A stretch of DNA of 64,000 nt from an uncultured Chloroflexia bacterium (GTDB taxonomy: Bacteria; Chloroflexota; Limnocylindria; Limnocylindrales; CSP1-4): positions 125,364-189,363 of the forward strand of contig CAWKLT010000013.1 of the NCBI GenBank assembly GCA_963850555.1, read 5' to 3'. Made by a program: the position numbers and the translations under genes. Positions 1 through 64,000 of the stretch are shown here, piece after piece. Numbering within the stretch: position 1 is the stretch's first letter; each line of letters starts with the position of its first letter. The notes beneath the pieces are model-generated. The model did not search any database. It saw only the letters and a program-made list of their open reading frames with translations, and was not told the DNA's origin.

Positions 1-85
1 TCGGGGTTCATGGCATCCGAGCCGTCGAGGCTGCGCGAGGTCGGGAAGCGGATGTCGAGGACCTCGAGGGCGACGATCCGCGCCA
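1..85 (-). CDS. enolase-superfamily dehydratase, L-fuconate dehydratase (FucD)-like, N-terminus only (gene runs off the 5-prime end of the window)
   Basis: Reverse-strand translation from the ATG at 85 gives MARIVALEVLDIRFPTSRSLDGSDAMNP, the hallmark N-terminal motif of the FucD / mandelate racemase subgroup. It starts 2 nt after the permease stop. Confidence 0.55.
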
Positions 86-88
86 TCG

Positions 89-1141
89 TCAGCCCTTGAC
101 CGCGCCGACGAGGATGCCACGCGAGATGTATCGCTCGAGCACGATCGCCATGATGATGACCGGCACGATCATGAGCAGGACGAGGACCGACATCGCCCAC
201 CACTGGGGACCGCGGGTGGCGTCCTGTGCCGCGACGAGCAGCGGCATCGTCTGCGCCTTCGCGCTCGATAGCACGACCGCGATGAGGTACTCGTTCCAGG
301 CAAAGATCAGCGTGATGAGGAATGTCGCCACGAGGCCCGGAACCGCGATCGGCAGGACCACCGAGCGCACGATGCGGTAGATCGACGCCCCATCGACGGC
401 GGCCGCCTCCTCGAGCTCGATCGGCAACGCCATGAAGTAGTCGCGCATCAACCAGACGACGATGGGCACGTTGGCCGCGACGTACGTCAGGACGAGCGCG
501 AGCTGCGTGTCCAGCAGGCCGACCTGTTGGAAGAGCACGTACAGCGGGATGACGATCGCGATCGGTGGGAGGATCCGTTGCGAGATCAGCCAGAACGCGA
601 TGTCGTCATTGGCCAGCGTCCGTTGCGATCGTCTGGCGATGGCCTGGGCCAGCAAGGCGAACACCGCCCCGCCCGAGACGACCGCGAGCTGCCACGGGAC
701 GCCACCGAGCAGCGCCCCATAGGCGCCCGCCACGCATACCGCCCCCAGCGCGATCAGCCCGACCCGCGGCCGATAGGTGAAGCGGACGAGGGCGTATGCC
801 GCGGTCGAGCCCAGGACGAGCGCCAGGATGGCGCTCGAGAGGCCGACGATGACGGTGTTCACGTACGGCCGCAGGGTGTCGTCCCCGAGGTCGATGAGGA
901 TGTTGTGCCAGGCCGCGAGCGTCGGCTGGAAGTCGACGAACGGCAGGTAGAACGGGCCGCGATCCACGTCGACGGGCAGCTTGAGCGACGTCACCGCCAG
1001 CCAGTACAACGGGAAGAGCACGACGAGAGACCAACCGATCATCAGGACGTACGAGACGACCTTCGCTGCAGGCGAGATGTCGAGTGGCGAACGGCGGCGG
1101 AGTGGGTTGGCCATCAGATCGGTCGCAACCGGCGGCGCCAC
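89..1141 (-). CDS. carbohydrate ABC transporter permease (MalG-like)
   Basis: 350 aa ORF with 6 TM segments and the EAAxxDGAS permease signature. An internal Met at 1114 would give a 4-nt overlap with the upstream permease. Confidence 0.85.
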   Translation of the reverse strand: MAPPVATDLMANPLRRRSPLDISPAAKVVSYVLMIGWSLVVLFPLYWLAVTSLKLPVDVDRGPFYLPFVDFQPTLAAWHNILIDLGDDTLRPYVNTVIVGLSSAILALVLGSTAAYALVRFTYRPRVGLIALGAVCVAGAYGALLGGVPWQLAVVSGGAVFALLAQAIARRSQRTLANDDIAFWLISQRILPPIAIVIPLYVLFQQVGLLDTQLALVLTYVAANVPIVVWLMRDYFMALPIELEEAAAVDGASIYRIVRSVVLPIAVPGLVATFLITLIFAWNEYLIAVVLSSAKAQTMPLLVAAQDATRGPQWWAMSVLVLLMIVPVIIMAIVLERYISRGILVGAVKG

Positions 1142-2304
1142 CAGGCGACATAGGCCGTGGCGATGACCGTCACGAGGAACAGCAGGATGTAGGCGATCGC
1201 CGCCGATCGGCCGAGGTTGAGCGTCCGCCAGTCGAGATACGCCTGGAGCGTCAGTGATTGGGTCGCCGTCCCAGGGCCGCCACCCGTGAGGATGTTCGGC
1301 ATGTCGACGATCTTGAACCCCTCGATCAGGCGGATGAGGACGATCGTGGTGCTGACCGGCAGGATCGCGGGGATCGTGATGTGCCAGAAGGACTGGCGGT
1401 GCGACGCTCCATCCACGAACGCCGCCTCGCGGACCTCCTGGTCAAGGCCTTCGAGGGCCGCGAGCAACACGATGAACACGAACGGTGTCCATTGCCACGT
1501 GTCGCCGATGATGACCGCGATCCGGGCTGCCCACGGGTCGGTCACCCACGTGTACTGGCCCATGCCGAGGAGGCCGAAGACGGGTTCCAGCGGGCCCTTC
1601 CCGGTGTCGGTCATCATCCGGAACATGTAGCCCACGCCGATCGGCGTGATCGTCAGCGGCAGCATGAAGACGACCCGGAAGAACCGCCGTCCGGGCAACC
1701 GCTGAACGGCCAGGAGGGCCAGGCCGAGGCCCAGCAGGAACTGCACCACGATGCCGACGAAGACATAGATCATCGTGACGACCAGTGAGCCGGGCCGGCC
1801 GCCCTCGCTGAACAACGTCTGCACGACGAGCCACAGGAGGCCGGCTGCGAGGAGGGCCCCGCCGATCCGCAGGATCGCGCCGATGGGCCGGACGTGCCCG
1901 CCCCTCAGGCTGTCGACCAGTACCCGGACGATGATCGCCGCCCCGAGGCCGAACACGACCCAGCCCAGCGGGGTCGGAGCCTTCAGGACGCCGAGCAGGT
2001 GCGATCGCTCGGTGCCGAAGAACAGGATCTGGAAGTTCTGGAGGCCGACGAAGTCGACCTGGATCCGGCCGCGTGCGAACACGAGCTCCGAGAACGCCAG
2101 CGTCAGCGACGCCACGAGCGGGAAGATCGACAGGAACAGGATGACGACGACGGTCGGCCAGATGAACACCCACCGAGCGGCGCCATCCGAGCGCCAGCCG
2201 CCGAGCGATCCGATCGCTCGGCGGTGGAGGCGCGGCCCGCGGGTCACGTCGGGGGTCGTGACTCCGCGGGGGTCGAGATCGAGTGGTCTACCGTTGGACG
2301 CCAA
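1114..2304 (-). CDS. carbohydrate ABC transporter permease (MalF-like)
   Basis: 396 aa with multiple TM segments and the EAAFVDGAS signature. It lies in an operon with the binding protein and the second permease. Confidence 0.85.
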   Translation of the reverse strand: MASNGRPLDLDPRGVTTPDVTRGPRLHRRAIGSLGGWRSDGAARWVFIWPTVVVILFLSIFPLVASLTLAFSELVFARGRIQVDFVGLQNFQILFFGTERSHLLGVLKAPTPLGWVVFGLGAAIIVRVLVDSLRGGHVRPIGAILRIGGALLAAGLLWLVVQTLFSEGGRPGSLVVTMIYVFVGIVVQFLLGLGLALLAVQRLPGRRFFRVVFMLPLTITPIGVGYMFRMMTDTGKGPLEPVFGLLGMGQYTWVTDPWAARIAVIIGDTWQWTPFVFIVLLAALEGLDQEVREAAFVDGASHRQSFWHITIPAILPVSTTIVLIRLIEGFKIVDMPNILTGGGPGTATQSLTLQAYLDWRTLNLGRSAAIAYILLFLVTVIATAYVAWWRRRLRPI

Positions 2305-3832
2305 GGCTGTCCTGGTAGGCCTTGAGCTGTGCGTCGCGGCCCACCTGGTCAGTGATCTGGTTCCAGCCGTCGGTGATCTGCTGCATCGTCTCCTCCGCGG
2401 TCAGCTCACCGGCAATGTACTGCGAGACGGCCGTGTCGAGGACGTCCTGCTCGTACTCCTTCGTCTTGGGGATGCGCATGTCGAGGACCATGTTCGGGTT
2501 CTGGAGGCTGGCCTCGATCGCGCCGAGGTACTGATCCTGGGCGGCCGTGCTCATCCCGACTGCCGTCCACGGAGCGCGATCCTCGAAGTGCGCGGTCCGG
2601 TACGGATTGAAGCCCGTCTTGCCGAGGGTCACGTCCTCGCTCGACTGGGCAGGGGCGCTCATATAGGCGAGGAACGCGTAGGCCGCGTCCTTCTTCTCCT
2701 GTGCTGCCGCCGCGTTGATCGCGCCGGACCAGCCACCGAACGATGCGAAGGGGGCGTAGTTGACGCCATCGACCGCGTTCGGGCAGGTCGTCGCATCGCA
2801 GGCGACGAGCTTCCCAGTCGCCCGGTCGAGCGTTTCGGTCCAGCCCGGCGTGATGACCGCGCCGACCTTGTCCTGGACCGTCGACGTCGCCGGATCGAGC
2901 GCCAGCGTGCCGATGTCACCCCAGTCCATCGACAGGGCGCAGCGCCCGGTCGTGAACAGTCCGCGCGTATCGCCCACGCCGAGATTGATCTCGTCGGGCG
3001 GCCCGAAGTCCATGGTCTTCTTGTACGTGTCGAGCGCCTTGGCGAAGGCCTCGTTCTGCAGCAGCGGCTGCATGGTCGTGGTGTCGAAGAAGGCGCCTTC
3101 GCCGGTGCCCTTGGACTGCAGCAGCCCGCCGGCGACCGAGATGATCCACCAGAAGCTCTGCTGGCCCTTCTTCTTCGCGATGCAGGAGCCGTAATCAGGC
3201 TCACCGTCGCCGTTGAGGTCCTTGCCGTGGTGCGCGGCTGCGACCGTGAGGTACTCGTCCCACGTCTTTGGAGGCGTGTCGATCAGGTCGCTGCGGTAAT
3301 AGACCATGTGGAAGTCGCCATCGAGCGGGATCGTGTAGGTCTTGCCCCCGTAGGTCGCATTGAAGTCGCGGAAGAACGGCCCGACGTCCTGCCAATCCAC
3401 GACTGGGTCGCTCTCGACGCGCGCGCTGAGGTCCTCGAGGTACCCGGGCCCGGTGAAGTCGCCGAGCCACTGGGGATTGAACACGAAGGCGTCGAAGCTG
3501 TTCGTGCCCGTCGACAGGTCGAGGATCGCCTTGTCGTAGATCTCCTGGAAGCCGACAGCCACGACATTGATCTTGGCGCCCGTGAGCGCCTCGAAGTCCG
3601 GGGCTCGACGCTGGAGCGGCTCCGCGATCTGCGGGCCGTTGAACGTCAGGAGCTCGACCGTGACGCCGGTGAAGTCCTGGCCGGCGGCCGATGCGCTCGG
3701 GGCCACGGCGGCGCTGGCCGACGGGGCCGGTGCGACCGACGCGGGGGCAGACGATGGGGTTGCCCCGGAACAGGCTGAGGCGATGAAGATCGCTGTGATC
3801 GCTGCCGCGACCAATCGGTACCGCGACGCCAC
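2288..3832 (-). CDS. ABC transporter substrate-binding lipoprotein (family 1 sugar-binding)
   Basis: 514 aa with an N-terminal signal peptide and lipobox Cys (IASAC), then an Ala/Pro/Ser linker and a family-1 SBP fold. Confidence 0.85.
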   Translation of the reverse strand: MASRYRLVAAAITAIFIASACSGATPSSAPASVAPAPSASAAVAPSASAAGQDFTGVTVELLTFNGPQIAEPLQRRAPDFEALTGAKINVVAVGFQEIYDKAILDLSTGTNSFDAFVFNPQWLGDFTGPGYLEDLSARVESDPVVDWQDVGPFFRDFNATYGGKTYTIPLDGDFHMVYYRSDLIDTPPKTWDEYLTVAAAHHGKDLNGDGEPDYGSCIAKKKGQQSFWWIISVAGGLLQSKGTGEGAFFDTTTMQPLLQNEAFAKALDTYKKTMDFGPPDEINLGVGDTRGLFTTGRCALSMDWGDIGTLALDPATSTVQDKVGAVITPGWTETLDRATGKLVACDATTCPNAVDGVNYAPFASFGGWSGAINAAAAQEKKDAAYAFLAYMSAPAQSSEDVTLGKTGFNPYRTAHFEDRAPWTAVGMSTAAQDQYLGAIEASLQNPNMVLDMRIPKTKEYEQDVLDTAVSQYIAGELTAEETMQQITDGWNQITDQVGRDAQLKAYQDSLGVQR

Positions 3833-3863
3833 GTGAGACCCTCCTCTTGCACTCGTCCGTCCC

Positions 3864-3905
3864 GTCCAGCATATTGGACAGAAGGCGGTAGGCTGGACAT
3901 TATGG
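3864..3905. promoter_or_regulatory. candidate IclR-type operator between the divergent SBP operon and the IclR gene
   Basis: Inverted repeat GTCCAgcatatTGGAC at 3864-3879, and a second TGGACAtta half-site at about 3893-3901, inside the 143-bp divergent intergenic region. Confidence 0.3.
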
Positions 3906-3975
3906 CATCGACTCGGTTGCAGTCAAGATACGGCACGCGGTTCAGCATGCTGACCGGTAGATTGGGAGGGCACGG

Positions 3976-4854
3976 ATGACGAGCGCGGAGAACGAGGTCG
4001 CCGATCCAGCGCTCGCGGTCGTCCCGGATGCGGCCGGCGCCATCGGCGAGGCCGATTCGCTCGCGCCGGCGGTTACCCGAGCCGCGGTGATCCTCGACCT
4101 GCTCGCCGAGAATGGCGGCGCAGCCGCCGGACCGAGCGAGCTCGCGCGGCGACTCGGGCTCCCGAAGTCGTCCATCGCGAACATCTGCGCAGCGCTCGCC
4201 GATGCTGGGCTCGCGCGACGGGTCGGCACCGGGTTCGCGCTCGGCCGCAAGCTCGCCGAGCTTGGCGGCGCCTACCTCGCCGCCGTGGACCAGATCCAGG
4301 AGTTCTACGACGCCTGTCGCGGGCTCGAGGTCGGATCGGTGGAGACCATCCAGCTGGCCGTGCTCGACGGGATCGAGATGACCTACCTCGCCCGGCACGA
4401 CGGACGCCAGCCCGTCCGCTTGACCTCGCAGATCGGCCGGCGCCTGCCGGCCAGCGTCACCGCGACCGGCAAGGCGGCGCTCGCCACATTGGACGCCGAT
4501 GAGGTCGCTCGCCGCTTCGAGGGGGTCGTGCTGCCGACGCTCACCCGCCGATCGCTGCCCACACTCGAGGCGCTGCTCGCCGACCTCGACGTCGTGCGCC
4601 AACGCGGCTATTCCATGGATGACGAGGAGACCGTCGAGGGCGTCGTGTGTTTCGGCGTCGCGATCCCGGGCCGAGAACCGGGGGAGGGGCCGTACGCGGC
4701 GAGCACCACCCTCCTCAAGGCTCGGGCGAGCTTCGATCGGGTCCCGCCGCTGATCGCGGATCTTCACCGTCTCGCCGAGCGGCTCTCCGACCCACTCCAC
4801 GGCGAGTGGACCGGCCAGGCCGCCGCGGTCCGGCGGGACGATCAGAGGCCGTAG
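3976..4854 (+). CDS. IclR family transcriptional regulator
   Basis: 292 aa with an N-terminal wHTH (LGLPKSSIANICAALADAGL) and a C-terminal IclR effector domain. It is divergent from the sugar transporter operon. Confidence 0.85.
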   Translation: MTSAENEVADPALAVVPDAAGAIGEADSLAPAVTRAAVILDLLAENGGAAAGPSELARRLGLPKSSIANICAALADAGLARRVGTGFALGRKLAELGGAYLAAVDQIQEFYDACRGLEVGSVETIQLAVLDGIEMTYLARHDGRQPVRLTSQIGRRLPASVTATGKAALATLDADEVARRFEGVVLPTLTRRSLPTLEALLADLDVVRQRGYSMDDEETVEGVVCFGVAIPGREPGEGPYAASTTLLKARASFDRVPPLIADLHRLAERLSDPLHGEWTGQAAAVRRDDQRP

Positions 4855-5678
4855 ATCCGGGTGGCGTTCGCGCTCATGACCGCGGCCTGCTCGCGTTCGG
4901 AGAGGCCACCCAGGACGGCCCGCGCCGCGTCGACGACGCCCGCGTAGGTCGCAGCCAGCAGGCAGACCGGCCAGTCGGACCCGAAGATCAGCCGCTCCGG
5001 CCCGAAGACGTCGATCGCGTGATCCACGAAGGGCTGGAGGTCGGCCGACGTCCATGACGACCAATCGGCCTCGGTGACGAGCCCGGACACCTTGCAGGCA
5101 ACGTGCTCCAGCGCGCCGAACGACCCGAGCTGGGTGCGCCACGGTTCCAGGGCACCGGACGCGATCGGCGGCTTGGCGAGGTGATCGACGACGAACCGGA
5201 CATCCGGCAGGCGCCCGGCAAGTTCCACGGCCGCCGGCAGCTCGCGCGGTCGCAGGAGGAGGTCGTAGGCGAGACCGGCCGCTCCGACGGCCCGGATCCC
5301 GCGGACCACGTCCGCGCGCAAGAGCCACGCCGGGTCCGGCTCGTCGTGAACCTGGTGACGGATCCCGACCAGGCGATCGCCGCCGGGCCCGGCTCGTAGC
5401 GTGTCGATCGCGTCCGCCACGGCCGGACCGGTCAGGTCCACCCAGCCGATCACGCCGCGAACGAAGGGCGTGGCCGCCGCGAGGGCCAGGAACCCGGCCG
5501 TCTCGTCAAGACTGGCTCGGGTCTGGACAAGGACCGTGGCGTCGACGCCGGTCGCTGCGAGCTCCGGGGCAAGATCGTCCGGCCCGAACGGCCGACGGAT
5601 CTTGGCGAGCTCATCAGTCAACCACGGATAGTCCGCCGTTTCCGGATCCCAGAAGTGGTGGTGGGCGTCGACGATCAC
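4842..5678 (-). CDS. amidohydrolase-2 family protein (sugar lactonase-like, e.g. L-fuconolactonase type)
   Basis: 278 aa starting MIVDAHHHFWDP, with the HxH, D and DH metal-ligand pattern of amidohydrolase_2 / TIM-barrel lactonases. Confidence 0.8.
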   Translation of the reverse strand: MIVDAHHHFWDPETADYPWLTDELAKIRRPFGPDDLAPELAATGVDATVLVQTRASLDETAGFLALAAATPFVRGVIGWVDLTGPAVADAIDTLRAGPGGDRLVGIRHQVHDEPDPAWLLRADVVRGIRAVGAAGLAYDLLLRPRELPAAVELAGRLPDVRFVVDHLAKPPIASGALEPWRTQLGSFGALEHVACKVSGLVTEADWSSWTSADLQPFVDHAIDVFGPERLIFGSDWPVCLLAATYAGVVDAARAVLGGLSEREQAAVMSANATRIYGL

Positions 5679-5684
5679 GGCGGG

Positions 5685-6714
5685 TCAGTCGGGGACCGGT
5701 GCGTCGGCGGCGAGGAGTCCCTGCGCGCGGAGCTCGGCCCACAGGTCGGGCGGGATCGAATGCGCGAGCATCGCGGGGTACTCGTCGAGGTGGGCGGGCG
5801 TCCGAACGCCGGCGACGAGGGACACGACGGCAGGATGCGCGAGCGGGAACTGCATCGCCGCCGCCCGGAGCGGTACACCGTGGCGGGCGCAGACCGCCCC
5901 GAGACGGCGGGCCCGCTCGATGATCTCAGGCGGCGCCAGGGCGTAGTCGAACCGGCTGCCCGGCCGGGGATCGGCGAGGACCCCGCTGTTCATCACCCCG
6001 CCGACCAGAACCGCGATGCCGCGTTCGGCGCACGTCGGCAGCAACTCGTCGAGTGCCCCCTGGTCCAGGAGCGTGTATCGGTTCGCGAGCAGCAGCACGT
6101 CCATGTCCGTCTCGCGGGCGAACCGCGCCAGCATGGCCGACTGGTTCATGCCGGCGCCGACGGCCCGGAGCACGCCCTCGGAGCGCATCCGCTCCAAGGC
6201 GGGCCACGCCTCCGAGATGGCCGCCGGCCAATGCTCGTCCGGGTCATGGATGAACGCGATGTCGATCCGATCGAGGCCCAGGCGCTCCAGGCTCTCTTCG
6301 AGGGAGCGGCGAATGCCATCGGCGCTGTAGTCGAACACGAGGCGGACCGGCTCGTGGCGGACATAGAACGCGTCGTCGAGGCCGTCGAGGCGTTGGTGGT
6401 CGATGTCGGCATCCGCCGGGATCGCCGCCTCGTCACGGACGAGTCGGCCCACCTTGGTCGACAGGACGAATGCGTCGCGGGGCCGACCCCGAAGAGCCTC
6501 GCCGACCCGTCGCTCCGAGGCTGCCGTACCCATACAGCGGCGCGGTATCGAAGGAGCGAATACCGAGATCCCACGCATGGCGAACCGTGGCGATCGCGTC
6601 GTCGTCGGTAACCTCCGCGAACAGGCCGCCGATCGATGCGCCACCGAAGCCGAGGCGCGTAACGGCGAGACCTGTCCGTCCGAGTGGCACCCGCTCAGTG
6701 GCGTCGATCGGCAT
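5685..6714 (-). pseudogene. aldo/keto reductase, frameshifted near 6515-6525
   Basis: N-terminus MPIDATERVPLGRTGLAVTRLGFGG...FDTAPLYGYG is in one frame (start 6714, SD GGAG). The remainder SERRVGEALRG...IAFIHDPD... continues in another frame (ORF 5685..7085). Together they total about 343 aa, typical for an AKR. Confidence 0.75.
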
Positions 6715-6825
6715 GGCTCCTGCAAGTTGCGTTCCGGTGGAGGTTGACGCGGTCCATGAGCGTAGCGTATCGTCCAGTCCTCGGTCCACCGGACAGAATG
6801 CTGAACGAAGCCCCGGGAGCCCATC

Positions 6826-7713
6826 GTGCGTTTGATGTCGTGCCGGTCCGCCGCCGGTGAGATCCTCGGGATCGTCGAGGGCGAGCGCTGGTTGCCTGCC
6901 GCGACGCTCCTCGCGAGCGGCCCCCGCACGATAGCCGACCTGCTCGCCGCCGGCCCCGACGCGCCAGCGGAGTTGCGCGAGGCGGCCGCGGCGGCGCGGA
7001 TCGGTACGACTGGGCGACCACTCGGCGAGGCCGACTTGCTCGCCCCGGTGCCACGCCCTGGCAAGGTGGTCGCGATCGGACGCAACTACCGGGAACACGC
7101 GGAAGAGGAAGGTGTCGAGCCGCCGACGGCGCCCCTGATCTTCTCGAAATGGCCGAGCTCGGTCGTGGGCCCCGGCGCAGACATCCGTTGGGATGCCGGG
7201 CTCACCGAGCAGGTCGACTACGAGGCGGAGCTTGCCGTCGTGATCGGTCGAACGGCTCGGCGTGTCGCCGTCGCCGACGCCCTCGAGCACGTGCTCGGCT
7301 ACACCTGCCTCAATGACGTGTCCGCTCGCGACCTCCAGTTCGGCGACGGCCAATGGACCCGGGGAAAATCGCTCGACACGTTCTGTCCGATGGGCCCGGT
7401 TCTCGTCACGTCCGACGAGCTCGGCGACGCAGGTGACCTCGCGATCCGCTGCTCGGTCGGCGATGACGTTCTCCAGGAGGCCCGCACATCGCAGATGTAC
7501 TTCTCCGTGGCGGAGATCGTCAGCTACTGCTCAATGGCCTTCACGCTGGAGCCCGGCGACGTGATCGCAACCGGCACCCCATCGGGTGTCGGTGCTTTCC
7601 GCAAACCTCCGCGATACCTCGCTGACGGCGATCGCGTCACCGTGGAGATCGAGGGCATCGGCGTGCTCGAAAACACCTGTCGGGTCGAGTCGGTGTCATG
7701 GGCGGCGGCGTGA
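6826..7713 (+). CDS. fumarylacetoacetate hydrolase (FAH) family protein (2-keto-4-pentenoate hydratase / diketo-deoxy-sugar-acid hydrolase type)
   Basis: 295 aa FAH C-terminal domain fold (GRNYREHAEE...GTPSGVG). It is divergent from the AKR gene. Confidence 0.85.
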   Translation: MRLMSCRSAAGEILGIVEGERWLPAATLLASGPRTIADLLAAGPDAPAELREAAAAARIGTTGRPLGEADLLAPVPRPGKVVAIGRNYREHAEEEGVEPPTAPLIFSKWPSSVVGPGADIRWDAGLTEQVDYEAELAVVIGRTARRVAVADALEHVLGYTCLNDVSARDLQFGDGQWTRGKSLDTFCPMGPVLVTSDELGDAGDLAIRCSVGDDVLQEARTSQMYFSVAEIVSYCSMAFTLEPGDVIATGTPSGVGAFRKPPRYLADGDRVTVEIEGIGVLENTCRVESVSWAAA

Positions 7714-8738
7714 CGACGAGGTCCCGCAGGGACACCGAGCGCTTCCTCGTGACCGGTGCCCTGGGCTGTATCGGCGCCTGGACCGTCCGCCAGCTCCTGC
7801 GCGAGGGCGTGCCGGTCGTCGCCTTCGATCTCGGGCGGGATCCCCGACGGATCGAGCTCATCGTCGAGCCGGACGCGCTCGAGGGGGTGGATTTCGTTCA
7901 GGGGGACATCACCGATCTTGCGAACGTCGAACGCGCTCTCGACGAATACGGCATCACCAACGTGATCCACCTTGCCGCGCTCCAGGTGCCGTTCTGCCGT
8001 GCCGACCCCCCGCTCGGTGCCCAGGTCAACGTGACCGGGACGGTGAACGTCTTCGAGGCGGTGAAGCGGCGAGGCGAGGGGATGGCGCCCATCGTGTATA
8101 CGGGGTCCATCGGCATGTTCTCGTTGTCCGACGTCGATCCGATGACGGGCCGACTGGAGGAGGACGCGGACGCCCATCCGGGCAACCACTACGGTGTCTA
8201 CAAGCTCGCCAACGAAGGCTCGGCGCGCATCTACTGGGTCGACTCGGGCGTCCCGAGCGTGGGCCTGCGGCCGATGACCGTCTACGGCGCCGGCCGGGAC
8301 CAGGGCATGACGAGCACGCCCACCGTCGCGATCGCGGCCGCCGTGCTCGGCATCCCATACGAGATCAGCTTCGGTGGCCGCACCCTGTTCCAGTACGCCG
8401 AGGACGTGGCGGCGACCCTGGTCCTTGCGAGTCGAAGCGCTCCCGATGGGCCGCGAGTCTACAACCTCGGTGGCAGCCAGGTGGCCCTCGACGAGTGGGT
8501 GGCCGCCATCGAAACCGCCGTCCCGGAGGCGGCCGGGCTGATCACGGTAGCGCCGACGGAGCTGCCGTTTCCCGCGGACATCGCCCATGGTCGGCTGGCG
8601 GAGCTCGGCGACGTGCCGGTCACGCCTTACCAAGATGCGATCGCCGCGAGCGCAGCGATCTATCGCCGCCTGGCCGCCGAAGGGCGGCTCAACGGCGCCG
8701 AACACGGGATCGCGACCGCCGCGCCGGCCCGTCCGTGA
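7698..8738 (+). CDS. NAD-dependent epimerase/dehydratase (extended SDR) family protein
   Basis: 346 aa with Rossmann motif LVTGALGCIGAW and YxxxK (YGVYK). It overlaps the FAH stop by 16 nt. Confidence 0.8.
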   Translation: MGGGVTTRSRRDTERFLVTGALGCIGAWTVRQLLREGVPVVAFDLGRDPRRIELIVEPDALEGVDFVQGDITDLANVERALDEYGITNVIHLAALQVPFCRADPPLGAQVNVTGTVNVFEAVKRRGEGMAPIVYTGSIGMFSLSDVDPMTGRLEEDADAHPGNHYGVYKLANEGSARIYWVDSGVPSVGLRPMTVYGAGRDQGMTSTPTVAIAAAVLGIPYEISFGGRTLFQYAEDVAATLVLASRSAPDGPRVYNLGGSQVALDEWVAAIETAVPEAAGLITVAPTELPFPADIAHGRLAELGDVPVTPYQDAIAASAAIYRRLAAEGRLNGAEHGIATAAPARP

Positions 8739-8747
8739 GGGCGGACG

Positions 8748-9848
8748 GTGCCGGTCTACGCTGATCCTTCCGGCGGCCTCGCCGTCCCGGCCGGCCTCCT
8801 CCAGGCCTGGACGGCGAGGCTCGTCGAATCGCTCGGGACACCGCGCGACATCGCGGCCGACGTCGCGGAGGTGCTGGTCGCGTCCGACCGCCGCGGGATC
8901 GCATCGCACGGGACCGCCCGCCTCCCGAACTACATCGCGTTGATCGAGGCCGGGGTCATGGACCCGGGCGCTCGGCCCGTGGTCGACGGCGGCCGGCCGG
9001 CGTTGACGCGCTTCGATGCGCGCAACGGCTGGGGTCATCACGCTGGCCGCGTTGCACTCGACGCCGCCATCGACACGGCACGGGACCTGGGTCTCGCCGC
9101 GACAACGGTCCGCAACTCGAATCACTTCGGGATCGCAGGCTGGTATGCGCTTCGGGCGGCGGCGGCCGGGCTCATCGGGATCTCGCTCTCGAACACCTCG
9201 CCGCTCGTCGCACCGACGCGGGCACGGCAGCCTCTGATCGGCACCAATCCCATCGCGCTGGCGGCCCCGGCGGGCCGGTTCGGATCGTTCTGCCTCGACA
9301 TGGCGACCTCGACGATCCCGCGTGGTCGGATCGAGGTGGCGGCCCGTCGCGGGGACCTCCTGCCGGTTGGTTGGGCGATCGACGCCGAGGGACGCCCGGC
9401 CACGACGCCCGAGGCCGCACTGGGCGGCGCGCTCCACCCGCTCGGTGGGGAGGAAGCGACCGGCGGCCACAAGGGCTATGGATTGTCCCTGGCGGTCGAT
9501 CTCCTCACTGGAGTCCTCGCCGGTGCCGCGTTCGGCCCGAACATCGTCGGGTTGTTCAGTACGGACGGCCCGTCGGATCTCGGCCAGACGTTCATCGTCA
9601 TCGATCCCGCGGCGGTCGATGCGCCCGGCGCATTCGAATCGCGGCTGGAGGGCTATCTCGATCAGCTCGTGGCCGCGCCGACGATCCCGGACGCTCCCGG
9701 GCGCGTGCTTGTGCCGGGCGAGCCCGAGGCCGAGGCGGAACGCCGCTCGGACGATCGCGGCGTGATGCTCGACCCGGTCCACGCGAAGCACCTCGTCGAG
9801 CTGGGCGACCGCTTCGGCATCCCATTCTCGGTATCGTCCACCGCATGA
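8748..9848 (+). CDS. Ldh_2 family (malate/L-lactate/ureidoglycolate dehydrogenase family) oxidoreductase
   Basis: 366 aa containing the conserved Ldh_2 blocks (NSNHFGIAGWY, GTNPIA, HKGYGL). Confidence 0.8.
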   Translation: MPVYADPSGGLAVPAGLLQAWTARLVESLGTPRDIAADVAEVLVASDRRGIASHGTARLPNYIALIEAGVMDPGARPVVDGGRPALTRFDARNGWGHHAGRVALDAAIDTARDLGLAATTVRNSNHFGIAGWYALRAAAAGLIGISLSNTSPLVAPTRARQPLIGTNPIALAAPAGRFGSFCLDMATSTIPRGRIEVAARRGDLLPVGWAIDAEGRPATTPEAALGGALHPLGGEEATGGHKGYGLSLAVDLLTGVLAGAAFGPNIVGLFSTDGPSDLGQTFIVIDPAAVDAPGAFESRLEGYLDQLVAAPTIPDAPGRVLVPGEPEAEAERRSDDRGVMLDPVHAKHLVELGDRFGIPFSVSSTA

Positions 9849-11057
9849 CCGACACCAGCGTCATCGTCATCGGCGGAGGGATCGTCGGCCTCGCGACCGC
9901 GTACCGGCTGCTGGAGGCCCGCCCGGACCTGCGGGTGACCGTCGTCGAGAAGGAAGCTGAGCTCGCGACCCACCAGACCGGCCACAACAGCGGCGTCCTC
10001 CACGCCGGCCTGTACTACGCGCCAGGCTCCCTCAAGGCACGACTCTGCCGCGAGGGCAAGGCCGATGTCGAAGCCTTCGCCGAGGCGCACGACATCCCGT
10101 TCGACCACTGCGGCAAGCTCGTGGTCGCGCTCGATGACGGCGAGCTGCCGCGACTCGCCGCCCTCCGCGAGCGGGCGCTGGCGAACGGCGTGCCGGGCCT
10201 CGAGGACGTCGGGCGTGAGCGCATCCTCGAGATCGAGCCGCACGCCGCGGGCATCCAGGGGCTCTGGAGCCCGGGCACCGGCATCATCGACTTCCGGCGC
10301 GTCGCGCTGGCCATGGCCGACGAGATCAGGGCCCGCGGCGCCGAGATCGTCACGTCGTGGCCCGCCTCGGACATCGACACACGGGGGACGGAGGTCGTGG
10401 TTCGCGGTCCGGAAGGCGAGGAGCGGCTCGCGTCGCTGGTCGTGGCGTGCGCGGGCCTCCATGCCGACCGGCTCGCCCGGATGACCGGCGATGACGACGA
10501 TCCGCGCATCGTCCCGTTCCGGGGCGACTACTACACGCTCGATCGAGTCCGCGGTCGGGCTGGTTCGCGGGCTGATCTATCCCGTCCCGGACCCGCGCTT
10601 CCCCTTCCTCGGCGTGCATTTCACGCGGCGCATCGACGGGGCCGTGTGGGCCGGTCCGAACGCCGTGCTCGCGTTCGCCCGCGAGGGCTACCGCCGGCGC
10701 GACGTCAGGGTACAGGACCTCGCGTCGACGCTCGGCTATGGCGGGTTCCAGCGCCTCGCGCGCAAGTACCTGCGGACCGGCCTAGGCGAGATGTGGCGGG
10801 ACCTGTGGAAGCCCGCGTTCGTCCGTGAGCTCCAGCGGTACGTTCCCGAGATCCGGAGCGACCAGCTGCGGTTCGGACCGTCGGGCGTGCGGGCACAGGC
10901 GCTCGCGCGGGACGGCTCGATGGTGGACGACTTCAGCCTGGGTGGGCGAGGGCGCGTGCTGCACGTCCGGAACGCCCCGTCCCCGGCGGCGACCAGCTCA
11001 CTCGCCATCGGCCGGGTCCTGGCGACCACCGCGCTGGAGCTGCTCGACGGGAGCTAG
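9846..11057 (+). pseudogene. lhgO: L-2-hydroxyglutarate oxidase (LhgO) family FAD oxidoreductase, frameshifted near 10545
   Basis: N-terminus MTDTSVIVIGGGIVGLATAYRLL...FRGDYYTL runs in the frame of ORF 9371..10828. The C-terminus LVRGLIYPVPDPRFPFLGVHFTRRIDG... continues in ORF 10491..11057. Confidence 0.75.
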
Positions 11058-11732
11058 GCTGGCTCCGCGGCGATGGCGGCGGCCGCGGCGGCCGGCAGGT
11101 CAGCCCGACACAGCGAGCGCTCGGCCATCGCGATCAGTCGATCTGCCACGGTCTCCGCGTCGAGCCCGCTGCCGCTGAATAGCTCGTCGAACGCCTGGAA
11201 GCTCGTCAGGACGTTCAGGATGTCGGTCGCCTCCTCGACCGAGACGTCCTCGCGCAGGTAGCCCTGGGCCTCCAGCCCTCGAGCGAGGTGGGCCTGTCCC
11301 GGCCGCCGGCCATCCTCGATCGCCCGGACCGCGGCGACCGCGTCGGGGTCGATCGCGGCGAGCGTGAACAGCGCTCCGCGCGAGGTGCGGCATCCGGGCG
11401 TACATGCGGACGGCGATCCGGAACGAGGTCCGGATCGCTTGCAGGGCATCCGGCAATCTGCTCGAGGCCACCAGCTCGTCGAACCCGGCCGTGTCGCGGA
11501 GATGGCGCGCCAGCGCGTCGAACAGCCCGGCCCGCGACCCATACAGGAGGTACACGGTCGAACGAGAGACGCCGGCAGCCCGCGCCACCTCGTCGACCTT
11601 GAGGGCGCCAAGGGGTCCGCGCTCCAGGGTCACGCGGGCCGCCTCGAGGATCCGGCGACGGGTCGCATCGGATGCATCAGCCCGCGCGCGCTGCACGTAT
11701 CGACGTTTGTCCATGTCGCCATCGTACTTCAT
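11054..11732 (-). pseudogene. TetR/AcrR family transcriptional regulator, frameshifted near 11395
   Basis: The N-terminal HTH (RRRILEAARVTLERGPLGALKVDEVARAAGVSRSTVYLLY) is in ORF 11100..11732. The C-terminal ligand domain (ALFTLAAIDPDAVAAV...) is in ORF 11054..11611. Confidence 0.7.
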
Positions 11733-11767
11733 CGGACACTATGTCCGACATCGGACACGATGTCCGA
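11733..11767. promoter_or_regulatory. tandem palindromic operators (probable TetR binding sites) in the TetR/monooxygenase divergent intergenic region
   Basis: TCGGACActaTGTCCGA at 11733-11749 and TCGGACAcgaTGTCCGA at 11751-11767 are two perfect 7-3-7 palindromes abutting the TetR start and lying 18 nt upstream of the monooxygenase ATG. Confidence 0.55.
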
Positions 11768-11784
11768 CCAAAAGGAGACGAGAC

Positions 11785-13468
11785 ATGGACCAGATCGACA
11801 CCCGACCCACTACCGCGACCAGGCTCGAGGTGCCGGTCCTCATCATCGGCGCCGGCCCGGCTGGTCTGGTGACGGCCATCGGCCTCGCCCGGCAGGGCGT
11901 GCGCTCGCTTGTCGTCGAGCGCCATCCGTCGACCTCGATCTTCCCGCGGGCGACCGGCGTCAGCACCCGCTCGATGGAGATCTTCCGCACCTTCGGCATC
12001 GACGATGAGGTGCGTCGCGGCGGCTGGGGCATCGTGCCTCGCCAGGCGACGGTCCGATGGCTGGGCGACCCCGAACCCGTCGAGGGTGCCCTCGGCTTCC
12101 CGGATGCCGGAGGTAGCCGCGGCGGTGAGCCCGACGACCGCCACCGTGAGCCCGCAGGACCACCTCGAACCGGTGCTCGTCGACCACTACCGGTCGCTCG
12201 GCATGGGCGAGATCCGGTTTTCGACCGAGCTGGTCTCGTTCGAGGGGGATGCGGATGGCGTGACGGCCCGGCTCCGCGACCGGATCGGTGGCGAGGTCGC
12301 GACCGTCCGCAGCCGCTACCTGGTCGGAGCGGACGGGCATCGGTCCACGGTGCGTGGCGCCCTCGGGATCGCGATGGAAGGACCAGATGACCTGGGCCAG
12401 TACCTGAGCATCCTGTTCCGCGCCGACCTGTCCGACGTCCTGTCCGACCCCGTCTACGGGCTGTACATGATCGGCGTCAACAGTGGCCCGCCCACGGTCC
12501 TCGTGCCAAGCGGGGTCGATGGCCGGTTCGTCTTCGCGATCCCGCTCCCGCCGGGCGTGGATGCGGCCGCCATGGCTGCGGCCTTCCCGCCGGAGCGATG
12601 CGTCGCGATGATCCGCGAGGCCGCCCGGCGGCCCGATCTCGACGTCGAGGTACTGGCCACGAACGCGTTCGCCTTCTCGGCCCAGGTGGCGAGTCGCCTG
12701 CGTGAGGGTCGCGTCGTCCTCGTCGGCGATGCGGCACACCGGATGACGCCGCGCGGTGGTCGTGGCATGAACACGGCGATCGCCGACGCGTACGACCTCG
12801 GGTGGAAGCTGGCCTGGACGGTGCGCGATCTCGCCACGGATGCCCTCGTGGACAGCCACGAAGCCGAGCGCGGGCCGGTGGGTCGGCGCAATGTCGCGAT
12901 GTCGATCGTGCCCGGCGAGGGCGGCGGCACGGCCGACGGACTCCTCGAGGACCTGGGCGCGGTCGTCCGATCGGCGGTCATCGTCGACGACGGCTCGCCC
13001 GAGCCGGCCCCGACCGCTGTCGTCGGAGGCTCGTTCGTGCCGGATGCACGGCCCGGCGCCCGGGCGCCGCACGCGTGGCTGTCGATCGGGGAGGAGCGCG
13101 TCTCGACGCTCGACCTGTTCGGGCGCGAGCTGGTGCTCCTGGTCGCCGGCGACGGCGGCGCATGGCGGACCGCCGCGGCGTCCGTCGCCGGGTCCCTGCC
13201 CGGGCCGGCGGTGCGGGTCCGGAGCGTCGGCCGCTGGCTGCGCGACACCGACGGGACGTTCGCCAAGGCCTACGGCCTCGCCGACGGCGGCGCGGTGCTG
13301 GTCCGGCCCGACGGCGTGGTCGCGTGGCGCAGCCGGTCTGCGCCAGCCGACATCCGCCGCGCGCTGGCCGCCGCCGTGGCCGTCGCCACGGGGCGCGGCT
13401 CGGACGCGGACCGGGCTGCGCTCGGCAGCGTCGCCTCGGTCGCCGGTGCCGGCGAGGAGGCAGCGTGA
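11785..13468 (+). pseudogene. FAD-dependent aromatic-ring monooxygenase (PheA/TfdB family), frameshifted near 12113
   Basis: Start at 11785 with SD AAAGGAG. The N-terminus has GxGxxG (LIIGAGPAGL). The C-terminal 450 aa (DGHRSTVRGALGI...GDAAHRMTPRGGRGMNTAIADAYDLGWKLA) sits in ORF 11909..13468. Confidence 0.75.
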
Positions 13469-13613
13469 TGCGCGGCAGGACCTGGATCTCGCTACTGGAC
13501 GCGCTGGGCTATCTCGTGTGGGGGTTCGGGTGGGTCGTAGCGCCGCCGGCTCGCGGCGACGCGGGCCATCGCCACCGACACGATCCCCGCTGATCGAGGG
13601 AGGTGGCCCACAT

Positions 13614-13652
13614 AAAGACGACGGGTCGGCCCTTTCGGGACCGACCCGTCGT
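13614..13652. terminator. hairpin between convergent genes, likely an intrinsic terminator
   Basis: ACGACGGGTCGGCCC-tttc-GGGACCGACCCGTCGT forms a stem of about 15 bp. On the minus strand it is followed by a T-rich CTTTATG, directly downstream of the small minus-strand gene. Confidence 0.5.
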
Positions 13653-13663
13653 GTGGTACGCGT

Positions 13664-13879
13664 CTAGTAGTTCGACGTCGTCACCAGCTTGCGCACGGTC
13701 TGCTCCACGACCTCGCGGTTCTGCCCGGTCTTGCGGCTGATCGTTTCGATCAGCGTGTCCGGATCGGACCGACCGACGTCGAGGTCCTGGTCAGTCAGAC
13801 CGCTGAACTGGCCCTTCAGCTGCGGCTTGATCTGCTGGAACTTGGTCTGGAGCTCTTGGCGCGTCTGCTGGTCAAGCAT
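13664..13879 (-). CDS. hypothetical small hydrophilic protein (71 aa)
   Basis: ORF MLDQQTRQELQTKFQQIKPQLKGQ... has Q/K/T-rich, non-GC-driven composition and SD GAGGAGAG 5 nt upstream of the ATG. A terminator hairpin lies downstream. Confidence 0.5.
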   Translation of the reverse strand: MLDQQTRQELQTKFQQIKPQLKGQFSGLTDQDLDVGRSDPDTLIETISRKTGQNREVVEQTVRKLVTTSNY

Positions 13880-14057
13880 GACTCTCCTCGGGTGCGTGTT
13901 TCCGGGGGCACGTCTATGAAACCGCAGGTGGCGACAAGGTCGCGGCCTATGAGCTCGGAGGGCACCTTGCGAAGGGCTTGCATGGGCATTGCATCATGCG
14001 TGGTGACGTCCCATCGCGCGGAGTCGGCCGACGCGTGAGACGCCTCGAGGGGTTGGC

Positions 14058-14234
14058 ATGACGGACGACGACTGGGCAGCACTCGACCCCGGCGAGCGCG
14101 ACTTCGCCGTGCGCTGGCTGGGCCTGACAGAAGGGGAGCGGGACGACTTCTGTCGTCAGCTCCTCGCGGCGATCGAAGTCCTCCAGCGGTTCCGGGTCCT
14201 GGAAACCGGGACGGAGGGGTCGGCCACGGCCTGA
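14058..14234 (+). CDS. hypothetical small protein (58 aa), weak call
   Basis: ATG at 14058 is preceded by GAGGGG. The translation MTDDDWAALDPGERDFAVRWLGLTEGERDDFCRQLLAAIEVLQRF... has no recognisable family. Confidence 0.25.
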   Translation: MTDDDWAALDPGERDFAVRWLGLTEGERDDFCRQLLAAIEVLQRFRVLETGTEGSATA

Positions 14235-14254
14235 TCGCGGCCGCTCCCGTTCGC

Positions 14255-15539
14255 CTAGACCGCCGCAGGCTCCGGGTCCGTGACGGATGTCGGCAGTCCG
14301 TCGAGCAGCGGGTCCGTCCAGCTCCAGGCGGCCCCGTGGCGCGCCCCGACGGCCCCATGGCGCGCCGCCTCCACGCGGAGCGGCAGCCCGAAGATCTCGA
14401 TGAACCCGACGGCCGAGGCATGGTCGAAGGCGTCCCCCTCGTCGTAGGTCGCGAGGCTCTTGTCGTACAGCGACAACGGGGAGCGGCGTCCCGCGACGAT
14501 CGCCTGCCCGTGGTCCAGCCGGACCCGGACCTCGCCCGAGACCACGCGCTGCGACGACGCCACGTACGAACGCAGGTCGCGCGACAGCGCGCTGAACCAC
14601 AGGCCGTCGTAGATGAGGCGTGACAGCTCGTCGGCCACCAGCCGGTTGAAGCGGAGCGTGTCCCGCGACAGCGTCAGTCCCTCGAGCGCGTGGTGCGCGG
14701 CGTGGAGGATCGTGGCGGCCGGGGTCTCGTAGATCTCGCGGCTCTTGATGCCGACGAGGCGGTCCTCGACGTGATCGATCCGGCCGACCCCGTGCTTCCC
14801 GCCGAGGTCGTGCAGCTGCTCCACCAGGGCCACCGGCGCCAGGCGCTCACCGTCGAGGGCGACCGGCACCCCGCCCTCGAACTCGATCGTGACCTCGACG
14901 GGATCGGGCGCGTCGGCGGGAGTCGACCGTCCATTCGTACGCATCCGGCGGCGGGGTGACCCACGGGTCCTCCAGGACGCCGGTCTCGCACGAGCGGCCC
15001 CACAGGTTGACGTCGATCGAGTACGGCGATTCCTTGGTGATCGGGATCTCGATGCCGCGCTCGTTCGCGTAGTCGATCTCCTGGTCGCGGGTCAGGCCCA
15101 TGCCGACGCGCATCGGCGCGATGACCTCGAGCCCCGGATCGAGCGCGTGGGTCGCGACGTCGAAACGGACCTGGTCGTTGCCCTTGCCGGTGCAGCCATG
15201 GGCGACCGCGTCGGCGCCTTCGCGTTTGGCGACCTCGACCAGGAGCTGCGCGATCAGCGGCCGGGCGAGCGCGGTCGCCAGCGGGTACGCGCCCTGGTAC
15301 AACGCGTTGGCCTGGAGGTGCGGCCAGACGAAGTCGGTGACGAAGCGCTCGCGGCCGTCGACGACGTAGGCGCGCGAGGCGCCCGACGACATGGCCCGCG
15401 CCTCGACGCCGGGGCGCAACGACCCACCGCCGAGGTCGACGGTGAGCGTGACGACCTCGACCCCGTACTGCTCCTTGAGCCAGGCGACGGCGACCGAGGT
15501 ATCGAGACCGCCGGAGTAGGCGAGGACGACCTTGTTCAT
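14255..15539 (-). pseudogene. argG: argininosuccinate synthase, frameshifted near 14930
   Basis: N-terminus MNKVVLAYSGGLDTSV... is in ORF 14847..15539 and the C-terminal half is in ORF 14255..14944. The 1285-nt span equals about 428 codons, so a single indel explains the break. Confidence 0.85.
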
Positions 15540-15562
15540 GGCGGACTACGGAGCCTCCGAGC

Positions 15563-16081
15563 TCAATACGAGGATGTGGCGGTCACGGCGAGCGAGTCCT
15601 GTAGGGCGCGGAACTTCTCGAGCCAGCGCTCGAGGCGTGGCTCGTCGGCGAACAGCACCAGGAGCGTATTGTCGCCCGCCAGCGTGCCCTCCTGTTCGTG
15701 GAGCGTCGATTCGTCGATCGCTTGCGCGACGACGCTGGCCGTGCCCGGGGTGCCGGTCAGGACGAGGATGAGGCCGCTCCGCCCGACGGTGACCGGGACG
15801 TCGCTCAGGATGCGGCGCAGTCGTTCATCCGATGCGGCCGGCAGCGGGGCGGCGACGTCTTCACGGGCGACGTAGGCGTGGCCATTGGCACTGCCGTTGC
15901 CGCGCGGTGCCTTCAGCAGCCCGAGTTCGGTGATGTCGCGGCTGACCGTCGCCTGCGTGACATCGAATCCCTGCTCAACGAGCGCATCCACAAGCTCGCG
16001 CTGGCTGCCGACGGGTCGCGACGCGACGAGTTGGCGGATCGCCCGCTGGCGGAGACGCTTGAGCTCCTGGCTCGGGGTCAT
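15563..16081 (-). CDS. argR: arginine repressor
   Basis: Translation from the Met at 16081 (MTPSQELKRLRQRAIRQLVASRPVGSQRELVDALVEQGFDVTQATVSRDI...) has the ArgR wHTH and a C-terminal oligomerisation domain. It shares an ATGA overlap with the argB stop. Confidence 0.85.
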   Translation of the reverse strand: MTPSQELKRLRQRAIRQLVASRPVGSQRELVDALVEQGFDVTQATVSRDITELGLLKAPRGNGSANGHAYVAREDVAAPLPAASDERLRRILSDVPVTVGRSGLILVLTGTPGTASVVAQAIDESTLHEQEGTLAGDNTLLVLFADEPRLERWLEKFRALQDSLAVTATSSY

Positions 16082-16866
16082 GCGGCTCCGACCGGCGCGG
16101 CGCGTCCCGCGGTGATGCGTGTCCCGAAGGCCGGATCGTCGAGCGCCCGTTCCAGGGCCCGCTCCGCTGCCGAGTCCGCGATGATCGCCTCCGAGCCCTC
16201 CCAGCCGAGCGCGGACAGCGCGGCCCGGACCTTGGGCACCATGCCCCCGGCGATGACGCCGCCTTCGATCAGGTGCTCCGCTTCGGCCACGGTCAGCGTG
16301 TCGAGCTTGCGTCCATCGGCATCGCGAACCCCGTCGACATCGGTCAGCAGCACGAGCTGGCGGGCGCCGAGCCCGGCGGCGATGCCGGCTGCCGCGTCGT
16401 CGGCGTTCACGTTGCACACGATCCCGTCGGCGTCACGCGCCAGCGGCGCGACCACGGGGACCTGGCCGCCCACGAGGATCGCGTCGAGCAGGTCGCGGCG
16501 CAGGTCGGTGACGCGTGCGACGAGCCCGAGCTCCGGGATGCGTTCCGCGACGAGCAGCCCGCCGTCGACGCCGCTCAACCCGACGGCGTCGACGCCCAGG
16601 TCGCGCAACGCGGCGACCAGCTCGCTGTTGACGACGCCACGCAGGACGGCGGCGGCGACCTCGAGGGACTGGGCGTCGGTCACGCGGAGGCCGCCCTCGA
16701 ACCGGCTCGGGACGCCGAGGCGCTCGAGCCACTCGGTGATTCGCTTTCCACCGCCGTGGACCAGCACCACGGGGCGGCGACGCGCGACCGCGGCCACATC
16801 CGCGAGCACGTGGCTCTGGTCGGCGATCGTCGTCCCACCCAGCTTGACGACCAGGATCTCGCTCAC
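16078..16866 (-). CDS. argB: acetylglutamate kinase
   Basis: 262 aa MSEILVVKLGGTT... with the AAK-family fold. Its start overlaps the argJ stop (ATGA). Confidence 0.9.
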   Translation of the reverse strand: MSEILVVKLGGTTIADQSHVLADVAAVARRRPVVLVHGGGKRITEWLERLGVPSRFEGGLRVTDAQSLEVAAAVLRGVVNSELVAALRDLGVDAVGLSGVDGGLLVAERIPELGLVARVTDLRRDLLDAILVGGQVPVVAPLARDADGIVCNVNADDAAAGIAAGLGARQLVLLTDVDGVRDADGRKLDTLTVAEAEHLIEGGVIAGGMVPKVRAALSALGWEGSEAIIADSAAERALERALDDPAFGTRITAGRAAPVGAA

Positions 16867-18275
16867 GTCGTGTACTCGCTGTTTTCGATGACGTAGGCCT
16901 CGGTGAGGTCGCAGCCGAAGGCTTCGCCGGTGCCGTCGCCCAGGCCGAGGTCGAGCTCGATCACGAGCTCTGGGGCGTCCATCGCGGCGCGGGCCGCGGC
17001 GCGATCGAAGTCGAGTGGACCGCCCCGGGCGCCATCGAAGACGAGATGGCCGGCGATCGAGATGCGCAGTCGGTCGGGATCGAGCGTCGCGGGCTGTCCG
17101 GCACGCGCAGCAGCCGCATCCGCGGCCAGACCCGCAGCCTCGAGGACGGCGCGGCTCGCGACGGTGGCATTGCCCGCGGCACCGGCGATGCGGCCCCAGT
17201 TGGGGTCCTTTCCGTGCGCCGCTGCCTTGACCAGGCTGCTCGACACGACCGCGCGCGCGACGGCCCGGGCGTCCGCATCGTCGCGTGCCCCACGCACGGC
17301 CGCCGTGATCAGGATCGTCGCGCCCTCGCCGTCGGCGGCCTGTTGCCGCGCGAGGTCACGGGCCACCGCCTCGATGGCGCCACCGAGGGCGATCGCTGAC
17401 GGACTGCCTGCCGTGATCGGGGCGCTCGGCGTCGCGCCGGACGCCAGGACGAACACGGTGTCGTTCGTGCTCGTGTCGCCGTCGACCGAGAGCTGGTTCC
17501 AGGTGCGGGCGGCGGCTGGCCGAAGGAGTCCCCACAGCACGGCCGGCTCTACGGCAGCATCGGTCAGGATCACCGACAGCATCGTCGCCATGTTCGGATG
17601 GATCATGCCGACGCCCTTCGCGATGCCGCTGACGGTGATGGTCACCGTCGAGCCGTCGTTGGTCCCGTCGGGTCCGGGCAGCTCTACGGTCGTGCTCACG
17701 ACCTTCGCGACCGAGTCCGTCGTGCGCAGGGCACCGGCCGCCGCGTCGAGCCCCAGGTCGTCGGACGTGAGCCGTGGCACTAGGGCGTCGAGACCCGCGG
17801 CCACCCGGTCGAGCGGCAAGCGCGTGCCGATGATGCCGGTCGAGAGGTGGAGGACGTGTGTCCCCTCGACGCCGAGGGCGCCCGCCACCAGCCGCTCCAC
17901 GCGCTCCTGGTCCTCGTCACCGGCCGCCCCGGTCGCCGCGTTGGCGCAGCCGCTGGTCGAGACGACGGCCCGAGCCCAACCGAAGCCGCCGCGCGGGTCG
18001 CCGGACGTGGTCGAGAGGTTGGCTTTGGACCGGCGGACCGGCGCGGCCACGAACGCGTTCGGCGTGAAGACGGCGGCGACCGCCGCGGGACGGTCCGTCG
18101 TGGCGATGAGGGCGAGGTCGGGCCGGCCGGAGGCCTTGATCCCGGCAGCCAGCCCGCCGGCACGGAAGCCGGCCGGCAAGCTGGCGCGTCGCTCGACCGG
18201 TGGGAGGTCCGTCGTCGACGCCGGGTGGGACGTACCGGACAAGGTGGCGGTCATCGCAGGCGACACATCGGACAC
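16863..18275 (-). CDS. argJ: bifunctional ornithine acetyltransferase / N-acetylglutamate synthase
   Basis: 470 aa containing the ArgJ autoproteolytic ATML motif (HPNMATMLSVILTDA) and flanking conserved blocks. Confidence 0.9.
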   Translation of the reverse strand: MSDVSPAMTATLSGTSHPASTTDLPPVERRASLPAGFRAGGLAAGIKASGRPDLALIATTDRPAAVAAVFTPNAFVAAPVRRSKANLSTTSGDPRGGFGWARAVVSTSGCANAATGAAGDEDQERVERLVAGALGVEGTHVLHLSTGIIGTRLPLDRVAAGLDALVPRLTSDDLGLDAAAGALRTTDSVAKVVSTTVELPGPDGTNDGSTVTITVSGIAKGVGMIHPNMATMLSVILTDAAVEPAVLWGLLRPAAARTWNQLSVDGDTSTNDTVFVLASGATPSAPITAGSPSAIALGGAIEAVARDLARQQAADGEGATILITAAVRGARDDADARAVARAVVSSSLVKAAAHGKDPNWGRIAGAAGNATVASRAVLEAAGLAADAAAARAGQPATLDPDRLRISIAGHLVFDGARGGPLDFDRAAARAAMDAPELVIELDLGLGDGTGEAFGCDLTEAYVIENSEYTT

Positions 18276-19433
18276 TACGGGGCCAGCGGGAGCTGCTCGA
18301 GGCCGGCCGTCTCGGGCAGGCCGTGGACGAGATTGAAGGCCTGGACGGCCTGTCCCGCCGCGCCCTTGACGAGGTTGTCCTCGACCCCGATCGCGATGAT
18401 CCGGCCCGTCCGCTCATCGAGCCGGACGTGAACGAGGACATGGTTGCTGCCGGTCGTGTGCTTGGTGGACGGCGGCGCGGCCACGACCCGGACGAACGGC
18501 TCGTCCGCGTAGGCGGTGGCGTAGAGCTCGTCGAGCTCGGCCTGCGTGATGGGGCGGGTCGGTCGAACGTGGTTGGTCGAATGGATCCCGCGGGTCATCG
18601 GGACGAGATGCGGCACGAAGTCGACGGTGATCGCACCCGGGTTCGCGCCAGGATCCAGGCCTTCGCGCGCAGCCGCGGCGGCGAGCTCCTGCTCGATCTC
18701 GGCGACATGGCGGTGACCGCCCAGGCCGTACGCCTTCACGTTCTCGTTGACCTCGCCATACATCATCTCGGCCTTGGCCTCGCGGCCGGCGCCGGACACC
18801 CCGCTCTTCGCGTCGACGACGAGGTCGCCGATGAGGCCGGCACGAGCCAGGGGCGCGAGCGCCAGGAGAGTCGCCGTCGGATAGCAGCCCGGCGCGCCGA
18901 CCAGCGCGATCTGGCGCGTCGACGAGGGCCGCAAGGTCGGCGCGATGGAGTTCCGGAAGGCCGTACACGGCGACGTCGAGCAGCTCGGGGGCGGGGTGCT
19001 CGAAGCCATACCAGCGCGGATAGTCGGCCGCCTCCCGGAGCCGGAAGTCCGGCCCGAGGTCGATGACCGCCGCGCCGGTGGTCAGGAGGTCCGGCACGAG
19101 CTTGGCCGCGGCGCCATGGGGGAGGGCCAGGAACGCGGCGTCGACCTCGGGCAGATCGGTGCCGACGGTCAGCTCGGTCGTGGCGAGGTGCGCGTGGTGG
19201 TCACCGACCGGCTCGTCATCGCGGTCGCGGCCGGCGAGCCCGACGATCTGGACGTTCGGATGCCGGCTCAGCAGCCGGATCAGCTCGCCGCCGCCGTAGC
19301 CGGTCGCGCCGATGATCCCGACACGGATGCGTCGCGCGCCGTCGATGCCGGGTACGCCCCGCTCCGAACGCGGGATGATCCCCGACGGCCGGTCCGTCGC
19401 GATCGCCGCGGGCGACCCGAGTCCTGCGCTCAC
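18275..19433 (-). pseudogene. argC: N-acetyl-gamma-glutamyl-phosphate reductase, frameshifted near 18920
   Basis: N-terminus RVGIIGATGYGGGELIRLL...YGLPELHR is in ORF 18414..19433. The C-terminus with the catalytic GCYPTA region is in ORF 18275..19009. Confidence 0.85.
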
Positions 19434-19525
19434 GGGCGCACGAAGCCTTTCGCGGAAGGCTGACTCGGATGGCTCGCCGTGATCGGATGGACCGTCGTCA
19501 TGGGCGTATGACGATACAGCACTCC

Positions 19526-19539
19526 TGCATAATGATGCA
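19526..19539. promoter_or_regulatory. candidate ARG box (ArgR operator) upstream of argC
   Basis: AT-rich palindrome TGCATaatgATGCA sits in the argC/DUF4395 divergent intergenic region and resembles ARG-box half-sites. Confidence 0.3.
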
Positions 19540-19627
19540 AGCGGTGGGCCGCGGCGGATATCGAAGTAACTTTAGTAGGACTTCTATGCTATCGTCGCGT
19601 CCCCGACCCCCCAAACGGAGACCCCCG

Positions 19628-20154
19628 ATGCCCAGTGCCATCCCCGACGCAGCCGCCGCGCACCTGCCGCCGGCGCGCATGATCGACCCCCGCGGCCATC
19701 GTTTCGGCGCCGGGATCTCGGCGATCATCCTGATCCTGGCCACGATCACCGGGACGCCCTGGCTCGTGGCGGTCGTGCTGCTTTCGATCGGGGTGAGTGC
19801 GGCGTTCGGGCTGCGCTACTCGATCTACGGCGTCGCGTGGCGACGCATCGTGGCGGTCGCCGGCCTTGGCAAGGTCGAGCCCGAGCACGAGTACCCGCCC
19901 CGGTTCGCGCAGGTGCTTGGCAGCGTCGCGCTGACGCTGGCCCTGTCGCCTTCGCGGTCGGCGCGACGACCATCGGCTGGGTCTTCACGCTGGCCGTCGC
20001 GGCCCTGCAGACCCTGCTGGCCGTGACCGGCTACTGCCTCGGCTGCCGGCTGTACTTCCTGCGCTGGTGGGTGCCGGACCTCGTCACGCGGCTCTGGACC
20101 CGCGGCCGCGTGCGGCGGCTCACCTTCGACACGGAAGCGATCCGCTACAGCTGA
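19628..20154 (+). pseudogene. DUF4395-like small membrane protein, frameshifted near 19950
   Basis: N-terminus MPSAIPD...MIDPRGHRFGAGISAIILILA... (SD GGAG) is in ORF 19469..20026. The C-terminus ...TLLAVTGYCLGCRLYFL is in ORF 19837..20154. The family assignment is from memory. Confidence 0.5.
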
Positions 20155-20169
20155 CCGCGCCGCGCGGCT

Positions 20170-20661
20170 CTACGCCAGGACGTCGGGCCGCTGGTACGGG
20201 CCTGTCGAGATCACCAGCCCGGCCGCCTCGAACGGCCGCTCCCCGGTCGACGCGATCCGATACCGGTGATGCACGACCGTCGCCCCGGCGGACAGCATCG
20301 CGTTGACCGGGCAGTACTTCGTCGCGGAGAGCTCGATCGAGCGGCGGATCGCCGCCTCGGACAGGCCGGTTCCGTGGACGACGTGCACGAGCTCGATCTC
20401 CGAATAGACCTGCGGGTACTCGTCGCGCTGGCTGCCACTCGCCTCGATCTCGTACGCCGTGATGGCCTGGCGCTTCTTGATCGCGATCGAGATGACGTCC
20501 ATCGCGGTGCACGCGGCGAGCGCAGAGAGCACCGTCTCGACCGGGCTGCCGCCCTGGTTCGATCGTCGCTCGTCGAAGGAGATGACGTGTCCGGAGCTCG
20601 GCTCCGCCACGAACAGCATCCCGCCGCGATGCTCGAGGCGGACCGACTTGTGGGTGGGCAT
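20170..20661 (-). CDS. OsmC/Ohr family peroxiredoxin
   Basis: 163 aa with the OsmC fold and conserved Cys pair (LAACTAMD...KYCPV). Confidence 0.85.
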
Positions 20662-20669
20662 CGCCGGTT

Positions 20670-22777
20670 CAGTACGACGCGGCGGGCGTCGGTTCCTCCG
20701 CCGGCCGCTCCGACAGGAACTGCTCGCGATACAGCCGCGCGTACAGGCCGCCCTGGGCCAAGCAGCTCGGCATGCGTGCCACGCTCGACGATCCGCCCGC
20801 GGTCGTACACGAGGATCCGGTCCGCGCGCAGGATCGTCGAGAGCCGGTGAGCGATGGCGATGGTCGTGCGGCCCTCCATCAGCCGCTCGAACGCGGCCTG
20901 GATGAGCCGCTCGGACACCGTGTCGAGCGCGGACGTCGCCTCGTCGAGGATCAGGATGCGCGGATCCTTGAGCAGCACGCGGGCGATCGCGATGCGTTGC
21001 TTCTCGCCTCCGGACAGCTTGTAGCCGCGTTCGCCGACGATGGTCTCGTAGCCCTCGGGAAGCTCCATGATCCGCTCGTGGATCGCGGCCGCGCGGGCGG
21101 CAACCTCCAGCTCCTCGTCCGTCGCCTCGGGCCTGGCGTAGATGAGGTTCTGGCGCACGGACGCGTGGAACAGGTACGTCTCCTGGGTCACGACCCCGAT
21201 GATCTGGCCGAGCGATTCGAGCTTGATGCGCCGGATGTCGCGTCCGTCGATCTCCACCGCTCCGGCATCGACGTCGTAGAGCCTGGGGATCAGGTACGTC
21301 GTCGTGGTCTTGCCAGAACCCGATGGCCCGACGAGGGCCACCAGCTCGCCCGGCTGCGCCTCGAAGTCGATGCCCTCCAGCGCGAACGTCGGGAGCATCT
21401 CGATCGCGGGTGCTTCGGCCAGGGCATCGTCGGGCAGCATCCCCTCGGCGAGCGCCTCGACGGCCTCCTCCTCGACCGGGGCCGCGGCGAGCGCGGCCTG
21501 GATCTCCTCCGCTTCGCGATGCTGGTGACCCTGGGCGAGCGCGTCATGTGCCCGCGCCGAGGGCACGGCCTCGGTCGGGTAGCGGAACCAGACGTCGTGG
21601 AAGCGGACCTGCCCGCGGACCTGGTCGTGCTCGCAGGGCGACGGCGTCGGGCGCATCGACGATCTCGGGATCCATCTCGAGGTACTCGAAGATCCGGTCG
21701 AACAGCGCGAGCGAGCCCTGGATCTCGACCTGCACGTTGAGCAGCTGGCCGAGCGGGAAGAACAGCCGGCTCTGGAGGGTCGTGAACGCGACGATCGCGC
21801 CGGCGGTCGGGGCGTTGGGATCGCCATTGGCGGCGAGCGTACCGGCCAGCCAGTACACGAAGGCCGGCATGATGCTGAAGATCGTGCCGATGATCATGAA
21901 GAACCAGCGGCCGACCATCGCCTGGCGGATCTGGAGGCCCGCCAGGTCCTTGTTGATCGCCCGGAACTTCTTGATCGCGTTGGCCTGCTGGCCGAAGGTC
22001 TTCGAGCAGGAGCATGCCCGACACGCTGAGGGTCTCCTCGGTGGTCGCGCTCATCTCGGCCATGGACTTCTGCGTCTCGGTCGAGATCTCGCGCCGGACC
22101 TTGCCGACCCGGTAGGTCAGGTACAGGAAGAACGGCAGCAGGGCGAGCGACAGCACGGCCAGCTGCCAGCTCAGGATGAACATCGCCACGATCGTGCTGA
22201 TGGCGATCGCCAGGTTGCTGGTGATGGAGCTCGCCGTGTCGGTGACGACCGCCTGGACGCCGCCGACGTCGTTCGCCAGTCGGCTCTGGATCTCGCCGGT
22301 CCGCGTCTCGGTGAAGAAGCGCAGCGGCATCCGCTGCAGGTGCGCGTAGAGCGCGCCGCGCAGGTCCTGCATGACGTTCTGGCCGATGACGTTGTTGAGG
22401 TAGCTCTGGCCGACGCCGATCAGCCCGGTCACGATCGGCAGGATGATCATCAGCCCGACGTACAGGTTCAGCTTCTCGTACTCGCCACCGATGATGACCT
22501 CGTCGAGCAGCACGCCCAGCAGGAGCGGATTGACCAGGCCGATCAGGCTCGTGGCCAGGATCGCGACCAGGACGACCACGACCTGCAGGCGATAGGGCCC
22601 GAAGAACGCCACGATCCGCCGGAGCGTGCGAGCGCGTCGCTCCTTGGGAACCGGGGTGAACTCGGTGGTGGGTCCGCCCCACATCCCGCCGCCGCCGACC
22701 ATCCGGCGACCGCTGCCACCGCCGCCTCCCGCGGCGCCGCCCGTGGCGGTCCGTGTGCCGCCGCGCGGGAACCCCAT
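20670..22777 (-). pseudogene. fused ABC exporter (TMD-NBD, MsbA/CydDC-like), three frameshifts near 22004, 21615 and 20750
   Basis: The TMD is in ORF 21290..23383 and continues in ORF 21544..21918. The NBD with Walker A (GPSGSGKTT), signature [13 protein letters not shown] and Walker [13 protein letters not shown] is in ORF 20211..21827. The true C-terminus [16 protein letters not shown]...ASY-stop is in a third frame ending at 20670. The start ATG at 22777 overlaps the trxB stop (TAATG). Confidence 0.8.
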
Positions 22778-23877
22778 TACCAGGCGGTCGCGGTCGCGGC
22801 TTCGGTGATCCCCTGGGCCTCGAGCCAGCGTTCGGCGTCGATGGCCGCCTTGCAGCCGTCGCCGGCCGCGGTCACGGCCTGGCGATAGCGGTGATCGTGG
22901 ACGTCGCCGGCGATGAACACGCCTTCGATGTTCGAGCCGGTCTCGTCGCGGACGACGAGGTAGCCCTTGGAATCGACCTCGAGCCACTCGCGGAAGGGCG
23001 CCGTGTTGGGCACGTAGCCGATCGCGATGAACACGCCGTCGAGCTGCATCTCGCTCATCTCGCCGGTGGCCGTGTCGCGGATCTTGAGGCCCTCGACCTT
23101 GGCGTCGCCGAGGACCTCCTCGACCGCGGTGTTCGGGTGGATCTCGATCTTGGGGTGGTCGTACGCCCGGTCGATCATGATCTTGCTCGCGCGGAACGTG
23201 TCGCGGCGATGGAGCAGGTGGACCTTCGTGGCGAACCGGGTGAGGTACGTCGCTTCCTCGAAGGCGGTGTCGCCGCCGCCGACGACCGCGATCTCGCGGT
23301 CGCGGAAGAAGAAGCCGTCGCACGTCGCGCACGCCGACACGCCGCGCCCCCGCAGCCGGGTCTCGCTGTCGAGCCCGAGCCACAGCGCCGACGCCCCGGT
23401 GGCGACGACCACCGACTGCGCGCGGTACTCCGTGCCGCGCGCCCAGATCCGGAACGGACGCTCGGAGAAGTCCACCTTGTCGATATCGACATCGACCAGG
23501 CGCGCACCGAAGCGCTCCGCCTGGGCGCGCATCGCGGCCATCAGGTCCGGACCCTGGATGCCGTCGGGGAAGCCCGGGTAGTTCTCGACATCGCTCGTGA
23601 GCATCAGCTGGCCACCCGGCGCGGAGCCGGCCAGGACGACCGGTTCCAGGGCCGCGCGCGCGGCGTAGACCGCGGCCGTCAGCCCGGCCGGGCCGGACCC
23701 GACGATCAGGAGCTTCGTGTCGACCCGGCCGTCGGCGCTCGCGATGGTCGCCGGGCCGCCGGTCGCCGTGGGCGGGGCATCCGGCGCGATGGCGAGGGGC
23801 GTCGCCGTGGCCGACCCAGCGCCGGCGTCAGCGCCGAAATCGATGGCCAGACCGCCGAACGGTTCGTTGTCCTTCAT
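22777..23877 (-). CDS. trxB: thioredoxin-disulfide reductase
   Basis: Reads from MKDNEPF... (ATG 23877, SD AGGAAAGGTGA) through GSGPAG, CATC (redox-active disulfide) and the GDV motif. It carries a Gly/Ala/Pro-rich N-terminal extension of about 55 aa. Confidence 0.85.
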   Translation of the reverse strand: MKDNEPFGGLAIDFGADAGAGSATATPLAIAPDAPPTATGGPATIASADGRVDTKLLIVGSGPAGLTAAVYAARAALEPVVLAGSAPGGQLMLTSDVENYPGFPDGIQGPDLMAAMRAQAERFGARLVDVDIDKVDFSERPFRIWARGTEYRAQSVVVATGASALWLGLDSETRLRGRGVSACATCDGFFFRDREIAVVGGGDTAFEEATYLTRFATKVHLLHRRDTFRASKIMIDRAYDHPKIEIHPNTAVEEVLGDAKVEGLKIRDTATGEMSEMQLDGVFIAIGYVPNTAPFREWLEVDSKGYLVVRDETGSNIEGVFIAGDVHDHRYRQAVTAAGDGCKAAIDAERWLEAQGITEAATATAW

Positions 23878-24838
23878 GACCGATATCGTATCACCTTTCC
23901 TATACCCCCCCAGAGTATGGAGCCGCCGTCCCGGCTCGCCGCTACAGCGCCTTGAGTCGCCGGGATGACCGCCGCCAGTGCGGCGATCCGGGCGGGGTCG
24001 TACACCTCGGGCACGCTGACGATGATGTGCTCCGCGCCCGCATCGGCGAGGTCCCCGAAGCGGTCCACGACCTGCGCCGCGGACTCCGCCCGACGACCGC
24101 TTTCGCGCGACAGGTTCACGTCCTGCAACGTGGAGCGCTCGATCTCGGCCGGATCGCGCCCGACCGCCGCGCAGTGCTCGTCGAGGATGCGGTACTTGCG
24201 CGCGATCCCTTCGGGCGATCCGAAGACGTTGCACGCGTCGCCGTACTGCGCCACGAGCCGCAGGGTCTTCTTCTCGCCGCCACCGCCGATCATGATCGGG
24301 ACGCGCGGCCGCGAGAGCGACTGCGGCGAGTTGAGCAGGCGCGCCGCGCTGTATGCGGCGCCCCTCGAACATCGCCTCCGACCCGCGCTCGCCGGACCAC
24401 ATCCCATGGGCCATCCGCAGCGTGTCCTCGAGCAGCTCGAAGCGCTCGCCAAGTGGCGGGAACGGGAAACCCAGCGCTCGCGATTCATACTCGTTCCAGG
24501 CTGCGCCGATGCCCAGCCAGGCACGCCCGCCCGAGAGCACGTCGAGGGTCGTCGCGGCCTTGATCCAGAGACCCGGGCTGGCGGTAGTGGACGCCGCCCA
24601 CCATCAGCCCGAGCCGGGCACGGCTCGAATGCGCCGCCATGAACCCGAGCGTCGTCCAGCCCTCGAGCATGGGCTCGTCGACGGCGCCGACGCTGCGGAT
24701 CTGGAAGAAGTGGTCCATGACCCAGATCGAGTCGAAACCGGCGTCGTCCGCGTCGCGCACGATGCGCCCCAGGGTCGGGCCGATGGCCTCCGGTCCACCC
24801 GGCCACGTGAACGACGGGATCTGCAGGCCGAGCTTCAC
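23874..24838 (-). pseudogene. LLM-class F420-dependent oxidoreductase, frameshifted near 24560 and 24360
   Basis: N-terminus MKLGLQIPSFTWPGG...DSIWVMDHFFQ is in ORF 24485..24838. The middle GRAWLGIGAAWNEYE... is in the frame of ORF 22777..24540. The C-terminus PIMIGGGGEKKTLRLVAQYGDACN... is in ORF 23874..24806. Confidence 0.7.
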
Positions 24839-24866
24839 CGCGGGAGCCTAGCGCAAGCGCCCGACA

Positions 24867-25636
24867 CTAGCGGAACAGGTCCATCTCCGCGGGCAGCAGG
24901 GCGTCGGCGATGCGGCCTTCCCCGCGCACGAACGATGCGCCGCGAACGAGCGCGAGCGGGCGGCGCTGCGGTCTTGCCCAGGACGAGCTCCGCGGCCGAG
25001 GCCAGCTCGTCGGCGACCGCGCGGACCGTCGACCGCATGACCCGGCCATCGGCGTCGGGCTGTGCCGCGCAGGTCGTCGAGTGGCAGCAGGCCCGATACG
25101 CCGATCGCGACATCGACGATGCCCAGGCGCCACGGCCGCCCGAAGCTGTCCGACACGACGACCGGCACATCCTGGCCGAGTCGCTCGCGGAGGGCGGCGC
25201 GGATGCGGTCCGCCGAGGCGTCGGGGTCCTTCGGAAGCAGCGTCACGATCGACCCGGATGCGGGCCCGACATTGGACGCATCGATGCCGCCGTTGGCGCA
25301 GACGAAGCCGTGATGGGTCTCGGTGATGATCACGCCATTGGCCATCCGGACGACCCGCTTGGCCTCGCGCAGCACGACCTCGACCTGGCGCGGGTCGCGG
25401 TCGTGCCGCCGCGCGAATTCCTGGGCGACCGGGCTCGGTTCGATGGTCGTGAGGTCGACGACCGCGCCCTCGGCCTTCGAGACGATCTTCTGGGTGACGA
25501 CCAGCGCGTCGTCGTCGCGCAGCGGGAGGACGTCGCTCGCCGCCGCGACGGCGTCGGCGATCAGGCTTGGCAGGTCGTCGCCCGGCACGATCTCGCCGAG
25601 ACCGTCGATCGCGATCGCCTCGATCCGATCAGCCAC
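24867..25636 (-). pseudogene. cofE: coenzyme F420-0:L-glutamate ligase (standalone CofE), frameshifted near 25060 and 24960
   Basis: N-terminus ...VVTQKIVSKAEG...ANGGIDASNV... is in ORF 24848..25636. The middle ...AVADELASAAELVLGK... is in ORF 24835..25170. The C-terminus RPLALVRGASFVRGEG...EMDLFR is in ORF 24867..25133. Confidence 0.75.
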
Positions 25637-26270
25637 CGACCGACTCCGCGGCCTGCGCCTGGTCGAGCAGCAGGTCGTCGGGCGTGTCGAGGTCGTAGGT
25701 CAACGGACCTCCGAGATCGATGAACCGGGCGCCTGCGTCCGCGGCTGCGGCGGCGTGTGCGGCATGGCTGTCGCCGCCGAAACAGACGTCGATCACGTCG
25801 GGCGGGGCGAGCAACAGCGCGTTGGTGCCGCGTCCGTGCCGGTCCGGCACGAGCGCGACGAGCGGGCCGGCACCGTCGCCGTCGCCCAACGTTTCGAGCA
25901 GCACACCGAGGGCGGCAGGGGAGACCCGCGGCAGGTCGGTCGGCAGGATCAGCATGGCGGTGGCGCCGCCGGCCAGGGCCTCCGCCCGCGCCTCGCGCAG
26001 GCCGGCATTGAGACCCCGGCTGCGCTGGAGGACGGGCCGCGCGCCGGCGGCCATCGCGACGGCACGAACCGTGTCATCCGGCGTGATGACGAGCGTCTCC
26101 GCGATGCCGGGCGTCGCGACCGCGGACCGGATCGTGGCGTCGGCGAGGCGGAGTGCGAGATCGTGACGTTCCTCGGCGTCCAGCACGGCACCGAGCCGGG
26201 ACTTGGCGCCGTCCAGGGCACCGACCGGGATGACCGCGTAGACGACCCGTGCCGGAACGTCGGGGCTCAT
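25629..26270 (-). CDS. cofC: 2-phospho-L-lactate guanylyltransferase
   Basis: 213 aa with the CofC/FbiD-like fold. Confidence 0.8.
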   Translation of the reverse strand: MSPDVPARVVYAVIPVGALDGAKSRLGAVLDAEERHDLALRLADATIRSAVATPGIAETLVITPDDTVRAVAMAAGARPVLQRSRGLNAGLREARAEALAGGATAMLILPTDLPRVSPAALGVLLETLGDGDGAGPLVALVPDRHGRGTNALLLAPPDVIDVCFGGDSHAAHAAAAADAGARFIDLGGPLTYDLDTPDDLLLDQAQAAESVGG

Positions 26271-27211
26271 GCCACGGTCGCGCCCGCCGCCCGCAGGACC
26301 TCGCCGGCGACCCTGGCGCGGGCCGCGTCGTCGGTCATGATCGTGTCCGCGACGACCGGGCGGAGACCGAGGCGAGCGATCGACGACGTCGCATCAGCGT
26401 CCGCGGCATCGACGACGAACGCGGTCGCGAGCCCGGCATACAGCCGCGCGACGCCGAGCGCGCTCGACTCATGGCCCAGCGAGGTCAGCATCCGGTCGGC
26501 GGGGCCCTTGAGCGCCTTGCCGCCGATGATCCCGCTGACCGCGATGACCGGTACGCCGCGTTCGCGCGCCGCGGCCAGGGCGGTGGCCATCCCGGGCACG
26601 GCGAGGATCGGCCCGATCGAGACGATCGGGTTCGACGGCGCGATCACGATGGTGTCCGCGGCATCGATCGCGGCGAGGACCTCGGGCGTCGGTCGGGCCG
26701 CCTCGATGCCGCGGAACCGGACCTCACGGACCTCCGGCTCCTGGTGGCGGTGCACGAAGTACTCCTGGAACTCGAGCCAGCCGTCGTCGGTCAGGACCTC
26801 GGTCCGGACTTGTTCGTCGCTCATCGGCAGGATCGTCGAGCCGATGCGGAGGGCGGCGGCCAGCTCGAGGGCGACGTCCGTCGGCCGGGCGCCCGTGCGC
26901 AACCGATCCGTTCGCCAGAGATGCGTCGCGAGGTCCCGGTCCCCAAGACGGAACCAGGAGGGATCCCCGAGCGCCCAGAGTCCCTCCATGACGTTCCAGG
27001 TCTCGTCGCGGAGTCCCCACCCACGGACCTCGTCGTCGAGCCCGGCCAGGGTGTAGGCCACGGTGTCGTGGTCCGGCCAGATCGACAGCCCATGCAGCTC
27101 CAGGTCGTCGCCGGTGTTGACGACGACCGTCAGGTCCGTCCCGACATGGGCGGCGAGGCCCTCGGCCAGCTTCGCGCCGCCGACACCACCGGCGAGCTCG
27201 ACGACCTTCAT
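26267..27211 (-). CDS. cofD: 2-phospho-L-lactate transferase
   Basis: Translation from the Met at 27211, MKVVELAGGVGGAKLAEGL..., shows the CofD/FbiA family fold. It shares ATGA overlaps with both neighbours. Confidence 0.85.
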   Translation of the reverse strand: MKVVELAGGVGGAKLAEGLAAHVGTDLTVVVNTGDDLELHGLSIWPDHDTVAYTLAGLDDEVRGWGLRDETWNVMEGLWALGDPSWFRLGDRDLATHLWRTDRLRTGARPTDVALELAAALRIGSTILPMSDEQVRTEVLTDDGWLEFQEYFVHRHQEPEVREVRFRGIEAARPTPEVLAAIDAADTIVIAPSNPIVSIGPILAVPGMATALAAARERGVPVIAVSGIIGGKALKGPADRMLTSLGHESSALGVARLYAGLATAFVVDAADADATSSIARLGLRPVVADTIMTDDAARARVAGEVLRAAGATVA

Positions 27212-28140
27212 CCGTCGAGGAGCGCGCCCACCTCGGGCATGCGCTCGATGGTCTCGCGGTCGTACGGGGCGGGCATCCGGACGATGAACGTCGAAAACCC
27301 GAGGTCGCGGTACGGCCGGAGGATGTCCGCGACCTCCGCCGGCGAGCCGGCCACCGACTGGCCGAAGCCGTCCATGTCGACACGCCGTTGTGGCCCAGCA
27401 GCTCCGCCGTCCGAGCCCGCGCCGCATCGGCGTCGTCGCGCAGGATGATGTGGAAGCTCGCTGTCCGTTCGATCGTGGCGATGTCGCGGCCGACGTCGGC
27501 AGCAGTGGCGCTCGAGCGTTTCGAGCGCGTCGCGGAGCTCGTCGACCGACCCGTTGGCGTTCCACGCGTCGGCCCGCTGCGCGACGGTGCGCAGCGTCTT
27601 GCGTCGGCCCGAACCGCCGATGAGGATCGGCAGGTGCGGCTGGATCGGTCGCGGCTCGCACAACGCGTCCCGCATCGGATAGCGCGGGCCGTCGTGATCG
27701 ACGCGTTCGCCATCGAGCAGGCGGCGGATGAGCATCACGGACTCGTCGAGCCAGTCCAGTCGCTCGCCCGGGCTCTTCCCGAACTCGATGCCGAAGGCCT
27801 CGTGCTCCCGCTCGAACCAGGCCCCGCCGATGCCCAGGACCGCACGTCCCCCGGAGACGTGGTCGAGCGTCGTGGCGAGCTTGGCCGTGAGCCCCGGGTT
27901 GCGGAACGTGTTCGCGCCGACCATGAGGCCGAGGCGCACGCGCTTCGTGATCGGGCCGAGCGCCGCCAGCGTCGTCCAGCCCTCGAGGATGGGTTGCTCC
28001 CAGGGCCCGAAGATCGCCATCAGGTGGTCCCAGGTCCAGACCGAGTCCCAGCCGGCTTCCTCGGCGGCGAGCGCGGCGTCACGGAACCCCGGCCAATCCG
28101 TGGCTTGCGACCAGAGCTGGAGACCGAATCGGGTGGTCAT
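27208..28140 (-). pseudogene. LLM-class F420-dependent oxidoreductase, two compensating frameshifts near 27505 and 27380
   Basis: N- and C-terminal thirds are in the frame of ORF 27208..28140. The middle segment (GRDIATIERTASFHIILRDDADAARARTAELLGHNGV) reads only in the frame of ORF 26724..27713. Confidence 0.7.
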
Positions 28141-28156
28141 CGATGCGTGTCCCGGG

Positions 28157-28627
28157 TCAGTCGAGATGATCGTGGATGGCGTCGATCGAGATCCGGAAGC
28201 TCACTCGCGGTTGCCGTTCGAACCGGTCGCGCACGAGTCGCTCGGCCTTCTCCGGTTCGTCCGCGTGGTATCGGCGCGCCATCTCCGCGATGTCCGCCTG
28301 TGCCGTCGGCTGGTCCTCGACGATCGTCACCGTCCCGGTCACGCCGACCCAGCGGTAGCCATCGGCCTGGTCGTGGACCGCCACCGAGATGCGCGGGTCA
28401 CGCTCCAGATTGGAGGGCCAGCGTCGACCGACCTTGCTGTTGAGGACGATCACGTCGCCGTCGAGGCGGTACCAGATGACGGCCTGCCGCGGCCCGCCGT
28501 CGGGATCGACCGTCGCGATGGTCGCGAACCGGGTCGCCGCGAGGAAGGCGCGCACGTGCTCGGGAAGCGATGTGCTGGTCGGGGTCGTCGGGGTAGTCGG
28601 GGTCGTCGGGCTGGTGGGGTTCGCCAT
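28157..28627 (-). CDS. PPOX-class (pyridoxamine 5-prime-phosphate oxidase-like) F420-dependent oxidoreductase
   Basis: Reads from the Met at 28627, MANPTSPTTPTTPTTPTSTSLPEHVRAFLAATRFATIATVDPDGGPRQAVIWY..., with a PNPOx-like split barrel. The N-terminal PTT repeats are encoded by a 9-bp tandem repeat. Confidence 0.75.
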   Translation of the reverse strand: MANPTSPTTPTTPTTPTSTSLPEHVRAFLAATRFATIATVDPDGGPRQAVIWYRLDGDVIVLNSKVGRRWPSNLERDPRISVAVHDQADGYRWVGVTGTVTIVEDQPTAQADIAEMARRYHADEPEKAERLVRDRFERQPRVSFRISIDAIHDHLD

Positions 28628-29958
28628 GACCCCGATGGTACGCGGACGCGTCGGTATCGTCCCGGGCTGCCCACGCTCGGGCGAGCGGTCAGTCGCTGGC
28701 GCGAACCCGTCGAGCGGCTGGCCCGTCCCGGGCTGGCCAGGGCGTGACTCGCCGCCACCCGTGCGACCCGCCGGGCCGCCTGCAGCCGCAGCTTCTCCAT
28801 GCTTCGCGGCAGCGCCGGCTCCGCAGCGGGCCGTCCCAGCAGGTAGCCCTGCCCGAGATCCACGCCGAGCGAGGTCACCGTCGCGAGGTCGGAACGACGC
28901 TCGATGCCCTCGGCCAGCACCCGAGCCCCGATCCGGTGTCCGAACGACACGAAGGCTTCCACGAGCGCCTGCTTGGCGTCGTCGCGCGCGCACCCGGCGA
29001 CGATGTCGCGGTCGATCTTGATGACGGTCGGTTTCAGCGCGGCGACCAGGGCGAAGCTGGCGTAGCCGGCGCCGGCGTCGTCGACCGCGAACCCGAACCC
29101 CACGCGCCGGAGCGCCTTGACGGCGCGCTGGAGGCGGAGCACGTCGGCGACGGCCTGTTGCTCCGTGCACTCGAGCGTCACCTTGCGCGGATCGAGCCCG
29201 GCCTCGCGAACCATCGCGGCGAACGCGGTCGCCTCGAACCGCGCGTCGAGCAGGCTGGCCGGCGTCACGTTGACAGCCACGCGCAGGGCCGCCCCACCGT
29301 CCGCCCGGCGGCGCTTGTCGAGCTCGCCGGCGCGCTCGAGGATCTTCGACACGAGGAACACGTCGAGCTCGATGGAGCGGTCGGTATCGATGGCCGCCTG
29401 CACGATCGATCCGATCGACTGCGGGAGCATCGGCATGTTCGGTCGGAAGAGGCACTCGTATTCGTGCAGCTCCCCGCTGGCCAGCTCCACGATCGGCTGG
29501 AACGCGACGGTGTGGAGCGTGCGCAGGCTGAAGAAGTAGTCGAGCGTCTTGGTCTGGATGACCTGGGTCGTCTGGGCCATCCCGATGCGGTCCGCGAGAC
29601 CGGACATCTGGACCGCGGCCGAGAGCGCCATCAGGTAGCGGTCCGCCTCCGGCAGCGTGTCATCGATCGTGACGAGGCCGTACTCGGGCGCGCGTGCCTC
29701 GCGGGCGATCGAGCTCGCGACGAGCTCGGTCAACTCGCTCGCCGGCGAGATCACGATCGCCCCCGAGTCGAGCTCGAGGACGCGCGAATCCGGCACGAGC
29801 GACGCGAGCCGATGCACGAACCGGGTGTCGCGCGACCACAGCAGGCGCTCGTCGATGGGGCGGCGGGGATTGGCAAAGAGGCGCACGAGACTCCAAGGGC
29901 GGCACGATTGGCGACGGCGCCACCGAAAGGCGGCGCCGTGCCCGTGCATCATGCCCAC
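28450..29958 (-). CDS. EAL domain-containing protein (putative c-di-GMP phosphodiesterase) with an N-terminal domain of unknown function; 3-prime end uncertain
   Basis: EAL-domain blocks include EYECLFRP, QAVADVLRLQRAVKALRRVGFGFAVDDAGAGYASFALVAALKP..IKIDRDIV and GIERRSDLATVTSLGVDLGQGYLLGRP. The ORF as given overruns the PPOX gene, so it probably ends near 28740 or is frameshifted. Confidence 0.65.
   Translation of the reverse strand: MGMMHGHGAAFRWRRRQSCRPWSLVRLFANPRRPIDERLLWSRDTRFVHRLASLVPDSRVLELDSGAIVISPASELTELVASSIAREARAPEYGLVTIDDTLPEADRYLMALSAAVQMSGLADRIGMAQTTQVIQTKTLDYFFSLRTLHTVAFQPIVELASGELHEYECLFRPNMPMLPQSIGSIVQAAIDTDRSIELDVFLVSKILERAGELDKRRRADGGAALRVAVNVTPASLLDARFEATAFAAMVREAGLDPRKVTLECTEQQAVADVLRLQRAVKALRRVGFGFAVDDAGAGYASFALVAALKPTVIKIDRDIVAGCARDDAKQALVEAFVSFGHRIGARVLAEGIERRSDLATVTSLGVDLGQGYLLGRPAAEPALPRSMEKLRLQAARRVARVAASHALASPGRASRSTGSRQRLTARPSVGSPGRYRRVRVPSGSWRTPPARRPRLPRRPRPAHRFPSTCAPSSRRPGSRPSRRSIPTAGRGRPSSGTASTAT
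28577..28620. repeat. 9-bp tandem repeat (GTCGGGGTN x about 4.5), in frame within the PPOX N-terminus
   Basis: gtcggggtc gtcggggta gtcggggtc gtcgggctg gtggggtt encodes (PTT)n on the minus strand. Confidence 0.75.
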
Positions 29959-30023
29959 GGGCCCATCGCGCGGGCCCCGTGTCGGGGGTCCCGCCGCCGC
30001 CGGTACCTTCGTCTGCTGGACGC

Positions 30024-30707
30024 CTACGTCAGCCGTTCACCCGCACGGATCTCCAGGTCGAGGCGGTTCTCCGGCGGCGCGAGCGGACACGCCCATCGCG
30101 GGTCGAACGCGCACGACGGCTGCGCCGCGAAATTGAAGTCGAGGATGAGCGCCCAGTTCGCCGCGTCCGGCCCGGGAGCCGCTCCGAGATCGGCGCCCTT
30201 GGCCGCGTCGACCAGGTAGCGGCCCGCGCCGTAGGTCGACTGGCCATTGGTGGCGTCACGGAACGGGATGAAGATCCCGCCCGAGTACCCGGCCATCCAG
30301 AACACCGACAGCGTCCGCTCGCCGTCCGGGAACGGCAATCGGACGCGGCCGATCCGGCTGAAGGACAGGCTGTCGCTACCGCTGTTGGGCAATTCGAGCG
30401 GGAGGGCGCCGGGTTCCGGCGGCGGCGCGGGCTCCACGACCGCGTGGAACCGGAGCAGCGGGTCGTGATCGAAATGCAGCGCCCGGAAATCGGCACGGGC
30501 CGCGACCGGGATCGGCGACTGGGGATGCTCCCGGAACAGCCGCTCGCGGACGGCGCGCCAGTGCGCGAGCGCGGTCGCCGGGTCCGCCGCCGCCATCGAC
30601 CGCACCTCGGCATACAGGGTCGAGACGCGTCGCCGCCAGTCGGCGAGGGATAGCCGGTCGGCGGCCGAGCCGTCGCCCGGGACCCAGTCGGTCACCGCGA
30701 TCCGCGG
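30024..30707 (-). CDS. DUF1684 domain protein
   Basis: Conserved C-terminal blocks YGAGRYL, LDFNFAAQPSCAFDPRWACPLAPPENRL. The start is probably the GTG at about 30707; the longer ORF to 30980 is Arg-rich and overlaps the neighbour. Confidence 0.65.
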   Translation of the reverse strand, partial: PRIAVTDWVPGDGSAADRLSLADWRRRVSTLYAEVRSMAAADPATALAHWRAVRERLFREHPQSPIPVAARADFRALHFDHDPLLRFHAVVEPAPPPEPGALPLELPNSGSDSLSFSRIGRVRLPFPDGERTLSVFWMAGYSGGIFIPFRDATNGQSTYGAGRYLVDAAKGADLGAAPGPDAANWALILDFNFAAQPSCAFDPRWACPLAPPENRLDLEIRAGERLT

Positions 30708-31105
30708 CGCATCGATCCCAGGACGACCCACAGGCCGATGCCGATCAGGGCGGCCGGCCAGAGCTGGCTCCAGCGGACGTCCGGCAGGTCGTACCCGAGG
30801 GTCCGCTCGACGAAGAACCACAGCCCGAGCGCCAGCACGACGAGCCCGAACAGGATCGATGCCGTTCGACCGTGATCGCGGCCATCGCGCCGTGGCTTCG
30901 TCGCGATCGGAGCGACGGGTGGGACCGGTGGCACGGGTTCGTTCGGCGCGGGCGGCGGGTCGCCCGGGGGACCCGCCCACGGCTCGATGTCCGCGGTTGC
31001 CTCGGCCTCGGGTGCCGTCGCGCCGGGCCAGCCCTGGGTCGGGCTCTCCGCGGCCGGATCGGGGACCGGGATGCGGGTCGTCGGGCTCGGGGCGTCGTCG
31101 GTCAT
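30692..31105 (-). CDS. hypothetical membrane protein (Pro-rich N-terminus, two C-terminal TM helices)
   Basis: ATG at 31105 with SD GAAGGAG. The C-terminus ILFGLVVLALGLWFFVERTLGYDLPDVRWSQLWPAALIGIGLWVVL is hydrophobic and uses AT-rich codons. Confidence 0.5.
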   Translation of the reverse strand: MTDDAPSPTTRIPVPDPAAESPTQGWPGATAPEAEATADIEPWAGPPGDPPPAPNEPVPPVPPVAPIATKPRRDGRDHGRTASILFGLVVLALGLWFFVERTLGYDLPDVRWSQLWPAALIGIGLWVVLGSMRRGSR

Positions 31106-31187
31106 GGGCGGCTCCTTCGGCCGCGGAGCGCGGCTCGCACCATCGTAGTCCGAGCCGCCTAGAATTGGGGGCACAACGCTTTCAGGG

Positions 31188-32054
31188 ATGGACGGAGGAG
31201 TGAACGTGGCGGACACCGCGGAGATCGGCGTCTTCGGAGGCTCGGGGTTCTACTCCCTTCTCGACGAGGTGCGCGAGATCAAGGTGGACACGCCGTACGG
31301 CGCGCCCTCCGATTCGGTCTTCCTGGCCGAGGTCGCCGGGCGCCGCGTGGCGTTCCTGCCTCGTCACGGCCGGCGCCACACGATCCCGCCGCACCGCATC
31401 AACTACCGGGCGAACGTGTGGGCGATGAAGTCGCTCGGCGTAAAGGCCGCCATCTCGCCATGCGCCGCGGGCTCGCTGCAGCTCGCCGTCAAGCCCGGCG
31501 ACTTCGTCGTGTGCGACCAGTTCGTGGACCGGACGAGCGGGCGCGCCGACACCTTCTTCGACGGGCCGATCGTGACCCACCTCTCGTCGGCGGAGACCTA
31601 CGACCCCACGTTGCGCCGGCTGGCGATCGAGACGATCCGCGACCACGGCATCGAGGTCCACGACCGGGGAACGGTGGTCGTCATCCAGGGTCCGAGGTTC
31701 TCGACGAAGAGTGAATCGAAGTGGTTCAGCGACGCCGGCTGGGAGGTCATCAACATGACCCAGTACCCGGAGGCCTGGCTGACGCGCGAGCTGGGGATGG
31801 CCGTCGTGAACATCAGTCTCATCACCGACTACGACGCGGGCGTCCACGAGGGCACCGAGGCGGTCAACGCGACCGACGTGCTCGAGGTCTTCCAGGCCAA
31901 CGCCGAGCGGATCCAGAAGGTCGTGCTCGACCTCATCGGTCGCTTCCCGGCAGATCTCGACGCGCTCGGCGCCGGCGCGGCGCTCGGGCCGACCCGGGGT
32001 GACGGCCACGCGGTCGCCGCCGAGGATGTCCGCCTGTTCGAGACGGAGCTCTAG
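31188..32054 (+). CDS. mtnP: S-methyl-5-prime-thioadenosine phosphorylase
   Basis: 288 aa with the PNP/MTAP family fold. Confidence 0.85.
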   Translation: MDGGVNVADTAEIGVFGGSGFYSLLDEVREIKVDTPYGAPSDSVFLAEVAGRRVAFLPRHGRRHTIPPHRINYRANVWAMKSLGVKAAISPCAAGSLQLAVKPGDFVVCDQFVDRTSGRADTFFDGPIVTHLSSAETYDPTLRRLAIETIRDHGIEVHDRGTVVVIQGPRFSTKSESKWFSDAGWEVINMTQYPEAWLTRELGMAVVNISLITDYDAGVHEGTEAVNATDVLEVFQANAERIQKVVLDLIGRFPADLDALGAGAALGPTRGDGHAVAAEDVRLFETEL

Positions 32055-32060
32055 GGCTCG

Positions 32061-32918
32061 ATGGCCACGAGCGCGCAGGCCGACGGCCGGCTCCCGATCG
32101 GCGTCTGCCTCCGCTCGATCCGGGCGGAGCCGACCTGGTGGCTCGAGAGCGCCCGCCGGCTCGACGAGGCGGGCTACGCGGGATTGTGGTCGTGGGACCA
32201 CTTCATGGGTCGTGGCGACCCGACCGTGCCCGTCGTCGAGTCCTGGACGATCCTGTCGATGGCCGCCGCGCAGACGTCGCGGGTGACGGTCGGCCCGTTC
32301 GTCATGAACGTCATGAACCGTCACCCCGCGCTCGTGGCGCGCATGACATCGACCCTCCAGATCGCGAGCGGCGGCCGCTTGATCCTGGGCATCGGCATCG
32401 GCGGCGCACCGAAGGAGCACGCGGCGTACGGGATGGACTTCCCGCCGGCCCCGCAGCGGGTGGCCCGGCTCGAGGAGGCCGTGGCCGTGATCCGCGCCCT
32501 GTGGACGGGGGGACCGATCACCCGACCCTCGCTGTTCTATCCGCTGACCGATGCCGTCGCATTCCCGGTCCCGGATCCGCCTCCACCGATCATCATCGGC
32601 GGCGAGACGGCGGCCGGGGCACGGCTCGCCGGACGGATCGGCGACGGCTGGTCGGCGTTCGACGACAACTTCGAGCAGCACCTGCCGCTCTACCTCGAGT
32701 CGCTCGAGGCCTCGGGGAAGCGACGCGAGGACCAGACCGTCCTCGTCGGGTTCCAGGGGGAGTGGCTCTCCGACGAGAGCATCCGCGACACGCCCTGGAT
32801 CGAGGCGCCGCGCGAGACCTGGGAGCGATGGCACGCGGCCGGAGCCGACGGCGCGATCGTGCTCGCCCGCACCACGGACGACGTCGACGCGCTCGTGGAG
32901 GCAACGAGCCGCTGGTGA
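32061..32918 (+). CDS. LLM-class F420-dependent oxidoreductase
   Basis: 285 aa with a TIM-barrel luciferase-like fold and an intact frame. Confidence 0.8.
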   Translation: MATSAQADGRLPIGVCLRSIRAEPTWWLESARRLDEAGYAGLWSWDHFMGRGDPTVPVVESWTILSMAAAQTSRVTVGPFVMNVMNRHPALVARMTSTLQIASGGRLILGIGIGGAPKEHAAYGMDFPPAPQRVARLEEAVAVIRALWTGGPITRPSLFYPLTDAVAFPVPDPPPPIIIGGETAAGARLAGRIGDGWSAFDDNFEQHLPLYLESLEASGKRREDQTVLVGFQGEWLSDESIRDTPWIEAPRETWERWHAAGADGAIVLARTTDDVDALVEATSRW

Positions 32919-32944
32919 CCGCGGTTCATGGCACCATCCCCGGG

Positions 32945-33471
32945 TGACCCCGAGCAACCCGAGCGTCTCGACCGGGCCCGCGACACCCGCCGGGCCCGCG
33001 ACCCCTGCCGGGCCGGCGACACCGGCCGCGCCGACCCATCCCTGCGCGCGCTGCGGCGCGCCGGTCGGGCCTGGGGTCGGGCTGTGCGAGCGCTGCAACC
33101 CGCTTGGCCTGCGCGACTCGGCGTCGTCGCAGGTCCACGGCACGGTGTTCGTGACCGTGGCGATCGCCATCGTCCTGCTGATCGTCTTCGCGCGCCTCTC
33201 GATCGCCGGCAGCGGGCCGTTCCCCGCCAGCGTCTCGGCCGTCACGCCGACCGAGGACGGCCTGGCGGTCACGGTCACGGTGACGAATGAGGGCTCGTCC
33301 GCCGGCCAGACGACGTGCCGGATCGTCGACGTCGCGGACCGGGGCGTGAGCACGAGTGCGTTCGTGCTCAGCCCACGGATCGAGCCGGGTCAGACCCTCG
33401 GCTTTCCGACCGTGGTGACCGAGTTCGGACCGGAGGCGCGGGAGCTCGCGGTCACGTGCCGGACGCCATGA
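32945..33471 (+). CDS. hypothetical zinc-ribbon membrane protein
   Basis: GTG start near 32945, (GPATPA)x3 repeat, a CxxC...CxxC ribbon (CARCGAPVGPGVGLCERC), one TM helix and a Thr/Val-rich extracytoplasmic domain. The alternative ATG at 32928 is in another frame. Confidence 0.45.
32974..33030. repeat. 18-bp tandem repeat x3 encoding GPATPA
   Basis: gggcccgcgacacccgcc gggcccgcgacccctgcc gggccggcgacaccggcc. Confidence 0.7.
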
Positions 33472-34311
33472 CACCGGCCGCAGCCGATCGCATCGCCGAG
33501 AGCGCGGACGACCTGGCGTTCGGGCTGGCGCTCGCGGCCCGCGCCGGCGAGGTGCTGATGGACCGCTACGAGCGCCTCGAGCGGATCCATCACAAGAGCG
33601 CCCGCGACGTCGTGACCGAAGCCGACCACCTGTCCGAGGAGCTGATCATCGACGCCATCCGTGCGCGCCACCCAGGCGACGCGATCCTCGCCGAGGAGAG
33701 CGGGGAGCATCGGGCGATCGCCGGCGAGGCCCCAACCTCCGGTCGGGGCCGGCTCTGGATCATCGATCCGCTGGACGGCACGGTGAACTACGCGAACGGC
33801 ATCCCGTTCTTCTGCGTGTCGATCGGGCTCATCGTGGATGGGCGCCCGTCCGTCGGCGTCGTCCACGACCCGACCCGCGGGGAGACGTTCGCGGCGACGG
33901 CCGACGGACCGGCCCTGCTGGCGGCGGCGCTCGGGTCGCCCAGCCACGCGATCACGGCGTCCGAGAAGGACAAGCTCTCCGATTTCGTCGATCTCGATGG
34001 CGCTCGGCGGGAGGGGTGCCGTCGGCCGGTCGCGGGCCGTGCGCAAGGTGATCCGCATCTCGCGCTCGATGGGCTCGGCGGCCCTGGCGCTCGCGTACGT
34101 CGGGAACGGCCGGTTCGACGCGTTCATCCAGCAGGGCGGGCTGTCCGCCTGGGACATCGCGGCCGCCGGCCTGATCGCCGAGCGGGGCGGTGCCCGGGTC
34201 ACCGCGATGGACGGCGGCCCGTGGTTCGACCTGGCGCGCGGGCCAGCGTCGAGCGGCATCCTGGCGGCCCCGGTCGCGCATCACGGGACGTTGCTCGAGC
34301 TCGTCAGGTAG
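33467..34311 (+). pseudogene. inositol monophosphatase family protein, frameshifted near 34005
   Basis: N-terminal 180 aa (metal-binding EES...WIIDPLDGT) is in ORF 33315..34718. The C-terminus AALALAYVGNGRFDAF...WDIAAAGLIAERGGARVTAMDG is in ORF 33838..34311. Confidence 0.75.
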
Positions 34312-34773
34312 GCATGGCCGGCCGACCGTCTCGCCGACGCGGGATCGCCCTTCTCGTGCTCGCGCTGGTCGCGTTGGCGTCCGGTCCTCGCCGCGTGCCA
34401 GTCCCTCCCCGACATCGTCGCCCAGCCCGAGATCCGTTGCGGCCGGTTCGAGGGTCCCGGCTGCACCGTCCTTGCCGAACTCGGCCGGCACGCGTTGCAT
34501 CGAGCGACGGAGGAACCGTCGATCGTGGCCGTCGGCGGAGCGTGCCCGGACAACGCCCGGTGCGTGCCGTCGGCGCTCGGTGGCGAGGAGGCGGCGGTCG
34601 TCGTGCGCTGGATGGACGGCACCATCGAATGGGCCACGATCCCGCTGCCGGCGACCTGGCCGGCCGGTGCTGCGGGCCCGGCCGATCGAGCGATCCGAAC
34701 CGCCGCCGGATCACCTGAAGGCACTGGTCGCTCCGGCCGGCTGAGCGGCGCGACCGAGGAGGTCGGCGGCCGT

Positions 34774-35680
34774 TCAGTCCTCGTCGAGCCAGCGGTGCGG
34801 TCGGGTCCGGAGCCGGTCCAGGCCCCACTCCTCGCAGAATGCCTCCCACGTGTCGCGCGGCGCCCCGTCCCAGCGCAGCTCGTCGGGGTCCCGCTGGCGG
34901 ATCTGGACCCCGTCCGCCTCGGTGCGCAGTCGCGCGAGATCCCGGTAGAGGAGGGCCTCGTCCCAGTGCTCGCGCAGGGTCGCCGCGAGTCCGACCGCTC
35001 GCGTGCCCCCGACGCCCGGCACCTCCCAGGCCGATGCCTTCTCGGGGATGTCCTCGAAGTGTCCGTAGCGAGCCAGGATCGCGGCCGCCCCTTTCGCTCC
35101 CCAGCCTGGCAGGCCCGGGTACCCGTCCGACGAATCGCCCACCAGCGCCAGCCAGTCGGGGATCGACGGCGGTGACACGCCCCACTTGGCACGGACCCCG
35201 GCATCGTCGTAGGTGATCCCGCGGCGGCGATCCCACAGCACGATCCGCTCGTCGCGGACGAGCTGGGCCATGTCCTTGTCCGGGGTGCAGACGAGGATCC
35301 GTTCGACGCGCTCGTCCTCTGCGAAGCGGACGGCCGCCGCCGCGATGGCATCGTCGGCCTCGAACTCGACCATGGGCCAGAGCACGACGCCGAGGGCCTC
35401 GATGGCGGCTTCCGCGATGGGGAACTGGGCGAGCAGCTCCGGCGGCATGCCGGCGGAGGACTTGTAGCCCGGGTACAGGTCGTTGCGGAACGACTCGATC
35501 ACGCGGTCGGTGGCGCAGCCGACGTGGGTGGCACCCTCCTCGCGCAGGAGGTACAGCAGCTGGTCGCACAGGCCGGACACGCCCGAGAGCACGATCCCGT
35601 CCCGGCCGATGACGTCCGGACGGGGCGCGAAATGGGCCCGGAACAGCTCGTAGGTGGCATCGACGAGGTGGAGCTGCATG
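34774..35680 (-). CDS. 5-prime-3-prime exonuclease (FEN/Pol I N-terminal nuclease family)
   Basis: Translation from the Met at 35680, MQLHLVDATYELFRAHFA..., is a PIN-like nuclease with a helix-hairpin-helix motif. Confidence 0.8.
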
Positions 35681-36288
35681 TCAGCGCATCCTCGTTTGCC
35701 ATTGCCCGACTCCGGCCGCGGCCATCTCGTCGATGGCTCGGGCACCATCGCCTGGCTCGAGATCGACGGCCGCGATCGCGTCGGTCAGCACGCTCGTCTC
35801 GTAGCCCAGGCGAGCCGCATCGAGCGCCGTGGCCTTGACGCAGTAGTCGGTCGCAAGGCCGACGACGACGACCCGCTCGATCCCGCGGCCACGGAGCACC
35901 GCGTCGAGCTCGGTCGGGGTCTCCTGCCCGGTGCTCGGGTCGCGCGTGGTGAAGCCGGAGTAGCCGTCCTCGCCGTTGACGCCCTTGCGGACCCGTGGCG
36001 CCTCATGGGGGGCCTGCGAGCGCCGGATGGAGGTGCGCGCCCCACGTATCGGCCACGCAATGGACCGGCCAGAGACCGCCGTCCTTCGCGAAATGCGGGG
36101 TCGACTCGGGGTGCCAGTCCTGGGTGAAGACGACGAGACCGTCCGCCGCCGGTCGCCATCGCGATCTCGGCGTTGATCGTCGGGACCACGGCGTCGCCCC
36201 CGGCCACCGACAGGCTCCCTGCGGGGTCGGCGAAGTCGTTCTGCACATCGACGACGATCAGGGCCGTGGCCGGGTCATAGCGCCGCAT
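35681..36288 (-). pseudogene. pncA: nicotinamidase / isochorismatase family hydrolase (PncA-like), frameshifted near 36150 and 35970
   Basis: Three frames together read MRRYDPATALIVVDVQNDFADPAGSLSV... / ...GLVVFTQDWHPESTPHFAKDGGLWPVHCVADTWGAHLHPAL / VRKGVNGEDGYSGFTT...RVVVVGLATDYCVKATALDA..., which is colinear with PncA. Confidence 0.75.
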
Positions 36289-36388
36289 GGCCCCGAGCCT
36301 ATCAGTCGGGGCGTCCGGCCGGACCGGCGAGCCGCACGCGAAGAAGCGGCGCCGGTGGCGCCGCTTCGGTAGCAGGAAGCTCGGTGAC

Positions 36389-37144
36389 CTAGCCGATCAT
36401 CGCCGAGCGCTCGTCCGGAGCCGGCTCCGGTGCCACCGTCTCCGGTGCGACCGGCGGGACGACGTCGAGCAGGTACCCGATGCCCTGGAACGTCTTGATC
36501 CGCCCGGGCTCCCCGGGCTCGGCGCCCAGCTTGCGGCGGACACGCGACACCCAGACCCGCAGGTACTGGAGGTCGTCGCGGTACTCGGGGCCCCAGACCT
36601 TGGTCAGCAGCTCCGTGTGGAGGACCACCTTGCCGGCATTCGCGGCCAGGTGCTGGAGGAGCAGCCATTCGGTCCGCGAGAGCTGGACCAGCTCCCCGTC
36701 GCGGGTGACCATGCGCCGCTCGAGGTCGATCTCGATGTCGTCGAATGCGAGGACGCCTGATCCCGGGCTGGCGCCGGACGAGCGGCGCAGGACGGCCCGG
36801 ACGCGAGCGGCCAGCTCGTCGGGGTGGAACGGCTTGGCGATGTAGTCGTCGGCGCCGAGATCGAGGCCCTTGGCCTTGTCGGCGGTCGAGCCCTTGGCGG
36901 TCAGCAGGATCACGGCGACCGGGCGCCGCTCGCGCAGCTGTCGCATGACCTCGATGCCGTCGAGGTCCGGCATGACGATGTCCAGGAGGACGATGTCGGG
37001 GCGCACCTCCTCGGCCTTCTGGAGTGCCTCCTCGCCGCCGTTGGCGGTGACGACGCGGAAACCCTCCTCACCGAGGGCGATGGAAACGAGTTTCGTGATC
37101 CGCGGCTCGTCGTCTGCGACGAGTACGAGCGGCTGGGTGCTCAC
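36389..37144 (-). CDS. OmpR-family response regulator (receiver plus winged-helix)
   Basis: 251 aa containing LVLVADDEP, the phospho-acceptor Asp, and a trans_reg_C domain. Confidence 0.9.
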   Translation of the reverse strand: MSTQPLVLVADDEPRITKLVSIALGEEGFRVVTANGGEEALQKAEEVRPDIVLLDIVMPDLDGIEVMRQLRERRPVAVILLTAKGSTADKAKGLDLGADDYIAKPFHPDELAARVRAVLRRSSGASPGSGVLAFDDIEIDLERRMVTRDGELVQLSRTEWLLLQHLAANAGKVVLHTELLTKVWGPEYRDDLQYLRVWVSRVRRKLGAEPGEPGRIKTFQGIGYLLDVVPPVAPETVAPEPAPDERSAMIG

Positions 37145-37241
37145 TCCTGTACCTCCTGGGTCGGGGTCATGGTGACGGACATGGCCTGGGGCGTCACGTC
37201 CGGCGCGCTTGGGGTCGCGCCGGACGGGCGCAGGGGCAGAC

Positions 37242-37448
37242 CTAGGAGCCGGCGGGCGCGACGCTCGGGAGCGTGACGTCCACGTTCACGTCGGTCGGCG
37301 TGGAACTCGTGTTCGCACCGGGACCGGCGAGGAAATACCACGCGCCAGCGAGCACGATGATCACGGCGATGATGCCGAGGATCATGCCGGTGCTGGAGCC
37401 GCCATCTTTGACGACGACGGTGTCGTGGTCGGTGTGCGGATCGGACAT
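37242..37448 (-). CDS. hypothetical small single-TM membrane protein (68 aa)
   Basis: ATG at 37448 with SD GGAG 8 nt upstream: MSDPHTDHDTVVVKDGGSSTGMILGIIAVIIVLAGAWYFLAG.... Confidence 0.45.
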   Translation of the reverse strand: MSDPHTDHDTVVVKDGGSSTGMILGIIAVIIVLAGAWYFLAGPGANTSSTPTDVNVDVTLPSVAPAGS

Positions 37449-37670
37449 GACTGGGACTCCTTCGTTCGATCGCGGGTGTGCGATGTCCGGTCGGCCGAGG
37501 CTCTGGACCGGCGACCGGTCGAGCGGGACCCGTCTCTGCGGACGGATGGCTCGAAGCCCCCGCAGCATGTCCCGGGACGCCTGACGCCGATGGGCCCCGG
37601 ACATTGCAATCCGGTTACATCGGCATTACAGGCGGCAGCATCGGGTGCGTCGGGGCCCCGCCCGGGCAGG

Positions 37671-38054
37671 ATGGTCTACCCTTCAGGCATGGCATACAGC
37701 GAGGCTGAGATCGATCTGATCGACCGGACCGAAGAGGTCGAGATCGAGACGAACGGTGCCGACGGCGCCGTCCATCGGACCATCATCTGGGCGGTCGTCG
37801 ACGACGGAGACGTCTTCGTCAGGTCGTATCGAGGCCCGAACGCCCGCTGGTACCGCGAGGCATTGGCCGACCCGTCCGTGGCGCTGCACGTGGATGGTCA
37901 GCGGCTTCCCGTGACGGCGGTCCTGGCGTCCGACGCAGGCTCGATCGAGCGCACCTCGACCGGCATCCTGCGCAAGTACGCGGGCGATCCGGCCGCGAAG
38001 GCCATGGTCGCGCCCGAGCTCCTCGACCTCACGCTCCGCCTCGAGCGCCAGTGA
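37671..38054 (+). CDS. DUF2255 family protein
   Basis: 127 aa ...HRTIIWAVVDDGDVFVRSYRGPNARWYREALADPSVALHVDG... matches the DUF2255 pattern as I remember it. Confidence 0.55.
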   Translation: MVYPSGMAYSEAEIDLIDRTEEVEIETNGADGAVHRTIIWAVVDDGDVFVRSYRGPNARWYREALADPSVALHVDGQRLPVTAVLASDAGSIERTSTGILRKYAGDPAAKAMVAPELLDLTLRLERQ

Positions 38055-38146
38055 CCGGAGCGCATCAACCCCCATACGCAACCTTCTGACGGCGGCCAGC
38101 CGCCGTACGATCAGCCGCGGATCGCGCGCTCTGGGAGTCGCAACGC

Positions 38147-40831
38147 ATGTACTTCGACGAATTCAAGCACCAGCTGCCGGACATCGACCCGGACGAGACC
38201 GAGGACTGGATGCAGTCGCTCGATCAGGTCGTCGAGCAGGCCGGTGAGACGCGGGCGCGCTTCCTGGTCTACAAGCTCCTCAAGCGAGCTCGCCAGCTGC
38301 AGATCGGCCTCCCGCCGCTCACCCAGACCCGCTACATCAACACGATCAGCCCGGAGCAGGAACCCGATTTCCCGGGTGACGAGGCCATGGAGCTGCGCAT
38401 CCGGCGGATCGTGCGCTGGAACGCCGTGGCGATGGTCCTGCGCGCGAACACGCGATTCGCGGGCATCGGCGGCCACCTCTCGACCTACGCGAGCTCGGCG
38501 AGCCTGTACGAGACCGGCTTCAACCACTTCTTCCGCGGCAAGGACGGGGAGGGGAGCGGCGACCAGATCTTCTACCAGGGCCATGCGGCGCCCGGGATCT
38601 ACGCCCGCGCGTTCCTGGAGGGCCGGCTGACCGAGGAGCAGCTCGACCACTTCCGCCGTGAAGGCGCCCCAGGCGTGGGCCTGAGCTCGTACCCGCACCC
38701 GCGCCTGATGCCCGACTTCTGGGAGTACCCGACGGTCTCGATGGGTCTCGGGCCGATCAGCGCCGTCTACCAGGCCCGCTTCAACCGCTACCTCCACAAC
38801 CGCGGCCAGCTCGATACCTCGAAGTCGCGGGTGTGGGCGTTCCTCGGGGACGGCGAGACCGACGAGCCCGAGTCGCTGGGGGCGCTCAACCTGGCGGCCC
38901 GCGAGGGCCTCGACAACCTGACCTTCGTCGTCAACTGCAACCTGCAGCGGCTCGACGGCCCGGTCCGCGGCAACGGCAAGATCATCCAGGAGCTCGAAGC
39001 GGTCTTCCGCGGCGCGGGCTGGAACGTCATCAAGGTCATCTGGGCGCGCGAGTGGGACGACCTTCTGGCACGCGACGTCGACGGGCTGCTCGTCCAGCAG
39101 ATGAACGAGACCCTGGACGGCGAGTTCCAGAAGTTCAGCGTGGCCGGCGGCGCCTACATCCGCGAGCACTTCTTCGGTCCGGACCAGCGGCTACGCAAGC
39201 TCGTCGAGCACCTGACCGACGACGACCTGGCGAAGCTGCGCCGGGGCGGTCACGACTACCGCAAGGTCTATGCCGCGTACAAGGCCGCGACCGAGTTCCA
39301 GGGCGCGCCGACGGTCATCCTCGCCAAGACCGTGAAGGGCTGGACCCTGGGGCCGGGCGTCGAGGCCCGCAACATCACCCACCAGGCCAAGAAGCTGTCG
39401 GAGAAGGAGCTGCAGATCTTCCGGGACCGGCTGCAGCTGCCGATCCCGGACGAGCAGCTCAAGGAAGCCCCGTACTACCACCCGGGCCCCAAGTCCGAGG
39501 AGGTCGAGTACCTGCGCGAGCGCCGCGCGGCGCTCGGCGGCTCCATCCCGAAGCGCGTCGTCCGCGCCGGGCCGCTGCCCGCGCCCGCACCCGAGGTCGA
39601 CCAGGAGTTCGCGGCCGGCAGCAAGACCGAGGTCTCGACGACCATGGTCTTCACGAGGATCCTGCGCAACCTGATCCGCGACAAGGAGCTCGGGCCGCGC
39701 ATCGTCCCGATCATCCCCGACGAGGCGCGCACGTTCGGCATGGACCCGCTGTTCAAGGAGGTCGGCATCTACGCCGCCCTCGGGCAGCGCTACGAGCCGG
39801 TCGACTCCGATCTCGTGCTCTCGTACCGCGAGGCGACCGACGGCCAGGTCCTCGAGGAGGGCATCACCGAGGCCGGCTCGATGGCCAGCTTCCAGGCGGC
39901 CGGCACCTCGTATGCCACCCATGGCCACTCGATGATCCCGTTCTACATCTTCTACTCGATGTTCGGCTTCCAGCGGACCGGGGACCAGATGTGGGCGTTC
40001 GGGGATGCCCGTGGTCGCGGCTTCCTCATGGGCGCGACGGCCGGGCGCACCACGCTGGCGGGCGAAGGCCTGCAGCACGACGACGGCCACAGCCACATCC
40101 TGGCGTCGACGGTGCCGGTCGTCCGCGGCTACGACCCGGCCTTCGCCTACGAGCTCGCCGCGATCGTGCGCGACGGGATCGAGCGCATGTACGTCAAGGG
40201 CGAGGACGTCTACTACTACATCACGCTCTACAACGAGAACTACGCCCAGCCGCCGAAGGCCGACGGCATCGACGAGGGGATCCTGCGCGGGATCTACCGG
40301 TTCGCCGAGGCCCCGCAGGTCGGGAAGGACGCGCACCCGGCCCGGCTCGTCGGCTCCGGTTCCATCCTCAACGGGGTCATCGCGGCGCGCGACCTGTTGG
40401 CCGAACGGTTCGGCGTGGCCGCCGAGGTCTACAGCGCCCCGTCGTTCCCGCTGCTGCGGCGCGACGCGCTCGAGGCCGAGCGCTGGAACCGGCTGCATCC
40501 CGACGCCAAGGACCAGCGCGTTCCGTACGTCACGACCGTGCTTCCCGGCGATGGCGGCCCGATCGTGGCTGCCACCGACTGGATGAAGGCGCTGCCCGAC
40601 ATGGTGGCGCGCTGGCTACCGGCGCCCTATGTGTCGCTCGGAACGGACGGGTTCGGCCGAAGCGGCACGCGCGAGGACCTGCGGGCGCTGTTCGAGATCG
40701 ACCCGCCCCACATCGCGGCGGCGACCCTCGTCTCCCTGGCGCGATGTGGCGCGATGGCCCCGGCCAAGGCGGCCAAGGCGATCCGCGAGCTCGGCATCGA
40801 CCCGGACAAGATCGATCCACTCGCCGGCTGA
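38147..40831 (+). CDS. aceE: pyruvate dehydrogenase E1 component (homodimeric type)
   Basis: 894 aa, intact and colinear with AceE, containing ThDP-binding and transketolase-like domains. SD GGAG upstream. Confidence 0.95.
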   Translation: MYFDEFKHQLPDIDPDETEDWMQSLDQVVEQAGETRARFLVYKLLKRARQLQIGLPPLTQTRYINTISPEQEPDFPGDEAMELRIRRIVRWNAVAMVLRANTRFAGIGGHLSTYASSASLYETGFNHFFRGKDGEGSGDQIFYQGHAAPGIYARAFLEGRLTEEQLDHFRREGAPGVGLSSYPHPRLMPDFWEYPTVSMGLGPISAVYQARFNRYLHNRGQLDTSKSRVWAFLGDGETDEPESLGALNLAAREGLDNLTFVVNCNLQRLDGPVRGNGKIIQELEAVFRGAGWNVIKVIWAREWDDLLARDVDGLLVQQMNETLDGEFQKFSVAGGAYIREHFFGPDQRLRKLVEHLTDDDLAKLRRGGHDYRKVYAAYKAATEFQGAPTVILAKTVKGWTLGPGVEARNITHQAKKLSEKELQIFRDRLQLPIPDEQLKEAPYYHPGPKSEEVEYLRERRAALGGSIPKRVVRAGPLPAPAPEVDQEFAAGSKTEVSTTMVFTRILRNLIRDKELGPRIVPIIPDEARTFGMDPLFKEVGIYAALGQRYEPVDSDLVLSYREATDGQVLEEGITEAGSMASFQAAGTSYATHGHSMIPFYIFYSMFGFQRTGDQMWAFGDARGRGFLMGATAGRTTLAGEGLQHDDGHSHILASTVPVVRGYDPAFAYELAAIVRDGIERMYVKGEDVYYYITLYNENYAQPPKADGIDEGILRGIYRFAEAPQVGKDAHPARLVGSGSILNGVIAARDLLAERFGVAAEVYSAPSFPLLRRDALEAERWNRLHPDAKDQRVPYVTTVLPGDGGPIVAATDWMKALPDMVARWLPAPYVSLGTDGFGRSGTREDLRALFEIDPPHIAAATLVSLARCGAMAPAKAAKAIRELGIDPDKIDPLAG

Positions 40832-40838
40832 GTAGCGC

Positions 40839-42085
40839 GTGCCGGCCGGCAGCACGCCGTCGCCGACGGGCGTCCTGCGACCGGGCGTCCCGGCCGACCG
40901 GACGGACCGGACCGGACTGGTCCCGCTCGCCGCGCTCTTCCTTCGGCTCGGGCTGACGGCCTTCGGTGGGCCGGCTGGCCACATCGCCATCATGCGCGAC
41001 GAGTTCGTGCGACGCCGCGGCTGGCTGGACGACGCGGCATTCGTCGACCTGATCGGCGCGGCAAACCTGATCCCCGGGCCGACATCGACCGAGCTGGCGA
41101 TGCACCTCGGCCATCGCCGCGCCGGCCGGGCAGGGCTGATCGTCGCTGGACTCGCCTTCCTGCTTCCGGCCGTGCTGATCGTCGCGGTCCTGGCCTGGCT
41201 CTACGTCGAGCACGGACAGCGCCCGGAGGTCGCGGCGCTGCTCGGGGGCATCACGCCGGTCGTCGTGGCGATCGTCGCCCATGCCGGCTGGTCGATCGGG
41301 CGCACGACCCTGCGCACGCCGGTCCACGTGGCCCTCCTTGCTGGGGCGGTCGCAGCGATCGTCGCGGGCGTGCCGGAGATCGCCGTGCTGCTCGGTGCGG
41401 GTGTCGTCTCGCTCGGACTGGCCGCCGCCCTGGGCGGCCGGAATGGCGGTGATCGGGCTGGCTCCCTTGGCCTGGCCAGAAGGCTCGGTGGCGCCGTCGC
41501 CGGTCTCGCGGGCCGCCGCCATGGCGCGAGCGCACCGCTGCCGGGGTGGCCGCCATCGCCACGCCTGGTCTCATCTTCGTGACGTTCCTCAAGATCGGCG
41601 CGGTCCTGTTCGGCAGCGGGTACGTCCTCGTGGCCCTGCTTCGCTCCGAGCTCGTGGAGGGGCTCGGATGGATCACCGAGACGCAGCTTCTGGATGCCGT
41701 CGCGGTCGGCCAGGCCACGCCGGGCCCGCTGTTCTCGACCGCGACGTTCATCGGCTACGTCGTCGGCGGACCGGTGGGCGCCGCGGCCGCTACCGTCGGG
41801 GTCTTCCTGCCGGCCTTCTTGGCGGTCGCGGTAAGCATCCCGATCCTCGATCGTCTTCGGAGCTCGGTCCGTGCCCGGGCGTTCCTCGACGGCGTCAACG
41901 CGGCAGCCGTCGGTCTGCTCGGGGTCGTGGCCGTCCAGCTGGCCATCGGCGGCGTCCGTGACATCGTTGGAGCGCTGACGCTGCTCGCGACATTCGGACT
42001 GTTGCTCCGCGGCATCGGCACCGGCTGGCTGATCGCGGCCGGGGCCGCCATCGGCGTCATTCGCTGGCTGCTGGCTCCGGGCTGA
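40839..42085 (+). CDS. chrA: chromate transporter (CHR family), two homologous halves (40839..41582 and 41546..42085) either split or joined by a frameshift
   Basis: Both halves show CHR motifs (FGGPAGHIAIMRDEFV... and FLKIGAVLFGSGYVLVALL...). They lie in different frames and overlap by about 36 nt. Confidence 0.7.
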
Positions 42086-43700
42086 TCGGCGCGGCGGAAG
42101 GGCTCGAGGAGGGACACCGGGTGCCGCTCATCGGGCTCCTCGGCGTCGAGCTCGTCGGCCTCCAGGACGCGCAGCGTGAATCCGAATTCGGAGCCGCCGC
42201 CCGGCGGCCGCAGCGCCCACATCCGCCCGCCCATCGCCTCGACGAGGCTGCGACACACGAACAGCCCGATCCCTGAACCGGCGACCGCCCTGGCGCTGTC
42301 GGGATCGCGGTAGAACAGGTCGAAGACGCGTCGCAGCGATTCGTCCGGGATCCCGGGGCCGTCGTCGGTCACGCGGATCTCGACGACGCTGTCGTCCCGG
42401 CGAGCATCGATGACGACCTTCGTCCCCACGGGCGTGTACTTCGCGGCGTTGCCCAGGAGGTTGCGCACGATCTGCTCGACATACGTTCCTTCGCCGGCGA
42501 CGACGGGCAGGTCGGGTCCCAGCCGGGTCTCGATGTGGAGGGACGGCAGGTCGGGAGCCTCCTGGGCGACGATCCGTTCGATCAGCCGTCGCGGCTGGAG
42601 TGGCTCGGCGTCGATGACCAGCCGTCCACGTTCCGCGCGGCTCAGGACCAGCAGGTCCTCGACGAGCCGATGGAGTCGCTCGGACTCGGCGCGAACGTCT
42701 TCGAGCAGGGCCGCGCGCGAGGCGGGATCGTCGGCGCGTCCCGGACGGGCCAGGATCTGGGTGAGGCCCAGGATGGTGGTGATCGGCGTGCGCAGCTCAT
42801 GGCTGATGACGTCGATGAACGCCTCGCGGAACTCCCCGGCCCGGCGCTCCTCCAGGAGCAGCTGGTCGCGCTGCTCCTCGACGCGACGACGCTCCGTGAT
42901 GTCCTGGCCGGTACCGATCATCGAGATCGGCGCGTCCTCCGGCGTCGCGAAGGACGCGGCCGGCACCCTGCGTCCAGTGGACCGACCCGTCCGGCCAGAC
43001 CACGCGGAAATCAAGGGCGTAGGGCGCCGCGCCCTCGACCGCCGCCTGGACGCCGGTGCGGAACGGCTCCCGGTCGTCGGGATGGATCATGTCCAGGTAG
43101 GCCTCGAACGACGGGGCCTGCGGCATCGGCTCCAGGCCGTGCTGGCGGAAGATCTCGTCCGACCACGTCAGGGAGTTGTCGGTGATGTCCCACTCCCAGA
43201 ATCCGGTCCCGGAAGCCGCGAGCATGACCTCGAGCCGACGGTCTCGGGCCTCGACCGCCTCGGCGAGTGCCGCGACCTCGTCGAGCGCGTCGACGAGCCG
43301 GTCGCGCGCCGCGCGACGGGAGGCGACGATCAGCACCGTTCCCGTGGCCGCCACGACGTAGATGATCTGGCGGACGAGCTCGACCGCGCGATGCCAGGGT
43401 CGCGTCCCCACCCAGGAAGAACACCCCGTTGAGGATCACCGACGCGACGATGGCCGTCATCCCGCCGATGAGGCCGCCGAACCAGGCCGCCAGAACCGCC
43501 GCCGCCATGAGCAGGATGTATCCCGTGTCGCCCTGGGCGAACTGGTTGAGCGCGGCCTTCGAAGCGAGGGCTGCCACGGCGATGCCGAGCCCGGCGAGCA
43601 CCGCATACCCGGGCGCGAACCGGATATCGCGCGCCCTGGCGATCTCACCCTTGGCTCGTCCGGCTGCCTGCCCTGCGGCGCCCGCCGTCTCCTGCGTCAC
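42058..43700 (-). pseudogene. sensor histidine kinase (DUF4118 membrane domain, PAS, HisKA, HATPase), frameshifted near 43400 and 43000; C-terminus uncertain
   Basis: GTG start at 43700 with SD GAGGGAG. The DUF4118-like 4-TM segment is in ORF 43011..44114 and the PAS domain in ORF 42797..43411. HisKA (ISHELRTPITTI) and HATPase are in ORF 41755..43014, which runs 330 nt into convergent chrA, so it probably ends near 42060. Confidence 0.7.
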
Positions 43701-43910
43701 GTATCTCCCTCGCGATGCCTTGAGCGTCGGAAGTATGGACCACGTCTCGCCGTCGGACGAGAGCCGTCGGCGCGGCGCCTGTCGTCGCGCTGTCGCCCCG
43801 TCGTAACGAGCGTCAGCGATCGTCGGCATCCGGCCAGGATGGCCGCGCTCGCAGGATGACCACCTGCGATCCGGCGACGATCCCGGCGCCGGCCTAAAGG
43901 AGATCGACCG

Positions 43911-44246
43911 ATGACAGGAAACGACTCGACCAACCGCGATGGATCCGAGGGGGCCGCACGCCCGCTCCAACGGACGATGGGCAGCGCACGGACCATCCGG
44001 ATGACCAGCACCGCGATCCAGGCGCCTACGTCGGACGAGAGCCCGAGCGCCAGGCCGCCACGATCCCGGGTGGCATCTCGCCCGATGACGAGCGCGTTGC
44101 TGCGCACAGCACACAGCCGGGCGCGACGGCCGAAGATCTCGACCCTGACGGCCATCGCGAAGGCTCGCCAGCCGACGACGATCAGGTCCGCGAGGCCGGC
44201 CAGTCCCGCTGATAGCCGCCTGATAGACGGCATGACCGCGGCTTGA
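43911..44246 (+). CDS. hypothetical ORF (111 aa, Ser/Thr/Arg/Ala-rich), doubtful
   Basis: A strong SD AAAGGAG sits 8 nt upstream of ATG 43911. There is no hydrophobic core and no recognisable family. Given the indel-prone sequence, the true frame is uncertain. Confidence 0.3.
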   Translation: MTGNDSTNRDGSEGAARPLQRTMGSARTIRMTSTAIQAPTSDESPSARPPRSRVASRPMTSALLRTAHSRARRPKISTLTAIAKARQPTTIRSARPASPADSRLIDGMTAA

Positions 44247-44347
44247 CGTCCCGCCCGGCTGGCGCCACCTACCGTCGGAGCAACGGCGTCATCCGACGTC
44301 CCGTCACCGGCGATCTGCCGGTCAGCTCGAATACAAGGAGGCCCCCA

Positions 44348-44779
44348 GTGGACCACGACACGACAACGACGCACGATCACCCCCACGATGACGACCTCTT
44401 GAACGAGGGCCGTGGCACGGCTCCCGAGAACGAGGAAGGCGGCACGGAAGCCGTTGGCGCCGGAGCCGGTGCTCTCGGCGGCGCAGCCGTCGGCATGGCC
44501 GTCGGTGGACCCCCCGGTGCCGTCGTCGGTGGCGCGATCGGCGCCGTCGGTGGCGCGATCGCCGGTGAGGCGGCCGAAGGCGACGACGAGGCCGGTGCAG
44601 GCACCGGAGCCCTCGGTGGCGCCGCGGCCGGCGCGCTCGTTGGTGGCGCCGTCGCCGGACCTCCCGGCGCGGTCGTCGGTGGTGCGGTCGGTGCGGCCGG
44701 CGGTGCCGGCGCGGGCGACCAGACCGAGGAAGAGACCGAGGAGAACGACCCGGCCAACCCGGCCACGCGCTCCTACTGA
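44348..44779 (+). CDS. glycine-zipper repeat protein (Gly/Ala-rich, internally duplicated)
   Basis: GTG at 44348 with a perfect SD AAGGAGG 7 nt upstream. It has an acidic N-terminus, then two copies of about 45 aa (GALGGAAVGMAVGGPPGAVVGGAIGAVGGAIAG), then an acidic tail. Confidence 0.55.
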   Translation: MDHDTTTTHDHPHDDDLLNEGRGTAPENEEGGTEAVGAGAGALGGAAVGMAVGGPPGAVVGGAIGAVGGAIAGEAAEGDDEAGAGTGALGGAAAGALVGGAVAGPPGAVVGGAVGAAGGAGAGDQTEEETEENDPANPATRSY

Positions 44780-44881
44780 CCCAGCCCGACCCGGCAATCG
44801 GCCGGGAGTGCGACACTGGCCGTGAGGATCCCGCCCGGCGGGCCCTCACGGCCGATCTTTTCCCTTATGGTGTTACGTCCC

Positions 44882-46038
44882 ATGACTCGTTCGCTCCGCA
44901 TCGCCCAGGTCGCCCCGCCCTTCGAGCGCGTGCCACCGCGGGCGTACGGCGGGACGGAGCGCATCGTGCACGGGCTGGTCACGGAGCTCGACCGCCGAGG
45001 TCACGAAGTCACGACCTTCGCCAGCGGCGATTCCGTGGTGCCTGGCCGACACATCGAGACGGTGCCCGAGGCGCTCCGCCCCCTTGGCTACGCCGGCGAT
45101 TCGCTGCCGTACATGCAGCTGACGCTCCACGAGGTCCTGGCGCGCGCCACCGAATTCGACCTGATCCACGCGCACATGGAATGGGCCAGCCTGCTGCTCG
45201 CCCGTGTCAGCCCCGTCCCGGTCGTGACGACGTTCCACGGCCGGCTGGACCTTCCGTGGGCCGACGCGCTGCTGCGAAACCCGCCCGAAGGGCTCGTCGC
45301 CATCAGCGAGAACCAGGCCGGAACGCACCCTGACGTGCCGTGGGCCGCGGTCGTCCACAACGGCCTGCGCCTGACCGACATGCCATTCGGATCGAAGCGG
45401 ACCGACGCGTTGTGCTTCGTGGGACGGGTGGTGCCCGAGAAGGGGATCGTCGAGGCCATCGAGATCGCCGTGGCGGCCGATCGCCCGTTGCGCATCGCGG
45501 CCAAGGCCGGCCCGACGGCACGTGGAAGCGCGACTACTTCGAGAACGTGTTCCGGCCGGCGATGAAGGCCGCGGGCTCGCTCGTCGAGTACCTCGGGGAG
45601 CTCGACCAGACCGATCGCGACGACCTCTTCGCACAGAGCTACGCCACACTGATGCCTGGGTCGTGGCCGGAGCCGTTCGGCCTCGTCCTCATCGAGTCGC
45701 TGGCGGCCGGCACGCCGGTCATCGCCCGGCGGGTCGGCGGCCTGCCCGAGATCCTGCGAGACGGCATCGATGGCTTCTTCGGCGACGACGTCAAGGGCAT
45801 GGCCTTCAAGGTCGACCGCGTGGTCGACCTGGATCGGCGGGCGATCCGCGAGTCGGTCCTCGACCGCTTCTCGGTCGAACGGATGACCGATCGATACGAG
45901 GCCGTGTATTCAGCCCGCCTCGACGCGGCCAGAAAGAAGATCGCGGTCGGACCTGGAGCGGCCCAGGGTGGCGACGAGGACGCCGAGGAGCCCGAGCAAT
46001 TGGCCGCCCACCGGATGGGGACGCTCGCCCGGCGCTGA
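44882..46038 (+). pseudogene. glycosyltransferase family 4 protein, frameshifted near 45515
   Basis: The N-terminal Rossmann half (start MTRSLRIAQVAPPFERVPP...) is in ORF 44822..45565. The C-terminal half with the E(x7)E region (EPFGLVLIESLAAGTPVIA) is in ORF 45340..46038. Confidence 0.8.
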
Positions 46039-46213
46039 CCGGCCGCCGGTCACCCACCGTCAACCTCGCGCGCGATGCCCCGGCGCGGCTCGTTGCTTGC
46101 GGGAATGCCACGCGTCTGCGACATCCCCTCCGGTCGTCCGCGCCGCTTTCCTGACGTGCGTCTTGTAACGCTGTCGTCCCGCGGAGCGCGGGATGCCGCC
46201 AGGAGGTATCGAC

Positions 46214-46390
46214 ATGCCGCAGAAAGCGTGGACGGACAAGCGCGAACGCCAGTACGAGCACATCAAGGACTCCTACCAGGAGCGTGGCGTCAGCACCGAC
46301 GAAGCGGAGGAGCGCGCCGCCCGGACGGTGAACAAGGAGCGCACCGAGGCGGGCGAGACGAAGGCGCAACGGAAGGGCAGCTCCAAGTGA
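46214..46390 (+). CDS. small hydrophilic protein (58 aa) of a conserved actinobacterial type
   Basis: SD AGGAGG 8 nt upstream of ATG 46214 gives MPQKAWTDKRERQYEHIKDSYQERGVSTDEAEERAARTVNKERTEAGETKAQRKGSSK. Its TGA stop overlaps the GTG start of the downstream LLM gene (GTGA). Confidence 0.55.
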   Translation: MPQKAWTDKRERQYEHIKDSYQERGVSTDEAEERAARTVNKERTEAGETKAQRKGSSK

Positions 46391-47361
46391 CCGCCATCGG
46401 CTATGCGCTATCGAGCGAGGAGCACGGCCCGCGGGATCTCGTGGCCAACGCCCGGGCCGCCGAGGAGGCCGGCTTCTCGTTCGCACTCATCTCGGACCAT
46501 TTCCACCCATGGATCGAGCGTCACCCGCACAGCCCGTTCGTGTGGGGCGTGCTCGGGGCCATCGCCCAGGCCACGGACAAGCTGGTCGTCGGGACCGGGG
46601 TGACCTGTCCGACGTTCCGGACCCACCCCGCGATCATCGCCCACGCCGCGGCCACGGCCGCGGACCTGATGCCGGGACGGTTCTTCCTGGGTGTCGGGAC
46701 GGGCGAGAACCTCAACGAGCACATCCTGGGCCAGGCCTGGCCGGAGTGGGAGGTCCGCGCCGAGATGCTCGAGGAGGCCGTCGAGATCATCCGCGAGCTA
46801 TGGAAGGGCAAGGTGACCAGCCATCGCGGCCGGCACTACACCGTGCAGAACGCCAAGCTCTACACGCTGCCCAAGGAGCTGCCCCGCATCCATGTCGCGG
46901 TCGGTGGTGAGCGCATGGCCGAGGTGGCGGGCCGGATCGCGGACGGCCTCATCACGACCGCCCCGGACAAGAAGCTGCTCGGGGCCTATCGGCGAGCCGG
47001 CGGCGAGGGTCCGAAGTTCGGCCAGGTGACGCTGTGCTGGGCGGCCTCAGAACGCGCGGCCCGCAAGACCGCCCACGAGTGGTGGCCCACCGCCGCCCTG
47101 CACGGCGAAGTCAGCCAGGAACTGCCGAACCCGGCCCAGTTCACTGACCTCGTGCAGAGCGTCACGGAGGACCAGGTCGCCGAGGTCATCACGTGCGGGC
47201 CCGACGCCGACGCGCATCTCGCGAAGATCCAGGAATTCATCGACGCCGGCTTCGACCACGTGTACCTCCACCAGGTCGGTCCGGATCAGGATGGTTTTCT
47301 CGAGTTCGCGCGCAAGGAGCTCCTGCCGCGTATCGAGGCTCGGACGCCCGTCGCGGTCTGA
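46387..47361 (+). CDS. LLM-class F420-dependent oxidoreductase (G6PD-like TIGR03557 type)
   Basis: Reads from the GTG at 46387 as VTAIGYALSSEEHGPRDLV...FSFALISDHFHPW... and has an intact frame. Confidence 0.85.
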   Translation: MTAIGYALSSEEHGPRDLVANARAAEEAGFSFALISDHFHPWIERHPHSPFVWGVLGAIAQATDKLVVGTGVTCPTFRTHPAIIAHAAATAADLMPGRFFLGVGTGENLNEHILGQAWPEWEVRAEMLEEAVEIIRELWKGKVTSHRGRHYTVQNAKLYTLPKELPRIHVAVGGERMAEVAGRIADGLITTAPDKKLLGAYRRAGGEGPKFGQVTLCWAASERAARKTAHEWWPTAALHGEVSQELPNPAQFTDLVQSVTEDQVAEVITCGPDADAHLAKIQEFIDAGFDHVYLHQVGPDQDGFLEFARKELLPRIEARTPVAV

Positions 47362-47390
47362 CGTCGGCGGCTACGACCGGACTTTCGTCC

Positions 47391-47570
47391 CTAGCGCTGC
47401 TCGTCGGGCTCCTCGATGTCGGCCGCGTCCGGGGCGTCGGCCCCCTCCTTGAGCCACGGATTCGGCTCCTCGGCCGGCTCGGATGGCGATTCGGGCTCCG
47501 GCGCGGCGTCGGTCTCATGCTCGGTCTCGTAGGTGTCCTCGCCCGGTACGGGTCGCAGCTCATCGGTCAT
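47391..47570 (-). CDS. hypothetical small acidic protein (59 aa)
   Basis: SD GGAGGAGG 6 nt upstream of ATG 47570 gives MTDELRPVPGEDTYETEHETDAAPEPESPSEPAEEPNPWLKEGADAPDAADIEEPDEQR. It is the last gene of the ABC-2 operon. Confidence 0.45.
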   Translation of the reverse strand: MTDELRPVPGEDTYETEHETDAAPEPESPSEPAEEPNPWLKEGADAPDAADIEEPDEQR

Positions 47571-47608
47571 CGGTCGTCCTCCTCCGTGCGGTTCGGTCGG
47601 TTCGATGG

Positions 47609-48803
47609 TCAAGCACGGGTCATCCCGCGCCGCAGCAGGATCCAGGCGCCCGCGAGGGTCACCATCGCGATGACCCCGAGGGCCAGGAACTCCCAGGCCT
47701 GGTTCGTCATACCGCGAAGCATCAGGTCCTGCAGCAGCCGGATGCCATGGGTCACGGGCAGCGTGTAGGCGATCGCGCGAACGGGCTCATTGAACTCGCT
47801 GATCGGCAGGACGAAGCCGCTGAAGAAGACCGACGCGAGCAGCACGAGCAGGGACAGCTGGACGGCCTGTCGCTCCGAGTCCGAGACGACCGCGATCAGC
47901 AGGCCCGAGGCCGAGCGACGCCAGGAGCAACAGGGCGATCGCGAGGACGATGAGTCCGACCGGCCCGACCATCGGGACGCCCAGCCCGAGCACGAGCAGG
48001 GCCACGGTCAGCGTCGCGATGGCGCCGCCGATCAATCCGAAGGCCAGGACCTTTCCGGTGAGCACTTCCGCCGCGCTGACCGGGGCGATGCGGAACAGCT
48101 CGATCACGCCGCTCGTACGTTCCCGCACGAGCGACATCGCGACGAGCGTGACGGCGAGGTGCTGGAGGATCAGGGCCAGCACCGCCGGGGCGAAGTAGGA
48201 GATGACGTGCGGCGTCGATGGCGACACGTTGCGGATCTCGGCGCGCGTCGGGGCCGCGATGACCTCGGGCGGGATGGTGTCGGCTTCGGGCTCGCCGGCC
48301 GCGACGGCATAGCCCTGGCCCTCCGCCGCCACGCGTTCGATGATCTCGCGGTTGACGGCCGAGGCGAGGCCCGCGGCAAGGAAGCCCGCGTAGTTCTCGG
48401 CGACCGGGTCGACCACGTCGACGACGACCTCGATGACCGACTGCTCGCCGGCGCGGAACTTCGCATCCGGGTCCTCTGGGGCGATGACGACCACGTCGGC
48501 CGTGTCCGCCCGGAGCCGCGCCTCGGCCGCAGCCCGATCTGCCGTCACCTCGCTGATGTGGAGGCCGCCGCCGGCGAGCTCCTGGTACGTCTCGATGTCG
48601 GCGGGCAGACCGCTGGTCGGCGGGGCCACGATCACGGTCTCGAGCGGACGCTTGAAGCCGCTGTAGCCGAGGCCGAACACGGCCATGATCAGGAACGGAC
48701 CCAGGATCAGGCTGAGGATGGCGCCCGGCCGGCGCAGCGTCTCGATGATCTCCTTGCCGACGAAGGCCATCAGGCGGACGATCACCGCCAGGGCGGCCCG
48801 CAT
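47609..48803 (-). pseudogene. ABC-2 type transporter permease, frameshifted near 47890
   Basis: ORF 47787..48803 holds the N-terminal TM1, a large extracytoplasmic loop and TM helices. The C-terminal TM segments are in ORF 47609..47845. Confidence 0.75.
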
Positions 48804-49803
48804 CAGGCGTCCTCCTCGGACAGGTGATCCCGGGCCATGCGGTCGCGCTGGACGAGGATCGCGAAGACCTCGTCGAACGACTGTCGCGCCTCGCTCGCCG
48901 ACGTCACCTCACCGCCACGCTGGGTGATCGCCTCGACGACCTCCGGCATCGCCGTGGAGGCGTCGTCGACCATGACCCGCAGGCCGTTCGGTTCCGCGCC
49001 GCTCGACGCTCCGGACGACCGGCAACGCCGAGAGGCTTGCGCTGTCGAACTCGTTGCCGAGCTCGATCTCGACGGCGTCTCCGCCCATCGCCTCGCGGCG
49101 CAGGTCGTCGGGACGCGCCAGGGCGATGAGCCGGCCGTCCGAGATCAGGGCCACGGTGTCGCATTCCTCCGCCTCGTTGACGTACTGGGTGGTCACGAGG
49201 AGCGTCCGTCCGTCATCGCGCAGGCGATGCAGCTCCTTCCAGACGGTGGCCCGCAGGATCGGGTCGATCCCCGCGGTGGGTTCGTCGAGGAACAGCAGGT
49301 CGGGATCGTGGACGAGCGCCGAGGCCAGCTCCAGTCGTCGCTGCATGCCACCGGACAGGCGACCGGCGCGCCGACCACGGGCGTCCCACAGGTCGACGAG
49401 CTGGAGCACCTCGCGGGTGCGACGGTGACGGGTGCGCCACAGGATGCCGAACAGCGACGCGACGAAATCGACGTTCTCGCGCGCCGTCAGGTCCGGGTAG
49501 AGGGTGAACTGCTGTGGCATGTACCCGATCCGCTCGCGGGTCTGTCGCCGGAAGGTCCGCGGGTCCTCGCCGAGCACGCGCACTTCACCGTCGTCGGGCG
49601 CCAGCGCCCCGGTGAGCAGACGGATCGTGGTCGTCTTGCCGGACCCGGACGGGCCGATGATGCCCAGGATCGTCCCGCTCGGAACCGACAGCGAGATCCC
49701 GTCGACCGCGGTGTCGTCGCCGAAGCGCTTCGTGGCCCCGTCGATGACGACGGCCGCCCCGGCATCCGGCAGCGCGTCGGCCGTCGCCGCCGCATCAGGT
49801 CTC
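48804..49803 (-). pseudogene. ABC transporter ATP-binding protein (ABC-2 family), frameshifted near 48990
   Basis: GTG start at about 49803 with SD GGAGAC. Walker [10 protein letters not shown], signature LSGGMQRRLELA, Walker B LLFLDEPTAG. The C-terminal domain ...EPNGLRVMVDDASTAMPEVVEAITQRGGEVTS...SEEDA-stop is in another frame and ends at 48804, overlapping the permease ATG. Confidence 0.8.
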
Positions 49804-50094
49804 GCAGGCGGTGCATCCAACACTGGGGGTCTCCTCGGGCTCGTCGGCGGCTGGGCTGTCCCGTCGGCGGGGTTGGTCCCACCGCAGCTCCCCCCAGGGG
49901 CGCGGTGGGATGACGGAAGTATCCGGACCGCCGGGTATCGGCCTGCCGACGCGGGTGCGCAGCGGAGTTTCATCGATATCGCGGAACGCGCTTGCCACGT
50001 CGCTGAGAGGGGAGCAGCCCGGCCCTTGTGATGGGCGCCACCTCCGCGACCCGCCATCGTGCGCAGATGCCTGACCGTCGCCCCGCCGAGTCCG

Positions 50095-51250
50095 ATGTCA
50101 CCGCCGGATGCGCGTGCCGTCGCCCGTGACGCCGGCCTGCGCTACGCGACGGATGCGCGCCCCGGCATCAGCCGCCACCGCTCGGGGCGAGGGTTCAGCT
50201 ACCGAGACGCCGGGGGCGAGACGATCCGGGATCGCGAGGTCCTTGCCCGGATCCGGGCGCTCGCCATCCCACCCGCCTGGACCGACGTCTGGATCTGCCC
50301 GTGGCCGAACGGCCACCTCCAGGCGCGCGGGCGCGATGCCCGCGGCCGCAAGCAATACCGCTACCACGCCGACTGGCACCAGCGCCGCGGCAGCAACAAG
50401 TTCGATCGCATGCTCGCCTTCGCGGAGGTCCTGCCGCGGATCCGGCGCCGCTGTGACGCCGACCTCGCCACCCGTGGCCTGTCGCGCGAGAAGGTCCTGG
50501 CCGCCGTCGTCCGCCTGCTCGAGCTCACGCTGATCCGTGTCGGCAACGACGAATACGCCCGGCTCAACCGGTCCTTCGGGCTGACGACCCTGCGCGATCG
50601 GCACGCGAAGGTGGAGGGTGGCTCGGTCCGGTTCCGGTTCCGCGGGAAATCGGGCCAGGCCCACGAGGTCGGGCTTCGCGACCGCCGACTCGCGGGTTTG
50701 GTCCGACGCTGCCAGGAGCTACCCGGCCAGGAGCTCTTCCAGTACGTCGACGAGGACGGCGAGGTCCGCGACATCGGTTCGGACGACGTCAACGGCTACA
50801 TCCGCGACGCGGCCGGGGCGGAGTTCAGCGCGAAGGACTTTCGGACCTGGGCCGGCACGGTTCTGGCCTACCGCGCGCTCCGGGCGCTGCAACCGGCGGA
50901 CGGCGAGCATGGCGCGAAGCGGAACGTCGTCGAGGCGATCCGGCAGACCGCCGACCAGCTCGGCAACACCCCGGCCGTGGCCCGCGGCAGCTACGTCCAC
51001 CCGGCTGTCCTCGAGGCCTACCTCGAAGGCGTCGATCCGCGGGGCGTTGGTCCAGGCGGCGGAGGAGCAGGACACACCCCCGACGGCAGCGACTCCCCGA
51101 GAGGAGTCGGCGGTTCGTGCGCTGCTCCGCCAGCGGCTCGAGGACGACGCGGGGCGATCGTCGCGGGCGCCCCCGCGGTGCACGTCGATCGCGTCGGGCG
51201 AGCAAGACGGGTCGCCGACGCAAGACGCGGTCAGGCGGCGGACTCGTAGC
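50095..51250 (+). pseudogene. DNA topoisomerase IB (bacterial/poxvirus type), C-terminal frameshift near 51040
   Basis: Conserved blocks GLRYATDARPGISR, IPPAWTDVWIC, FRFRGKSGQ, KDFRTWAGTVLA and the active-site Tyr in ARGSYVHPAVLEAYLEG. The tail continues as SIRGALVQAAEEQ... in another frame. Confidence 0.8.
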
Positions 51251-51984
51251 AGGGGAGCGAGAAGCCGATCTCCACGGCGCCCGCCTCGCCATCGGTCACC
51301 CACGTCCTGCCACGCATCGCCTCGATCAGACGGCCGGCCACGTACATCGCGATGCCGGGGCTGACCGATCCCGGCCCCGGGTCCGAGACCGGAAGCTGGA
51401 ACAGGTCCGCCCCGATCCTCGACCGAGAGCGTGCCCGTCCGGTCGAGGAGTCGGCAGAACACCTGCTGGTCCTCGCCACTCACGGCGACCTCCAGGTCCG
51501 TCGCCCCGGCAGCGCGCCACGCGACATTGGCGATGAGATTGCGCAACGCGTGAGCCAGGGCGCCCGGATCGGCGGCGGCCGGTGGTGGCGTCCCGTCGAG
51601 CCGGAGCATGACGCGCAGGCCCGGCCAGCGCGGCGCCTCGATCTGTGACCCGGCGTCGACCGCACGGATCAGGGAGATCGGCTCACGGGTCACGCGGACC
51701 GCGTCGTGCTCGAGTCGGGTGAGGACCAGGAGGTCCTCGACGGCCCGGAACAGGCGCGCAGCCTCGTGATACACGTCGGACGCGAGCTCGCGGCGCATCG
51801 CCGGGAGGAGGTCCTCGTCCCGGGCGAGGACCGCGCTACCCGCGTAGATGGTCGTGATCGGCGTTCGCAATTCGTGCGCGAGCACGCCCAACAGCGCTTC
51901 GTGCTCCGCGGCGCGGGCACGTTCGGACGCCTGGGGCGGACCTTGGGCAATGTCGGACTGCGGCATGCTCCAAGAGTCGGCCAT
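51231..51984 (-). pseudogene. soluble histidine kinase (HisKA plus HATPase, no sensor domain), frameshifted near 51440
   Basis: The H-box LAHELRTPITTI and N/G1 blocks are in ORF 50719..51984. G2 and the C-terminus (LFQLPVSDPGPGS...EIGFSLP) are in ORF 51231..51479. Confidence 0.7.
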
Positions 51985-52072
51985 GCGATGGTCCCCCCGA
52001 TGTCGCGGGTGGGTCGGGGTTGTCTTGCGAGCGTGTTGCGCGTCGGATCGGTCCCCGTGTGGGCACCCGACG

Positions 52073-53283
52073 TCAGCCTTCGCCGTCGTCCTCGATCAAG
52101 GGCAGGGCGACGACGACCGTGGTGCCGCGTCCCCGGCCCGTCGGAGTGGAGCACGAGCGTGCCGTCGTGCGCGGCGACGATGCCCCGGCAGGCATACAGC
52201 CCGAGGCCAAGCCCGGGGATGCCCTGCGCTCGAGCGCGGTCGGCCCGCACGAAGCGGTCGAACACGGTCCCGGCTTCGTCGGTGGTGAGACCCATGCCCT
52301 GGTCGCGGATCGTGAGCTGGCCGATCCCATCGGCGGCACGCTCGGTGTGGATCTCGACGCGACCGCCGCCGGGCGAGTACTTGAGGGCGTTGCTGATCAG
52401 GTTCGACACGACGCGCCGAAGGAGGTGCGGATCCCAGAGGCCGACCAGCGGATCGGCGGACGGCTCGAAGTCGATCTGGCGGCGCGTCTCGGCGTCGAGC
52501 AGCGCCAGCGCGTCGGCCACGATCGCATCGAGCTTCGCCGGTTCGGGATCCGGCTCCAGCGCCCCCATGGCCAGCCGCGAGGCGTCACCGAGGGTGTCGA
52601 GCATGATGTTGATCTCGTTGACCGCGATCACGGCACTCTTGACGACGTCCGTGATGCGCTCGCGGTCGAATTCGGGCTCGCCCAGCCACCGGGCGGCGAG
52701 ATCGAGCGATCCCGTCACCAGCGTGATCGGCTGGCGGATGTCGTGGACCGTCGTCGCCAGGAACTCCTCGCGCAGGCTCTCGACGCGATCCGAGAGCGCG
52801 TCCAGCCCGACCGTCGCGGCACCGTCGAGCGCATCGTCGATGACGGCCTGTCCCGCGAGGAGGTCGCGGGCCGGGGGCGTCATCGACGGAGGCGATGAGT
52901 GCCCGCCCGATCTCATGACGGAGCAGGCGGAACTCGGTCACGATCGCCACCGGCCCGAGACCCTGCTCGAAGCGCATCTGCGCATGCGCCTTGGCCGCGT
53001 CGATCACGGCCGGGTCGTCCATCGGCGGCTGGAGGTCGTTGCGATAGTTCGAGGTCCGCAGGACGCCGATGATGTTGTCGAGCAGCACGGGGATGTGATC
53101 GGCGACCGAGGCGGTCGGATTGTCGGCGTGGAACGGCTGCTCCAGGGCTGCCTTCAGCCACGCTGCGAGGATCGCGCCACGCCGGCGCGCGAGGGCCTCC
53201 GCGATCGGGCCCAGGTCGGCGTCGTCGACGACCCCCTCGATGCGTTGATCGATGTCGGCTGCGGCGTCATCGGCCTCGGACAT
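52073..53283 (-). pseudogene. histidine kinase with an N-terminal unknown sensor domain, frameshifted near 52900 and 52140
   Basis: The N-terminal domain of about 130 aa (MSEADDAAADIDQRIEG...) is in ORF 52585..53313. HisKA (VHDIRQPITLVTG) and HATPase (ISNALKYSPGGG...DQGMGL) are in ORF 51690..52916. The C-terminal residues are in ORF 52073..52339. Confidence 0.65.
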
Positions 53284-53444
53284 GCCGCGCCCTCCCACGT
53301 TGTGTGGCTTCACACCCCCGCGCGAAGGCCGAGGATACGCCGCGTTCCGCGCTCACGTCCGTTGCGCCGCTCGCATCGCGCCGCCCATGAGAAGGCCCCG
53401 GCGTTGCCGCCGGGGCCTCTGATGCGATTCGGGGACAGTCGTCG

Positions 53445-53780
53445 TCAGCGGTCGCCGCGGAGCTCGTCGCCCACGTTGCCGGCCTGCTCGCGGATCTCGT
53501 CGCCGACATTGGCGGCGTGGTCAGCGAGGGACTCGTCGCCGTCCGACTTCCGATAGGCGGCCTTGGCGTCGTTCTCGCTGTCGCGATACTCGCGCTTCAT
53601 GTCCTGGGTGCTGTCGTCCGCGACGTCGCGGATCTCGTCGCCCGCATTGCCGAGCTGCTCGCGCATCTCGTCGCCCGCGTTCGCGACCTTGTCGCCGAGC
53701 GACTCGTCGCCGTCGGCCTTGCGCCATGCCTGCTTGGCGTCCGTCTGGACGTCGCGAGCGCCTTCCTTGATGTCATCCAT
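53445..53780 (-). CDS. CsbD-like general stress protein (two repeats)
   Basis: SD AAGGAG upstream of ATG 53780. Two copies of the motif K-A-D-G-D-E-S-L-x-D-K/H-x-A-N-x-G-D-E-x-R-E-Q-x-G-N. Confidence 0.7.
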   Translation of the reverse strand: MDDIKEGARDVQTDAKQAWRKADGDESLGDKVANAGDEMREQLGNAGDEIRDVADDSTQDMKREYRDSENDAKAAYRKSDGDESLADHAANVGDEIREQAGNVGDELRGDR

Positions 53781-53933
53781 GATGGTGGGACTCCTTCGCG
53801 GTGGTGGCGCTGCTTGCGCCGTACCGAGAACGTAGTCCCCGCCGCGTATCGCGACGCCCGTCGGGGACGCCGGTCCGATTGCGGCGACGTTGCAGCACGG
53901 TGCCGCGGTCGCCGGGAGTCCGCTCGGGTCGCG

Positions 53934-54316
53934 TCAGCGCGTCGCGGTGGGCTTTGATCCGGGCTTGTCGCTCTGGCGGTCGAGCAGGGTGAGCCCCATG
54001 GCCGCCGCCGGCACGAGCGCCAGCATCACGAGCAGGCGATTCGCCCCGCCGACGAGGAGGCCCAGGGCGAAACCGAACGCCACGAGCGTGCCGGCCGAGA
54101 GCGTCTCATCGGAGCCCGAGTCGATCGCGCGTCGGGCGTCCGTGATCGCCTCGCGGGTCGTGGCTGCGGCCTCAGGGAAGCGGGCGACCGCCTCGTTGGC
54201 CACGCCGCGGACCGTGTCGGCGGCGTCGCGCACCGCTTCCTTGGCCTGCTGAGCGGCTCCTTGGCCTGGTCGGCGGCCGTATCCGCGGTCTCGGTCGATC
54301 GTGGTGTGGTTGCCAT
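53934..54316 (-). CDS. DUF883/ElaB-like membrane-anchored stress protein, possible frameshift near the start (about 54255)
   Basis: ATG 54316 with SD AAGGAG. The hydrophilic N-terminus (AQQAKEAVRDAADTVRGVANEAV) is followed by a C-terminal TM helix (LVAFGFALGLLVGG). A near-duplicate 21-bp segment at the N-terminus changes frame. Confidence 0.5.
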
Positions 54317-54743
54317 GGCTCGGACTCCTTTGGATCGTGTGGCCCGGTCGGCCCCGAAGCATACGTACCGGGCGCTGCGACGGGAAATGGCGACGGACGG
54401 CTCGGGGAGGGGACCCGGGCCGTCCGTGCGGTCCGAGAACGCCCCGTCACAAGCGCTCCCGGTTGGGGACTATCCGATTTTCGCGGGGAAGCGACTGGGA
54501 CGGCTTCGGCCGCTGTGGCCCTCAAGGTATGGTCCCGACGTACACGCGAATCGTCACGTGAGCTGGGACGGGACATTGCATCCCCATAACAGGTGATCAA
54601 GGTGGCTCCCGGACCCCCAGTGGCACGGGAGCCACGTCGCAAGTGTCGGGCCGCACACGTCACGGTCGCCCATGTCGGCTGACCCGCCGCGTTGCACCGA
54701 CGTCACGGCTCCGCCGATCGCATCCGCCGGAAGCCGGGCTGAG

Positions 54744-55211
54744 TCAGCCGGTGACGTCGTCCTGGCGCACCTCGCCGCGCCACGCGCCGGTGGCGACGCC
54801 GCGGCTCTCCACGAACTCCTTGAAGCGCTTCAGGTCGTCCTTCGCCCCCCGCCCGACGAAGCCGAGCGCGTCGCCGGCCGATTCGACCGGGCCCTCGGGC
54901 TCGACATCGAGCTGCAGGGTCACCCGCGCCTTGCGGTCGTCGAGGCGATGGAACGTGACGACGCCGGCGTTCTCGGCCCCGTCGATCGAGGTCCAGGCGA
55001 TCCGCTGGTCGGGCGTCTGCTCGGTGATCTTGGCCTTCCAGGTCTTGCTCACGCCGGCGATCTCGGCGGTCCACTGGAGGGTCGTGTCGTCGAGCTGCTC
55101 GACCTTCTCGACGGCCTCCATGAACTGCGGGAACTCTTCGAACTGGGTCCACTGGTCGTACGCGACGCGGACCGGGACGTCGACGTCGATCGACTCGATG
55201 ATCTGGGACAC
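54744..55211 (-). CDS. SRPBCC family protein (polyketide cyclase/dehydrase-like, START fold)
   Basis: 155 aa with GTG start and SD AAGGAGG. It has the Bet v1-like fold pattern. Confidence 0.85.
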   Translation of the reverse strand: MSQIIESIDVDVPVRVAYDQWTQFEEFPQFMEAVEKVEQLDDTTLQWTAEIAGVSKTWKAKITEQTPDQRIAWTSIDGAENAGVVTFHRLDDRKARVTLQLDVEPEGPVESAGDALGFVGRGAKDDLKRFKEFVESRGVATGAWRGEVRQDDVTG

Positions 55212-55313
55212 GATGCCTCCTCCTTGATGTCGATGGATGCGAAAAGGCCCACCGCTTGGGTGGACCTTCTCGCGTGCTGAGATGGGTCCGGGCTAGCGCC
55301 CGGGCTGTGTCGA

Positions 55314-55595
55314 TCAGACGGGGCCGCGACCCACGCGCGAGCGACCCGTCACCGCGCCGACCACGAGGACCGTGATCACGGCACCGATCGTCGCGACGAC
55401 GATCGAGCTGATGTCCAGCGCGCCGTCGATCGGATCCGAATTGAAGAGGACACCGGCAAGGAAGCCGCCGACGAGCGCGCCGACGATGCCAAGCACGATG
55501 TGTCCGATGATGCCGAGACCCTCGTCACCCTTGACGAGGAAGCCGGCCAGGTACCCGGCGATGGCGCCGAGGACGATCCACGCAATGATGCTCAT
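55314..55595 (-). CDS. GlsB/YeaQ/YmgE family stress-response membrane protein
   Basis: Reads from the ATG at 55595 (SD GGAGG) as MSIIAWIVLGAIAGYLAGFLVKGDEGLGIIGHIVLGIVGALVGGFLAGVLF. Confidence 0.8.
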   Translation of the reverse strand: MSIIAWIVLGAIAGYLAGFLVKGDEGLGIIGHIVLGIVGALVGGFLAGVLFNSDPIDGALDISSIVVATIGAVITVLVVGAVTGRSRVGRGPV

Positions 55596-55701
55596 TCGAT
55601 ACCTCCATCCCCATGCGGGCCTCTCACCCGCCTGCTGGGGTTCATTCGCCCCCAACGTCGGGGCTGGGCGCCACTCTCGCGCTCAGCGCGCGGCGCGCGG
55701 A

Positions 55702-55952
55702 CTACGACGGACCGCGCGCACATAACAACGGCATGAAGACGCCGGGCCCCGCGAACGGGACCCGGCGTCTGGATCGCGCGCGATCCGCTTGGTCAGGACG
55801 CCGACGGCGCCGCCGAGTCGCTCGGGGCGGCATGCTTGGGGCGGCGTCGCTCGGGGCGGCGACGCTCGGCTCGACGGTCGCAGCCGGGCTGGACCCGCCC
55901 GCGGGCGTGCACGCGATGAGGGCGGCCCCGAGGGCCAGGGCAAGAAGCAAGC
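55702..55952 (-). CDS. small putative lipoprotein, repeat-containing, possibly frameshifted
   Basis: ATG 55952 with SD AGGAGG. Signal peptide with lipobox MWTRLLLALALGAALIAC, then AAPSDAAPS repeats. The tail is Arg-rich in this frame, and an alternative frame ends ...AAPSAS-stop. Confidence 0.45.
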
Positions 55953-56237
55953 GCGTCCACATGGGAAGTACCTCCTGGAGATCGATCGCGGCGGCCACCG
56001 CGCGCGGGGTGGCGGACCGGCCGGTGAGTGCCAACCGACGCCTTGACCCTAGGGGAGCAGGGGCCACGATGGTGTCGCGGCGCACCGGCCGGAGGTTTCA
56101 GGCGGCTCGCAGACGCGGTTGTCACGCGCGCGTGATGCGTCCGAGCCTCGCCGCGGTATCGCCGAATGGCCGTCAGCCCGAGCATTCGGTTCGACGCGGG
56201 GATTGCCGCCGATCAAGTCTTCGAGGACCCGACATCG

Positions 56238-56375
56238 ATGCTTACCGACAGGACCCACCAGCCGTTGGTGATGGACGACGCCGAGCCGACCTCGGACCGC
56301 GGGATGCTCCTGCTCCAGTACCTGGTCGCCGCGATCGCCGTGGTCGCGGCGTTGCTGCTCGCGCTCATCAACTGA
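56238..56375 (+). CDS. hypothetical small membrane protein (45 aa) upstream of corA, weak call
   Basis: MLTDRTHQPLVMDDAEPTSDRGMLLLQYLVAAIAVVAALLLALIN has a single C-terminal TM helix. Confidence 0.3.
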   Translation: MLTDRTHQPLVMDDAEPTSDRGMLLLQYLVAAIAVVAALLLALIN

Positions 56376-56385
56376 GCTTCGTCAG

Positions 56386-57361
56386 CTGAGCCCCGTCACC
56401 GCCCGGCTGTTCGATGCCGACGGCCACGACCGGCGGATCGACCTGGCCGACCTCGACGTCTCGAAGCTCGGCGACCGACAGCTCCTGTGGGTCGACATCG
56501 ATCGAGCCGATGACGACGAAGCCCTCCACGAGCTGGCGGCTCGCCTGGAGCTCCCCGAGGCGGAACAGGAACGACTCGGGAACGAGCTGGGTCGTGCCAA
56601 CTCCTGGCGGTCCGAGGATCGGCTGCACCTCACCCTCGAGGCCCTCGAGCCCGCGGAAGACGACCCCGGCCGGCTGACCCGTCGCGAGATCGACCTGGTC
56701 GCGAGGCGGAACCTCGTGCTCTCCGTGCACGCCGGCCCGGTCGGCGCCCTCGAGCGGTACGTCGATGGCCTGGATGGCGAAACCCGCCTGGGCGCGCTCG
56801 ATGCCGCCGACCTGCTGTCGGCGCTGGTGGACGAGGTCCTCATCGGGTACTTACCAGCTCGTCGAGATGATCGAGCGCGACATCGACGACCTCGACCAGC
56901 GCGCCCTGCACGGCCGGCCCAAGGACGACGTCCTGGGTGCCCTCGTGTCGCTCCGACGGCGCATCGGACTCGTGCGCCGAACGCTCGCCCCGCATCGCGA
57001 GGCGCTGGCCGCCCTGGCCCGGCCCGGAGATGCAGTCGGAAGAGGCCGTCGGCCAGCCGTGGCCCGGGCTCGTCGACCGCCTCGAAGGTGCGATCGCGGC
57101 GATCGATTCGGTGCGCGACAGCCTGCTCGGCACGTACGACATCCACATGGGCCGGGTCTCGCAGCACGCGAACGACGTCATGAAGACGCTGACCCTGTTG
57201 TCCGGAGTGCTGCTGCCGGCGGTCGTGCTGGCCGGCATCATGGGCATGAATTTCGAGATGCCGTTCTTCGAGGACACGACGAACTTCTGGATCGTCGTGG
57301 GCTCGATGATCGGGATGGCCATCGTGATCCTGGCCGTGGCCCGCTGGCGCGACTGGATCTA
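56386..57361 (+). pseudogene. corA: magnesium/cobalt transporter CorA, frameshifted near 56860 and 57030; start codon not identifiable
   Basis: The N-terminal cytoplasmic domain reads in one frame from about 56386, the middle YQLVEMIERDIDDLDQRALHG... in ORF 56765..57868, and the C-terminal TM domain with the GMN motif (LAGIMGMNFEMPFFE) in ORF 56937..57362. Confidence 0.8.
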
Positions 57362-57394
57362 GCGCCGGCGCTCCCGGCCGGACGGGACCCGGAC

Positions 57395-58527
57395 CTACTT
57401 CGACGAAGCGTTGGCGGCGTCCGGCAGCGAGCGCTCGTAGCCCTCCGTCGTCTCCTCATCGGGGGTCTCGATCGCGGCGGGGTCCTGGGCGACCGGCGTC
57501 TCGCGGGCCTGGAGCCGGGACAGGACGATCTCGATCGAGGCGGCGATCGGCACGGCGAGGAACGCCCCCAGCAATCCGCCGACCTCGGCGCCCACGAGCA
57601 GGCTGAACAGCACGAGGAGCGGCGAGATCCCGATCGTGTTGCGCATGACGATCGGCACGAGGACGTTGCCCTCGACGAGCTGGAGCACGACGTAGATCAG
57701 CGCCACGACGAGGGCGAGCTCCGGCGAGACCGTGGCGGCCACGAGGATGGCCGGGATGGCCCCGAGCAGCGGCCCGACGATCGGGATGGCCTCGGTCAGG
57801 GCGGCGATCAGGCCGAGCAGGAGGGCCCCCGGCAGGCCCAGCAGCGAGTAGGCGACGGCCGGTCGTGACGCCCATGAAGCCCATCAGGATGAGCTGCCCG
57901 CGGACCCACAGGCCCAGGCGCGTCTCGATCTCGTTCCAGGCGTTGCGGGCCCCGGCGCGCCGGTCGGCCGGCAGGAACGCCAGGGAGTAGCGCTGCAACC
58001 GGGCGTGCTCCACGAGCCAGAAGAACACGATGGCCAGCATCGTGAACAGGAAGAGCGCCGCCTCGGCGACGGCGGTGCCGACCTCCACGACTTCGCCAGG
58101 GCTCGGCGGCGGGGCCGGGGCGAAGATCTCCGCCACCGAATCGACGAGGGCCGTGATCGACGTCGAGAGGGCGACCGGTCGCAGGGTCGCCGGCCCATGC
58201 GCGCACCTCGTCGAAGAACGGCGGCAACGCGGCGATGATCTTCTGGCCCTGGTTCACCGCCGCCGGCACGACGATGAAGGCCATGCCGATCGCGACGATG
58301 AAGAAGGCGAGGTAGACGATGAGGATCGTCCCGACGCGACCCATCGGGAGACGCTCGCGCAGCCAGCCGATCATCGGCTCGAGCGCCGACGCCAGCAGGA
58401 CGGACAGGAACAGGAGCAGCAGGACATTCGCCGCCGCGATCCCGAGCTGGATGAGGCCGAACACGAGCAGGGCACCCGCGGCGAGGCCCATGCCGCGGAT
58501 CCCCCAGGTGGTCAGGTCGGAACGCAT
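57395..58527 (-). pseudogene. AI-2E family transporter (PerM/UPF0118), frameshifted near 58190 and 57850
   Basis: Three colinear pieces lie in ORFs 57808..58527, 57456..58136 and 57395..57742. All are hydrophobic and together total about 377 aa. Confidence 0.8.
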
Positions 58528-61184
58528 GTCGGCGGACTGTGGAGGGGAGTCAATGCCGTGTCAATCGCCGTCTGGAGGCGGGGGCGTCGGCTTGGGGTCG
58601 CCGCCACCTGGCTTGTCGGGCTTGTCAGGCTTGTCCGGCTTGTCGCGGCTTGTCCGGCTTGTCCGGCGTCGCGTACCGGCGCTCGGTAACAGGCCCCGTA
58701 CAGCGGACCGCCCCACGAGCTCTCGCCCCAGAAGTAGGCCGTCGACGAGTCGTAGCGACCGGTGACGCCGTTGCCCCGCCGCGCCCGCGCGCAGCCAGTC
58801 CTGCGACGTCCGCCTTCCACGCCGACCGTCCGAGCTCGGCCTTGACCGGATCGACCCGCCAGCCGCCACAGCCCGCCCGGTACAGCAGGCCATCCCGGTC
58901 GATCGCCTTTCGCGCGCCCGGCTGCGTGCCGCGGATGAACCATTCCTTGGTCGTGTCCCGTGTCCACGAGCCGGGTCGGCCGCCGGACCAGGCGTCGATC
59001 GTCGCCGAGACGACGTCCTTCGGCCGCTTGAACTTCGCGACCTTCCACGTGCGCGTGTAGTCGCGGACGAACGCGCGCCACAGCGGCGCAGCCGCCGTCA
59101 GCGATGTGGCCGCGTCGCCGCGCGAACGCGGGTAGGAGTGGTCGCTGTTGCCCATCCAGACGCCGACGGCCAGGCCGACGCCGTCCTTGCCGCTCGCCGG
59201 CAGGAAGCCGTAGGTGCCCAGGTCGCGGGCGTCGTTGGTGGTGCCGGTCTTGGCCGCCGCCGGCCGGCGCGACCCGCCGGGACCGTTGCGCAGCGCCAGC
59301 TTCGCGGCCCAGATCTCGTTCTGACGGGGATCCGTGTTGCCCGCCAGGATGTCGCTGACGAGGAAGGCCGACTGCGCGGAGATCGCCCGTTCCCCGTCGG
59401 GCTTGGGCGCCTCCCAGACGACCCGGCCGTCGGATCCGCGGATCTCGAGGACCATCCGTGGCGGCACGCGGACGCCGCCGTTGGCGATCGTCCCGTACGC
59501 GGACGTCAGGTCGATCGGGCGGACCTCGACCGTCCCGAGCGCGCCCGCCAGGCCCGCCTGGAGGAAGGCCTTTCGGCCACCGGTGAACCGGATGCCCATG
59601 GCCTCGGCGGTGTCGGCGACGCGTTCGTTGCCGACGCGATGGAGCGCTCGGATGGCCGGGATGTTGAGCGAGTACTGGAGGGCACGCCGGACGAGGACCG
59701 GACCGCGCTCGCGCTGGTCGGCGTCGCGCGGGGCCCAGTCCTGGCCCTTGTCGAACTCGGTCGTCACGTCGAGCAGGAGGCTGCCCGGGCTCAGGCGCTT
59801 CGCGTTGAACGCGGCCGCGTACAGGATCGGCTTGAACGCCGAGCCGGGCTGCCGGGCGCCGTCGCCGGCCGCGTCGTACTTCGGCTCGAAGACCTTGCTC
59901 GCGAGGTCGTCGCGGGCGTAGCCGGCACTGCCGACGTAGGCGAGCACGTCGCCGGTCCGATAGTCGAGGGCGACGAGCGCTGCGTTGTGCAGGTCCTTGC
60001 CGCGCAACGCCGTGATCCAGCGCCGATCGCCGCTCTTGATCTTGAGGTCTTTGAGCATCGCCGCCGACTTCTTGCGGGAGATGTTCGGGGCGATGGCCGC
60101 CGCGCCGAGCCAGCGCTCGGCGAGCCGCTGCGCCTTCCAGTCGAGGGTCGTGATGACCCGGTAGCCGCCCCGTTCCAGGTCGGCGTCCGGTCCCAGGATC
60201 GCCAGCAGCTGGCGACGGACCTGCCACGTGAAGTGCCCGCCAGGGATCCGGATCGGTCGCTCCCCGGCCAGGACGACCGGCTCGTCCAGGGCCGCCTTGA
60301 GCTCGGCCGGGGTGAGCTTGGTCCACCGCCCGGCCGTCGCGAGACCCTCGAGGACCCAGTCGCGTCGAACGACCGGCTCGGCGGTCGAGCGGGACCACGA
60401 GGCGGCCGTCGTCGTCCTTGACCGCGTACCGGTACGGGTCCAGCGTCGATGGGGCCTTCGGAAGTCCGGCGAGCAGCGCGGCCTGCGCCACCGTCAGGTC
60501 CGCGAGGTCCGTCACGCCGAAGTAGACGTCGGCCGCCGCGGCGATGCCGTAGGCCTCGTGGCCGTAGTAGATCTCGTTGAGGTACGCGCTGATGACGCGT
60601 TCCTTGCCGGCGGCGCCCGGGTACTCGTCCGTCAGCCGGAGCGCCTGGACGATCTCCTTGGCCTTGCGCATGTAGCGGTCCGAGCCGGTCACGACGTCCT
60701 CCGGCAGGAGCCGCGCCCGGACGAGCTGCTGGGTGATCGTCGACGCGCCGCGCTCGCTGACGCCGGACGCGTTCTCGGCCACGGCCGAGATCAGGGCGGC
60801 GGGGTCGATGCCGGCGTTGTCCCAGAAGGAGCGGTCCTCGGCCGTCGTCGTCGCATCGAGGACGAGGGTCGGGATATCGGCGTAGTCGATGACACGCCGG
60901 CGCTGGTCCTGGAACCGTCCGAGCTCGGTCTTGCCGGAGCGGTCGTAGACGATCGTCGGTTGCGCGAACGCGAGCTTGCCGAGGTCGCTCGGATCGGGCA
61001 GGTCGGATGACAGCACGCCCAGCGCCGATACCGACACGATCCCGGCGAGGCCGACGACCACGAGCGCGGACGACGCCACGGCCGCGAGGACCGCCCCGAG
61101 GCGGCGCGAGCGCGTGCCCTGTGGCGGCCGACGGCGGACCGATTCGGCGCGACGCATCGCGACGATCCGCGTGGTCCTGGTCAT
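58512..61184 (-). pseudogene. class A penicillin-binding protein (transglycosylase plus transpeptidase), frameshifted near 60410 and 58700
   Basis: The GT51 domain (EDRSFWDNAGID...GASTITQQL...RKAKE) is in ORF 58512..61307 from the Met at 61184. The transpeptidase domain with SxxK (GSAFKP), SLN and KTGTT motifs is in ORF 58625..60058. A Pro/Asp/Lys repeat tail follows. Confidence 0.85.
58611..58665. repeat. 9-bp tandem repeat (GCTTGTCNG x6) in the PBP C-terminal tail; one unit is 10 bp
   Basis: gcttgtcgg gcttgtcag gcttgtccg gcttgtcgcg gcttgtccg gcttgtccg encodes (PDK)n on the minus strand. The 10-bp unit breaks the frame. Confidence 0.8.
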
Positions 61185-61361
61185 GTGGACGCGCCGGGCA
61201 GGGTGTGACGGCAGACGACGGCGAGCATGAGCCGATGCTGCGGGTGCGATGGTGTCGGCCGCGCTGGCTCGCGGAGCCGGCCGGTTGCACCACCATGTCA
61301 GCGCCACAAGAGGTGTTGCGTTCAGTCACCTACCATGACCGCTCCACAGGAGGAGATGGCG

Positions 61362-62019
61362 ATGTCGGACGAGCCCCAGCGCAGTGACCGGGACGCCGGC
61401 CGGATCGTCGTCGGCGGGACGGGGCGCGTGTCGGTGGAACCGGACGTCGCCGACCTCGACTGGGCGTCTCGGTGGCCCGGCCAACGGTCGACACGGCTCG
61501 CGCCGTCGCCGCCGACGACGATGGCCGCGATCCTCGCCGCGGTGGCCGACGCGGGGGTCGAGCGCCGCGACGTCCGGACGACGCTGCTGTCCGTGCAGCC
61601 GCGCTACGACTACCGCGAGAACCAGCCGCCGGTGTTGACCGGATACGAGCTGGCCAACGTCGTCGAGGTCACGGTCCGCGACCTCGCCCGCCTCGGCGAG
61701 GTCGTCGACGGCACCCTGCGCGCCGGAGCGACGAGCATGGACGGACTGTCGTTCCGGGTGGACGACCCGGCTCCGGCCGAGCGCGAGGCACGATTGCGCG
61801 CGATGGCCGCGGCCCGCGCTCGGGCAGACGTGCTTGCCGAGGCGGCCGGGCTGTCGATCGTCGGGGTGTCGGACATCGTCGAGGGCGGCATGCCGTCGCC
61901 GCCCGGAGCCTCGCTACAAGGCCGCGCGGATGATGATCGCCGAGGACGCATCCACACCCGTCGAGGCGGGCTCCATGGAGATCGCCGTCAGCGTCACGGT
62001 CACCTACCGGGCGCGCTGA
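61362..62019 (+). pseudogene. SIMPL domain (DUF541) protein, frameshifted near 61905
   Basis: SD AGGAGG upstream of ATG 61362. The conserved TGYELANVVEVTVRDLARLGEVVD...GLSFRVDDP is in ORF 61227..62114. The C-terminus EPRYKAARMMIAEDASTPVEAGSMEIAVSVTVTYRAR is in ORF 61834..62019. Confidence 0.75.
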
Positions 62020-63304
62020 GCCTAGCCGCCCGTCGACGACGACGCGCAGCAGGTCGCCGCTCGACAGGTCGGTCGCGAACAGCTCGCCGGCCGCGTCCTC
62101 CGCGATCGCGCTGATCGAGCGCTCGCTTTCCGCGGCCAGGGATCGGGTCACGGAGGTCGTCCGGCTGAGGATCGAGGACCCAGAACCGTCCCGAACAGTA
62201 GTCGGCGAAGACGTACCAGCCGCGTAGGGCCGGTTGCGCCTCGCCGCGGTAGACGGTGCCACCGGTCACGGAGCATCCCAGGTCGTGGGCGTATTCCGTC
62301 ACCGGCAGGGTCAGCTCGTCGGTCAGGCAGTCGGTGCCGCCGTCGCGGTAGCAGGCCGAGCCCTCCATGATGTTCCAGCCGAAGTCGAGCCCGCCGACGC
62401 CCGCCCGCGCGACGTCGATCTCCTCGCGAGTTCCCTGCCCGACGTCGCCGATCCAGAGATCGCCGGTCGCCCGGTCGAAGCGCATCCGCCACGGGTTGCG
62501 CAGACCCGTGAGCCAGATCTCGTGGCGGGCTCCGCCGAGGTCCAGGAACGGATTGTCGTCCGGGATGCCGTAGGGCCGGTCAGCTCCGGCCTCGACGTCG
62601 ATGTCGATGCGCAGGATCTTCGCGAGCAGCGTCGAGAGCTGTCGCCCGGAGTCGAGCGGGTCGCCGCCGCCGCCGCCATCGCCGGTCGAGATGTACAGGT
62701 GGCCATCCGGTCCGAACGCGAGCCCGCCGCCGTTGTGGTTCCCGAACCGGTCGTCCATTTGCAGCAGGATCACGGCGCTGTCGGGGTCGGCCCGGTCGCG
62801 GTCGTCCGACCGGGTCTCGTACGAGGCCACGACCTGCGTCCCATCGAGCGCGGTGTAGTAGACGAAGAAGCGTGGGTCCGCGGCCGACGGGTGGAACGCG
62901 AGACCGAGGAGACCCTGCTCGCCGCCGGCGGTGACGAGGCCGCCGATGTCCAGGAAGGGTCGATCGACCAGGGCGCCATCGCGAACGATGCGGATCTGCC
63001 CACCTTGCTCCACCACGAACAGCGTCGACGGATCGTCGGCGCGCCAGGCGATGTCGAGCGGCGATTCGAGGCCACCGACGACCGGTTCGAGGCCGAGGCG
63101 GGGCGGCTCGCCGATCGCGCCCGGGGGTTCCGCGGAGCTCGGATCCGGAGCCACGGAGACCGAAGGCGCGGCTGTCGCGGGCGGCGCGGTCGTGGGCGCG
63201 TCAGTCGCCGGAGGCGAGGGCTCGGCCGGGGCCGCGCAGCCAGCCACGAGCGCGATCGTCAGCACGCTCAGCAGCCACGTCCGGATTCGATGTCGGGGAC
63301 GCAT
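62000..63304 (-). pseudogene. PQQ-dependent sugar dehydrogenase (soluble aldose dehydrogenase, YliI/GSDH family) lipoprotein, C-terminal frameshift near 62150
   Basis: Translation from the Met at 63304 opens with signal peptide and lipobox MRPRHRIRTWLLSVLTIALVAGC. Beta-propeller blocks follow (GLLGLAFHP, HNGGGLAFGPDGHLYISTGDGG, GWNIMEG). The tail ...SISAIAEDAAGELFATDL... is in ORF 61669..62262. Confidence 0.75.
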
Positions 63305-63412
63305 CGTCGCGAATGCTAGCCGGATGCTTGGCATCGGGTCCGCGGGACGTTTCGCGGGACGTCCCTTCGTGCCGCTCCGGCTGCTACGCTCGCAGCTGGA
63401 GGGCCACGACTG

Positions 63413-63739
63413 ATGGATGCTTGGGAGCTCGACGACCTCGAGGCGGCACGACAGGCCAGCGGCAGGCGGTACCACGAGTTCAAATCCGTCCCGGACCTGT
63501 CGGGCGGGCTGTACGTGCTGGAGGCGGGTGCCGTCGACTCCCAGTCACCGCACACCGAGGACGAGCTCTACGTCGCGATGTCGGGGCGGGCTCGGGTGAC
63601 GGTCGGGGACGAGGTCCGGGACGTCCACGCCGGTACGGTGATCTTCGTCGCAGCGGGCGTAACGCACCGGTTCCATGACATCCAGGAGCGGCTCGTGCTC
63701 CTCGTCGCCTTCGGTCCGGCCGAGTACTCGCGCGCGTAG
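63413..63739 (+). CDS. cupin domain protein
   Basis: 108 aa with the two cupin motifs (H..E....V..G...V.....G and HRF). Confidence 0.75.
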   Translation: MDAWELDDLEAARQASGRRYHEFKSVPDLSGGLYVLEAGAVDSQSPHTEDELYVAMSGRARVTVGDEVRDVHAGTVIFVAAGVTHRFHDIQERLVLLVAFGPAEYSRA

Positions 63740-63780
63740 GCGAGGCGCGGTTCGCCGCGGTCGCCCCAGGCCCGGGCGGC

Positions 63781-64000
63781 CTACTCACCCACGGCCCCGC
63801 CACGGGCCGCCACGGCGGCCGAGAGCTCGAGCGCCAGCTCCGGGCCGCGCCCGACCGGGTCGTGCCGGAAGAAGACGAACGCGTCATCACCGGCGTCGAG
63901 GAACGGGGCCAGCCGGTCGGCCCAGGTCGCGATCTCGTCCGGCGCGTAATCGTGCCGTCGCAGGCGCAGGTAGAGGAACGGCCCCGTCCGACGCAGGGTC
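63781..64000 (-). CDS. DUF72 family protein, C-terminal fragment (gene runs off the 3-prime end of the window)
   Basis: Reverse translation ...PFLYLRLRRHDYAPDEIATWADRLAPFLDAGDDAFVFFRHD... ending at TAG 63781 matches the DUF72 C-terminus. Confidence 0.55.
   Translation of the reverse strand, partial: TLRRTGPFLYLRLRRHDYAPDEIATWADRLAPFLDAGDDAFVFFRHDPVGRGPELALELSAAVAARGGAVGE

Follow-up and report, generated by a model that had tools for sequence, protein, structure and literature searches.

Frame breaks in a Candidatus Limnocylindrales metagenome contig are probably consensus insertion errors

Reductive pseudogenisation, as in Mycobacterium leprae, Sodalis and recently host-restricted bacteria, leaves many broken genes beside intact neighbors. 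Such genuine decay combines mixed lesions, among them nonsense codons, IS insertions and deletions of every size, with a bias toward deletion and with selection that has become relaxed. Programmed +1 frameshifting, known from the bacterial prfB gene and pervasive in Euplotes, likewise places a coding sequence in two frames. A further source of split genes is the consensus of long-read assemblies: Nanopore consensus indels give frameshifted gene calls unless coverage reaches ~40x (PMC9262707), long-read errors "pseudogenize" genes (PMC12007338), and indels of 1–2 nt split genes in Nanopore-derived consensus sequences and MAGs (PMC9262707, PMC12007338, PMC12313526). Classically, Nanopore errors are mostly false deletions and are associated with homopolymers (PMC12007338).

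Here, we examine a 64,000-nt stretch (hereinafter the window) of a deposited soil metagenome contig of Candidatus Limnocylindrales (Chloroflexota). As in the M. leprae-type genomes, many broken genes stand beside intact ones, and as in prfB a +1 shift is needed at nearly all the sites. The closest likeness is to the long-read artefacts, in that 1–2-nt indels split the genes, the splits vanish against orthologs and are confined to long-read assemblies, and their rate varies by contig, as expected if it depended on coverage. However, ~95% of the single-base events (39 of 41) are insertions, and only one of the ~29 resolved events lies in a real homopolymer, unlike the classical profile. Judging from comparison with relatives and with other assemblies, we put at about 95% the probability that the frameshifts are uncorrected sequencing or assembly errors in the consensus of this contig; the genes of the organism itself are almost certainly unbroken. 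The frameshifts would thus not be a biological feature, with little relevance beyond data quality.

Number of frame breaks and comparison with relatives

A GC3-based six-frame Viterbi segmentation of the window places same-strand frame switches at practically all the positions at which a preliminary description had reported breaks in ~25 genes amid intact neighbors. Frameshift-aware protein-to-DNA alignment (DP) against the called genes of close relatives finds 25 of these 25 genes to be frameshifted, and the reported breaks are all correct to within about 45 nt. In total, we recognize 43 high-confidence events (0.67/kb), namely 39 of +1, two of +2 and two of −1; those at 23959 and 51161, three of the four in the tail of the penicillin-binding protein (PBP) and the 61455/61515 pair had not been listed before. 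Pfam profile coordinates run colinearly from frame to frame in the aldo/keto reductase (AKR), FAD monooxygenase, argG, argC, DUF4395, ABC exporter, LLM-1 (twice), cofE, IMPase, pncA, ABC-2 permease, corA (twice), AI-2E (twice) and SIMPL genes, and the proteins of relatives span the breaks, bearing out the proposal that colinear homologs continue in a second frame. Equally, aceE, argB, argJ, the sugar-transporter genes, trxB, cofC and cofD are all intact, and the core genes argG, argC and class A PBP do carry events, both as originally described. The frameshifts far exceed chance, since in 433 kb of short-read relatives the same kind of test detects not a single private frame switch.

The error status of each site was inferred by comparison with relatives, the nearest independent sequences being from different species with only 88–96% DNA identity (91–96% over 6–28 kb and 88% over 48–61 kb). 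Against this background, 41 called genes of three close relatives (L081, L082 and L089) can be aligned from end to end with ~77–99% amino acid identity, interrupted only by +1, +2 or −1 events, and no in-frame stop can be ascribed to the window. A single stop was scored, at 21292, but the L081 reference has a frameshift of its own at that point, and the alignment with the L082 ortholog passes through it free of stops. None of the events is shared by a relative, and in DNA-level alignments the window is, site by site, one base longer than all covering relatives. Aligning the split genes with their closest orthologs at the DNA level, a check suggested at the outset, shows that a 1-nt change restores the frame at essentially every site.

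Positions of the events along the window

Between 6 and 28 kb, the minus-strand AKR gene has an extra T at 6522 (Pfam, blastn and DP), an insertion of 1 nt relative to L083; Aldo_ket_red is divided between two frames, 1–45 and 45–287, which meet at 6523. On the plus strand, the DAO/lhgO-like FAD oxidoreductase has an extra C at 10544, which is missing from 3/3 close relatives (390/403 residues of the 403-aa L082 protein align with a single +1), and the FAD monooxygenase has an extra G (G to GG) at 12109..12110, lacking in both covering relatives and concordant with DP, with FAD_binding_3 split into 1–65 and 80–347. The minus-strand TetR regulator gene bears a +1 at 11375, again missing from both covering relatives (L082 ortholog, 212/220 with a single +1). 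Minus-strand argG has a +1 at 14921..14922 and argC another at 18911..18912, each base being absent from 3/3 relatives. The ArgG profile is colinear over the frames and the ArgC Pfam domains lie in different ones, with the L082 orthologs aligning over 423/427 residues with one +1 and zero stops (ArgG) and over 346/359 with one +1 (ArgC). The plus-strand DUF4395 gene lacks a base at 19944 (−1 by DP; 3/3 relatives have one base more), dividing the Pfam match into 1–88 and 88–127.

Also on the minus strand, the ABC exporter carries three +1 events, at 20761 (extra A, A to AA), 21633..21634 (DP concordant) and 22007 (extra C; Pfam and DP), all three bases being absent from 3/3 relatives; ABC_membrane is split into 2–188 and 194–273, and 675/684 residues of the L082 ortholog align with three +1 events. 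The remaining events of this region are on the same strand. The first luciferase-like monooxygenase (LLM-1) has an extra T at 24350 (L081, L005 and Pfam; Bac_luciferase 80–151 versus 153–283), an extra C at 24578 (L081, L005, Pfam and a tblastn junction; 25–82 versus 80–151) and a probable +1 near its C-terminus at 23959..23960, seen against L081 only. In cofE, there is a +1 at 24963 (L081, L005) and an extra T at 25063 (L081, Pfam), with F420_ligase in two parts, 5–178 and 176–208, and 246/255 residues of the L081 ortholog aligned with two +1 events. LLM-2 has an extra TG (+2) at 27375..27376, an insertion of 2 nt versus L081 (DP to L081, L004 and L043), and an extra A at 27501 (L081, L025, L004), which together bring the frame back.

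Between 33 and 49 kb, the plus strand has an extra G at 33990 in the inositol monophosphatase-family gene (IMPase), a surplus of one base versus six relatives (DP 8/8; Pfam profile split into 8–144 and 182–265), and two extra bases (+2) at 45512..45527 (best 45521) in the GT4 glycosyltransferase, supported by DNA alignment to eight relatives and DP to 9/9. The other events are on the minus strand. The pncA/isochorismatase-family gene has +1 events at 35999..36018 (best 36014; ~20 nt resolution) and 36135..36150 (best 36141), both by DP to 14/14 relatives; for the former, these include short-read assemblies, and 26 loci of the aceE-locus frame-switch survey support it. The PAS histidine kinase is spread over three frames by +1 events at 42931 (DNA alignment, DP 3/3) and, in its N-terminal part, 43385..43412 (best 43397; DP 3/3). 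The ABC-2 permease has a +1 at 47906 (DNA alignment to eight relatives, DP 5/5) with ABC2_membrane_3 in two parts, 5–258 and 256–346, and the ABC-2 ATPase has an extra T (T to TT) at 48992..48993 (L089; 5/5 relatives).

Between 51 and 62 kb, plus-strand events affect topoisomerase IB, corA and the SIMPL/DUF541 gene. The first has an extra G at 51031 (L089; 6/6 relatives) and a probable +1 at 51161 (L089; placed at ~51135 by L008 and L013). In the same gene, more events are possible at ~50097 and ~51210. corA has an extra A at 56853 (L089, L084; CorA 3–125 versus 124–179) and an extra G at 57026..57027 (L089, L084, L086; 124–179 versus 197–290). In the SIMPL gene, a −1 at 61455..61456 (blastn 3/3; DP 4/4 relatives) is offset 60 nt downstream by an extra A at 61515 (L084, L085; DP 4/6 relatives), and a further +1 follows at 61896..61904 (best 61902; 7/7 relatives; SIMPL 1–171 versus 170–205). 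On the minus strand, an extra T lies at 51406..51408 in the 244-aa histidine kinase (227/244 residues of its L089 ortholog aligned with one +1), and the 402-aa RsbRD_N histidine kinase has +1 events at 52127..52128 and 52873..52877 (best 52875; G4 to G5), both against L089, L084 and L013. The AI-2E transporter has +1 events at 57856..57858 (Pfam 114–217 versus 211–324) and 58184..58201 (~58190; 6–97 versus 114–217), each by DNA alignment and L089. Class A PBP, whose L089 ortholog aligns over 829/871 residues and whose Pfam domains lie in two frames, has a +1 at the transglycosylase/transpeptidase junction (60383..60389, best 60386; 4/4 relatives) and four in its C-terminal tail, those at 58789 and 58804 being supported by blastn to 4/4 relatives and DP, and those at 58645 (L089, L084) and 58667..58668 (L089 DP; net frame change in blastn) being probable. 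Finally, the glucose/sorbosone dehydrogenase has an extra A at 62142..62143 (L084, L085; DP 7/9 relatives), and its first-frame Pfam match ends at 275/332.

Spectrum, context and selection at the sites

The excess of +1 over −1 events is strong (binomial p = 8e-10). Among 29 resolved insertions (inserted bases T7, A5, C5 and G10), ~23 are isolated bases, five form a doublet and one extends a run, the G4 to G5 case above, in agreement with the initial impression that most sites lie outside long homopolymers. The favored reading of the preliminary description, namely that a long-read or MAG-derived assembly has left indel errors, is upheld by this spectrum, by the private sites and by the long-read-only recurrence detailed below, and can be refined: the errors consist specifically of single bases inserted at non-homopolymer positions. 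Insertions of 1 nt relative to relatives are also seen by blastn in intergenic DNA.

The fallback offered earlier was genuine pseudogenisation, whereby reductive evolution or mutational decay would truly have cost the organism ~25 genes here by frameshift. The frameshifts are truly in the deposited sequence, many genes are affected, some more than once, and sequence alone cannot show read support. Nevertheless, we consider this very unlikely and strongly disfavored by the lesions themselves: 0/43 are nonsense (probability 7e-5 if 20% of inactivating lesions were nonsense), no deletion exceeds 1 nt and insertions outnumber deletions by about 20:1, whereas bacterial pseudogenes show the reverse, a deletional bias. 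Unlike the M. leprae/Sodalis type of decay, the window thus shows neither mixed lesions nor deletional bias, nor is selection relaxed, median dN/dS being 0.091 in split (n = 17) and 0.115 in intact genes (n = 14; Mann–Whitney p = 0.86). Moreover, core genes are among those broken, and the relatives, free-living soil and freshwater MAGs, keep intact copies. Because the insertions are not of the slippage type, dN/dS is unchanged and the signature occurs in long-read but never in short-read contigs, the case against decay is strong. Nearly every break is a lone surplus base of the kind usual in long-read assemblies that have not been corrected, which points to artefact rather than to gene decay.

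Alternatively, the extra bases might be real and tolerated through pervasive programmed recoding, i.e., +1 ribosomal frameshifting, bypassing or transcript-level correction. This would accommodate the 39/43 events that need correction in the same (+1) direction and the downstream frames that are still open and conserved. Yet, within 12 nt on both sides of the sites, base composition departs from background no further than 25 tests predict, with no slippery, homopolymer or other common motif, and, following the old frame downstream, the first stop comes after a median of 273 nt and never within 6 nt. The orthologs are in frame in all relatives and therefore the shift sites are not conserved. 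Hence, unlike prfB or Euplotes, the window offers no conserved motif, adjacent 0-frame stop or conservation of the shift in orthologs. The +2, −1 and intergenic events, and the long-read contigs of related species that are affected likewise in different genes, also speak against recoding, which we regard as vanishingly improbable.

Recurrence in other assemblies and the public record

Compared with the same JGI reference proteins, the ENA contig L083 has 22 frameshifts, of which 21 are +1, and L081 has two, both +1, all at sites differing from those of the window. At aceE loci, 26 MFD Nanopore long-read sequences, 284 kb in total, have 17 private frame switches, 15 being +1, as against none in the 433 kb of 53 short-read loci.

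These observations are consistent with a long-read assembly of the Microflora Danica type (Nanopore, metaFlye, single-round Medaka), an origin suggested by the naming style and data source of the contig and by its nearest relatives rather than by an accession. In such an assembly, low or uneven read depth may have left a spurious base (rarely two) inserted at ~0.7 sites/kb, with a base dropped now and then. Each such error would shift the reading frame, so that gene callers would report two to six fragments in place of one intact gene. The events are mildly over-dispersed along the window (index 1.4–2.3), with three event-free stretches of ~6.5 kb each, a pattern for which uneven depth or quality has to be assumed in addition; such mild clustering would fit depth or read quality that varies locally.

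The consensus-error reading also presupposes that the breaks are in the public record. Post-deposition corruption, such as synthetic indels, would instead leave them missing from it, and might be suggested by the random-looking identity and context of the inserted bases and by the lack of an exact match to AceE or ArgJ P0001 in the contig index. This has only an outside chance of being correct, as natural ENA contigs bear the same signature and as it is contradicted by the public record: in a collection of 15 billion proteins, the cut-off ArgG (230 aa) and ABC-2 ATPase (304 aa, versus 338–339 aa in orthologs) fragments are found verbatim in NCBI and ENA. Both lie on a single 253,514-bp contig together with the ArgJ, AceE, ArgB and TrxB of the window, and the errors therefore belong to the deposited assembly.

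Frame interruptions in the window genes

The preliminary description of this DNA had located frameshifts in about 25 genes, lying among neighbors that read through cleanly, and favored indel errors of the assembly over genuine loss of function. Frame switches were called with a six-frame Viterbi segmentation that scored codon-position G+C and allowed no stop codons; it recovered a same-strand frame change at essentially each of the proposed coordinates. Together with Pfam matches and the proteins of relatives, this bears out all 25 named genes as interrupted, with offsets of no more than 45 nt, and the genes described as intact are indeed intact. In multiple split genes, the translated pieces in different frames match consecutive parts of a single Pfam profile, as seen in Aldo_ket_red (profile positions 1–45 and 45–287), DUF4395 (1–88 and 88–127), ABC2_membrane_3 (5–258 and 256–346), CorA (3–125, 124–179 and 197–290), AI-2E (6–97, 114–217 and 211–324) and SIMPL (1–171 and 170–205).

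As references we used four loci of close relatives with intact gene calls, namely L082 (a JGI contig), L081 (part of a 2.9-Mb ENA contig, ERZ25039516 contig_1642), L083 (a 27.8-kb ENA contig, ERZ25039510 contig_78231) and L089 (a k141 contig in ENA, assembled from short reads, that shares synteny with 48–61 kb of the window). The main comparison was a purpose-written frameshift-aware protein-to-DNA alignment, used instead of blastn against the relatives' loci L084–L086 (70–79% identity), which was noisy and yielded many compensating gap pairs. An event was kept only if all or most of the covering relatives supported it. All 41 reference genes are collinear with the window over their full length at approximately 77–99% identity (with ArgG at 423/427 and the PBP at 829/871 in this alignment), and the sole interruptions are one or two extra bases (+1 or +2) or one missing base (−1) in the window. 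Across these 41 aligned genes, no in-frame stop is attributable to the window; a stop scored at 21292 proved to be an artefact of the L081 reference, which is itself frameshifted there. Apparent events or stops at gene boundaries, for example at 32064, 33288, 38087 and 37.1–38.1 kb, were rejected as spurious, arising from stop-to-stop reference ORFs.

At each site the extra base is absent from all covering relatives, which are other species with 88–96% DNA identity. On alignment of the split genes to their orthologs at the DNA level, the window is exactly one base longer than every covering relative, such that a 1-nt change restores the frame. More distant relatives concur at 33990 (8/8), 36014 and 36141 (14/14 each), 45521 (9/9), 47906 (5/5), 51031 (6/6) and 61902 (7/7). 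The alignment also uncovered events beyond those first described, at 23959 and 51161, three more in the tail of the PBP gene, and a compensating pair at 61455/61515; further possible events at about 29905, 42130, 50097 and 51210 are left uncounted.

Lesion spectrum, selection and recoding

The high-confidence set comprises 43 events (0.67 per kb): 39 are +1, two are +2 (27375 and 45521) and two are −1 (19944 and 61455). Insertions thus make up 39 of the 41 single-base events and exceed deletions by about 20:1 (binomial p = 8e-10 for +1 versus −1); within the window genes, every deletion is of a single nucleotide. For about 29 insertions the exact base could be pinpointed. Approximately 23 of these are isolated and extend no run (e.g., GGC[T]GCC, GAG[C]AGG and GGC[A]GCA), five make a pair out of a lone base, and just one falls in a real homopolymer of at least four bases (G4 to G5 at 52875). 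By nucleotide, the insertions divide into T (7), A (5), C (5) and G (10), in a genome with 29% A+T. Intergenic DNA has comparable window-private insertions of 1 nt too, e.g., at 51986, 52015, 54319, 54336, 54550 and 56032. The spacing of the events is mildly over-dispersed (index 1.4–2.3), with local clusters such as that at 58.6–58.8 kb, and three stretches of about 6.5 kb each are free of them. The lesions are, in short, private differences of 1–2 nt with a technology-specific signature.

Real bacterial pseudogenes carry mixed lesions with a deletional bias, and spontaneous 1-nt insertions mostly arise by slippage in runs. Genuine pseudogenisation through reductive evolution is hence poorly matched by a window in which nonsense codons and multi-base deletions are absent, deletions are so heavily outnumbered, and the insertions are not of the slippage type. 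Neither are core genes spared: argG, argC and the class A PBP gene (with five events) are all broken. Nor is purifying selection relaxed in the split genes: measured against the close relatives, the median dN/dS is 0.091 for 17 split genes as against 0.115 for 14 intact ones (p = 0.86), a comparison that would be a weak test if the inactivation were very recent. We accordingly regard pseudogenisation as very unlikely. Phase variation or transcriptional slippage at simple repeats, which would place the indels in homopolymer or short tandem-repeat tracts, does not fit either, as approximately 23 of the 29 insertions are isolated bases.

The alternative that the extra bases are decoded by programmed +1 ribosomal recoding finds no counterpart in the sequence context, as every position up to 12 nt from the sites, in both directions, conforms to background. 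Moreover, the frame that is left behind stays open for a median of 273 nt, its first stop never lying within 6 nt, and the shift is not conserved, the orthologs being single in-frame ORFs. We give such recoding almost no credence. A methylation motif, raised by the presence of GATC near several sites, fails on the same lack of any position off background; since the GATC at 10544 is made by the inserted base itself, the idea was dropped. Were the extra bases nevertheless real, this Limnocylindrales bacterium would have to tolerate or decode +1 frameshifts at a density of about 40 in 64 kb, implying either that +1 recoding operates throughout the genome or that a mutator lineage biased towards insertions is in early mutational meltdown, a prospect that we find scarcely believable.

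Long-read contigs, short-read contigs and the deposited record

The nearest relatives of the intact AceE (894 aa), with 71–90% amino acid identity, all come from Candidatus Limnocylindrales/Limnocylindria (Chloroflexota) MAGs. Their loci fall into two classes, long-read (contigs named "MFD...contig_N") and short-read (contigs named k141 or NODE). A survey of these aceE loci with a conservative tblastn criterion for private frame switches recovered 17 such switches, 15 of them +1, in 26 MFD long-read loci (284 kb), as against none in 53 short-read loci (433 kb); with equal rates, all 17 would fall among the long-read loci with a probability of about 1e-7. The presence of the signature in long-read contigs and its absence from short-read ones further speak against pseudogenisation.

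A closer comparison used the JGI (L082) proteins as the single reference set throughout. By this count, L083 has 22 frameshifts (21 +1) over 4,855 codons, affecting genes such as Ldh_2, an epimerase, DAO, argB and the ABC exporter; the window has nine (eight +1) and L081 has two (both +1), and the positions all differ between the three. Hence, the lesion signature goes with the data type, i.e., long reads, and not with the organism. Over its whole locus, L083 shows about 22–26 private single-base insertions (1.5 per kb), more than twice the density of the window and with the same error signature. The ABC exporter is frameshifted in all three long-read contigs, at differing positions (three times in the window, twice in L081 and four times in L083). 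In L081 the events lie at 6510 and 6613, even though the contig is very long (2.9 Mb), and because of them the exporter is called as two genes of 530 and 173 aa.

The lesions are already present in the deposited record. The truncated products of argG (230 aa) and of the ABC-2 ATPase gene (304 aa, compared to 338–339 aa in orthologs of the same 90% cluster) occur verbatim in NCBI and ENA, on one 253,514-bp contig shared with the window's intact proteins, among them ArgJ, which is 100% identical to its database counterpart. Corruption of the sequence after deposition, which would leave the public proteins whole, is thus highly improbable. In the 90% clusters of ArgG, TrxB and the ABC-2 ATPase, several members known only from ENA are of odd length (e.g., 486 aa in P0252, 777 aa in P0292 and 564 aa in P0309). 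These look like frameshift truncations or fusions from other long-read contigs and suggest that artefacts of this kind are widespread in the protein collection.

Probable error source, consequences and further features

Five independent lines, namely lesion spectrum, selection, the lack of a recoding signal, data type and the deposited record, agree in pointing to an artefact rather than biology. As far as the sequence comparisons go, the likeliest explanation of the frameshifts is residual consensus error of a long-read metagenome assembly, in keeping with the interpretation first preferred. The textbook Nanopore error profile is one of homopolymer deletions. The window differs from this classical pattern in that insertions outside homopolymers dominate, which weakens the case for typical homopolymer error but not that for consensus error. 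The window contig probably stems from Microflora Danica (MFD), a Nanopore long-read metagenome project, and its pipeline (metaFlye with a single round of Medaka), and its read depth may have been low or uneven. The proposed error source does not by itself account for the insertion-dominated, non-homopolymer profile, for which basecalling, Flye consensus and Medaka are the candidate steps. Nanopore-associated errors in lower-coverage MAGs have been noted by the authors of PMC12313526, and R10.4 consensus becomes near-finished only at about 40x coverage, with residual indels leading to frameshifted gene calls (PMC9262707). Long-read errors have also been described to "pseudogenize" genes, the tie to homopolymers being weaker for insertion errors (PMC12007338).

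The frameshifts are therefore not a biological feature, and their value is that of a data-quality warning: they bring nothing biologically new, and about 40% of the window genes are mis-called in the public record. A naive metabolic reconstruction would yield arginine auxotrophy from the "broken" argG and argC, along with the loss of a class A PBP, transporters and kinases and a surplus of "pseudogenes", and protein databases already contain the truncated and fused products. Polishing aimed at homopolymers would fail to repair these insertions, which lie outside such runs; a clean-up requires read-based re-polishing or ortholog-guided frameshift correction. Until so corrected, gene boundaries and protein predictions in the window, and in similar contigs from the same kind of assembly such as L083 and L026, are untrustworthy.

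The window (71% G+C, no tRNA genes, no match in an Rfam scan) shows several other features. At 54239–54278 there is a window-private 20-nt tandem duplication (TCCTTGGCCTGCTGAGCGGC / TCCTTGGCCTGGTCGGCGGC), present as a single copy in L089 and L084. It lies inside a small gene on the − strand (53936–54316, a conserved 120-aa hypothetical), whose frame it shifts; as a lesion of another type than the single-base insertions, it may be genuine or have arisen in assembly. Two intergenic window-private single-base deletions relative to both L081 and L082, at 13657 and 14019, flank small conserved ORFs of 71 and 58 aa, both uninterrupted. Between the histidine kinase and GT4 genes, approximately 1.1 kb (43650–44780) lacks codon-position G+C periodicity and Pfam matches, with a weak match (about 50% identity) of 44371–44800 to a small ORF of two relatives; this region may lack coding function, be specific to the lineage, or have been garbled by several errors.

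The arginine cluster at 14257–19355 has the order argC-argJ-argB-argR-argG, as in L081, L082 and L083, with argD and argF absent between argB and argR. Genes related to F420 are dense at 23.9–28.7 kb, 37.7–38.05 kb and 46.4–47.3 kb, comprising cofC, cofD, cofE, three luciferase-like monooxygenases, a PNPOx-family gene and a DUF2255/F420H2-quinone-reductase-like gene, which suggests an F420-dependent redox metabolism in this Limnocylindrales lineage. Finally, 50031–51265 codes for a bacterial type IB topoisomerase (Top1B_N_bact and Topoisom_I domains) that is conserved at about 81–97% identity in many soil MAGs, those of Limnocylindria among them.
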